DNA of 64,000 nucleotides from Eledone cirrhosa. Taxonomy: Eukaryota. Under the pieces are notes generated by a model. That model did not search any database, was not told the origin of the DNA, and saw nothing but the letters and a program-made list of their open reading frames with translations. The position numbers and the translations under genes are program-made. The stretch spans positions 93,930,001 to 93,994,000 of the forward strand of contig OZ024740.1 of NCBI GenBank assembly GCA_964016885.1, in the 5' to 3' direction. Of the stretch, positions 1-64,000 are shown one piece after another; position 1 is the stretch's first letter; each line of letters opens with the position of its first letter.

Positions 1-3000
1 CTCCTTCTCACTCTTCCATTAGAGCTTAAGATCGTCCATGAAGAGGATGTGATTGATGGTAAGCTCTCCCTTTCCCAACTTATATCCTGCTCTCACTAAT
101 CGAAGTATAATGGTCAGAGGCATCAGGGCAAGGACAAACAACAGAGGGGACAGACTATCTCCCTGGGAGATACCTCTCTTGATTTTCACGCCCCCTAAGG
201 ATTCTCCAGCTGATGTTAACTCTGTTTTCCAGGACTTCATACTTTTGCTCAACAACTGTCTGATATTATCTGCCACCTTGAAGATCTCTGGACTTTTGGT
301 GATCCAAGAATGAGGCACCATGTCAAATGCCTTTTTGTAGTCTAACCATCCCATGGAAAGACCAGTGTGTCTCCTCTTGCAATTCCTCATTACCATCTTA
401 TCGGTAAGTAACTGGTCTTGTGTACCACTGGACTTCTTTCGGCATCCTTTCTCTTCGTCCGGTAACAAGTTGTTTGTGTGGAGGTGATGGTAGATTTCCT
501 CAGACACAATGCTCGTCAACAGTTTCCACATTACGGACAGACATGTGATAGGTCTATAGTTGGTAACATCATTACCCTTGCTTCGGGTTTTCATTACCAG
601 AACTGTGGTACCTTTTGTCAACTACTCTGGTACCTGACCTGACATCAAGCAGTCATTGAACATGGTTGTCAGTTTCGGGTGGAGGGATGTTATATTTTTA
701 ATCCAATACCCCTGCATACCATGGGCCTGGTGATTTCCAGTTGGTTATTTTGTTGGCCTGCCCCTTAAGATTTTCAACTGTGATTCTCAAATAAGTTTTG
801 TGTGTGCCTGTTCACTAATATCCTTTTGTACTGTCTCAATTCACACTGCCTGGTCATTATGTTTAACACCCTGCTCCCATATTCCTCTCCAGAATGTCTT
901 AGTTTGTTCCGCCTCAGGGATCAAGTCGTTGCTTCTTTCTTTCCCTTCAAGCTGTCCAAACAACATCCTCTGGTTGTTGTCAAACATGCAGTTCTGTCTG
1001 TACTGACTGACTCTGCTCTCGTATTGCCGGATTTTTGCACTCTTTTCTACAATGCGTTGCTTCAGTTACTCTATGATAATATTTAGACTTTTCCTCCTAG
1101 TTTTGTACTTTATTTCCAGTCTATTTTTAGTGTATATGTTTTTTAGTGTCCAATTAAGTAGGGACTCAAGCTTTCCAATGTCATTTCTCATTTCCCTGAT
1201 TTGACCATTCAGTCGTTTCTTCCACCAATATTCTGATCTTTCTTGTTTGCTGTTTCCTCTCGCTTTCATGCCAAGTAATATCCTCACCGCATTTGCTGTT
1301 GCTTTGAGGATACTGTTGCACTGGTGAAGGCTTATCGCCTCAAAGTATGGGCTGACTTTGTTTACCTTAGCTGTTGTTTCTTTTAACTTTTTCATGTCTA
1401 CAAATCTTAGGTTCATAGGTTTCCCACTATCATTGTTCATTTCATCTACCACTAAGTTTAAGATATCAACCAAATATTGTCCGAGCTCGTCAGCATTCAT
1501 CTCCTCAATGGCCGTATGTCTGTTCCAGGTATTTTTTATTTCAGCATTCAGATCATTCTCTATTTCGGATGGTTCCTCCGTTCTCTCAACCTCTTCACCT
1601 TCATTTCCCACTGGCTCGTTTGCCTGTCATACTCCACTCTCCATTTCCAACCTAATCTCTCTGCTCAGTTCCTCCAGTTCCAGCTCGCTTATCCACCCAT
1701 TAGTTCATATTACCCGATCCTGCCCGGCCAAATTTTGGTTAAATAGACCAATCTCGTTCCATATGTTATGCATCCGTTTTCTATAGCCTTTTTCCTTGGG
1801 GTTACTCTTCAGGTAACATTGCATAACAGTTCTATTCAATTCTTTCGTCTAGTTGGTTCTGGTCCCTTTCTTTCTTCTTCTTCTGACACCAGCAGTATTT
1901 AGTTGACAGCCAGGTCCCTGCTGCTGAGCCAGGGAGCACCAGCTTTGTGAGAGTCTATCACATGACATTCCAGTCTCCACTTCACCGTTATTCGAACTGT
2001 TTAGTTTCGACATTGAAACACGCTTATCGAGGATTGGTGAATGTATGGTTACATAACCACCGCTGATTTCATCACCTCCGGAGATTTGATCACCCCCGGT
2101 GATTTTAGCGTGGCACTATCACGCTGTAGACGAACATAAATAAACAAACAAACAAATAGGTAAAAAAAAACCAAAATAAGCATGAGTTTAATTGTAATGT
2201 AATGTTTGAATGTCTGACTTAGTTTTTTTGCTTGTATGACTGTCGGTTTGCTTTACTTTTCTATTTTTCTTTTCTTTGCGTTTTTCGTTGCTGCTGTGCT
2301 GTTTTTATTTTTATTTTTATTTATTTTTTGTTTGACCTGGTCATTAAATCAGTCTATTTATATATTTTGATGCCTTCCTCATTTAGTGGGAATACTATGA
2401 TGCCTGTCTTTGCAGGAGGTAGTGGGAGAGAATAGCGGCGGTAGCGATAATGAGGCAGTGTCGGTGGTGGTGGTGATGTGCTAGTAATACATAGCAGGAG
2501 GTAGTGGGAGAGGATAGCGGCGGTAGCGATAATGAGGCAGTGGTGGTGGTGGTTTTGTGCTAGTAGTACTTATCAGGAGGTATTGGGAGAGAATAGCGGC
2601 GGTAGCGATAATGAGGCAGTGGTGGTGGTGATGTGATCGTAGTACTGTAGTGATGGTTTTGAAGTTGAAGTAGAAATAGTAGTTGAGGTAACTTGACTAG
2701 AGTTTTTGGCGTGGTGATGGTGGCGTTGGCGTTGTTGGTGGTGAAATGATTTGCATGTCTGTCCACTTAGCCATTTTTCTCTTTTTCGACTATAACATTT
2801 CTGATCCAAAATTAAATATTATTTATTGGAGCCCTATGCCGTAATGTGATGTGTTGTCGCCTGCTGAGGGTAAAGCTGTAATCGTATATTTCATTTGTAA
2901 TAAGAATTATTCTAGCACAGTTGGTTTAAATAAGTAAAAATCAAAAACTTACGGGAGCGATTCCATAACGATATATATCCACCATGTGCGTTTTCTTCCC
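1..3000 (-). mobile_element. R4/Dong-like RLE non-LTR retrotransposon, family A copy 1 (5' half, cut by window edge, decayed)
   Basis: RT motifs NYRPITCL, WLDYKKAFD, GISQGDSLSP, FMDDLKL (ORF 19-621). Colinear with 33040-36108. Likely ATG at 2013 (-). 5' terminus GGGAAGAAAACGCAC at 3000 abuts a TTA run. Confidence 0.9.
2412..2655. repeat. ~81-bp tandem repeat x3 in the 5' leader of Dong-A copy 1
   Basis: CAGGAGGTA(G/T)TGGGAGAG...GCGGCGGTAGCGATAATGAGGCAGTG recurs at about 2413, 2495 and 2574. Confidence 0.9.
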
Positions 3001-3015
3001 TTATTATAATTATTA

Positions 3016-3202
3016 GGGCGGTGAATTGGCAGTATCGCTAGAGGATCGGACGCCATGCTTTCACGTATGGAGTTACGGGCCTTGCCATTCTGAGTTCAAA
3101 TCCCGCCGAGGTTAACTTTGCCGTTCATCCTTACGGGGTCGATAAAATAATGTACCAGTATATTACTGGGTATTTGCTGGCCTTGTGCCAAATGTAGAAA
3201 CA
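3016..3202 (+). mobile_element. tRNA-headed SINE (Nin/Deu-like core), followed by (ATT)n
   Basis: A-box-like TGGCAGTATCG, B-box GAGTTCAAATCCC, core TTCATCCTTACGGGGTCGATAAAATAATGTACCAGT. Related copy at 46958-47141. Confidence 0.85.
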
Positions 3203-3235
3203 ATTATTATTATTAGTATTATCATTATTATTGTT

Positions 3236-6200
3236 GGTGAAGCCACGCTTCTTATCGCGTCCAGATTTTTTTCAACGTTACCTTTTATTCAAGTTTTAAA
3301 TTTGATAACAGCTTAGAAGAAGTGACCCACCTAATACAGGGGTTGAATAGTAAATAATACGGCACCCCTTTACGGGGTGTCGTATTCGTATTCGTATTCG
3401 TATTTGTGTAAAAACTATTTTATTGAAAAATTTTAACATGGATAACACAAGAAAGAGAGAGAGCGCTGTCAGTCAACACAGAAAGAGGGAGACTTTATCA
3501 GCATGTCAACAAGACAGCGTTCCAGCGGAGGTAAATATAAACGAAAATATTACAAAGGAACAAAAAGATAGTTACAGATTTAAAATTAACAAATATTGCT
3601 AACACAAACAACACGAACAATAACACCAACAATAACAACAACAAGAACACCAACAACAACACCATCAATAACAACAGCAACAACAAAAATAACAGCGGTA
3701 AGGTCGAGAACGACAATAACAAAAATAACAGCGGTAAGGTCCAGAACGACAATAACAATGACAATAACAACAGCCACAACAACAAAAATATAAGGAACAG
3801 TATCAACAAAAACAACAATAATAACAACAGCCACAATAACAGTAACAACAGCAACAGTATCAACGAAAACAATAACAACACCAACAACTGTACCAACGAA
3901 AACAACAATAATGACACCGATAACTGTAATAGCGATCTCAGAAACCACCAGTAAGACCAGTAGCGGCAGCATTAGTGGTGCTGCTGAAAAAGTGACCACT
4001 ACATTTGCAGGTGTCACGCGAAATATCGAGACAGTGTTAGTCACAGAGGTGGAGATGGCAGTCGCAAGGGCCATGGTAACAAGAAGCGCAAATAGAGTTT
4101 CCCTGAAACCTCCACCCGATTTTTTCAAGGACCAGCTTCTACGGAGGGGGACTTGCCGCACCGTAAGCACAATCTCACATCAGGTGGAGAGAGCCACGGA
4201 GGCCCAAATCCAAAAGGCCTTGGGGTGCGTCTGGGCATGCAAAACCCACATCACCCGAGGCAGAAAGTACGCCACAGTAGACTTATTTTCGCCACCCCCC
4301 AGGAAGCAAAGCCTCACTCTTTGGAAACCCTAAAGAGTGAGGAGATAATATGGGTGCCCTCCTACTGCGGGCAGAAAATTGTGAAGGTCAAAGTAACCCA
4401 GGTCCCACCCAACGTGCCCATACCTTGGCTGGCCGCGTCTGTCCTTGCTGGAATCGAGAACAGGGCGACCATGCTGCAAGTAGAAAAAATGGGGATAGAG
4501 TACTGGTCAGGTATAGGCATGCAAATGCTTATACAAACTAACCAGGAATGTATCGACGCTATCCCCGATATCATAGACATCGAGGAAGGATTCCGACTCC
4601 CTATAAGTATAGAAGAAAGACGGCCACAATGTTATCTCTGTGGGGTCGAAGGGTCACCTCAGGGCCTTTTGCCCGGAGAAGACAGCGAAGAAGGACCCTC
4701 TCCTTCAAATACCTGGTCCGCTGCTACCAAGAGCAGGGCAAGAAACAAACGTAGAAGCCCCTTCCACGGTGAGTAGAAGAGGCAACGTCCTTAGCACCCG
4801 TACCAATGCCATGGACAACAAAAGCAGCATCATCAGTATCGGCAACACCAATAGCTCCATTTGAAGTAGCTACACCAACAACAACATTGCCGAAGAGGGC
4901 TCCACTACCACCACCAACAGCCGTGGAATACATATCCCTCCCAGACGCCACATAATCCGACATGGAGTTTGAGGCGGGAGTGAAGTGGCAAACGGTCTGC
5001 TACAAAAAACAAATAAGAAAAAAAACCCGTTAGATTCACCCTCCAAAAGCGAAGGCATGCAAAGAGGGGTAAAGGCAGCAAGGAAATTTGCAGCAACACC
5101 ACCACCATCACCACCACAAACACCAACAACGCAAACACAACAAGACACACACACCAAACAGCAACAAGAAGAAAACAGCAACAAAATCCACCCTCCCGCC
5201 AAAAATTACACAGCCATAAACATGGGAAAAAAAGAACTCATACCATATATAAAGCAGCACACAGACATCACAGAAAAAAAACTACTACACCCCACCGACA
5301 CCAAGAACTCTCGCGACAAACATAAGCATCATCGAAATCTCAATAGAACAGTACAAACATTTCAAACAAAAATTCCCCAAAGCAGTTGGAGACTTCAGAG
5401 TGTCGGTTACCAAGAGGATATAGACTGACATCCTCTTGGAAACACCCATCACCAGCTAAAGGGACGGTTCTACTGTCCCTTCACCACACGAACAAGGTAA
5501 GTTACCCTTTCTCACTTGCCCCGTTTCTCATCCAACATGGCTGTACTCAGAATAGGCAGTATAAATGCTCGTGCCTGGGGTCATCTTCGAAGCAGGGTCA
5601 CCTTCTCATTGAGCTCAGGTCACTAAACATAGATGTGCTGGCCATCAGTGAAACCAGAATCTCCGAAGCACAAGCCTTCGCACTGATCTTGGACGGCTAC
5701 GATGTATACGCATCTCCCAGCCGTCCAGGATCGGGGGAGGGGAGGGGTTGCCGACCTTTTTCGGAGAGGCTTGGATCTCGCGATACGGGCTATCTTCCTG
5801 CACCCAGAAGTTAAGTCGGGGGTGCTGGACGTGGCGGCAGCGAAGGCAAAGCTTTCAGGCTAGTAGCCGTCTACGCGACAGCAGGGGTAGGAAGGCCAGA
5901 TTTCTTACGACGTCTAGAGACCTTCCTTGGAAGGTCCCGCTCTTTAGTGTTAGTCGTCGACTGGAACGGTATCTTGGATGGAGGCTGGGATCGTGTGTGG
6001 CTAGTGGATAGAGGAGGAGGGAGCAAGAGACTCACCAACCTGCTCAGACGTTTTCAACTGTCTCACAGGTATCAACTGCATCACCCGAATGTCCCAATGT
6101 GGACATGGACAAACCGCATCGGCTCATCCAGATCGTATCTCGATAGGGTATTCTGCAGAGAACTTGATATGGCTAGTATAAGTTGTCCACAATTTAAAAT

Positions 6201-9200
6201 AGTCAACTAGACAGATCACGAATTTGTGATCTGTGAGATCGACATAGACAGATTCATAGACAAGGGCCTGGTTAATGGAAGCTAAACGCGTCTTTCCCGG
6301 CGCGCAAAGCCTACAGAGACCGGATTAGAGTATTAGTTAAGCGGGCGTTGACGGGAGCGGTCGTCAACAACAGGTGATGGTTCGCCCTGAAAAGGGCAAT
6401 TGAAGTAGAGTCGATTAGGTTTAGCAAAGGAGTAGTAATAGAGGAAAATAGAGTAGAGCGAGAGCTAGTCAGAAAGCTAGAAGAGGCGTTTGGAACAGGC
6501 ATCGCAACCGACGTGCTTGCGGCGAGATTGGCACTCGACCAATTCTTCAACGTAAAACACGAAGGCTGCGTTGTCAGAGCTAGAGCAGGTGCTCTGAAAC
6601 ACGAGGAGACAAAAGCCATCCAATGGGCCCGGGTGGCAGAGGCGCGACGTGGCAACACAGCCACAATTCGGTCTTTCTCTGACCAAAACGGGTGCGTGAT
6701 GCTCGAACCCGAGCGAATGTGTGAAGCTTTTCAGCAGCACTTTTCTGAACTGTTCGGGAGCGGCGGCGGTCCGGATCGGGGCATGGACTTTACTGCATAG
6801 CTCGACGGACTGCCTCGGCTCTCGACGACCGCAGCACAGTGTTGCGAAAAGCCAATAACAGCCGGTGGAATACGGGAAGCGATGGCTTACTGCACAAGAG
6901 GTAAATCGCCAGATTTAGATGCTCTGTCCTACGAGCTTTATGCATTTATGACTGACTTGTCGGTGACCTCTTGGCAGATGTCTACTGCAACTGGCAGCAG
7001 AACGGGGGGAGCATTCCCAGTTTTGTGAGCCGCGGAGCCGTTGCGCTGCTGAGAAAAGAACTGAAAAATGGGGATGTTATCGATAAGTTCAAGACCCATA
7101 ACTCTGCTAAACGAAGAGTTCAAGATTTTGGCCAAGGTTTTAGCAACGAGGTTGGCGCTTGTCGTCAAGGGTCTGGTGAGAGAGGCGCAGACATGGGACA
7201 TTCTGGACAGATACACACACGACAACCTCCACCTCATGCGATACATCATAGAGAGGGTAGTTAAGGAACCTGGCAAGGGTAGGTCCCTGATCAACTTGGA
7301 TCAATCCAAAGCATTCGATATGGTCGACCATCGGTACCTGGCGGCGATCCTCGAGGCAGCCGGTTCCGGCCCCGTTTTCGGGGGTTGGATCGCAGCAATG
7401 TACAGCGACATCTGCTCAGTTGTGAGGGTGAACGGTCACCTGTCGCAGCCGTTCAGCATCATGCGCTCTGACCGCCAGGGTTGTCCCCTCTCGTCCCTCT
7501 TGTACGTATTGTCTCTCGAGCCGTTATTGCACAAACTGGGGGCGATGAGGGGCGTCCCACGCGAAAAAAGATTTGGGAAATCCGAGTCGGCTTGCGCTGA
7601 CGACGTCACCGTGGTGGTGTCGAGCACCAGATACGTCCAGATGCTCGGCACGGCTCTCAAGGAATACGAAGCGGTGACAGGAGCAAATATAGCCAGGAAA
7701 AACGATGGGCTTGAAGCTCCGCACCTGGAGAGGCAAGTCGATGCCGTCCGACAGCGTCGTGGGGTGTTGGACGGACGGAGCGTTTACATTGCTCGGGATC
7801 TGGTTCGGAACGGACCTTCAGATGGAGAAAAACTGGAACGAGGAGACGTGCAGGGTGGCCTCCCTCACCCATACATGGGCTGAGAGCAAGCTGTCCCTGA
7901 AAGGCCAGGCGGAGGTGGTGAATGTGTACATCGCATCCGCCATCTGCTACCGCCTCACCGTCGTCCCTTGCTCCAGCCCAACTCTCACCAAAATGGTGGC
8001 CTCCTCTTCCGGCTTTTGTGGAAAGGACGCGCTCCCATGGTCAGACGATCCATCTGCTGTCAACACCCGTTGCGTGGAGGACTGGGCATGCCAGGGCTGA
8101 TGATGCACAAACATGCGCTGAGGGTGAGACATCTCTGGTGCTTCCTCGATTGTGAACGGGTGTGGTCGCCGTTCGCCAGGCACATTTTCCCACAGCTCGT
8201 CTCCTTGACGGAGCTGGAGTCCTGGGTCAGAAAAAGTCCGAGGGATAGCGCTTGGAAACTAGAATGTCTCCAGGCGCTCACTGCCCTCTCCCAGTTGGGC
8301 ACCAGTATCGGTGGATCATCCACCTCGGCGTTCTATAGAGGACTAGTGGAGGGGAAGTGCGACGACATTCTCGGAGAGATCATGGGCATCGAAAAAGATC
8401 AGCTGATTGCTCTCTTCCGGAGAACTTTCAGCCCAGGGCCTATGGATAACTTCCAAAAATCTTTGGCCTGGCTGTGCTACCGGGGAGCGCTGCCGGTTCG
8501 AGATAAGCTCTACAGGCATGGAAGTGCCGTCAGCCGAACCTGTCCGAGATGCGCGTATAGCGACGAAACCATTGTGCACGCACTCGTTCAGTGCCCGAGC
8601 ATTGCTGACTTCTGGAGCTATGTCGACAGTTGCTGTCGCGTGTAGGACTGATCCGTTTATCGACCGAGTCCATTGTGCAGATGGTCTCACCGTCTTCCTT
8701 CGTGGAGGAAGGGCAGGCTGTTTTCATCTGCCTGGTGGACATGGCGAAAGAGATTGTGTGGTGGACAAGGTTAAAAGGATTAAAGACAAACACTTTCCTC
8801 TTCGGCGAATCCCTAATTAACTTTTTCAAGTTTCACTTGAAGAGGAAAATCAGGGTGGAGAGGCAAGTGCTGCTTTCTAGCAAGTTTGTTGAAAGGTGGG
8901 TGAATGTAGCGGGAATGTCCGAGTGAACGGGACCACTCTGAATATGCGTCTGTAGTTTGAGAGATGGACAAATTGAGAGAGGGCGCTTGCCCTGGTAGTC
9001 AGAGTGGCCGAGGTCTTTTGTGTGGATTTCGCCACGAGTAACCCTCGGAGGTTTCCCCCCTATTGGGGAATTTGTCATTGTTTCAATTTTCATTTTATTG
9101 TTTATATATATATATCTTTTATGTATTTTTATTTTATTTTCTTATATAAATAATAAAAAAAAAATGTACACGCACAAAACCCACATCGTTCCGCCCTGTT

Positions 9201-9251
9201 CCGTCTGTGATGTTTTTATTGATGTCAGCCCCTGTGGCCAATAAATAAATC
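3236..9251 (+). mobile_element. Tx1/L1-clade non-LTR retrotransposon copy 1 (full length, decayed; 5' type I)
   Basis: ORF1 from ATG 3438 with a CX2CX4HX4C knuckle split by a frameshift. ORF2 5537-8955 with APE (ISETR, SYLDRVF), RT (LDQSKAFD, QGCPLS, ADD) and zf-RVT (CPRC..H..C). Ends AATAAATAAATC before (ATT)n. Confidence 0.92.
5537..8955 (+). pseudogene. Tx1 copy 1 ORF2 (APE-RT-zf-RVT), many stops and frameshifts
   Basis: ORF-track fragments between 5386 and 8926 are colinear with ORF2 of copy 3. Confidence 0.9.
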
Positions 9252-9284
9252 ATTATTATTATTATTATTATTATTATAATTATT

Positions 9285-12200
9285 GGCGAACTACGTAGTA
9301 AATCGTATCATCGTGAGCTCCGCAAAGGTTTGTTATTTCCGTTTGTTAAAAATTGCCATTTATGGAAAATTTTTATTGCTAGCCCTATATAAGCGCACAT
9401 ACATTGTTTTCCGAAAATGACACCCAAAAAGATTAGGGCCTTGTGCCCAAAATTTAAACTTTTATGATTATCAAAAAATGGCTAAATCACCGCTGCACCA
9501 AGTAGCTGAGAGCCTTCCTCACAAACTAACACCTCAAACCGACACCACTATTGTAGTTATTACTACGTTTGCCAACACTAAAAATTTAAGCAGTGGCAAT
9601 ATTTTTAATTTGTCTCAGGCAGACATTCATTTCCCGCCATTACCAATGACTGCAGGTGTTAAAGCCGCCACCACCCCCACCACCGCGACAACCACCACCC
9701 CACCACCACGGCGGCAATAGATAACAAAAAAAAAATCGTGATGTCGAAATGAATTCAAACAGAATGGACTCTTCCACACCGAGCACCATCGACGTCACCA
9801 CCACCTCAACTGAAACTAAAATTAATAATAACAAAAATAACGATAACAACAAGAGCAACAATGACATTAAAAAAAACCACCCTGAATTTTGCCAGAGTAG
9901 CAAAACAGTGCGAATCATTTACGGTAACTCAGGAGGAATTAGAAAATGCCAAAAAAATGGTAAAGAAAGATGGGTACAGGGTCAGCCTCACCCCCCCCCC
10001 CCACACACACACACACACCACCACTACACACCTAATAAAATGGAGTATCGGCGCCTATGCACCGTGACGTATCGATCAATTAATGTAAAATGGCGCCGAG
10101 TGGAACGGGCATCCGACTCCCAAATCCAAAAGGCTTTCGGACATGTGTGGGCAAGAAAAACCCACATCAGACGTGGCAGTAGTATGGAACTTCGGCGGCT
10201 ACGATGTGTACGCATCTCCCAGCCGTTCGGGATCGGGGGTGGAGTTGCTGTGCTTTTTCGGAGAGGTTTGGATCTTGCCATACGGGCCATCTTCCTGGAC
10301 CCATAAGGTAAGTTGGTGGTGCTGGACGTGACCAGCCGAGACGGGCAAGCATTAAGGTTAGTGGCCGTCTATGCCCCGACAGGAGCAGGGCGGTCTGATT
10401 TCTTTCGGCGTCTGGATACCTTTCTTGGAACGCCCCGCTCTTTAGTGTTAGTGGGCGACTGGAACGGGGTCTTAGATACACGCTGGGACTGTGTGGGATT
10501 AGTGGATAGGGGAGGACGTTGCAAGAGTCTCACCAACCTGCTCAGGCGTTTTGAACTGTCTGACAGGTACCGATTGGATTTCCCGAATGTACCAATGTGG
10601 ACTTGGACAAATCGCAGAGGGTCATCCAGATCATATCTAGATAGAGTATTTTGTAGGGCAATAGATAGTTCTAGCATAGGTGGTCCACAATTCAAGATAG
10701 TCAGCTACACGGACCACAAATTCGTGATCTGTGTGCTTGACTTAGATAGGCTTCATAGACGAGGACCCGGCTACTGGAAGCTAAATGTGTCCTTACCAGC
10801 GCGCAAGGCCTACAGTGACCGGATTAGCGAACTAGTTAAGCGGGCGTTGACGGGGGCTATCGTCAACAACAAGTTGTGGTTTTGCTCTGAAAAGAGCAAT
10901 TAGAATAGAGTACATTAGGTTTAGTAAGGCTTTAGCAATAGAAACAAATAGAGCAGAGGGAGAATTAGTTAGAAAATTAGACGAGGCGCTTTGCAAAGGC
11001 ATCGCGACCGACGTACTTGCGGCGAAATTGGCCCGTGACCAATTCTTCAATGCAAAGCACAAAGGCTGCGTTGTCAGAGATAGGGTGCGTGCTCGCAGAC
11101 ACGAGGAGACGAAAGCCGTTCAATGTGCCCGAGTGGCGGAGGCGCGTCGTGGCAACAAAGCTGCAATCCGGTCTTTGGTGGACCACGACAGACGCATGCT
11201 ACTCGATCCCGGGCAAATGTGTGAAGCGTTTCAGCGACACCTCGCTCAACTGTTCGGGAGTAGCGGTGGGCCGGATCGAGGGATGGACTTTAGTGTCTAC
11301 CACGACGGACTGCCGCGGCACTCGGCCACTGAGGCGGAGTGTTGCGAAAAGCTGATAACAGCCGCTGAAGTACGGGAGGCAATGACTGACTGCACAAGGG
11401 GTAAATCGTCTGGTTTGGATGGTCTGCCATATGAACTTTACGTACAAACTCTAGACTTGTTCGGAGGCCTCTTGGCGGACGTCTACTACAACTGGCAACA
11501 GAACAGGAGAATTCGCAGCTCTGTGAGCCGAGGAGCGGTGGCGCTGCTGAGAAAGGTTCCGAACAAGGGGGATAACATAGATAATGTTAAGCCCATAACC
11601 CTGCTAAACACAGAGTTCAAGATTTTGGCCAAGGTGCTAGCAAATAGGTTGGCGCTTGTCATTAGTGGTCTGGTGAAGGAGGCGCAGACATGCGCCATTC
11701 CCGACAGATCCATCCACGACAACCTCCACCTCATGCGATCCATTTTAGAGAGGGTAGCTAGGGAACCTGGCACTGGTGGGGCTTTGATAAATTTAGATCA
11801 GTCGAAAGCTTTCGATAGGGTCGGCCATCGTTACCTTGCGGCAGTCCTGAGGGCGGCTGGCTTTGGGCCCGTCTTAGGAGGCTGGATCGATGCCATGTAC
11901 ACCGAAAACTGCTCTGTGGTGAGAGTGAACGGTCACCTTTGGAACCGTTCAACATCATGCGCTTGCTCCTCCAAGGATATCCCCTCTCGTTCCTCTTGTA
12001 CGTATTGACTCTCGAGCCATTTCAGCACAAACTGGAGACATTAAGGGGGGGTCCCGCGCGAACTAGGATGCGGAAGATCCGTCTCAGCATATGCGGACGA
12101 TGTCACCGTAGTGGTGTCGAACGCCTAACACATTGAGGCGATCGGCACAACACTAAGAGAATACGAAGCGGTAAAAGGAGCAATGATCAACCAGGAAAAA

Positions 12201-13696
12201 CAGTGGGCCTGCTGCTCGGCACCTGGAGAGGCAGGTCCATGCCGTCCAACAGCGTCGTCGGGCGCTGGACGGACGGACGGTTAAATTGCTAGGGGTCTGG
12301 GACTGTCCGGACCTCCAGAGGGACAAAAACTGGGACGAGGTGACGTGCAGGGAGGCTTCTCTAACCCAGAAATGGGCGGAGAGGAAGCTATCCCTGAAAG
12401 GTCGAGCGGAGGTGGCCAACGCGTAAATCGCGTCCGCCATCAACTACCGCCTGACCGTCGTACCTTGTCCTAAGCTCCGCCTGACGGCGCTGGAGCGTTT
12501 GCTCTTTCGCCTTTTGTGGAAGCGACGCACGCCGATGGTCAGGCGGTTCATCTGCTGTCAACACCCGCTACGTGGAGGGCTGGGCATGCCGTGGCTGATG
12601 ATGCGCAGACACGCGCTCAGGCTACGACATCTCCGCTTCTTCCTCGACGGTGATCAGGTTTGGTCGCTGTTTGCTAGACACGTCTTTCCCCAGCTCGTCT
12701 CCTTGACTGAGCTGCAGTCCTGGATAAAGCGAAGTCCGAGAGGGAGCGCTTGGAGACTGGAATGTCTTCAGGCGCTCACAACCCTCGACCAATCGGGCAA
12801 TGTGATCGGTGGAAAATCCACCTTGGCATTCTATAGAGGATTAGTGGAGGGGAAGAGCGACGACGTACTTGGAGAAACTCTAGGTGTCAACGAAAATCAA
12901 CTAGCCAATCTCTTCGGAAGGACTTTCGGGCCGGGGCCTATGGGCAACTTCCAGAAATCCTTGTCCTGGCACTGCTACCGGGGAGCTTTGCCAGTTCGGG
13001 ATAAACTCTACAGGCATGGAGGTGCCGTCCGCCGGGCATGTCCGAGATGCGCGCAGGGCGACGAAACCGTCCTGCACGCACTCGTCCAGTGTCCGAGCAT
13101 TGCTGACTTGTGGGTTTATGTCGAACACCTGCTGTCACGGGTAGGACGGATCCAGCTATCAGCTGAGTCCATCGTGAGTATTTCCCCGCCCTCTTCCTTT
13201 AGCCGGGAAGGGCAGGCAGTTTTTATCTGTATGGTGGCCATGGCGAAAGATAGAGTATGGTGGACACGTTTGAAACGGCTGAAGACGAGCCCTTACCTCT
13301 TCGGTGATGCTCTGATTAACTTTTTCAAATTTCATTTGAAAAGGAAAATCAGGGTAGAGAGGGAAGTGCTCTCTTCCCAGCATTTTGTTGAAAGATGGGT
13401 GAGAGAAGCAAGTATAGCCCGAGTGAATGGGCCTACTCTTAGTATGTGTCTGTAAATTAAAGGTGGAAAACTGGGAGACGGCCCTTGCCCTGGTGGTCAG
13501 TGTCACTGTGGTCTTTTAACGGGATTTCTCCACAAATGTCCCTTGGAATCCTCCCCCCTATTGGGGAATTTTTCTTTGTTATTTTATTACAACCTCTGTG
13601 TTTTTTACACGCAGAAATGCCCATCTGTACCGTCCTGTATTGTCCTGTACTGTCCTTAATGTCTACTTTATGTAAACCCTTGTGGTTAACAAAAAA

Positions 13697-13697
<1 letters not shown>
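9285..13697 (+). mobile_element. Tx1 copy 2 (5' type II; internal deletion joining ORF1 to mid-APE at ~10190)
   Basis: 5' part matches 45127-45930. From 10191 it matches ORF2 and 3' UTR of copy 3. (ATT)n on both flanks. Confidence 0.9.
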
Positions 13698-13736
<39 letters not shown>

Positions 13737-15377
13737 GTTGCTGTTGTTGTTGTTTTTCTCTTTTTATATCGTTGGTATAATTTTGTACATGTTTAGATAA
13801 ATCAACCCCATCTTTTCATATGAATAGAATTTAATAGTTTTTCTCCCTAGGTTTTCAATGAACATAATAATGCAATGATTGTTCTTCAGAACATTACAAA
13901 TACATATTCATTCAAAACGCGAAATTGTTTTATATTTTATTCATTTATTTTCCAAAATACTAGTGTCGTATCAATACTGATTATTTTTAAACGCCTTCTG
14001 TCCAACTTGGAGATTTTATATCAAAGAAATTCATATATATTCTCGGTAATTGTTTAACATTTATAGAAACGGCGCCCGAAATGTCAAATATAATTAATCT
14101 AAAATTAATTCCTAAGCTTTGATTTGCCATTTTACTTTTCTGATAATATATATTCTTTTTGGTTCAATCATTATATATACTGTTTTGTTGATCTCATTTT
14201 GCATATTATTTTAACGTTATTTTTTTATACAACCAGATTATCTTGTAATTACTTTCGTTTGCAAATACAGTCTCACAAGAACAACTTCCAGACACATTTT
14301 AAAATAACTTGATTTAATAACACGTACAGCCCATTTGAATTTTGTGAATTGGATTACAAGCAATATTTTCTTTAATAAAAATGCATAATAATATTACTTT
14401 AAAAAAAAAATCACTTAAATTTTATAGTTTGACATTACCAAGCAATAGAGCATTTTTTCTGGCAAATAGAAAGTAATGAAAAATATATGAATTAAAAAGC
14501 AAATTAACTTTCATTTAAAATGAGATTAGTGAAAAATAATCGAATTAGTGCTAAAGCTTTTAGTTGAATTCTCATTCGATCTTTTATAAGCGAGTTTTGC
14601 TTGGATCAGAGTTTTGCTTACACAATTAAATTTGATGTTTCCAATGAAGTTGGAAATACAATTACAGACCGTGAATTCCTACTATTTTAATTGTACCAAA
14701 TAACAGTAAATTCACAAAAAATCGTAGGGTTCAAAATATAAATAAGTACGATTGACATGCGCACGCGCTAATACTTTCATACACACGTAGATTTGTACAC
14801 TGCTGTATTATTGCAAACATACTGACTATCCCCCTCCCTCTCTCCCTCTCACAGACACACACACACACACGCACACCCACACACACACGCACACATATAT
14901 ATATAAATATATATCTGAAATCTGTTTCTCGAATCTTACCCCCATTCAGCTTTTAAGGTACAACGATCTGACGAATTCATTTTAATTTCTTTTATTTTCT
15001 ACTCGCGTATTTTGGATGGGCTTCATTATTTGCATAAGGTGATGAGCTATTTCCAGATATGTTATCATTATTATTACTTTCCAGAAGGGAAATATGGATA
15101 GCTCTCCTTCCAGCTTGGTGTCATTTGGCGATATTGCTACAGTGACGCGACAGTTATTCAAATGTTCTCCTCGTGCACAAATTATGTTTTGTGGCACTAG
15201 GTCAATAGCAACTGCGACCCAATATAATCTCTGACTTGAAGTACATTCGATTTAACTACATTATTTTAACAAGGTTATTTCAAGGATATTTTGTTTGGGA
15301 TTCGAAACCTCTGTACTTCTCTATTTTTAACCATGTGAGATATCTAAAAATATTACGTTCTTATATCTATCTATGTA

Positions 15378-15409
<32 letters not shown>

Positions 15410-16011
15410 AATATATATATATTGTGTGTGTGTGTGTGTGTTTGTAAGTGTGTTTGAAGGCGGCGAGCGTTGAAAGAGTAATATAAGCTTCAACATATTA
15501 CTTTTTACTATAGCAGAGTCAAACAATGGGGCGTATAAACACATTGAACGGAAAACGATTGATATCAACAGATATGGAAGAGGGAACCACACCTCACTTT
15601 TACCTGACGAGGGTCTAGCATTAGACTTATGAACCTATTCAATGGTTGCAGTATTTTTGGAAGCTATAAGTTAATACCGATATTTAAATAAACATCGTAT
15701 GTTGAAGCTACATTTTATTTCTATTTTTAAGTTGAACCAACTCATATTGCTTTATGTGCAAATGCGGCTAATCAGACCACCTATACAGGCGAAAATATAA
15801 TATATTCTAGCCTGTTTTCAGGTTACACCAGAAAGTACCTTCGAAGCACTGCCCCGAAGAGAGCCATTAGCTTGAAATACGAATAGACAGTTATCTCTCG
15901 CAGCTTCTGGAATACGCTAGACGGCGCTGGCCGTCCGCCTTTCAATATTCATAGCTGGGCTTTCAAAATGTATATGAATTAAACGTACCATATATATATA
16001 TAAAGTAAATT

Positions 16012-16350
16012 AATAAAAACAAAGAACAAGTTCCTTATATTAAAAAAATCATCATTTTACGATCGTTTCTGTGATGTATGTGTGTGTTGGTATGTATATC
16101 ATATAGATCTATGTAAAAATATTACAAATTATCAGAGGAAATATACATACCTTCACATATACATGACGTCCTCAGAAATGATTATCATTTCTGAGGACGG
16201 GATGTATATGTGAAGTTATGTATATTTCCTCTGATAACTTGTAATATTTTTACATATATATGATATACATACAACACACATATACATCACAGAAACGATC
16301 GTAAAATGATGATTTTTTTTAATATAAGGAACTTGTTCTTTGTTTTTATT
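16012..16350. repeat. Long fold-back palindrome (~170-bp arms, centre 16183) of two inverted hammerhead-bearing PLE-like terminal repeats
   Basis: AATAAAAACAAAGAACAAG...GTCCTCAGAAATGAT-T-ATCATTTCTGAGGAC...CTTGTTCTTTGTTTTTATT; arms pair with a few mismatches and indels. Confidence 0.9.
16184..16310 (+). ncRNA. Type I hammerhead ribozyme motif (inverted twin at 16051-16182 on -)
   Basis: Stem I ATCATTT/AAATGAT, core CTGAGGA 16191-97, stem II GATGTATATGTG/CACATATACATC, GAAA 16292-95, palindromic stem III CGATCG, GUA site at 16303. Base of stem II is a C-A mismatch. Confidence 0.7.
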
Positions 16351-16500
16351 TCATTGTTCTTATTAATTTATCTTGACTCTGCTCTCCTATGATTTTTATC
16401 GAACATTTTTGAATGCATCTTCTCTTTTCATGATATTTGGATTACATTGAGTTCTTCATACGGATTGGACACTACGTATATTTTGGTAGATTTAGCTACA

Positions 16501-16503
<3 letters not shown>

Positions 16504-16597
<94 letters not shown>

Positions 16598-16662
16598 TAT
16601 GTGTGTGTGTGTGTATGTGTGTGTGTGTGTGTGTATGTGTGTGTGTGCGTGTGTGTGTATAT
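16504..16662. repeat. (TA)n/(TG)n compound microsatellite
   Basis: Direct inspection. Confidence 0.95.
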
Positions 16663-19600
16663 ATAAATGTTACTGTAAATGATGCAATCTCTAAAGCTCT
16701 AAAGGTTCTTTTGCAGTAAATGCACATCGTTTTGCTCATGTTTTCTTTAAACATTTATTTACAGTTCAGCAATATTTGTTTCAATTATTTCAAGCCGTTT
16801 ATGTTTCGTATCTATAGTGCGCATTGGGATTAAACTGTCCCCTCCTTCCATTACAACGAATTCTTTATGTGCATAACATTTCAAACGAAGTTTCCATAAA
16901 CTTTCTAAAAGTGTAGATATTTGCCTGCTTTATTTAGATTTATAATTGATTTAACCAATTGAAATCACCTCGCCATACATCAGTACACAATATATATTTT
17001 TTTCTTCTTCTGTCTTTTAAAATATTCTAGTATACAATTTCATAGCATCGGCATAGCTTGTTCGGAATATGCAAAGCAATAAGAAGGAATAAATGATTTA
17101 GGAGAAAATCTTGGCTGCAATTGCCAAATGGAAAATTTGAATTCATATATATATATATTTAAATTTTGTTTAAAATATATGAAAATCAGAATGAAATAAT
17201 AAACTAGTAAATAATTCTGCGTGTTAGAGTTAATTTATTTTACAGTTTTGTCGGTTGCTCACCATATTTCGAAATATCTGGAAGATATATTATCAAAATT
17301 AATAAAATGTAAGGCCTGTATTTTATATTTGCATTAAGTAAGAATATTTCTTCTTCTTCTTCTTCTTTCATGGAAAAATCTAGGATGATTGTGGAGATTG
17401 CGTCATGATACCTGCTACCAGTGGATCCTTTCAGAATCATCCTTCACAAATTGATCCAGCGGGATATCCAACTGAAATCAACCGATGTTTTAAATGACAT
17501 CCAATTAATGTGTTAATATTCACCCTCTTGGTCTCCCACACTTTGGTTTTGCTCGGAAAATATTCCTACCAGCGATGTTAAAGGCCATACCTGTTAGGGA
17601 ACGTGATAATCACGCATTGTTATTGATTATTTTCACAATCTACTCGTTAAACAATTGAGATGTATCTTTCGAAACGTTGTTGCCCCTATGGAGAACATCA
17701 AATAAAAAAAGAAAACATACGTTGAAAATGAAATGAGATTAAGAGTGGAAAGAATATCCCTATATGGGAGATTAAAGACATGCAGTCGATACATATGTAA
17801 TTGATCTAATATTGTAAGTGATATAATAAGAGCACATATGCAAGTGTCAACTTGCATCTGATAATTGAAAGTTTTAACACATGGTCACAGATAATATGAA
17901 TAAAATTGGAGATGAAATACTGGGAAGGGCTCAAAGAGGAATTAAAGTACACACAGGCAGCTAAACTTGGTAGAGTGGAAAACGTGTAGAGAGAAAGTGA
18001 GAAAGATGAATAGAGAAATCAATTTGAAGGGAGGATAACCTAGAATATATATATATATATTTAATAAAATTAATCAAAATATATGCGGATTTAATACAAT
18101 CTATTTGTTGCTTCCAAGATTATTCGACGTAATATATCAAATAAAAACATTAATTGAAGTATATTATTCGTAATTTTCAAGTATTTTTAAATACCAACAT
18201 TTTCTGTTAATTTACATTATGATAAAATTTGCAAATCTGCTGCGCTTCTGATTTAGCAAGTATTCTGTACACATGAGGCATTATATAGGTTCCGAATATG
18301 ACTTCCGTTCAAACTAATGAATGAATTAATTAATATTGCGAAATGTCATACGAATATTGTGTTTCAGGAATATTAATGTGTGAATTAGATTCGTCGTCAC
18401 GTCCAGAATAACAACAATGTTTTATATTTTCAGATTAAATTACATCTAACGCATTCAATATTTTATTTTATGGATGCATAATTATTATTTAAATATATAG
18501 AGTATGTTGCTTCTTTTTCTACTATATAACATCTATGCCTGTGGTAAAATGAATTTGAAAATCAAAGACCAGAAAAGTGAAAATGTAACTATCTAATAAA
18601 CTTAAATGTGTAAATACAACTCAAGTTGGTGCAAAGCAAAGTTCATTAGGTAAAATAAATTCAAATGTAAAATGAATTTCTATGAGGTGAAGAAATTGCA
18701 ATGTGCAATATTGCAACGGGAACACTTTACAGACCTTTAACTGCCCTAAGATTTATGAATTTCGTATATATCTGAGTATATGTAGCTCCGTGACTGCATG
18801 TATGTTCGTAAACTTGGCTGCGTCTGTTGTCCTGAATGTTCATAATTTCTTACTTTACACAATCGATAAGAATATTTCAAATACTTATCGTTGCTCTGCA
18901 ATTAGATTTTACATTTTCACAGAAACCTATTTCATATGCCCTCACTTTAACTTGTATATGGGCCTTTCCGCTGAACACTTATCACAAAACATAATATTAT
19001 CTCCGAGTGTAATATATTTATATTTCTGTATACATAATTACCTTTGAAATGAAGAATCAATGAAATGGAGTACTTGTGTAGCTCCACTGAATATAATACG
19101 ATTTCCCCTTCTACTGTAAATATTATATTCGTACTATTTCAACTTTTTTATAAGTTAAGTGAATTCAGAAAATTATATTATATTTTGCTGAGATATCTTA
19201 TTTAATAATCAATTCCGTAAAAAGCGGGGACATATTTTCGGCAATGGAAAGGAGAGTTGGAGAAATATAGTTATCTTCCTATTACATATTAATGTATGTT
19301 ACCGTCAGAAAACAGCGCAATGGAATAAGATACTTTCTCGGTTGAAGATGTTCATTCCTGTGAAGTCTTAAATAGTGTGTTTATGTCAAAAATACTTTAA
19401 AACAGCCAGTAGTAAACAATTACACGAGAGAGTTACGTTACAAGAAATGTCTAAATGAAGAACCGGTTCACTTTTATCTGTATATACAACGAGGAAGGCA
19501 TGATCATTTTAGTAGAATTCAAAAAGTGTATGTGGTGACCGTAATTAAAAATTGCGGAATAGTTTAACTTCGCACGGCCTGTGCACGTGAATGCCTGGGA

Positions 19601-19759
19601 GATATAAACAACATGATTGAAATTATCAGGATTTCTGATGTCAGCTTTTTACCTAAAAGTGTAAGTATATTGTAGATTAAATTATGGTTTCTAATCATTG
19701 TTCGTATTGTGCTGTCTTCAGAATTCGATTCATTTTTTGTTTGTTTGGTTAAAGATTAC

Positions 19760-20560
19760 ACACAACAAGAAAAAAACCACCAGCCCTAATTAACAATGGA
19801 TTGCAAGGTGAACTAAAAACTCAGTATCCAGGAACTTAGACACCCCAAACTAACGAATTTATCGAAACTAAAGCCCTACCATATATATTCTTACACAACC
19901 CCCTAAACAATGAGGCCTTTGAAACAATCCTCCGGAATGATCCTTTACTAAAATGGGATAATAACATGAAATAAATCCTTCAAACGCGGAGCATGATAAA
20001 GAACAATTAACACCCAAGTCAATGAAAAATATACTAACACAGGCCAAACTTCACCCGGCCACAACTAAGAAACAAACAGTAAAAAAATGCAGAAGATCCA
20101 ACTGTCAACCTAATGAAGCTATATTTCAAACTTGGTCAAATATTTACGGAGAAAAACAATTTCGCATGTACATCAGGCTGATACCGTATGAGGAGCGTCA
20201 ATGGATCCCAAATTAAAATACAGGAATACCGAAAATAGCACTGAGTTAACACATTTACATCTGCGCCTCAAATGAACTACACAACTTCAGTATTTTCCCC
20301 TCTATAAATTTAAGGTCAATGCAAACCACAATCAACGTATTAGCAATGAATCATCATTTATCACAAAATACGAACCGCGTTTAAATGAGTCAACCACAGA
20401 CGGCACTGCAACAGACACCAAACATTAACTCTAATAGACAAATTAAGAACGACAGTATTCCCTTCGAAAATATTAAGAAATATGGATACATTTAAAACAA
20501 TTATTACTTCATTAAATATTAGGCAAGTCTACCTTTAATGACGGTCCCACGGACAGATTC
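19760..20560 (+). mobile_element. Penelope-like element 3' fragment (linker and GIY-YIG C-terminus), decayed
   Basis: Translations LPYIFLHNP, PKSMKNILTQAKL..KKCRRSNC and QRISNESSFITKYEPRLN resemble PLE linker and endonuclease ends. Boundaries approximate. Confidence 0.7.
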
Positions 20561-20688
20561 TACTGCTACAGTCCACAATATTCCTACACCACCTCCCGTC
20601 GTCAGCTTCTACCTCTTCACCTACACCTTCGTCTCCTTCTTCCTTTAAATACTCCTATCATTACTACTACACATTCTTCTTCTTCTTC

Positions 20689-20723
<35 letters not shown>

Positions 20724-20936
20724 GAATGCCATGGTTGACGGAGGCTCGGCTCTGTAAGGTATAGTAATTTTTAACCGTTAAAACAATTGTAAATTGTTTA
20801 AAACTTGAACCAAATTGTTGATAAAGACACCCTCCTCCTCGTGAGAGGGGTCTTTCTGTCCGTTATTTGGCCCTTCGGGGTTAAATAACCAGTTATTGGG
20901 GTTTTGTACCCAAAATTTCATTTTAAACAAAAAAAC

Positions 20937-23033
20937 ATGGCTACGAAAAAGAAATTTCATACGTCACTCCCACTCATTCCGTCTTCTTCTTCCTCAATCA
21001 TCACTACAGCAGAGAGAAGATTGTCTCTCTCCCTCCCTTCTTTAAATGTGTCTCTCTCCCTCCCTTCTCTTTCGCAAGCGACGAAAGAAAAGAAAAGTCT
21101 CGTGCAAAGCGTGCAAGGTTTCTCCACGACGACGACGACAGCGACGAAACAGGTGTGCGGGAAATACGAAAACCCAGTTCATTCGTCTGACGTCAGGAAT
21201 AATAGCAGTAGCAGCCGTAATAACAACAGCAACAGTGACAATGAAAACAACAGTAGCAGCCGCAACAGCATCACCAGCAGCATAAACAACAACAGCATTA
21301 GCAGCAGCAACACCAACAACAACCACAGCAACAGCGGCGGAGGCAGTAGTCGTAGTACCTGCAGCAACAACAAAAGTACCAGCAGCTCTGACGACAACAA
21401 CAACAGCAGAGAAAAACCAATCTCATTTGCAGGTAGTGCGAAAAACTTGGAAACAATCCTCATAACAAATGAGGAATTAGAGGAAGCGAAGAAGATGGTG
21501 ACAAAGAACGGACACCGAGCAATCTGCAAGGCAGCGGAAACATTTTTCGAAACCCAAGAGCACTGTACGGTCACGTACCGTACAGTAAGTACAAAATCCC
21601 GTAGGGTGGAAAGAGCCACAGAGGCCCAAATACAAAAAGCCTTGGGGTCTGTGTGACAGCGGAAAACGCACATCACCCGAGGCAAACAATATGCCACCGT
21701 AGACGTACTTTTTGCCACACCCCAGGAGGCAAAGGCCCAATCAGTAGTGACCCTAAGGAGCGAGGAAATGGTGTTGGTGCCCTCCTACTGTGGGCAAAAA
21801 ATTGTGAGGGTCAAACTGACCCACGTCCCCCCCGGAATGACCCCTTCTTGGCTGGCCGCGTCTGTCCTCGTCGGAATCGAGGACAAAACAACTGTACTGC
21901 AAGTACAGAAAAAAGTAAGAGAAGATTGGGTCGGCTCCTCCATTGAGATGCTAATCCAAACCAACCAGGAGTGCATCGAAGCTATCCCGGATGTGATAGA
22001 CTTCGATAACGGCACTCAACTGCCCATAAGTGTTGAGGGCAAACGCCCGAAATGCTTTCGCTGTGGATCGAAGACTCACCTCAGGGCCTTCTGCAACGAG
22101 AAGACCCTGAGAAAGGAGAAAACCCCCCTCCTTCCGAATCCGGCTCCACGGCTACCAGCAACAGGACAAGCGGCAACCAGGAACGATAGGCCCGTGGCAC
22201 CCATACCCACTCCACGGAAATCAAAAACAGCAGCAGCAGTGGAAATACTAACAACAACAACAGCAATACCAAATGCAGCTGCAACAGAGACTCCAGTGCA
22301 AACATCACCAACAACAACAAGTGAAAGAGTGGAGCTGGTAGCCCTCCCCGACCTCACAGAATCAGACATGGAGTGTGAGGTGGGAGAGAGATGGCAAAAG
22401 GTCGTAAGAAGGCACAAACGCAGAAGCAGCGCATCGTCGCCTTTGAAAAGGGAGGAAAGAAATGAGAAAAGGGTAAAGTCTACTGCAAAGAGACCCACAG
22501 CAGCAACAACACCAACACCATCACCACCCACACTAGCGCCACCATCACCACCGGCGACAACCCCACCGCCAACAACACCTTCAACACCACCACCACAAGC
22601 ACCAACATCGCAAACACAACAACAAAACACACACACCCAGCAACAACGACAAGAAAATAGCAGAACCACACCCCACCCCCAGAAAAACAAATGCACGGCA
22701 ATAAATACACACAACAAGAAACTAATGACTTACATAATTGAACACACAGACATTTCACAACAGGACTACATAATACCAGCACCAATCAAAACGCCAACTA
22801 ACATAAGACTGCTAAAAATAGCACAGAAACAATACACAAATATTAAAACGAAATTCCCCAACGCAGTTGGTGATTTCAGGGACCTAGGAGGAACCATCCA
22901 TCGAAGAGTATACACAGACATTCTCTTAGAAGAGCCGACGACCAGCCGAAGGGACATTTCAACGGTCCCTTCACCAGACGATCAAGTGAAAAGAGATGTA
23001 AAAACCATCCCTCCTCTACCAAAAGTACGGTAA
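20937..23033 (+). pseudogene. Tx1 ORF1 gag-like protein with CCHC knuckle (one in-frame TGA at 21654-56)
   Basis: MATKKKF start, poly-N/S tract, CFRCGSKTHLRAFC, P/T-rich tail. ORFs 20904-21656 and 21747-23033 are in the same frame. Confidence 0.85.
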
Positions 23034-23068
23034 GTGGTCTTTCCCATCTTTTCCACTCTATTTTAAAC

Positions 23069-26000
23069 ATGACCTCACTCAGAATAGGCAGCATAAATGC
23101 GCGTGGCTTGGGGTCGTCATGGAAGCAGGGTCCCCTGCTCAACGACCTCAGGTCACTAAACATAGATGTAGTGGCCATCAGCGAGACCAGAATCTCCGAA
23201 GCACGGGCCTTCGCAGCGATCTTCGGCGGCTACGATGTGTACGCATCTCCCAGCCGTCCTGGATCCGGTGGAGGAGTTGCTGTACTTTTTCGGAGAGGTT
23301 TGGATCTCGCCATACGGGCCATCTTCCTGGACCTAGTGGGCGACTGGAACGGGATCTTAGATGCACGCTGGGACTGTGTGGGATTAGCGGATAGGGGTGG
23401 AGGGTGCAAGAGCCTCACCAACCTGCTCAGGTGTTTTGAACTGTCTGACAGGTACCGATTGGATTTCCCGAATGTGCCAATGTGGACTTGGACAAACCGC
23501 ATAGGGTCATCCAGATCATATCTAGATAGAGTATTTTGTAGGGAAATAGATAGGTCTAGCATAGGCTGTCCACAATTCAAGATAGTCAGCTACACGGACC
23601 ACAAATTCGTGATCTGTGTGCTTGACTTAGATAGGCTTCATAGACGAGGACCCGGCTACTGGAAGCTAAACGCGTCCTTACCAGCGCGCAAGGCCTACAG
23701 AGACCGGATTAGCGAACTAGTTAAGCGGGCGTTGACGGGGGCCATCGTCAACAACAAGTGGTGGATTGCTCTGAAAAGAGCGATTAGAATAGAATCGATT
23801 AGGTTTAGTAAGGCTTTAGCAATAGAGAAAAATAGAGCAGAGGGAGAACTAGTTAGAAAATTAGACGAGGCGCTTAGCAAAGGCATTGCGACAGACGTGC
23901 TTGCGGCGAAATTGGCCCTTGACCAATTCTTCAATGCAAAGCACGAAGGCTGCGTTGTCAGAGCAAGGGTGCGTGCTCTCAGACACGAGGGGACGAAAGC
24001 CGTTCAATGGGCCCGAGTGGCGGAGGCGCGTCGTGGCAACAAAGCCACGATCCAGTCTTTGGTGGACCACGACGGGCGCATGCTACTCGATCCCGGGCAA
24101 ATGTGTGAAGCTTTTCAGCGACACTTCGCTCAGCTGTTCGGGGACAGCGGTGGGCCGGGTAGAGGGATGGACTTTAGTGTCTACCTCGACGGACTGCCGC
24201 GGCTCTCGGCCACTGAGGCGAAGTGTTGCGAAAAGCCGATAACAGCCGCTGAAGTAAGGGAGGCAATGACTGGCTGCACAAGGGGTAAATCGCCTGGTTT
24301 GGATGGTCTGCCCTACGAACTTTACGTACAGATGCCAGACTTGTTCGGAGGCCTCTTGGCGGACGTCTAATGCAACTGGCAACAGAACGGGAGATTTCCC
24401 AGTTCTGTGAGCCGAGGAGCGGTGGCACTGCTGAGAAAGGATCCGAACAAGGGGGATAACATAGAAAATTTCCGGCCCATAACTCTGCTAAACACAGAGT
24501 TTAAGATTTTGGCCAAGGTGCTAGCAAAGAGGTTGGCGCATGTCGTTGGTGGTCTGGTGGGAGAGGCGCAGACATGCGCCATTCCCGACAGATCCATCCA
24601 CGACAACCTCCACCTCATGCGATACATCGTAGAGAGGGTAGCTAGGGAACCTGGCACGGCTGGGTCCTTGATCAATTTAGATCAGTCGAAAGCTTTCGAT
24701 GGGGTCGACCATCGTTACCTAGCGGCAGTCCTGAGGGCGGCTGGGTTTGGGCCCGTCTTCAGAGGCTGGATCGCTGCCATTCACAGCGACATCTGCTCTG
24801 TGTTGAGAGTGAACGGTCACCTGTCGGAACCGTTCAACATCATGCGCTCGGTCCGCCAAGGATGTCCCCTCTCGTCCCTCTTGTACGTATTGACTCTCGA
24901 GCCATTACTGCACAAACTGGAGACGTTGAGGGGGGTCCCGCGCGAACTAGGATGCGGAAGATCCGTATCAGCATATGCGGACGATATCGCCGTAGTGGTG
25001 TCGAACGCCAAACACATCGAGGCGATCGGCACTACACTAAGAGAACACGAAGCGGTAAAAGGAGCAATGATCAACAAGGAAAAGTCAGTGGGCCTGCAGC
25101 TCGGCACCTGGAGAGGCAGGTCCATGCCGTCCAACAGCGTCGTCGGACGCTGGACGGACGGACCGGTTAAATTGCTAGGGGTCTGGTTCGGTCCGGACCT
25201 CCAGACGGACAAAAACTGGGACGAGGTGACGAGCAAGGTGGCTTCTCTCACCCAGAAATGGGCCGAGAGGAAGCTATCCCTGAAAGGTCGAGCGGAGGTG
25301 GCTAACGCGTACATCGCGTCCGTCATCTGCTACCGCCTGACCGTCGTACCTTGTCCTAAGCCTCGCCTGAATGTGCTGGAGCGTTTGCTCTTTCGCTTTT
25401 TGTGGAAGGGACGCGCTCCGATGGTCAGGCGGTCCATCTGTTGTCAACACCCGCTACGTGGAGCGCTGGGCATGCCGTGGCTGATGATGCGCAGACACGC
25501 GCTCAGGCTACGACATCTCCACCTCTTCCTCGACGGTGATCAGGTGTGGTCGCCGTTTGCTAGACGCGTGTTTCCCCAGCTCGTTTCCTTGACGGAGCTG
25601 CAGTCCTGGGTCAAGCGAAGACCGAGAGGGAGCGCCTGGAGACTGGAATGTCTTCAGGCGCTCACAGCCCTCGACCAATCGGGCAATGTGATCGGTGGAA
25701 ACTCCACCTCGGCGTTCTATAGAGGATTAGTGGAGGGGAAGAGCGACGACGTACTTGGGGAAACTCTAGGCGTCGACGAAAATCAACTAGCCAATCTCTT
25801 CGGAAGAACTTTCGGGCCAGGGCCTATGGACAACTTCCAGAAATCTCTGGCCGGGCAGTGCTACCGAGGAGTCTTGCCAGTTCGGGATAAACTCTACAGG
25901 CATGGAGGTGCCGTCAGCCGGGCATGTCCGAGATGCGCGCAGGGCGACGAAACCGTCCTGCACGCACTCGTCCAGTGTCCGAAAATTGCTGACTAGTGGG

Positions 26001-26341
26001 TTTATGTCGAACACCTGCTATCGCGTTTAGGACGGATCCGGCTATCATCTGAGTCCATCGTGAGGATTGCCCCGCCCTCTTCCTTTAGCCGGGAAGGGCA
26101 GGCAGTTTTTATCTGCCTGGTGGCCATGGCGAAAGAGATAGTATGGTGGACACGTTTGAAAGGGCTGAAGACGAGCACTTACCTCTTCGGTGTTGCTCTG
26201 ATTGACTTTTTCAAATTTCATTTGAAAAGGAAAATCAGAGTAGAGAGGGAAGTGCTCTCTTCCCAGCATTTTGTTGAAAGATGGGTGAGAGAAGCAAGAA
26301 TGGCCCGAGTGAATGGGCCTACTCTGAGCATATATCTGTAA
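23069..26341 (+). pseudogene. Tx1 ORF2 (APE-RT-zf-RVT), two in-frame stops (24368, 25994) and an in-frame APE deletion near 23334
   Basis: SINARGL, ISETR, GDWN, YTDH; LDQSKAFD, RQGCPLS, YADD; CPRCAQGDETVLHALVQC. Confidence 0.93.
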
Positions 26342-26609
26342 ATTAAAGGTGGAAAACTGGGAGAGGGCACTTGCCTTGGTGGTCAAGGTCATTGTGGCTT
26401 TTTACTGGGCTTTCTCCACAAATGTCCCTCCGAAGTCTCCCCCCTATTGGGGAATTTTTCATTGTTATTTTTGTTACATCCTCTGTTTTTGTTTTTTACA
26501 CGCAGAAATGCCCATTTGTAGCGTCCTGCATTGTCCTGCACTGTCCTTAATGTCTACTTTATGTAAACCCTTATTGTTAATAAAGAAATCATTATTATTA
26601 TTATTATTT

Positions 26610-29600
26610 GCATTTATCTTGCTTTATGTTTATACGAGTTATCACCAAGTCACAACCAGTGACCTCAAGAGACAACAAGGTCCGCCATGTTCAAGAAAGA
26701 ACACACATATTCACACATGCATCCTTAGTGTTTAGACTTGTGATGTACTTATATTGACAGGATCTTCCTTAGTATATGGGCAGTTCCCATTAGTACTATC
26801 TTTTGTATTTCTCCTATACGCGGGTTTCCTGGGATTTGCGATAAGTAGTCGTTAGACCCCTTAGGTATCATTCCCAGAGCGACTACAACCACTGGTATTG
26901 TTTTAGTTCTCAATTTCCACATTTTTCCAATTTCTATCTCCAGGTCCTTATACTTGCTCAATTTTTCAAATGTTTTTATAGATACATTCTTGTCTATTGG
27001 AACAGACATATCAATTAGCAGGCATACCCTCCTTTGAAAGTCCTTCAATATTATATCAGGTCTATTTGCATCTATTTTTCGGTCTGTTTGGATGCTAAAG
27101 TTCCACAAGATTGAGATGTGATCTTTTTCAAGTATGGGAGGTGGTTGATGCTCCCACCAATTCTTTTGATGGGGCAGGTCAAAATGCTTGCACATTATCC
27201 AATGTATGTATTGTGCAGCTCTGTCATGCCTCTTTAGGTATTCGGTTGGAGCTATAGTACTGCACATTGAAATTATATGGTCAATGGTCTCTGGTTGTTT
27301 TTTGCATACACGGCATAATGGGCTGCACCCATCTTTTATTATGTTGGCTTGGTAATTTTTTGTTGGCAGACACTGATCTTGTGCGGATATAATCAGTCCT
27401 TCAGTCTCCGATTTCAGTCCAGAGGATGCCAACCACTGATGGGTTAAAGTTTTGTCAACATCAGGATTGTTAGCACGCTCTGGGTATTTTCCATACAGAG
27501 GCTTTTCTTGCCATTTCTTAGCCAGTTTCTGTAGCAGTTCTTTCTTTGCAGTTACTTTTACCTGCTTTGCTTTTTCTGTGTTTTCCATTTCAGCAGTAAA
27601 TGGGATTTCTGAAATTTGTAGTCCATTACTGTATATTTGTGCATCTTTTGTAATGGAATATGATCTTTTGGTGCTTTCGTGTTTCAAAACGAGTTTGATC
27701 ATCCAATCATGTGATTCCCTTAGATATGTGGATAATCCAATTGTTGCAGTTTTCAACGCAATGTCTAACTGGATTAACCCACGTCCTCCTTCTTTCCTAG
27801 GGAGATATATTCTATCTATGTCTGCCTTAGGGTGATGCATTCTGTGCATGGTTCAGAATTTTCGGATTTTTGTATCGAGCCTACGGATCTCTGAGCTTGA
27901 CCAGTTGATGACATTGTAACTGTAGGTTACTACTGGTATGGCAAGCGTGTTTATGGCATCGATCCTATTCCTTGCATTCAATTCCGTTCTTAAGATTGCT
28001 CTGACTCTGCGGTAACATTCCTTCCTTATCCTTTCCCTCATTGTCGAGTGCTTGATTCCGTCTCCTTCACAAACACCTAGATATTTGTAAGTTTGTTCTT
28101 GATCAAGCTCTCTTATCACGTTCCCCCGATCAAGATTAATGTCTGAACTCTTCAGCAGCTTTCCTCTGGTGAACGTTGCTTTGGCGCATTTATCCAGTCC
28201 AAACTCCATTTTAATGTCATCACTGAACTGCTTCACAGTGGATAATAGCCCTTGCAATTGTTCATCATGTTTTGCAAATAGTTTCAGGTCATCCATGTAG
28301 AACAGGTGATTAATGGTTTTGTCATAGACTCTATATCCATGTTTTGTTTCATTGAGCATTTTACTTAATGGTATAAGTGCGATGCAGAATAAAAGCGGTG
28401 ATAAAGAGTCACCCTGAAAAATTCCACAATTAATGTTAACTTCTCCAGCTTCCAGTGATTTTGTTTCACTATTCAAAAGGAGTGTCGTTCTCCATGTCCT
28501 CATACTGAATGACAAAAACCTCCTGATAACGGGGGATATTTTGAAAATCTCTAAACATTTTTCCATCCAACTGTGTGGCAAACTATCAAATGCTTTTTTA
28601 TAATCTATCCAAGCAATCGATAGATTTTTGTGTCTATTATGACAATCTTCCAGTATCATTTTGTTAACCAGAAGCTGATACTTACAGCCATATGGGCCTC
28701 GTTTACACCCTTTCTGCTCAATGGGAAATAGGTCATTTGTTATCAGGTGGTCATATGTGTATTCAGTTAGGACTGATGTTAAAATGTTATACATTGTGGT
28801 CAAGCAGGTTATCGGTCTGTAATTTTGGGGATTGTTTGTCTCATCATTCTTCGGTAGCAGGAATGTATTGCCGTTAACTAGCCATGGTGGTATCTTTTCT
28901 GGCTCCTTAACTATTTCATTGTAAAGTTGGGTTAACAGCTCATGAGACTCTGTGAAGGCAGTTATCCAAAATTTTGTATTTTGTCTTTTCCTGGGTATTT
29001 CCATTTGCTGGTTTTTCTTAGAGCCAAGCGCAGCTGTTCAACTGTTATATTTTCCCATGTTTGTTCTTCAAGGTGAGCTGTTTCTTTCATTTGTCTGTCT
29101 ATCCATGGGGCATGTATGTTATGAACTTTTTCTTCGGCCCAGATCTTTTCCCAGAATTCTTGCACTTCCTCCTTGGGTGGTATTGATTTAGCAGTTATTG
29201 TTGACTTACCAATTTTTCTATAGAAGTTTCTTTGGTTGTTTTTGAACATATATTATTGTCCTTATAGAATCTAGATCGTTTTTCAAAGCGCCTTATACGA
29301 GCAGCCTTGGCCGACTCTTTTTGCTTGATTGTTTCTATGAGCATCTCTATGTCACATGTTGATCTTATACTGTACTTTTTTTTCAATTTTCTAAGTTTAG
29401 TTTGTTTAACATGTTCACCTACTTTATAGTTTGTTAAAATTTCTATGTCAGATTGGAGAAGGTTTATTTGGCGATTGATGTTATCTTGCCAAGTAGATTT
29501 CTTGTGGGAATTCCTTTGTTTTTTCATCTTCACTCCACATAAGGTGAGTGGTGACTTTAGCCGATGCATAATAGAGATGATTTAAGTCAGTAATGTTTAG

Positions 29601-31505
29601 TTTGTTTGTGATGATAATGTTTTTGAGAATTATGTTAGTCTTGTGTATTATCTTTTGGTTCTGTTTGGAGTTCTGGATCTTAGGGAGGGTGTCTCGTTCC
29701 CCCATGTCAGATTCTTTCATTTTCATCCATTCGATCATAATTTCATCCTTCAAGTTGGCAAGTTCATTCTCATTCATTTCTTTATCATTTACGATCTCAT
29801 TATTTTCATTTGGAGTTTCATCCTGAGCATGCACTCCCTCCACTTTTTCGCTCCTTTCTTTAATTTGTTCTGTTGCCACTGATTCCGCCCCAACTCTGGG
29901 ATTCGAAGTGTTACAGTTTACCTCGTTTTCACTGACACATGCTTCATTTTCCCTTCGCTGACTTTGTGCTACTAGCTTGATCTGATCAATTTCTATATAA
30001 GTTAGTAACTTTTTTCTTACAATATTTCTTCGTATATTGGCTAGTTTGTTACTGTCAATATAGCCTCTGTTTTCGGGATGTTTCTTTTTCCAGTTGATAT
30101 ATGTTTGCTCTGTATTCGATGTATTTGATGGGTAGTACATGGCAGTGTAGAAAGCCTCAAGAACTTCTTTATTATCTTCCCTTGACCATTTTTCTCTCTT
30201 TTTCTTTGGATTTCTTGGTGGTGAGCATGGAGGGCCAACAGTAGGAGTATTCCGGTTATGGGAGGTCTCCAGCTCCGAAGTGATGGGAAGGTTTGAACCA
30301 TTAGCTGATTTTTCGACCCCAGTCTGGTTCCTCTCTGAGGGACGCGGCCCTTTTTTACCCGGGTGACGGCCGATCCGGTATGAGATTTCATCATTAGACA
30401 TCTACTTTATTTTGTCGCGTTTTATCCTTATCCGCCAAGGGGTAATCTTTTCGTGTTACCACTTCTAGAACGAGTGTCAACCAAGACTAGAGGGGTCGGT
30501 CTCCCCTAGAGACATGGCTATTCCCCGCCGGCCGCCATCCCGGTATTTCTTGGTCACGGGGTTTTCTTTTTGTTGTTTTTTTTAAATTGTTATTATCATG
30601 AGTGGTTCCTTAATGTGAGCATTGCGTGGCTTAAGAATGAAATTATTAATAATTGTCTCCACTCCAGGCACAAGGCCAGCAATCACCTAGTGCATTACAA
30701 TAATATAATATACTTTTTGTTGTAGTTGACTGTTATTGCTGCTGGCTATGTCGGTGGTGGTGCTGGGGCTTTTTATATTGTTGGTGAGGAAGGGGTGAGC
30801 CAGCAGTCCCATAATTGTTGATGTAGACGTTTGGCCGTGGCAAGGTCACCAAGACAATCTATTTATATCTTTTGCTAGCCTCTCTCTTGTCTAGTGCTAC
30901 CACCACCTTCCCTTTTCTCTCTCAAGTTAACAGGGGAATAGTGTCAGTAGCATTGAATGAGTGGTGGCGGGGATGATGGATGTGGTGGGGTGGTGGCAGC
31001 GGTGGTGTTGTGGTTACTGATATAGTATCTATGAGTTTGTGTTCGTATGTTTAATATATATCTTCATTATATTTTGTGTTGACATATTCCCGTAAAATTT
31101 GAATTAAACATTTTTTTAAAATTTGAGACAATAATAATAGTAATTATTATTATGATGCCGGTGAAGTTGCCGTTATATTTAGTGTGATGGGATAGGTAGT
31201 GTATCAAGTTTCTGGTGTTGGTGAAATTGAAATTGCCGCTGTTCTATATAGTGTAGACAGAGGGTGTTTTGTTCCATTTATAACCATTTTCTTTTTTTGA
31301 ATACAAAATATATAATACAAAATTGAATATTTGAGCGATACAACGATATAATATGGATCCGAAACTTTATGGGACCTCATTCGGTGCCTTTATGCAACAT
31401 TTGTGCTAAGAATTGTTCTTTCACAATTGATTTAAATATGTTAAAAATCAAAAAACTTACGGGAGCAATTTCGTGACGTTCTACCACCTCGTGCGTCTTC
31501 TTCCC
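26610..31505 (-). mobile_element. R4/Dong-like RLE retrotransposon, family B copy 1 (full length, frameshifted)
   Basis: ORF pieces between 26749 and 30401 with RT (IDYKKAFD, GIFQGDSLSP, YMDDLKL), CRVC..ETIDHIISMC, RHD and RPDIIL..IDMSVP..K..KY RLE motif. Both ends in (TAA)n. Confidence 0.92.
30641..30697 (-). mobile_element. SINE 3' tail fragment inside the Dong-B leader
   Basis: Reverse complement TAATGCACTAGGTGATTGCTGGCCTTGTGCCTGGAGTGGAGACAATTATT matches the SINE tail at 47098-47144. Confidence 0.7.
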
Positions 31506-31561
<56 letters not shown>

Positions 31562-31567
31562 GTTATT

Positions 31568-34500
31568 CCTTGAATCTCAGTCATTGATGTTGGTTAACTG
31601 GAAAGTCCGTTGGAATGAAAATCAAGCCACTACCTGCAGCCTCAGATATACAGGACGTATCGGAGGGTTATTGCTGTTCCAAGCAAGCATGCCTTTTGAA
31701 GCGTTCCAAAAAGCGTGAAGGGGCCGATTTTCTTTAACCATCCCTGGAAACTTTTGGAGACAGTCCCCAGTGCGCCTATGACAATCGGGATCACTTTGAC
31801 TTCATGGCAGTTCCAAATCCTTTTCACCTCCCATTTTAGGTCCTGGTATCGGTTAATTTTCTCCCTCTCCTTCTCTTGCACTCTCGTGTCGAAAGGGCAG
31901 GCCACATCCACAATCAGACACGATCTTTTGTCTTTGTCCACAACCACCAGGTCAGGTCTATTGTGTTCCAGTTTTTTGTCCGTCTGTATCCTAAAATCCC
32001 ACAGCACCTTCACCTGATTGTTCTCCATCACCGCCTCTGGCCTATGCTCATACCATTTCTCAGAATGTGGTAAATTGTTTACTTTGCACAGGTGCCAGTG
32101 GATCACCCTGCCCATCACATCGTGTCTCCAGCCCTTATAGTGGGTCTGGGCTAGGTGTTTACACTCGGACACAATGTGAGCCACAGTCCCCTCTCTCTCT
32201 CCACAGATCCAGCACAGTGGGCTAGCCTACTCCTTGTAAATATGGTGCTTCAACCACTTCGTTTTGAGGGCCTGCTCCTGCGCAGCCATTAGCATTCCTT
32301 CTGTAGCCTTTTTGAGGTCTCCTCGTCTCAACCAGTTCCATGTCTGTGGATCTCTAAATTCAGTTTTCTCAAAGAAGGTACTATGAAGCGATTTTCCCTT
32401 AAGGCTGCTCTTCCTCCTTGATGTTATTTCCTCCTTGGACATCCCCTGGCCTACTGTCCCCTCCTTCAGTACAGTTCTGAGCATTGGCTCCTTACTATAG
32501 GTCACGTATTTGTATAGGTTGTTTTTCTCCATCTGAACACAGTCCTCTATGCTGATAAGACCTCTTCCACCCTCAGATCTCCTTAGGTAGAGTCTATCGA
32601 CATCACTCCTCTTGTGGAACATGTTGTAGATAGTCAATAGCTTCCTAGTCTTCCTATCCATTTCTTTTTGTTCAGCAACATTCCATCTCAGAATTCCCGC
32701 ACTGTACCTAATAATAGACACAGCTCGGGAATTTACTGCGCTTATGGCATTTCTGCTGTTCAGATGTGACTTCAATACGCTCCTTACTCTCCGAATGTAT
32801 TCAGTTCTTAACAATTCCTTCATTTTTTTGTTCTTTATGCCATCAGCCTCCAGAACGCCCAAATACTTGTATCCTTCCACAGAGTCAATTTCCTTTATCA
32901 TCTCACCTGTTGGTATCTGGATCCCGTTACTGCTGCTCAACCTACCCCTCCTCATCACAATGACTCCACATTTACTAATACCAAATTGCATACATATATC
33001 ACTGCTGAAAATACGGACAGTGTCAACAAGCACATCCAACTCCTTCTCACTTTTCCCGAAGAGCTTAAGATCGTCCATGAAGAGGAGGTGATTGATGGTA
33101 AGCTCTCCCTTTCCCAACTTGTATCCTGTTCTCACTTTTCGCAGCATAATGGTCAAGGGCATCAGGGCAAGGACAAACAACAGAGGGGACAGGCTATCTC
33201 CCTGGAAGATACCTCTCTTGATCTTCACGCTTCCCAAGGATACTCCAGTTGATGTCAACTCTGTCTCCCAGGACCCCATACTCCTGCCCAGCAACTCTCT
33301 GATGTTATCTGCCACCGTGAAGATCTCCAGGCTTTTGGTGATCCAATAATGAGGCACCATGTCAAATACCTTTCTGTAGTCTATCCATCCCATGGCAACA
33401 TCAGTGTGTCTCCTCCTGCAATTCCCCATTACCATATTATCAATAAGTAACTGGTCCTTTGTACCACGTGACTTCTTTCGGCATCCTTTCTGTTCGTCCG
33501 GTAACAAGTTGTTTGTGTGGAGGTGATGGTAGATTTCTTCAGACACAATGCTCGTCAACAGTTTCCACATTACGGACAGACATGTGACAGGTCTATAGTT
33601 GGTAACATCATTACCCTTGATTCGGTCTTTCATTATCAGAACTGTGGTACCTTTTGTCAACCACTCTGGCACCTCACCCGACACCAAGCAGTCATTGAAC
33701 ATGGCCGTCAGCTTCGGGTGGAGGGATGTTAAATGTTTAATCCAATACCCCTGCACACCATCTGGGCCTGGTGATATCCAGTTGGTTATTTTGTTGTCCT
33801 GCCCCTTAAGAGTTTCAACTGTGATACTCAAATCAGTTTGTTGGTGTGCCTGCTCACCGATCTCCCTCTGTACTGTCTCAATCCACCCTGCCTGGACATT
33901 ATGTCTAACATCCTGCTCTGAAATTCCTCTCCAGAATGTTTTAGTTTGCTCCGCCCCAGGGATCAAGTCGTTGCCTCTTTCTTTCCCCTCAAGCTGTCCA
34001 AACAGCATCTTCTGGTTGTTGTCGAACATGCGGTTCTGTTTATACTGACAGACTCTGTTCTCGTATCGCCTGATTTTTGCACTCTTTGCTACAATGCGTT
34101 GCTTCAGTTCCTCTATGATAATATTTAGCTTTTTCCTCCTAGTGTTGTACTTTATTTCCAGTCTATTTTTAGTGCCTATGTTTTTTAGTGTCCCATTCAG
34201 TAGTGACTCAAGCTTTCCTATGTCATTTCTCATTTCCCCGATTTGACCACTCAGTCGTTTCTTCCACCACGGCTCTGCTCTTTCTTGTCTGTTGTTTCCT
34301 CTCGCTTTTATACCAAGTAGTTTCCTCACCGTATTTGCTGTTGCTTTGAGGATATTGTTGCACTGGTGAAGGCTCCTCGCCTCAAGGTATGGAATGACTT
34401 TGTTTACCATAGCTGTTGTTTCTTTTAACTTTTTCCTGTCTACAAATCTTAGGTTCATAGGTCTCCCACTATCACTGTTCACTTCATCTACCACTAAATT

Positions 34501-36108
34501 TAGGATGTCAACCGAATCTTGTCCTAGCCCGTCAGCATTCATCTCCTCAGTGGCCGTATCTCTGTTCCAGGTATTATTTATCACAGTATTCAGATCATTG
34601 TCTGCTTCGGGTGGTTCCTCCGTTCTCAGGACCTCTTCACCTTCATTTCCCACTGGCTCGCTTGTCTGGCATACTACACCCGCCATCTCCAAGCCATTCT
34701 CTCTGCTCAGTTCCTCCAGTTCCAGCTCGCTTATCCACCCATTAGTTCTTATTACCCGAGCCTGCCCGGCCAATTTTTGTTCATCTAATTTAAATAGACC
34801 AATCTCGTTCCAGATGTTATGCATCCGTCTCCTGTAGACCCTCTCCTTGGGGTTACTTTTCAGGTAACATTGCATAACAGTTCTATTCAATTCTTTCGTC
34901 CAGTTGGTTCTGGACCCTTTCCCTCTTCTTCTTCCTCCAACATCAGCAGTATTTGGTTGGCAGTCAGGTTCCTGCTGCTGAGCCAAGGGGCACCTGTTGG
35001 GTGAGAGTCTGTCACATGACGTTCTAGTCTCCATTTCACCGTTATTCGAACTGTTTATGTTCGATATTTAAACACTCTTATCGAGGATTGGCGAATGTAT
35101 GGTTACATAGCCATCTGTGGATTCGCCGTTCCACTTGGCCCTTGTGTGGCATTATCACCACGCTGTATACGAACACACATAAACAAACAAACACACAGGC
35201 AGAAAGGGCCCCAAAAATGAATAAGCATAAGTTTCATTGTAATGTAGTGTTCGAATGTCTGACTTAGTTTTTGTTTTTTTAGTTTTAGTTTTTCACCCTC
35301 TTCTCTGTCCGTCCGCCTGCTTCTCTCTTCATTCTTATTTTCTTAACGTTTTTTGTTTTTTTTTGTTTTTGTTTTTCTCTGTTTGTTTTTCTCGTTTTTT
35401 GCTGTTGTTGCTGTGCTGCTTTGGTTTTGTTGTTTGTTTTTCCTTTTTCTTTTGAGTATGTCTATATATTTTGATGCCTTCCTCTTTTTTAGTAGTAGGA
35501 ATTCTATAATGTGGTGGCAGCAGCCAGCTGAGAGAATGGGTGACTGGCGGCGGTAGCGATACTGAGACAGTGGTGGTGGTGATGTCGATACCGAGGCAGT
35601 GGTGGTGGTGATGTGATAGTATTACTGTAGTGATGGTGTTGTAGCGGTGGTAGCAGTGAAGGAGTGAAGGAGTGGTTGTGGCGGTGATGGGATAGTGGTG
35701 GTAATGATGGCAGTAGTGAGCGGTGGTGGTGAAATTGCCGTTATCTGGCTGTTGTGTTTAGTGTACACAGGTGATGAGGTGGCTGGTATATCTAGTTTCT
35801 GGTGTTGGTGAGTTTGGCTGTTCTATATAGTGTAGACAGAGGAGAGGAGGGGGGGGGGGGGGGTTATTCTTCCATTTATAGCCATTTTCTTTTTTGGGAT
35901 ATACAGTGTACAATACAAAGTTGAATATTTGAATATTTGAGCCTTATAACAATATATTTTGGGTCCGAATTTTGTTGGGCTCAAGCCGAGTGCTTTACGT
36001 AGCATTTGTACTAAGAGTTGTTATTTCACAGATGATTTAAATATGTTAAAAATTCAAAACTTAAGGGAGTGATTTCATGACCTCCGACACCTCGTGCGTC
36101 TTCTTCCC
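31568..36108 (-). mobile_element. R4/Dong-like RLE retrotransposon, family A copy 2 (full length, near-intact)
   Basis: One reading frame 35034 to 31642 broken only by TAG at 32227-29. RT, CCHC and RHD..RPD..D..K RLE motifs. (TAA)n on both flanks. Confidence 0.95.
31642..35034 (-). pseudogene. Dong-A polyprotein (RT, CCHC, RLE) with one nonsense mutation
   Basis: The 935-aa and 180-aa ORFs are in the same frame. Copy 3 has GAG where this copy has TAG. Confidence 0.9.
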
Positions 36109-36121
36109 TATTATTATTATA

Positions 36122-36184
<63 letters not shown>

Positions 36185-36777
36185 GAACGCCATGGTTGAC
36201 GGAGGCTCGGCTCTGTAAGTTATTGTACATTTTGACCGCTATAACAATTGTAAATTGTTTAAAACTTTAACCAAATTGTAGACAAAAACAGCCTCCTCCT
36301 CGTGAGAGGGGTCTTTCTGCCCGTTAGTCGGCCCTTCGGGGGTTAAATAAACGCTTATTGGGGTTTTGTGCCCAATATTTATTTTAAACAAAAAATACAT
36401 GGCTACGAAAAAGAATGTTCATAGGTCACTCCCACACATTCCGTCTTCTTCTTCATCAATCGTCACTACAGTAGAGAGAAGATTGTCTCTCTCCCGCCCT
36501 TCTCTAAATATGTTTCTATCCCTCCCTTCTCTTTTGCAAGCGACGCCAGTAAAGAAAATCACGTGCAAAGCATGGAACATTTCTCCACGACGACGAAAAC
36601 GACGAAAAAGATGTGCGGTAAATACGAAAACCCATTTCATTCGTATGACGTCATGAATAATAGCAGTAGCAGCCGTAATAACAGCAGCATCAGCAACAGT
36701 GACAAGAAAAACAACAGTAGCAGCCGAAACAGCATCAGCAGCAGCATAAACAACAACAGCATTAGCAGCAACAGAAA

Positions 36778-36809
<32 letters not shown>

Positions 36810-39800
36810 ACAACAACCACAGCAACAGCGGCGGTGGCAGTAGTCGTAGTACCTGCAGCAACAACAAAAGTAACAGCAGCTCTGACGACGACAACAACAA
36901 CAACAGCAGCAACAAAAAACAATCTCGTTTGCAGGTATCGCAAAGAACCTGGAAACCATCCTCATAACAAATGAGGAATTACAGGAAGCGAAGAAGATGG
37001 TGACGAAAACCGGACACTGAGCAATCTGCAAGGCAGCCGAAACATTTTTCGAAACCCAACAGCACTGTACGGTCACGTACCGTACAGTAAACACAAAATC
37101 CCTTAGGGTTGAAAGAGCCACATATGCTCAAATACAAAAAGCCTTAGGGTCCGTTTGGCAGCGGAAAACGCATATCACCCGAGGCAAGAAATATGCCACT
37201 GTAGACGTGCTTTTTGCCACACCCCAGGAGGCAAAGGCTCAATCCTTAGTGACCCCAAGGAGCGAGGAAATGGTGTTGTTGTCCTCTAACTGCGGGCAAA
37301 AAATCGTGAGGGTCAGACTGACCCACGTTCCCCGGGGATGGCCCCTTCTTGGCTGGCCGCGTCTGTCCTCGTCGGAATCGAGGACAAAACAATTGTACTG
37401 CACCTGCATTGAGATGTTAATCCAAACCAACCAGGAGCGCATCGAAGCTATCCCGGATGTGATAGACTTCGATGACGGCACTCAACTGCAACGAGAAGAC
37501 CCTGAGAAAGGAGAAAACCCCCCACCTTCCGAAACCGGCTCCACAGCTACCAGCAACAGGACACGCGGCAAACAGGAATGATAGGTCCGTGGCACCCATA
37601 CCCACGCCACGGAAACCAAGAACAGCAGCAGCAGTGGAAGTATTAACAACAACAGTAATACCAACTGCAGCTCCAACAGAGACTCCACTGCAAACATCAC
37701 CTACAACAACAAGTGAAAGAGTGGAGCTGGTACCCCTCCCCGACCTCACATAATCAGACATGGAGTGTGAGGTGGCAGAGGGATGGCAAAAGGTCGCAAG
37801 AAGGCACAAACGCAGAAGCAGCGCATCGTCGCCTTCGAAAAGGGAGGAAAGAAATGAAAAAAGGGTAAAGGCTACTGCAAAGAGACTCACAGCAGCAACA
37901 CCACCAACACAATCACCACCCACACTAGCACCACCATGACCACCGGCTACAACCCCACCGCCAACAACAACAACACCTTCAACACCACCACCACAAACAC
38001 CAACATCGCAAACACAACAACAAAACACACACATCCAGCAACAACGACAAGAAAATAGCAGAACCACACCCCACCACCAGAAAAACAAATGCACGGCAAT
38101 AAATACACACAACAAGAAACTAATGACTTACATAATTAAACACACAAACATTTCACAGCACGACTACATAATACCAGCACCAATCAAAACACCAAAGAAC
38201 ATAAACTGGTAAGAATTACACAGAAACAATACACAAACATTAAAACGAAATTCCCCAACGCAGTTGGTGATTTCAGGGACATCGGAGGGACTCTCAACCG
38301 GAGAGTATATACCGACATACTAATAGAAGAGCCGACGACCAGCCGAAGGGACGATTCAACGATCCCTTCACCAGACGATCAAGTGAAAAGTGTTGGAGAA
38401 ACCATCCTTCCTCTACGAAAAGTACGGTAAGTGTTCTTTCCCATCTATTCCACTCCATTTTAAACATGACCTCACTCAGAATAGGCAGCATAAATGCGCG
38501 GGCTTGGGGTCGTCATGGAAGCAGGGCCACCTGCTGAACGACCTCAGGTCACTAAACATAGATTTAGTGGCAATCAGCGAGACCAGAATCTCCGAAGCAC
38601 GGGCCTTCGCACAGATTTTCGGCGGCTACGATGTGTACGCATCTCCCAGCCATCCTGGATTTGGGGGAGGAGTTGCTGTGCTTTTTCGGAGAGGTTTGGA
38701 TCTCGCCATACGGGCCATCTTCCTGGACCCAGAGGGTAAGTTGGTGGTGCTGGACTTGAACAACGGAGACTGGCAAGCTTCAGATAGTGGCCGTCTATGC
38801 ATCGAAAGGAGCAGGGCGGTCTGATTTCTTCCGGCGTCTAGAGACCTTTCTTGGAACGCCCCGCTCTTTAGTGTTAGTGGGCGACTGGAACGAGATCTTA
38901 GATGCACGCTGGGATTAGCGGATAGGGGAGGAGGGTGCAGGATCCTCACCAACCTGCTCAGGCGTTTTGAACTGTCTGAGAGGTACCGATTGTATTTCCC
39001 GAATGTACCAATGTGGATTTGGACAAATCGCAATGGGTCATCCAGATCATAGCTAGATAGAGTATTTTGTAGGGTAATAGATAGGTCTAGCATAGGCTGT
39101 CTACAATTCAAGATAGTCAGCTACACGGACCACAAATTCGTGATCTGTGTTCTTTACTCAGATTCGCTTCAAAGACGAGGTCTCCGGCTACTGGAAGCTA
39201 AACGCGTCCTTACCAGCGCGCAAGGCCTACAGAGACCGGATTAGCGAACAAGTTAAGCGGGCGTTGACGGGGGCCATCGTCAACAACAAGTGGTAGTTGG
39301 TTCTGAAAAGAGTGATTAGAATAGAGTCCATTAGGTTTAGTAAGGCTTTAGCAATAGAGAAAAATAGAGCAGAGGTAGAACTAGTTAGACAATTAGACGA
39401 GGCGCTTAGCAAAGGCATCGCTACCGACGTGCTTGCGGCGAAATTGGCCCTTGACCAATTCTTCAATGCAAAGCACGAAGGCTGCGTTGTCAGAGATAGG
39501 GTGCGTGCTCTCAGACACGAGGGGACGAAAGCCTTTCAATGGGCCCAATTGGCGGATACGCATCGTGGCAACAAAGCTGAGATCCGGTCTTTGGTGGACC
39601 ACGACGGGCGCATGCTACTCGATCCCGGGAACATGTGTGAAGCTTTTCAGCGACACTTCTCTCAGCTGTTCGGGGGCATCGGTGGGCCGGGTCGAGGGAT
39701 GCACTTTAGTGTCTACCTCGACGGACTGCCGCGGCTCTCGGCCACTGAGGCGGAGTGTTGCGAAAAGCCGATAACAGCCGCTGATGTACGGGAGGAAATG

Positions 39801-42060
39801 ACTGGCTGCACAGGGGTAAATAGCCTAGTTTGGATGGTCTGCCCTATGAACTTTAATTACATATGCCAGGTTTGTTCGGAGGCCTCTTGCCGGACATCTA
39901 CTGCAACAGGCGATAGAACGGGAGAATTCCCAGCTCTGTGAGACGAGGAGCAGTGGCACTGCTGAGAAAGAATCCGAACAAGGGGCATAATAGGATAATT
40001 TTAGGCCCATAACTCTGCGAAACACAAAGTTCAAGATTTTGGCCAAGGTACTAGCAAAGAGGTTGGCGCTTGTCGTTGGTGGTCTGGTGAGAGAGGTGCA
40101 TACCTGCGCCATTCCCTACAGATCCATCCACGACAACCCCCACCTCATGCGATACATCGTAGAGAGGGTAGCTAGGGAAGCTGGCACGGGTTGGACTTTG
40201 ATCAATTTAGATCAGTCGAAAGCTTTCGATAGGGTCGACCATCGTTAACTAGCGGCAGTCCTGAGGGCTGCTGGCTTTGGGCCCGTCTTCAGAGGCTGGA
40301 TCGCTGCCATGCACAGCGACATTTGCTCGGTGGTGAGAGTCAACGGTCACCTTTCGGAACCGTTCAACATCATGCGCTCTGTTCGCCAAGGATGTCCCCT
40401 CTCGTCCCTCTTGTACGTATTGACTCTCGAGCCATTACTGCACAAACTGAAGACGTTGAGGGGCGTCCCACGCGAACTAGGATGTCACCGTAGTGGTGTC
40501 GAACGCCAAACACATCGAGACGATAGGCATTACACTAAGAGAATACGAAGCGGTGACAGGAGCAATGATCAACCAGGAAAAGTCAGTGGACTAGCAGCTC
40601 GGCACCTGGAGAGGCAGGTCCATGCCGTCCAAGAGAGTCTTTAGACGCTGGACGGACGGACGGTTTAAATTGCTAGGGGACGGACACAAACTGGGAAGAG
40701 GTGACGAGCAGTGTGGCTTCTCTAACCCAGAAATGGGCGGAGTGGAAGCTATCACCGAAAGGTCGAGCGGACGTGGCTTACGCGTACATCGCGTATGTCA
40801 TCTGCTACCGCCTGACCGTCGTACCTTGTTCTAAGCCCCGCCTGACTGCGCTGGAGCGTTTGCTCTTTCGTTTTTTGTGTAAGGGACGCGCTCCGATGGT
40901 CAGCCGGTCCATCTGCTGTCAACACCCTCTATGTGGAGGGCTAGGAATTCTGTGGCTGATGATGCGCAGACACGCATTCAGGTTACGACATCTCCACCTC
41001 TTCCTCGATGGTGATCAGGTGTGGTCGCCGTTTGCTAGACATGTATTTTCCCAGCTAGTTTCCTTGACGGAGCTGCAGTCCTGGCTCAAGCGAAGACCGA
41101 GTGGGAGCCCCTGGAGACTGGAATGACTTCAGGCGCTCCCAGCCCTCAACCAATCGGGAAATGTGATCGGTGGAAACTCCACTTCGTCGTACTATAGAGG
41201 ATTAGGGGAGGGGAAGAGCGACGACGTACTTGGGGAAACTCTAGGCGTCGACGATTTTAACTAGCCAATCTCTTCGGAAGAACTTTCGGGCCGGGGCCTA
41301 TGGACAACTTCCAGAAATCTCTGGCCTGGCATGGCTACCGAGGAGTCTTGCCAGTTCGAGATAAACTCTACAGGCATGGAGGTGCCGTCAGCCGGGCATA
41401 TCCGAGATCCGCGCAGGGCGACGAAACCGTCCTGCACGCACTCGTCCAGTGTTCGAAAATCCTGACTTGTGGGTTTATGGCGAACCCCTGCTGTCGCGTG
41501 TAGGAGGGATCCGGCTATCATCTGAGTCCATCGTGAGGATTTCCACGCCCTCTTCCTTTAGCCGGGAAGGGCAGGCAGTTTTTCTCTGTCTGGTGGCCAT
41601 GGCGAAAGAGATAGTATGGTGGACACGTTTGAATGGGCTGAAGACGAGCACTTACCTTATCGGTGATGCCTTGGTTGAGTTTTTCAAATTTCATTTGAAA
41701 AGGAAAATCAGAGTAGAGAGGGAAGTGCTCTCTTCCCAGCATTTTGTTGAAAGATGTGTGAGAGAAGCAAGAATGACCCGAGTGAATGGGCCTACTCTGA
41801 GTATGTATCTGTAAATTAAAGGTGGAAAACTGGGAGAGCGCACTTGCCTTGGTGGTCAGGGTCACTGTGTCATTTTACTGGGCTTTCCCCACAAATGTGC
41901 CTCCGAAGTCTCTCCCCCTATTGGGGAATTTTTCATTGTAATTTTTATTACATCATCTGTTTTTGTTTTTATCCGCATAAATGCCCATTTGTACCGTCCT
42001 GTATTATCCTGCACTGTCCTTAATGTCTACTTTATGTAAACCCTTATTGTTAATAAAGAA
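36185..42060 (+). mobile_element. Tx1 copy 4 (full length, decayed; same family as copy 3)
   Basis: Same 5' end GAA(C/T)GCCATGGTTGACGGAGGC, ORF1, ORF2 and 3' UTR as 20724-26590, with many stops and indels. Confidence 0.93.
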
Positions 42061-42099
42061 ATAATAATAATAATAATTATTATTATTATTATTATTATT

Positions 42100-44129
42100 T
42101 GCATTTATCTTGCTTTATGTTCATACGAGTTATCACCAAGTCACAACCAGTGACCTCAAGAGACAACAAGGTCCGCCATGTTCAAGAAAGAACATACATA
42201 TTCACACATGCATCCTTAGTGTCTAGACTTGTGATGTACTTATATTGACAGGATCTTCCTTAGTATATGGGCAGTTCCCATTAGTACTATCTTTTGTATT
42301 TCTCCTATACGCGGGTTTCCTGGGATCTGCGATAAGTAATCATTAGACACCTTAGGTATCATTCCCAGAGCGCCTACATCCACTGGTATTGTTTTAGTTC
42401 TCAATTTCCACATTTTTCCAATTTCTAGCTCCAGGTCAATTTTTCAAATGTTTTTATAGATACATTCTTGTCTATTGGAACAGACATATCAATTAGCAGG
42501 CATACCCTCCTTTGAAAGTCCTTCAATATTATATCAGGTCTATTTGCATCTATTTTTTCGGTCTGTTTGGATGCTAAATTTCGACAAGATTGAGATGTGA
42601 TCTTTTTCAAGTATGGGAGGTGGTTGATGCTCCCACCAATTCTTTTGATGGGGCAGGTCAAAATGCTTACACATTATCCAATCTATGTATTGTGCAGCTC
42701 TGTCATGCCTGTTTAGGTATTCGGTTGGAGCTATAGGACTGCACATTGAAATTCTATGGTCAATGGTCCCTGGTTGCTTTTTGCATACACGGAATAATGG
42801 GCTGCACCCATTTTTTATTATGTTGGCTTGGTAATTTTTTGTTGGCAGACACTGAACTTGTGCCGATATAATCAGTCCTTCAGTCTCCGATTTCAGTCCA
42901 GAGGATGCCAACCACTGATGGGTTAAAGTTTTGTCAACATCAGGATTGTTAGCTCGCTCTGGGTATTTTCCATACAGAGGCTTTTCTTGCCATTTCTTAG
43001 CCAGTTTCTGTAGCAGTTCTTTCTTTGCAGTTACTTTTACCTCTTTGCTTTTTCTGTGTTTTCCATTTCAGCAGTCGATTACTGTATCTTTGTACATCTT
43101 TTGTAATGGAATATGATCTTTTGGTGCTTTCGTGTTTCAAAACGAGTTTGATAATCCAATCATGTGATTCCCTTAGATATATGGATAATCCAATCGTTGC
43201 AGTTTTCAACGCAATGTCTAACTGGACTAACCACGTCCTCCTTCTTTCCTAGGGAGATATATTCTATCTATGTCTGCCTTATGGTGATGCATTCTGTGCA
43301 TGGTTAAGAATTTTCGGATTTTTGTATCGAGCCTACGGATCTCTGTGCTTGACCAGTTGATGACATTGTAACTGTAGGTTACTACTGGTATGGCAAGCTT
43401 GTTTATGGCATCGATCCTATTCCTTGCATTCAATTCCGTTCTTAAGATTGCTCTTACTCTGCGGTAACATTCCTTCCTTATCCTTTCCCTCCTTGTCGAG
43501 TGCTTGATTCCGTCTCCTTCACAAACACCTAGATATTTGTAAGTTTTTTCTTGATGAAACTCTCTTATCACGTTCCCCCGATCAAGATTAATGTCTGAAC
43601 TCTTCAGCAGCTTTCCTCTGGTGAACGTTGCTTTGGCGCATATATCCAGTCCAAACTCCATTTTAACGTCATCACTGAACTGCTTCACAGTGGATAATAG
43701 CCCTTGCAATTGTTCATCATTTTTTGCAAATAGTTTCAGGTCATCCATGTAGAACAGTGGATTAATGGTTTTGTCATAGACTCTATATCCATGTTTTGTT
43801 TCATTGAGCATTTTACTTAATGGTATAAGTGCGATGCAGAATAAAAGCGGTGATAAAGAGTCACCCTGAAAAATTCCACAATTAATATTAACTTCTCCAG
43901 CTTCCAGTGATTTTGTTTCACTATTCAAAAGGAGTGTCGTTCTCCATGTCTTCATACTGAATGACAAAAACCTCCTGACAACGGGCGATATTTTGAAAAT
44001 CTCTAAACATTTTTCAATCCAACTGTGTGGCAAACTATCGAATGCTTTTTTATAATCTATCCAAGCAATAGATAGATTTTCGTCTCTATTATGACAATCT
44101 TCCAGTATCATTTTGTTAACCAGAAGCTG
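42100..44129 (-). mobile_element. Dong-B copy 2 (5'-truncated within RT)
   Basis: Colinear with 26610-28678; ends in a TTA run at 44131. Confidence 0.92.
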
Positions 44130-44174
<45 letters not shown>

Positions 44175-44186
44175 GTTGTTGTTATT

Positions 44187-45050
44187 CCTTGAATCTCAGT
44201 CATTGATGTTGGTTAACTGGAAAGTCCGTTGGATTGAATATCAGGCCACTACCTGCAGCCTCAGATATTCAGAACGTATCGGAGGGTTCTTGCTGTTCCA
44301 AGCAAGCATGCCTTTTGAAGCGTTCCAAAAAGCGTGAAGGGGCCGATTTTCTTTAACCATCCCTGGAAACTTTTGGAGATAGTCCCCAGTGCGCCTATGA
44401 CAATCGGGATCACTTTGACTTCATGGCAGTTCCAAATCCTTTTCACCTCCCACTTTAGGTCCTGGTATCGGTTAATTTTCTCCCTCTCCTTCTCTTGCAC
44501 TCTCGTGTCGAACGGGCAGGCCACACCCACAATCAGACACGATCTTTTTTCTTTGTCCACAACCACCAGGTGAGGTCTATTGTGTTCCAGTTTTTTGTCC
44601 GTCTGTATCCTAAAATCCCACAGCACCTTCACCTGATTGTTCTCCATCACCGCCTCTGGCCTATGCTCATACCATTTCTCAGAATGTGGTAAATTGTTTA
44701 CTTTGCACAGGTGCCAGTGGATCACCCTGCCCATCACATCGTGTCTCCAGCCCTTATAGTGGGTCTGGGCTAGGTGTTTACACTCGGACACAATGTGAGC
44801 CACAGTCTCCTCTCTCTCTCCACAGATCCTGCACATTGGGCTAGCCTCCTCCTTGTAGACATGGTGCTTCAACCACTTCGTTTTGAGGGCCTGCTCCTGC
44901 GCAGCCATTAGCATTCCTTCTGTAGCCTTTTTGAGGTCTCCTCTTCTCAACCAGTTCCATGTCTGTGGATCTCTAAATTCAGTTTTCTCAAAGAAGGTAC
45001 TATGAAGGGATTTTCCCTTAAGGTTGCTCTTCCTCCTTGATGTTATTTCC
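44187..45050 (-). mobile_element. Dong-A copy 3 (5'-truncated; CCHC and RLE end only)
   Basis: ORF 44261-44950 with CRICGEREETVAHIVSEC and RHD. Colinear with 31568-32431. (ATT)n on both sides. Confidence 0.92.
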
Positions 45051-45126
<76 letters not shown>

Positions 45127-47230
45127 GGCTACCTACGTAGTAAATCGTATCATCGTGAGCTCTGCAAATGTTTGTTATTTCCGTTTGTTAAAAATTGCCA
45201 TTTATGGAAAATTATTTTTGTTAACTATATATAAGCGCACATACATAGTTTTCCGAAAAGAAGACCCCAACAATTGGGGCCCTGTACCCAAAATTCAAAC
45301 TTTTATGATTATCAAAAAAATTCTTTGGAAAAAAATGGATAATTCACCTCTGCACCAATCAGTTGAAAGCCTTCCTCACAAATTAACACCTCACACCGAC
45401 ACCACCATTGTAAATGTTACTACGTTTGCCAACACTAAAAAAAATATAAGCAGTAGCAATATTTTAAATTTGTCTCAGGCAGACATTCATTTACCGCCAT
45501 TACCAATGACTGAAGGTGTTAAAGCCTCCACCACCACCACCACCGCGACAACAGAAACAAAACACGACTGACGTCACCACCACCACAACTGAAATTAAAT
45601 TAATAATAACAAATATAACGATAACAACAACAGCAACAATGACATTAAAAAAACCACCCTGAGTTTTGCCAGAGTAGCAAAACAGTGCGAAGCATTTACG
45701 GTAACTCAGGAGGAATTAGAAAATGCCAAAAAAATGGTAAAGAAAGATGGGTACAGGGTCAGCCTCACCCTCCCACATAATAAAATGGAGCATCGGCGCC
45801 TATGCACCGTGTCATATCGAACAATTAATGTAAAATCGCGCCATGTGGAACGGGCATCCTAGTCCCAAATCCAAAAAGCTTTGGGACATGTGTGGGCAAG
45901 TAAAACACACATCAGACGTGGGCAGAAGTATGGAACCATGGACGTGTTCTTTGAAACACCAGAGGAGGCTAGAGAACACTCCATGGCCCCATTAAGAAGT
46001 GACGACTTCACACATGTCCCAAGCTATTGTGGCCAGAGACTCATAAAGATCAGGGTGACCCACGTTCCACCGGCCAAATTCCCTGGCTAATAGCGGCCGT
46101 CCTCGCCGTCATCGAAGCCAACACAAAGATAATAGCAATAGCAAAAGAAAAGCAGGAGAACTGGTCCGGATCTGGGATGGAGCTCCTGATGCAAGCGGAC
46201 CTAAATAGCATTGAGGAGATCCCAGAGATAATAAACCTCACTGACGGCAGCCACCTCACCGTAATTGTCGAGGGCAGAAGGCCTAGGTGTGTCGTTTGTG
46301 GTGAAGGAACCCACCTAAGGGCTTTCTGCCCTCAGGCTAAAAGGTTGAGGCCACCTCTCCTACTCACCCCAGTGACTCAACTATCAACACCACCACTAGC
46401 AGAGATGGCAGCAACAACTGTAGCAGCAACAACAGAAGCAACTATAACAGCAACAACCCCAGTAACAGTAGCAAAACCAACACCACCACCACCAGCAAAA
46501 CGAACACCACCACCATCCAACGCGCCAGAATTAGCACCAGCGCGTACACCATCTACCACGCCACAACCAAAACTACGCCTGTAGAGGATTTTCGACTCCC
46601 CCGCCTATCACAACTGGAGACAGATTGTGACGACGAGGAGTGGGAAAAGGTATCAGGAAAAAAAAAGAAACCAAAAAGAAAAAATTCTCTTCCTTCCCCC
46701 TCCAAAAACAAAATACAGAGGGAAACAAATAAATTAACAAACAAAAAGTTAGGACAGATATGCCACCATTCACACCATCATCCTCAACCCCATCACCCCA
46801 ACCACCAACACCATCACCATCATTAACCCCAACACCACCATCACCTACACCACAAAAGTGACCTAAATGCGAAACAGAAATAAACCCACAACAAACGCAA
46901 ACAAAACAAAACAACCAAAACGATACACACTACACAGCATTAAATTTGAACAACAAGGGCGGTGGATTGGCAGTATCAGTAGAGGGTTGGACGCCATGCT
47001 TTCCAGCATAGTTACGTCCCTTTACGATCTGAGTTCAAATCCCGCCGAGGTTAACTTTGCCTTTCATCATTACGGGGTCGATAAAATAAAGTACCAGTAA
47101 TGCACTGGGTATTTGCTGGCCTTGTGCCTAAAGTAGAAACAATTAAATTTGAACAACAAGCAATTATTACACTATATCCAACACAACACCAGCATCACAG
47201 AAAAAGACTACACAACAATCCAAAACATTT
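45127..47230 (+). mobile_element. Tx1 copy 5 (5' type II; 5' UTR and ORF1 only, 3' part lost)
   Basis: 5' end like 9285. ORF1 knuckle CVVCGEGTHLRAFC. Stops at the 47231 hairpin. Confidence 0.85.
46958..47141 (+). mobile_element. tRNA-headed SINE with 19-bp target-site duplication, inserted in Tx1 ORF1
   Basis: TSD ATTAAATTTGAACAACAAG at 46939-46957 and 47142-47160. B-box GAGTTCAAATCCC. Confidence 0.92.
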
Positions 47231-47830
47231 TTTCCGAAAGAAAAAAACCTTCTCCACCCGAGATCACGTTTACTGATCTCGTGGGGAGAAGGTTTTTTTC
47301 TTTCGGAAATTTTTTTTTTCTCTAGAGGAAATTTCATAGGAAGTCTATATATTTTTTAGGGAAACTTTATATTTTTATTTTCTTATTTTATTAGCCTCTT
47401 AATTTTCTTCTAGACTAATAGGTGTATTGGAGCCTGTAAGCTTTATGCACTCATTGAGGGATTTTTTCTGAGGTGCTTCTACGGGACCCCAAGTCTATTG
47501 GTTTAATGTTGATGCGTGAATTATATATTTTTTTCTAATTTTTAAACTTCAATCCCTGACCCCGACAACTAATATAATAGAGCCCTCCTTAAAGCGGAGT
47601 TGCTGATGTATACAACAATTTCAAACTGCTAGCCTTGAGTGATACGTTGATGTAAACAATGATCTTGCAATCACATGTTATATGCCTTGATAAGTCCCAG
47701 CATGGGGTCGGACGAAACGGCTGTCGGCAATAAACTTGTTATAATGTCATAATAGTTCCTTTGTTCTTTTTCACTAATATTTCTGCTCTGCGTATACACA
47801 TAGAGCTTAACTAGCTACCGTCGCATATTT
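47231..47830 (+). mobile_element. Penelope-like 3' fragment with 5' fold-back and hammerhead
   Basis: Inverted repeat 47231-47309. MRELYIFFLIFKLQSLTP near 47513-47570 resembles the PLE GIY-YIG C-terminus. Hammerhead at 47683. 3' boundary approximate. Confidence 0.6.
47683..47729 (+). ncRNA. Type I hammerhead motif, U3-A8 variant
   Basis: TGCC-TTGATAA-GTCC..GGAC-GAAA-CGGCTG-TC-GGCA. Confidence 0.75.
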
Positions 47831-47882
47831 GGTAAGTCAGACGTGATCATCGCGATTCACAAACGTCCTACCATATATCTTA

Positions 47883-47917
<35 letters not shown>

Positions 47918-48989
47918 CTAGTCCTACATAGAAAAATTGTAAATATGTAATATTTTTTAATTAAATTGTTTAGAACACCAACTATATATGTATATCTCTC
48001 ATGAAATGACATGTGGCTGTCTCACTTGTAGCGAAAGTGGATTGCCATTTCAAGGAAATATTTACATTTCAAAATGTTTCCATTTATTTAGTGTTAACAA
48101 TATATATCATCTACCTGCAAACGCGTATTCATCAGAAAAAAAGTGTTGATCTTAATTTGAATGAAAATAAACATCATAAAGAAATCATTATAACAGAAAT
48201 TTAAAAAAAAATCGATTTATATATATACTTTCTTTTACATTTTCCCGGAAAGTTTTCATTATTTTTCTATATGTGTGCTCGTCAAAAAAATCAACTTGGC
48301 ATTTCCACGAAAACCTATATTTTTTAAATAAAAAGAAATAAGTCTAAATATATTTCAAGGAAATAACAATAGATAAAGTAGTCGATATATGAAGATTTTT
48401 GTATAGCGCAAAATATTTCGTTGACGATAACACAGATGTGATTTATAGGGAAGATTATACGTATTTGAAAGCATTTGTTACGTTGTAATTTTAATATGTT
48501 CATGTATTTTTTTGTACGAAGTGTACCGCACTGGAGAATTCGTAAAAGATGATCCTTATTCAATTATATGAAATAGTTGAAAAAAGTTGGTGACGATAAA
48601 TAGAAAAATATATTTATCTAAACGCTTTCAATGTTTCCAAGATAATGATGACAGTTATAAACAAAAATAAATTAATATTAATAATAATTTCATTATTGGA
48701 TGTAAGTGTCTACATATCTGGTACAGTACAAAAACACAGGGGGAATGGGGGGGGGTATAAACAGATTAACAGAAACGAGTAACAATAAAAATATAATGCA
48801 AATTGAGGCAACACAACTACCGCACAAACCCTGGACCGTCCCGATGCTTCAAGGGTTCCCACTAAGTGTACCACTCTTCTCCTCAAATCAACCAATCTAT
48901 AGACGCATGTAAAGATTAGGCTCATTTACACTATAGTCAACTACATATAGCAAATATACTGGGGGGTGGGCACTTCTCTCCATCTTAAA

Positions 48990-50110
48990 ATGTACATGGG
49001 CGTTTGGCCTCAGAGAAGTGCTCTGGCTTCAGTAATTTCAACATGGTTCACCACAAAACCTCTTTCATCACGGCTACGGGACAAAGGAAAACGGCCTGCG
49101 CATCCCGACCAAAAGTCGGCAGTGGAGTGATCTTCATTGTGCACTCGGTTGTTAAGCGTGCCATCCGAAACGCAACAACACCTGTTAGACATAATTTCAC
49201 AAGTCTGTAATTCACGGTTCACTGGGCGAGTGCGTAGAGAACAATTTCGTGTCTCTGAACGCATCTTGGGCACATTACTTTGACATACATCTCTGCCTGA
49301 AGAATATTTTTCTCGAATCGGCAGTGCCCCGTGGTAGCAATATCAAGTGTGGGATTTATGGAAGTTATACATAGTCCACGGCTGGCAGGTCCAACGGAGC
49401 AGTTTCAATTCATTAATATCCGGTACATATTCCACCCACTGATTCTCTATAGAGAGCCGGGAGCGTCTTACAAAATTCAAGATGCCAGGCACCCTGTCTC
49501 TTACCAATTCATATTAAACTGGAACTATCATCCGAGACAGAAACCGATAAAATGTACATGTCCGTCCGTACATCGCCCGACGACGCTTTTGAACGGAATG
49601 GATTTGCTTCTGCAAGTGTCGAGTAGCAAGCCCACTGACTTTTCCGAGTTTAGTTTTGCTTCCGTCAAACATTCTGTTTCTTCCAAGAGAGTGGTTAGCT
49701 ATTCAACACCATCATGTTAAAGGTGTCCTCATATGCCACACGTCCTTTCTACACCCCGTTTCTAGCGAGATGCCTTACAACAGCTCCAGCTTCAATAGTA
49801 AAGGCTGAAATTCAAAAGGTACATAAGAGAGGAGAGTGGGCAGCAATGTCGGACTGATCCGGGGATCTGAAATGTTTCCGAAGGATGGCCAAAAACTTTT
49901 ACCACCGGATGTCGCTGCTCATTGCAGCAATCCAGTCTATTAAGATGGGAACGAAACCAAATTCTTCCAGGTGCCGATCATCGTACATCTCGAAAGCTTT
50001 CGATTCATCTAAATTTATCAGAACCGCACAGAATCCTGGTTTACACTTCACAGTCTATATGATGTGTTGCATGTGTTGGAGGTTGTCATGTATGGACCTT
50101 GCCGGATGTG
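48990..50110 (-). mobile_element. Old, heavily decayed Tx1 ORF2 3' fragment
   Basis: Minus-strand remnants RSIHDNLQH, LINLDESKAF, CPRCVQRHEIVLYAL and FGRDAQAVFLC match Tx1 ORF2 in this window. Confidence 0.75.
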
Positions 50111-50139
50111 CAAAGTTGCATGACCATAAGTAGATTTTG

Positions 50140-50760
50140 GCACGGATACCGTGAAGTTTGGGCATCACGGTACCAGCCTCTGCAACACTTAATTCAGCTG
50201 TCTGCCTTCCATTCCTCGAGAATATGGCCCAGAGTTACTTGAAGTTCTCTACCTGCATCAGTTGAACTTCATTCAGATGTAGAGTGCACTGAGCAGGATT
50301 CCTTGAGAGGACGAGCGTCTCAGGGTTCGAAGCACAGGTTTTGGTTCCAGCCATGCAGCAGTCTGCATCAAACCTATCGAGTGCCAGTCGGAGATCACCT
50401 TCTGTCGAGTTAAGTAAGAGAATGTCGTATGCAAAATCCACACGACTAATTTCACACCAGTCAATCATGGTATTACTTCCAACTCGGCAGCGCATGACAC
50501 TTCTGCTCATGGAAATAATGAACTGGGGAGGTGACAGTACCCACCCTTTGCGGAATTCAAGTCCCACATTGAGTGGTGTGATTTAGCACTTACAAGATAA
50601 CAAATATTCGAGAATTCTGATAGAGACATCAGGGCAGCAAGAAGCTGAACATCGATCCCATTCGTTTTCAGGACATTCCACACAAAAGAAGAATAAGCAG
50701 AGTACCATACATGAAATTTCCTTGCAGTGAAAATCCGTGTACTGTTCTTAAATTACGTAA
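50140..50760 (-). mobile_element. Decayed RTE-like RT fragment
   Basis: ORF 50235-50567 has GWVLSP..F, FAYDILLL and QVENFK motifs resembling LINE RT subdomains 4-7. Confidence 0.55.
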
Positions 50761-51754
50761 TGGTCCAGTCATTTGTACAGCAATTTTATTCTAATTATAT
50801 TCATGATGTCTGTAACATGCCCACAAAAGGTAAAACAGAAACTATGATTATATTTAATTAAGCGTTAGTGTTGACGAAAAGCTGAATGATGTTTTCACAT
50901 ATATATACTTTTTGCGATATATCAATTGATTATATGCAACATATACAAAGTTACCCTACAATGTTTTAAACATCCATCAGTAAATATGATTTCATACTTC
51001 ACCATATTAGGTCTTTGTTATCACAATTGTTGAAAAATGTATTTGGACGCTATACGTATTCGAGTGACAAAATCACACTCTGTATTTCATAATTAATTAT
51101 GGATATTAAATACTTTTTTTATTTCCAAATAAATGTCGATACTGAAGTGTTGAGTAATCTTTCTTTGGGTTCGTATTTGTTCAATGTTTTTTGCATGAAA
51201 TAATTCAGCAATGCGTATGAAACAAAATTGGTGAAGGAATATATAGCTTATTTTTCAGTGTAAAAACCTGAATCCCCTATATTGTCCAGCATTAATATAA
51301 TTAGTTTCCACAAAGGCTCATGTTTAATTATGATTTGAAGGATTTTCGAATAATTATTCTACCGTCAAATTCGTTCTCTATTTCAATTATTGAGATGTAC
51401 CACAATGAGAATATATGTGCGAGAAATCTATATACATATTTCTTATAAAATAGACAAAATCTACGTTATTTATATTTACGAACAATTACATCATTCATAA
51501 ACACATCTGAACATGTGTGTCCTCATGTGAAGTGTCAGATCATTTGTGAGTGGTATGTGGATGACAATTGAATGTGACTCTTACAACAATACTAATCAGA
51601 ACAAAAGATCATTAAAAAAATATTTTATCAGTTTTATTTTGTCAATCCATTGTGAAGGTGCTCGCCGCAGCTTCCATTGTTTCAGTCCTTTCAATAGCGT
51701 TATATACATTTATACACACACATACACACACACATGTATATATATATGTTTGTA

Positions 51755-52034
<280 letters not shown>

Positions 52035-52767
52035 TGGAAAATGATAACCATCGTTTTTGTGTTCTGTCTCCTGTTGTGGCAGTCATTTTATATTTCATTA
52101 TATATTTTGCTCTAGATATATATATATATATTTTAAATTATATTTCACTGCTGCTTCAATATCGGTTGAACTTGCTTTAGAAAACTGAAATGATATGAAC
52201 AGTATGTGGATAATGTAATTAGAGAAGAGAATGCAAATCGCGAGATAGAATATTAATTTAAAATCTCAGTGTATGGAAACAAAGAATGGTTGAAATAACT
52301 ATTTAGCCTCCCGATTAACGTCGATATTAATATTATTATTACCAGCGTTTAATGGTTTTTGTGTTAAACATATTACTATTACTAATATTATGTATGTTTT
52401 ATAATAGGATATTTTGATGTTTTAATAAATTTTTGCCCATTCTTGTGCTATTTTCACGTCCTATTCATGACTCATTCACAATATCTCATTCTGCTGAACT
52501 CTTTTAAAGTCAAATTTGATAATTATATAGTTTTATTTGTTCCTCTTGTTTACTAGTGCTTTAATTTATTCAGTATATTTCGATTTTATTTTAGTTTACT
52601 ATTTGTTTAACTTTTTGGTTTCCTGACTTTCGTATTTCCATTAAATTATCTTCTTTCAATTAAGGGAATCGTATTGCGCAACAGTTTGATCTGATGGTGT
52701 TGAGACACCTCCATGTATTAAGATATTAAAATATTTCAGGAACACAAAATATTGTAGAAACACACAC

Positions 52768-52805
<38 letters not shown>

Positions 52806-52845
52806 TGTATCTATACATAATCATACACAGACACACACACACACA

Positions 52846-52946
<101 letters not shown>

Positions 52947-53583
52947 ATATGTGTGTGATATATGTATGTGTGTATTTCTGCGCATGTGTATTATGAGTGT
53001 ATGTGTGTGTGCATATATGATGATATACAGAATGGAATTCAGTAATAATAACAAGAAAAACTTAGATTATGAATGTTAAAAAATATATTCCTAAAAAGAT
53101 GTATATTATTTTTTTTTATTAACTATTTGTCCGAAGAGTAGAAGTAACGCTAAAAACATATGCATATAAAAATGTTATTTTCGATAGCCATTGTTCCTCT
53201 ATAATACAAGAAACTCTGGATCTATATTCAGGTATGTTTTAGCAACATGCACACCAATGACAAGAGTAAAAATAAGTCTTATTTTAAAAAAAAAATATGT
53301 TTCATTTCATAAATTTGGGTAACATGTGAGCATCTCCACACCTTTCTCACAATATATTATGTTAAGTGAAATTGTAGTTCCAGTATGACGGTTCAGATTT
53401 AGTGTTAATAGTAAGGGCGTTCCAATTGTATCTATATTGTCTTATTTCCATTGGAGTATATATATATAACATCATTAAATATTTTAGAGTTAAATGTGTT
53501 TTGAAACGGTAAATCTGTATATGAGAGAAGTCAAGTGATAATTTAAGCAGAATAATAGAATATGAATAGTATTTTTTCGTATA

Positions 53584-53622
<39 letters not shown>

Positions 53623-53742
53623 TTAGGATAATAGGAGTTAGGTATTGCATCAACGGCATTCCTGTTTTTTTATTAACGGCATTCCTGTTTTAACGACATC
53701 ACAACTTTCTCCGCTTAGCCTGTTCCCCCCCTGTTGGAACTT

Positions 53743-53778
53743 TCCCCCGTTGATGGGCGTGAGCCCGAAATATTGGGA
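53743..53778 (+). ncRNA. Degenerate minimal hammerhead relic
   Basis: TCCC-CCGTTGA-T-GGGC GTGA GCCC-GAAA-TA-TT-GGGA; two core substitutions relative to CTGATGA. Confidence 0.45.
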
Positions 53779-53924
53779 TTAAATCTCCACTACGGTAATC
53801 CTTCTACCTTTGTTTTGTTTTCATCTTTGTCTCTCTCAATTTTCACTTTATCCTATTCTCTTATCTATCATTGACTTCCTACCTCGAGATTTCCCTCTGC
53901 ATTGTTGTGGCTTTCTAAACTACG

Positions 53925-54010
<86 letters not shown>

Positions 54011-54148
54011 ATATACATATATATATATACCCGTTTCGACGGCTAATTCTGGACTCAGAATTAGCCGTCGAAACGGCTTGAGCTCGGCCGACGGAGTCAT
54101 ACTTGTTTTCTACTACCCTAAATATTGAGTACTTTGGTGCGTTATGGC

Positions 54149-54167
54149 CAACTAGAAATTGATTGAC

Positions 54168-54200
<33 letters not shown>

Positions 54201-54260
54201 AAGAAAGAGAATAGAGAGAGAGAGAGTGAGAAAGTGAGAGAGAGAGAGAGATAGGTAGAG

Positions 54261-54320
<60 letters not shown>

Positions 54321-54455
54321 TGAGAGAGAGAGAGAGAGATGAAATAGATAATACAACTGGATTCTTATTTTAAAAAAAATATAAATATATTTTATTGGAA
54401 CCAAATAAATATATATATATTTTTTTTTTATAAGACTCCAGTTGCATTTTCTATT

Positions 54456-54535
<80 letters not shown>

Positions 54536-54656
54536 CTATCTCTCTCTCTCACTCTCCATATCTCTCTTTCTCTCTCTCCCTCTCTATCTCTCTCTCTCTC
54601 TCTCTCTCTACATATATATATATATATATATATATATGTCAATCAATTTCTAGTTG
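54149..54656. repeat. Microsatellite-rich fold-back palindrome (~250-bp arms, centre ~54400)
   Basis: CAACTAGAAATTGATTGACA-(TA)(GA)-GATGAAATAGA..CAACTGGA is mirrored by TCCAGTTG..TCTATTTCATC-(TC)(TA)-TGTCAATCAATTTCTAGTTG. Confidence 0.85.
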
Positions 54657-54857
54657 ATATAAATGCTCGTATCTACTCATTGGATTCTTGAGCATATTCT
54701 ACGGTGGATATAGTGCATGTGGATATAAGGCTAGAGAAGATGTATGCTATAAAATTGAGGCTTGTTTGCACACTTGCAAACGAATCGAATGATATTATTA
54801 ATACTTGAAAAACTAAGATTACATTTATTGTATTCAGCCATGTAGAGCGCAAATCTT

Positions 54858-54890
<33 letters not shown>

Positions 54891-54893
<3 letters not shown>

Positions 54894-56530
54894 CGTTACT
54901 GAATTTGTTTAGCAAGATTCTTTATCTGAAATCGTGTGTTGAAACCGATATTGTTATAATTTGGGAGGGTCATGTTGCCAATAAGAAACACACGCACCAG
55001 AAGTTTCACTTCAATTTATTATAATACATTTATAAATTTAGGAATTTATAAATTTCTGGTTGGTTGGTTGGTTCCACAACCAGATAGTTGTTTATATATT
55101 GTCAAAGTTCTTTCGTCACACATTATGTGACCTCTTCAGTGACTGGGGATTCTTTTTTTCGTTTGTGTGCCTCTACTTTGTTCTGTCTTACGCCATTTTG
55201 TTTCTGTGTGTGTGTTGTGTGCTCAGTCTGCGCATGCGCCACATCCGGGTGTCTGTGTGTGTTTATATTTGTTTATTTATTTGTTTATTTACATGTTACC
55301 GGTTGTTTGTTTGTTCTATGTGTGTGTGTGTTTTCATTTTGTCCTTAATTGTAAGGTGTGATGTTGCTGTTCCACTCATATTTTCTATTTAATTTTGGTT
55401 GTAATTCGTTTATGTTTATTGCCTCTGTGATTTGTCTAAACATTGCGTCTTTTCTGTGTGTAGATTCTATTTTTATTTCTATGTTCTCTAATTTGCCCTT
55501 ATGTTCTATTTTAGCATGTTGGTAGAGTACAGATGATTATTTACTATCTTGAAGGTCTCGCCAGTGTTCATTTATCCGTTCCCCTACACTACGAGCTGTC
55601 TCACCTATGTACACTATATTTTTGTCTCTACATTGTCCTTCAGTGCATGTTATGCTATACACTACATTTCTAGTTTTACAGTTAATATGGGGGCTTATTT
55701 TACAGGTTATACATTTCTTATCTATACAGGGGAGTCTTTGGAAAGGGTATGACTTGCTAATAAGTGTTTTTACGGAGGTACCTGGTCTTTCTACTAACTT
55801 AATATTGAGTTTATGTTTATCTAGTGCCCTTCTAAATGTGTAAGCTAATCCACCTCTAGGGGTTGTATCGTTGAACATTACACTCTGGTATTTATTGCTA
55901 TCATACCATGAGTTTACTCTATTAGCCTTATTCCTAGTTCCTTCTATTATATTCCAAAATTTGCTCCTATACAGGGGGCAGGTCCCATTTGTGTCATTAC
56001 TTACCATTTTTTCCCATTTGGTTCTGGCTCCTCTATACACTCTGATTCTATCTCTCTGATTGTAACCAGAGAACTGCATACGGTGGATGAAGTGTTGTAT
56101 GTGTATCTCTAGTTCTTCGGGGTTGCACATGCGGGACACGTTTCTCATCACCCGTACCAAATCCGCAATCAGTATGTTAATTTTGGTATGGTCCGATACA
56201 GCCGAGTTTCGGTGGATCAGATGTTTGGAATTCATTCATTTGGCATAATGGGAATGGAGGATTTGTTTTTTGTTATTAATGGTATCGAACCAGAGCTCTG
56301 TGTCTAGTACAGGTAATCGATGGTTGGGGTGTTTACTTGAGTAGTCTATAGTATCTCTAATACTCTGGTGGATGGAGTTAGCTATTTGCTGGATGCTTTC
56401 CATTGTGTTTTTCTCTAGTTCCCGACTGTTTTCTAGTGGGGGTGTCTTAACTACGATGTTTATATCGTCAACGTTGCGGGAGTACATTATCAGGGTTAAG
56501 GGGTCTTCTAATTGTTCTTTAAGTTTATTT
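54891..56530 (-). mobile_element. Penelope-like element, 5'-truncated (RT C-terminus, GIY-YIG, terminal repeat)
   Basis: YSRNVDDI, LPVLD, C..C..C..C, NVVYSITC, YIGETARSVGERINEH (ORFs 55537-56487). An empty-site paralog at ~61805 defines the ends. Confidence 0.9.
55101..55143 (-). ncRNA. Minimal type I hammerhead in the PLE terminal repeat
   Basis: Reverse complement GTCA-CTGAAGA-G-GTCACA TAATG TGTGAC-GAAA-GAAC-TT-TGAC. Confidence 0.7.
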
Positions 56531-57202
56531 ATTAAAATAACAGATTAAAGTTTAAGCAAAGAATCGCTGCTTTCAACCATAACGGGATATTCTGAAACTA
56601 ACAAAGTCAATATGTAAACACAGAAGTGGATATTTCAAAAAACGTTGCAACCGGAGGAAGACAGGAAGACGATACTTTGGTTCGTGTAAACGTTTCCTGG
56701 CAAAGAACCGGAAAAAACGAATTTTATACGTCATTAATAGGAGCGGTGAAAAACTATTACGCGCAAAGACAGAAACACGTTTATGGTATAAAAGAAGTTG
56801 TAGACTAATGTTCTCTTAGGTGGTTCATAGAGACGTTCTCTGGCAATGAACGGAAAAAAACGAAGATAATACGTCATATGTGGAGCGTTGACAACAATTT
56901 CACGCAAAGACAAAACCACGTAAATGGTGTAGCTGAAGTCGTAGACTAAAATTCTAACTAGGAAACCGAATGAATCTCCGCTTCAGAGTTAAGAATAAAG
57001 TATATTAACGGCTGAGCAGCCAAATTTGCATATCGAGTGAGTTAGTCGGCCGGGCGTGTACCGAAAACGATAAATGGAAAAAAATTAAATAAAATGTCAT
57101 TTCTCACTCTTAGTACGGCTGTTACTTAAATGTAAGTATGTATACATACATACATATATATATATACAGACGTACAGTAGTATATATATATATACATACA
57201 GG

Positions 57203-57301
<99 letters not shown>

Positions 57302-57706
57302 GGGTTTACCGAACATTTATTACAATGTTCGGTTTGTTTGTAAACAAACAGCCCGAATTAAGCCGTACGATGTTCGGACACCTTCGTTGCTCATTTGTTC
57401 AACACTGACAAAGGAACGATTAACTAGTTTCAAGGTTATTAGCTATCATCACCATCGTATACACTCCTGTCAGATGTTTGAACGTTTGAAAGTATATATT
57501 TCCTTAGGCATATTAAAGGCTGAGCAGCCTAATTTGCATATGGAGTGAATAAGTCGGCCGGGCGTACGGAATTAAGATAAATGGAAAAGAATGAAATAAA
57601 ATGTAATTTCTCACTCTTAGTACGGCTGTTACTTAAATGTAAGTATGTATACGTACACACATATATGTATACTGACGTACAGTAGTATGTCTATATATAC
57701 ATACAG

Positions 57707-57739
<33 letters not shown>

Positions 57740-58499
57740 CTTATGGGTTTAACGAACATTTATTATAATGTACGGTTTGTTTGTAAACAAACAGCGTGAA
57801 TTAAGCCGTACAATGTTCGCACACGTTCGTTGCTCATTTGTTCAACACTGACAAAGGAATAATGAATTAGTTTCAAGGTTATTATCTGTCGTCAGCATCG
57901 TATATCCTCCTGTCAGATGATTGAACGTTTGTAAGTATATACTTTACTCATGTATATTAACGGCTGGTCAGCCTAATTTGCTTATCGAGTGAGTTAGTCG
58001 GATGGGCTTATCGAAAACGATAAGTGGAAAAGAAAGAAATGAAATGAAATTTCTCACACTTAGTACGGCTGATACTAAAATGTAATTATGTATACGTACA
58101 TGCATATATGTATATAGACGTACAGTAGTATGTATATACATACAGACACTCATTTATATATATATATATGTTGGGTGCGGATGCATTCATGTATATATGT
58201 GTGTGTCCGCATGTATCTGTGTGTTTATAAATATATTAATAACTCCCTCTGGTCGAGCAATCTTTGAAGTGTGGGGACAACTGGAAAGTTTCCATTACTC
58301 ATACTTCTCGCCTTCTTCACTACCTCTTCTGCGGCCTCGATATGAATACCCCCTCCGCCTCCGTGGTATTTTCTTCGTGGTTATAAGAGGCTTAGCTCTG
58401 TTTCTCGACCGTTATATCGCGTGACTATCTCCCCCTCCGCCTTTTGGGATTCTTTCTCACGTCGTGTAGACGCGTTCTTGAGACTAGTAAAATGAGGTA

Positions 58500-58587
58500 T
58501 CCTCTTGATAAGTCGGCAGACCTCGCAAGGACTCTATATCTTTGATATATTGTTTTTGTTTATGCCACGAAACTACGTAGTCGAGGA
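58500..58587 (+). ncRNA. Type I hammerhead ribozyme, U3-A8 variant (unit 1)
   Basis: Stem I TCCTC/GAGGA, core TTGATAA 58505-11, stem II GT(C)GGCA/TGCCAC, GAAA 58569-72, palindromic stem III CTACGTAG, GUC site after 58582. Confidence 0.8.
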
Positions 58588-59090
58588 ATTTAGGAGCAGT
58601 TTAGGTATGATACATTTTATTACTAATTATATCTAAATGTTTCTTCTCTCTTCATAATGTATTTTTAACTCTGATACTGGTTCAGTCTGGTTCAAACTGA
58701 ATTGGTCTGTCCCAGTCATTCATTGAGCAACATCGGTGAAGTTGGCACCCTTAACTCACAGTTGGGTGCGGATGCATTCATTTATATATGTGTGTGTCCG
58801 CATGTATCTGTGTGTTTATAAATATATTAATAACTCCCTCTGGTCGAGCAATCTTTGAAGTGTGGGGACAACTGGAAAGCTTCCATTACTCATACTTCTC
58901 GCCTTCTTCACTACCTCTTCTGCGGCCTCGATATGAATACCCCCTCCGCCTCCGTGGTATTTTCTTCGTGGTTATAAGAGGCTTAGCTCTGTTTCTCGAC
59001 AGTTATATCGCGTGACTATCTCCCCCTCCGCCTTTTGGGATTATTTCTCACGTCGTGTAGACGCGTTCTTGAGACTAGTAAAATGAGGTA

Positions 59091-59178
59091 TCCTCTTGAT
59101 AAGTCGGCAGACCTCGCAAGGACTCTATATCTTTGATATATTGTTTTTGTTTATGCCACGAAACTACGTAGTCGAGGA
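59091..59178 (+). ncRNA. Type I hammerhead ribozyme, U3-A8 variant (unit 2)
   Basis: Same motif 591 bp downstream; cleavage predicted after 59173. Confidence 0.8.
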
Positions 59179-59407
59179 ATTTAGGAGCAGTTTAGGTATG
59201 ATACATTTTATTACTAATTATATCTAAATGTTTCTTCTCCCTTCATAATGTATTTTTAACTCTGATACTGGTTCAGTCTGGTTCAATCTGAATTGGTCTG
59301 TCCCAGTCATTCATTGAGCAACATCGGTGAAGTTGGCACCCTTAACTCACAGTTGGGTGCGGATGCATTCATGTATATATGTGTGTGTCCGCATGTATCT
59401 GTGTGTT

Positions 59408-59456
<49 letters not shown>

Positions 59457-59828
59457 GTATCGATATACCTAACACCGAATCAAGCCGGACAGTATTCAGC
59501 AACCATCGTTGCTCTTTTGTTCAACACTGACAGAGGAAAGATGAACTAATTTCAAGCTTATTAGCTATCATCATAATCGTATACCCTCATGTCAGATGAT
59601 TGAACGTTTGAAAGTATATACTTTCCTCATGCATATTAACGGCTGAGCAGCCTAATTTGCATATCGAGTGAGTTTGTCAGCCGGGCGTACCGAAAACGAT
59701 AAATGGAAAAAAAATGAAATAACATTTTATTTCTCACTCTCAGTACGTCTGTTACATAAATGTAAGTATGTATACGTACATACATATATGTATAATGACG
59801 TACAGTAGTATGTATATGTATACATACA

Positions 59829-59884
<56 letters not shown>

Positions 59885-61448
59885 CGTATGGGTTTTACCG
59901 AAAACGATAAGTGGAAAAGAAAGAAATGAAATGAAATTTCTCACTTTTAGTACGGCTGATACTTAAATCTAGGTATATATATATATACATAGAGGCACAC
60001 ACATACACACACAGTATATCTTAGTTATTTGTCCTATTCTTTTAAAGTTTTATCTTAGTTTCTTGTCCTGTATTTTTAAAGGTTTATATTCCAACAATAT
60101 TAGCTTTTTTTGCTGTACGCATTTTTCTATCTGGTCTACTATTTTTTAAGGCAATGCAAGCAACAACTATCTAATAATTAAATGATCATAGTGAATTATT
60201 GACAGGTGATTGACATTTTAAAGTTCTTTTGAGTATAATTGCAATCTAGTTGAGACAACTGGCTTAATGACAAAGCTAGTAAATCATGAATGCATTTGAG
60301 ATGATTAGTGCATAATAGTGAATTGGTGAAACTTGTGCATTTCAATGGTGTTACAACAATATATGTAAGTTATATAGTAGTAATACTTTATCTTTTTAAC
60401 TTTTTTGAATGGACAAAAACCCATGCAAAGAAATGACTTTGACGGCAGTGATTCTCTCCAATTTACTTACAAAGCAAAACGTGGTCAAATACCTTATCAT
60501 CTCTGATAAAATGCCCATTGAATCACTGAAAATCGGATGCATGGAATTCCTCATAAAATGCGCCTATGAATCGGAAGCCATCACATATATCAATGGATAT
60601 AGGGAGTTGTTCACACTGGATGACCATCACTTCATTTGTGACTTCATTAGTTATCTCCACGATTATCTCTGACACCAATGCCATTGATGAGAGGTGATCC
60701 AATGTGTGAGCATGTAACTAATCTTATAGAAGTTGTTATCGACCACCTGGCTTTTAGAGACATTTGACTGATTTGACTGATAATGTTGTATTTTTAAAAA
60801 GTATGTGTACATTCTTGTTACTATTTTAAGGCAATGCAAGCAACAACTATTTAATAAAATTTAAATTTAAAAATGACCATTGTGCATTACTAGTCACAAA
60901 ATTAGTCTGTCAGTCATAGAACAAGGATCAGGTGGCAACAAATTTGGCAAAAATGTGTGTCAATTTAAGATTTCCAACATTGTTCAAATGAATCATATCT
61001 GGTTTGAAGTCGGATTTGTCAAATTTTGCCCAATTTTCAATGTTGTGAAGATTGGGCAAGTTCAATTTTTGAATCATTTCTTTCATGCAGTAATTAAACT
61101 TTTCCAAACGTCGTCATTTCTGGATTACCTCCCCTAGCGTCACGCTTACTACTCACTCACTTGAACACAAGATTTATCAGCAAACTTTGATTATAAACGT
61201 TTTCCCGCTGGACCAAATTTCTAGATGTTTAAGACAAAAGATGCGTAATGATCTACTGTTCATGCTCATATAAGTTTTATCTCAGTTAAATAAAGTAGTG
61301 CCGCGATTTACTGTCGTAAACAGACGATTGCCAACGAAAACACGACCACAACAATATTACTAAACGGACTACAGTCCGTTTAGGATATATAGTAATAATA
61401 ATAAGTTTCAAGACTAAAATCCAAAGAGGGCTCGTTCAATTGTTCTCC

Positions 61449-62195
61449 ACGCTCCACATATGACGTATTATCTTCGTTTTTTCCGTTCATTGCCAGAGAA
61501 CGTCTCTATGAACCACCTAAGAGAACATTAGTCTACAACTTCTTTCATACCATAAATCTGGTTCTGTCTTTGCGCGTAATTGTTTTTCACCGCTCCTATT
61601 AATGACGTATTATATTCGGTTGTTCCCGTTCTTTGCCAGAGAACGTTTCCACGAACCAAAGTATCGTCTTCTTGTCTTCCCCCGGTTGCAACGTTTTTTG
61701 AAATATCCACTTCTGCATTTACAGATTGACTTTGTTAGTTTCAGAAGATCCCGTGAAGGGTGAAAGCAGCGATTCTTTGCTTAAACATTAATCTGTTATT
61801 TTAATATATATATATATAAAAGAAAGATTTGCGCTCTACATGGCTGATACAATAAATGTAATCTGAGATTTTCAAATATTAATAATATCATTCGATTCGT
61901 TTGCAAGTATGCAAACAAGCCTCAATTTTATAGCATATATCTTCACTAGCGCTATATCCACATGCACTATATCCACCGTAGAATATGCTCAAAGATTCCA
62001 ATGAGTAGATCCGAGCATTTATATCAACTAGAAATTGATTGACATATATATATATATATATAGATATGTTTCTTTTATTTGCCACCAGGGCATCAAAAGT
62101 GGGACAAGAGAGAGAGAGAGAGAGACAAAAAGAGATAGAGAGAGCGAGGGAGAGAGAGAGAGAGAGAGAGAAATAGAGATAGAGAGAGAGAGAGG

Positions 62196-62272
<77 letters not shown>

Positions 62273-62378
62273 AATAGAAAATGCAACTGGAGTCTTATTT
62301 TAAAAAATATATATATATTTATTTGGTTCCAAATAAATATATATATATTTTTTAATATAAGACTCCAGTTGCATTTTC
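61449..62378 (-). repeat. Inverted duplicate of ~54340-54870 plus 56531-56887, lacking the Penelope insertion
   Basis: ORF pair 56626-56808 (+) and 61528-61710 (-) are near identical. The junction CTGTTATTTTAA-(TA)n-AAAGAAAGATTTGCGCTC joins the two flanks. Confidence 0.88.
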
Positions 62379-63108
62379 GAACTTATCTTTTTTTTCTCTA
62401 AACTTTCACTCGTGTAGGACACCTCCGTTATTTTTCATTTATAATCAGATATAATCAGATATGATCAGAAGGGATTATCCATAGTTTTGAACACTATGCA
62501 TATCCCCTTTCAGAAACTAGTTAGTTGGAGTGAAACTTAAGTAAGTAAGTTAATCACTATCATTTTCTTGTTTTACGTCTTTCATATAAGTGTTCTACAT
62601 TCTAGTATTGAACCACAAAGTTACTAAACCTATATCTTGCTAGCATAAGTATACATCCGTATAAATATGTTGGTAGACATACTAATTCTTTATTTATAAT
62701 ATAAATAGCTAGACCCACACCACTCCCACAATTGAAATAACTATTTCGGCCGCCTACCTCTGCTTGAGCGACCCCATTTCACGCGCACGCGCGCTCTGCT
62801 GAAGGCCTCAGATATTCAAAACAACGAACAGCGGAGGACACGTTTCGCATCTTTCGACAGACAACCCCCAATGATTGAACATTTGAAAGTATATACTTTC
62901 CTTAGGCATATTAACGGCTGAGCAGCCTAATTTGCATATCGATTGAGTTAGTCGGCCGGGCGTACCAAAAACGATAAATGGAAAAGAATGAAATAAAATG
63001 AAATGTCTCACTCTTAGTACGGCTGATACTTAAATGTAAGTATGAATACGTACATACATATATCTATACAGACGTAAATTAGTATGTATATATATATATC
63101 CATACAGG

Positions 63109-63161
<53 letters not shown>

Positions 63162-63163
<2 letters not shown>

Positions 63164-63558
63164 TGGCTGCCAACTCGTTTCCGAGTACGGCCACTACTTT
63201 ATATCCATGTAGGAGAACCCCTACCGATGCGCGGAACGAGTGACTTTTTAGTCCAGCCAGCGACTTGAAAACTCTCGTACAAACACTATACTTGTGACAA
63301 TTATTGGCACATAGTGCTGGGCCCATAGTATCATGTGACGACAAGTGTAGAGAGATCTCCAGATATAAAGCAATGCCTGTGCCGTGAAGCTTTTATAGTG
63401 AGCAAAGGCACTGCACAAAGCCAGTCCCACTCTCTTAACCAAGATGATATTTACCAAAAAGAAGAACAAGTCAACATCATTGGATACCATCAGGGTTGCA
63501 GGTGTTATATCAGAGTTTTCCTTCTCCTAGAATTCTGCCTTGACAAAGGCTAAGGGGT
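63162..63558 (-). mobile_element. LINE (RTE-like) 3' fragment inserted in a TA run
   Basis: Degenerate C-terminal zinc finger VCTRVFKSLAGLKSH; TA runs on both flanks. Confidence 0.55.
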
Positions 63559-64000
63559 CATATATATATGTACGTATGGGTTTACCGAACATTTATTATA
63601 ATGTCCGGTTTGTTTGTAAACAAACAGCTCGAATTAAGCCGTATAATGTTCGGACACCTTTCTTTCTCATTTGTTCAACACGGACAAAGGAACGATGAAC
63701 TAGTTTCAATGTTATTAGCTATCGTCAGCATCGTATACCCTCCTGTCGAATGATTGAACGTTTGAAAGTATATACTTTCCTCATGTATATTAACGGCTGA
63801 TCACCCTAATTTGCATATCGAGTGAGTTAGTCGATAAATGGAAAAGAAAGAAAGGAACATTTTTTTATCACACTCTTAGTAACTACAAAGCTCCGGATTG
63901 ATTTACAACAACATCCTAATTTTCTTATCAACTAAAAATGTTTCGGACTTTCGCAGTTATCGGCCTTACACCTCTCGCATGCATTTTAGTATTGCCTGTG

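Follow-up and report, generated by a model that had tools for sequence, protein, structure and literature searches.

Architecture of the locus

The window that we analysed is a 64,000-bp stretch of the Eledone cirrhosa genome, whose first 47,230 bp carry ten LINEs strung along runs of (ATT)n. All eleven runs reported in the initial annotation were recovered, at 3001, 3203, 9252, 13698, 20690, 26591, 31506, 36109, 42076, 44131 and 45051, each reading ATT on the plus strand, with an extra (AAT)6 ahead of the run at 42076. Its account of the LINEs held as well: five Tx1-like copies (APE-type) lie on the plus strand, five Dong-like copies (RLE-type) on the minus strand, and none of the ten is inserted within another. 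The description of an end-to-end array with a single SINE had to be amended. A 7-kb spacer (13.76-20.67 kb) splits the LINEs into two trains, and the window holds two plus-strand SINEs, the second nested in the last Tx1 copy.

The first train opens with the 5' part of a Dong/R4-like LINE (1-3000), which has an RVT_1 match, is 87% identical to the Dong copy at 31568-36108 and has its 3' end outside the window, about 1.5 kb to the left; the train extends 28 kb further in that direction with unchanged polarity. A short (ATT)n run (3001-3014) leads to a SINE (3015-3202) ending in a CTTGT hairpin common to the Tx1 3' end, and an imperfect run (3203-3232) leads to a full-length, decayed Tx1-like LINE of head family A (3233-9251) with APE, RT and zf-RVT matches. 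Beyond the run at 9252-9284 lies a Tx1-like LINE of head family B/E (9285-13697), which measures 4413 bp against about 5.85 kb in other copies, having lost about 1.45 kb internally near 10190. The train ends in (ATT)13 followed by (GTT)n (13698-13755). The AT-rich spacer (13760-20670) contains dinucleotide repeats and a 340-bp palindrome and matches none of these elements, so we count two trains and not one.

The second train begins at a compound (TTC)5(TTA)n run (20674-20723), followed by a full-length Tx1-like LINE of head family C/D (20724-26590) with a CCHC knuckle in ORF1 and an interrupted APE-RT-zinc finger ORF2. Across (ATT)6 (26591-26608) it meets, tail to tail, a young, full-length Dong/R4-like LINE of family 2 (26609-31505), whose 3'-terminal 192 bp are identical at 40 or more places in the genome; a SINE-tail fragment lies inside this copy, near 30644-30698. 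After the run at 31506-31567 comes a full-length Dong/R4-like LINE of family 1 (31568-36108), its single ORF broken by one in-frame stop, which faces a full-length, decayed Tx1-like LINE of head family C/D (36185-42059) head to head across the run at 36109-36184. Then follow (AAT)6 and (ATT)8 (42060-42099), a 5'-truncated Dong copy of family 2 (42100-44130), a run (44131-44186), a 5'-truncated Dong copy of family 1 (44187-45050) and (ATT)25 (45051-45126). The last Tx1-like LINE, of head family B/E (45127-47229), keeps only its 5' part (the ORF1 region), having lost its 3' part, and is without an ATT end. The SINE nested in it (46958-47141) is flanked by a 19-bp duplication (46939-46957 and 47142-47160) that starts with ATTA. 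No (ATT)3 or (AAT)3 occurs in nine of the ten LINE bodies. Runs of the kind that join the elements exceed chance in the trains, the 23,670 bp of window DNA outside the array containing one only.

Two unrelated classes of LINE

A natural open ORF2 of the Tx1-like LINE matches Pfam PF03372, PF00078 and PF13966, that is, an N-terminal APE, an RT and a C-terminal zinc finger. A separate ORF1 shows a CCHC knuckle (CX2CX4HX4C) in translation, and no Pfam match to the L1 ORF1 was found in the Tx1-like ORFs; we take a separate CCHC-knuckle ORF1, as opposed to the vertebrate L1 type, to be a mark of Tx1. The APE domain keeps its catalytic residues, is predicted to fold like the L1 endonuclease (pLDDT 95; 1vyb, E 1.8e-19, TM 0.83) and has a hairpin loop of L1-like length when aligned to 2v0r/2v0s. 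The best named relatives of the RT are 'Transposon TX1 149 kDa' clusters (222 bits, versus 110 for human L1), and in a tree built without L1 or curated Tx1 rows the RT falls into a clade of its own with 33 proteins, with a poorly resolved base. These LINEs belong to the L1 group and are Tx1-like; their exact clade is putatively Tx1.

The Dong-like LINE has a single ORF with an RT, a C-terminal CCHC knuckle and PD-(D/E)xK-type endonuclease motifs (labels that we assign presumptively) and no APE. Its RT is nearer to R2 (87 bits) than to L1 (52 bits), and both of its ends carry the (TAA)n target of R4/Dong elements. The accessible text of PMC7998251 also describes a Myb/SANT-like domain at the N-terminus for R4/Dong.

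Flanks and polarity across the genome

Of the findings that the initial annotation had named as evidence against a shared target, a majority of non-ATT 5' flanks was not seen in full-length Tx1-like copies, nor was random orientation. Among the best-scoring other copies of the three head families, (ATT)n forms the 5' flank of full-length Tx1 in 29/29, 29/29 and 29/29 cases (87/87). It precedes 30 of 30 heads sampled by genomic position and, with TTATT in phase, 96 of the 97 heads listed in the first 95.6 Mb of C1; these 97, taken in order of position, were scored from a total of 2,340. The preference exceeds the criterion of more than 20% of flanks given in PMC4494074. Next to Dong, (AAT)n was found at all 30 of the 5' ends and all 30 of the 3' ends sampled, and in 74/84 junctions of 5'-truncated copies.

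Polarity by class, in a table that counts anchor ends too, is 248/248 for Tx1, 266/267 for Dong and 76/77 for the SINE at 370 distinct runs from 243 loci, and elements stand on both sides of 236 of these runs. Class polarity is all but strict at the runs genome-wide. Against strict targeting of ATT, (ATT)3 lies upstream of only 16 among the 43 truncated Tx1 copies scored (20 with two units), compared with the 74/84 of Dong; the 16 do exceed the background of 0.36%, and 0 of 43 have (AAT)3, which favours the shared target. Deletion accounts for part of the shortfall, as 6 of 48 head-anchored copies have lost their 3' end, although perhaps not for the whole. We also examined (CTT)n behind three Tx1 ends as a candidate target, and it proved to be the tail of an RTE-like element.

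A SINE passenger suggests a probable insertion geometry

The SINE is abundant, its head motif having 11,741 exact copies in the genome, and no tRNA was called in it. Three Tx1 3' families carry its CTTGT-loop hairpin as well, with pairs of the stem exchanged (C-G/G-C, G-C/A-T). Plain alignment to the window's Tx1 3' ends is weak (p 0.02 and 0.23), and the hairpin count is the better evidence for what appears to be 3' kinship. A contribution of the SINE to the Tx1 5' UTRs was rejected (p 0.13-0.89).

Target duplications of 12-19 bp flank 13 of 17 scored SINE copies, and 12 of the 13 start with ATTA (control, 1/270). The insertions otherwise land in unique DNA, with ATTA at the nick, and the SINE brings no tail of its own. 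These duplications suggest both the site of the nick and the reason why the target is renewed. Duplications made by LINEs are unreadable within pure repeat runs; a truncated Tx1 copy (L120) shows an 18-bp near-duplication starting with ATTA. Our search for LINE duplications outside pure runs found none, and the single candidate among 58 is itself a repeat; the reading of RNA-borne ATT inside an outer duplication was rejected on this count. Renewal at each insertion is thus evident for the SINE, was seen once for a LINE and is presumably general among the LINEs.

Proposed mechanism and alternatives

Taking the observed architecture, flanks and polarity of both classes together, we consider it probable that the Tx1-like and Dong-like LINEs share (ATT/AAT)n in opposite fixed orientations because the Tx1 APE and the Dong RLE nick opposite strands. 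Flanks and polarity agree with the earlier proposal that a Tx1 lineage uses Dong's trinucleotide from the opposite strand, and the endonucleases would be the agents. Going by target-primed reverse transcription, the Tx1-like AP-endonuclease would nick the AAT-reading strand and the restriction-like endonuclease of Dong the ATT-reading strand, each then priming reverse transcription. The specificity of the Tx1 endonuclease would set the target; in SART and TRAS, exchange of endonucleases exchanges targets (accessible text of PMC7265360). For the details our guide is the SINE, with the 3' hairpin that it has in common with Tx1. By it, Tx1's first nick would come 3' of TAAT on the AAT strand, AUUA just behind the RNA's 3' hairpin would pair with the primer, and the second cut would lie 12-19 bp beyond the first nick; an element entering uninterrupted repeat would then duplicate about 4-6 units, so that both of its flanks keep a run. 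Since the LINE bodies lack the repeat, newcomers would enter between older copies and not within them, and mixed trains would grow. A repeat renewed by insertions would likely receive the next element, giving mixed chains tens of kilobases long, which ordinary deletions would later erode.

Since the SINE needs only ATTA and not a run, the enzyme by itself may be loose, and annealing or tethering may be what makes full-length LINEs so strict. An unlikely but serious alternative is that annealing sets the target: a loose L1-like APE would nick many T/A steps, only nicks paired with an (AUU)n tail would be extended, and the ends of full-length cDNAs may also anneal to (ATT)n. The SINE's requirement for ATTA in otherwise unique DNA, the absence of upstream ATT from roughly half of the truncated Tx1 copies and the L1-like length of the APE hairpin loop all favour such a process. 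It predicts, however, that the 5' junctions of full-length copies should show unique sequence duplicated as it is around the SINE, and 0 of 117 full-length heads do. The extra G that separates ATT from the head in 13 of 28 copies of family A also speaks against it, and fits a copied cap. Cap copying is known from L1 work, and if the G has this origin the RNA would start at the head and carry no ATT. Far less probable is that a host factor or the ORF1 protein carries the Tx1 particle to AAT repeats, leaving the nuclease to set phase only; LINE copies are indeed stricter than a SINE moved in trans, but three different heads and ORF1 variants have the same target.

That ATT is just a 3' tail, and that the trains were built by duplication, tandem or segmental, or by elements piling up passively, seems to us extremely improbable, and the observed 5' flanks already contradict it. 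Tandem duplicates do occur at L206/L207 and L387-L389, and 23334-28677 resembles 38875-44129; in this last pair, however, the Tx1 parts are 90.7% alike and the Dong parts 95.4%, an inequality that rules out one segmental duplication of the Tx1/Dong junction. Heads in unique DNA follow ATT too, and the SINE adds no tail. Assembly misjoins at the microsatellites can be given almost no weight: contigs from three runs across 25500-45400 were too fragmented to be informative, but the copies are 2-25% divergent, and hence not collapsed, and misjoins would not yield a polarity specific to each class at 370 runs spread over many chromosomes.

Under our preferred reading, nicking of opposite strands, the first nick of each class falls on the strand that the other must still cut, so priming from both strands of one run is possible. 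A Dong and a Tx1 (or SINE) could then join head to head by a two-element twin priming, an idea that we regard as doubtful. Direct, repeat-free Dong|Tx1 joins number at least eight (L098, L152, L206/L207, L224, L239, L246, L421 and L431), and there are two Dong|SINE joins (L341 and L415). They match the predicted shape, which ordinary deletion explains equally well on present counts. Head-to-head joins (at least 5 of 67 3'-anchored copies) show no excess over tail-to-tail joins (3 of 48 head-anchored copies), which retrotransposition cannot make, and we reject twin priming as the main source.

Precedents and significance

Our literature search, with Repbase outside its scope, found no description of an ATT-targeting Tx1 paired with Dong. 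The nearest relatives in kind are Kibi, Koshi and the crocodilian Tx1, likewise APE-type L1-group LINEs entering microsatellites that are T-rich on the element strand, and SINEU/Tx1-Mar provides a SINE passenger with a common target, as here (PMC4494074). Koshi's (TTC)n is one base per unit away from (TTA)n. The targets listed for these elements in the accessible part of that source are (TC)n, (TTC)n, (TTCC)n and (TTTC)n, without (ATT)n; the present lineage is set apart from the Kibi/Koshi lineage, with its (TC)n, (TTC)n and (TTYC)n, by target, and its host, unlike theirs, is a mollusc. Dong itself, with a single ORF, RT, restriction-like endonuclease and (TAA)n on the element strand, is the same here as in the accessible text of PMC3812793 and PMC7998251, which also record it from molluscs. 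PMC13282606 lists Dong-R4 as well as L1-Tx1 among the recently active elements of Octopus vulgaris. The Dong half is nothing new; the addition is that an APE-type lineage shares its target.

SART and TRAS, going by the available text of PMC7265360, are two site-specific LINEs using one short repeat (Bombyx telomeric) in opposite orientations, and the present pair works alike without being a member of that system. Both of those are APE-type R1 elements at telomeres, whereas here L1-group and RLE elements use a dispersed (AAT)n microsatellite on many chromosomes. For the 3' end, the maize LINE1-1_ZM and Chlamydomonas L1-1_CR SINE/LINE pairs share a stem-loop with compensatory stem changes, as here; in what is accessible of PMC3472496 these are stringent L1-clade pairs, while our partner is an animal Tx1-like LINE, with a CUUGU loop and no poly(A) in the insertions. 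Every part has a precedent, so we do not regard the system as new in kind. The Tx1 clade would nevertheless gain a new and very simple target, in what would be a natural pair of unrelated endonucleases converging on one trinucleotide from opposite strands. Thousands of copies, natural open reading frames and a SINE that reveals the geometry of cutting open two questions to direct test. One is whether the choice of a microsatellite as target depends on the nuclease or on primer annealing. The other is whether targeted LINEs produce the very sites in which they land, and thereby drive the AAT repeat content and the TE hotspots of cephalopod genomes.

Metagenome relatives are only 24-42% identical, with an (ATT)5 run, distant from the match, at 1 of 80 loci, and so carry no information on conservation of the target. 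In the present genome, (TTC)n is only a minor neighbour of Tx1-like copies.

Shared use of ATT/AAT repeats across the genome

The sharing of ATT/AAT repeats by Tx1-like and Dong elements, proposed in the initial annotation of the window, is real and genome-wide. Our flank queries begin at the first base past the repeat, so the flanks are unselected; for each query the best 30 of 40 scored matches were retrieved, the window copy being in each set. Among the other copies, an (ATT)n run lies upstream of every full-length Tx1-like head (29/29 each for C/D, B/E and A). Dong ends are flanked by (AAT)n both 5' (30/30) and 3' (30/30). The genome holds 2,340 matches to a 27-mer from the C/D head and 2,359 to a shorter pattern from the head that includes TTATT in phase (the two patterns are not nested); in the range common to both searches, 96 of the 97 C/D heads listed have the in-phase TTATT. 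The first 30 C/D heads in positional order are all directly preceded by at least five ATT units.

The polarity proposed for each class also holds genome-wide, almost without exception. At 370 distinct perfect runs from 243 loci, with anchor ends counted and neighbours unselected, Tx1-like elements are sense to ATT 248 times and never against it, Dong elements are against ATT 266 times and sense once, and the SINE is sense 76 times and against once. Elements lie on both sides of 236 of these runs. In each LINE class some copies match their nearest neighbour at 99-100% identity, so the two classes have been active over the same recent period. Three loci elsewhere (L199, L338, L367) and 17348-17600 of the window also hold 3' fragments of RTE-like elements, tailed by (GAA)n, antisense and directly behind Tx1 3' ends, which is Dong's orientation; these elements may also use the sites, as a third class, and may give rise to (TTC)n(TTA)n compound repeats.

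Identity of the two LINE classes

The + elements encode two proteins: ORF1 contains a CX2CX4HX4C knuckle, and ORF2 combines APE, RT and zinc-finger domains. For the APE domain, taken from a copy with a naturally open frame, the predicted fold (pLDDT 95) has the human L1 endonuclease as its best structural match (E 1.8e-19, TM 0.83). A cluster named 'Transposon TX1 149 kDa' matches the RT region at 222 bits, human L1 at 110, and the nearest named relative of ORF2 is an Argonauta protein (58%). A quick RT tree was built from 126 rows, three of them from this genome (two APE-type, one Dong) and the rest database proteins with an RT match of at least 220 residues. In it the APE-type rows and 33 unnamed proteins make up a separate, well-supported clade, above a basal polytomy and among rows that include neither L1 nor curated Tx1. 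The + elements are thus members of the L1 group, and membership of the Tx1 clade is likely. The - elements, by translation, carry a single ORF with RT, a CCHC knuckle and motifs that we take to be of PD-(D/E)xK type, and are closer to R2 than to L1.

Families B/E (9285-13697, 45127-47229) and C/D (20724-26590, 36185-42059) have a common ORF2 (88-92%) and unrelated heads, resembling the 5' UTR replacement of L1. At 49027-50111 (-) lies a remnant of a different L1-group element, with 40-51% protein identity to the ATT-type ORF2. It faces the other way and lacks an ATT run, and is likely a non-targeting lineage. A weak GIY-YIG match below the cut-off (E 8e-4) at 55540-56235 (-) is perhaps a Penelope-like remnant.

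Two trains in the window

The sequence studied is one window (C1:93,930,001-93,994,000) of a 3.0-Gb assembly. All eleven (ATT)n runs noted initially are present, each reading ATT on +, and self-comparison, Pfam and translation recover five APE-type LINEs on + (family A at 3233-9251, B/E and C/D) and five RLE-type LINEs on - (1-3000, 26609-31505, 31568-36108, 42100-44130, 44187-45050). None of the ten is nested in another; nine of the ten LINE bodies lack (ATT)3 and (AAT)3 and so offer a repeat-seeking element no place to nest. The elements do form run-joined chains, as described; the single continuous array does not stand, since a spacer at 13.76-20.67 kb divides it into two trains. This spacer contains a 340-bp palindrome (93%; 16012-16350). 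Leftward of the window, train 1 goes on for about 28.5 kb, with Tx1-like pieces all on +, Dong all on -, and 8/8 runs reading ATT.

The SINE of the initial annotation is present (3015-3202, +), and a second copy (46958-47141) proved to be nested within the last Tx1, so that the count of one was too low. The last Tx1 is without its 3' part; precisely at its breakpoint is an 80-bp near-perfect inverted repeat (47230-47309), and one run, lying 19.4 kb to the left of the window, has a similar end sequence.

Truncated copies and a proposed insertion mechanism

Removal of 19 of 62 truncated Tx1 rows (15 library-boundary artefacts, one duplicate, three not true 5' junctions) left 43, with (ATT)3 upstream in 16, two units in four, none in 23, and (AAT)3 in none of the 43. 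Against a background of 0.36%, ATT is about hundredfold enriched, yet far from strict. Truncated Dong rows, not hand-cleaned, have (AAT)3 upstream in 74 of 84 and the opposite orientation in none. Deletion after insertion is common (3' end lost in 6 of 48 head-anchored copies, three of these being direct tail-to-tail joins to Dong), which explains part of the Tx1 shortfall; the other copies may have inserted at ATTA alone, as the SINE does. The products expected of two-element twin priming are present, with no excess over deletion. At loci L062-L090, 13 of 28 family-A copies have one additional G where ATT meets the head, as a copied cap would give; at L125 and L150 a short stretch of the Dong 5' end is duplicated at the junction, which suggests repeated priming.

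Interpreting duplications and flanks through target-primed reverse transcription, we infer that Tx1 and SINE insertion would begin with a nick on the AAT strand, 3' of TAAT, and a second nick would follow 12-19 bp further along, so that 4-6 units would be copied in a pure run. The first Dong nick, judged from its flanks, would fall on the strand opposite to Tx1's.

Duplications were sought at 30 SINE loci, the earliest in positional order, where a script located the 3' end in 17; 13 of these 17 have duplications of 12-19 bp (two being one duplicated event), and 12 of the 13 start with ATTA (control 1/270). A truncated Tx1 (L120) has an 18-bp near-duplication with the same start. A loose nuclease with the target chosen by annealing is the strongest competitor to targeting by the endonuclease, and we consider it unlikely. 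SINE insertions bring no repeat tail, and we give very little credence to an ATT tail plus duplication; tethering seems improbable, if somewhat less so, and misassembly is barely conceivable.

Relation to known systems

Dong is known to target (TAA)n, molluscs included (PMC3812793, PMC7998251), and within molluscs R4-Dong is almost confined to cephalopods (PMC10294476). Taken with the Argonauta relative of ORF2, this makes an octopod the likely host. Recorded Tx1-clade microsatellite targets are (TC)n, (TTC)n, (TTCC)n and (TTTC)n, to which Fig. 3 and the supplements of that source may add (PMC4494074). SART and TRAS enter a single telomeric repeat in opposite directions, both being APE-type (PMC7265360). 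In O. vulgaris, Dong-R4 and L1-Tx1 were recently active, the relevant passages giving no target (PMC13282606). Stringent L1-clade SINE/LINE pairs are known (PMC3472496; further related literature, PMC4640811, PMC4758252). Our literature search, with Repbase, Dfam and Kojima and Fujiwara 2004 outside its scope, found neither a Tx1 specific for ATT/AAT nor an APE and an RLE lineage paired on a single microsatellite; those sources may already describe one or the other.

The SINE and the 3' hairpin

The SINE is very abundant (11,741 exact copies of a head motif), and its 3' end is like that of Tx1: a CTTGT loop on a 3-4 bp stem, 16-17 bases upstream of the repeat. Stem pairs are swapped between families (pair 2, C-G 123 and G-C 72; pair 3, G-C 127 and A-T 74), and stems of at least 3 occur at 167 of 262 CTTGT sites, non-element matches among them, versus 381 of 4,751 in the control. 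The B head (window ~9430-9460) holds a CTTGT hairpin copy and, next to it on the 3' side, A-rich sequence that resembles the tail of the SINE, a resemblance not significant in shuffles. The 45-bp SINE head alone forms tandem arrays at eight loci (L375, L376, L383, L394-L397, L400).
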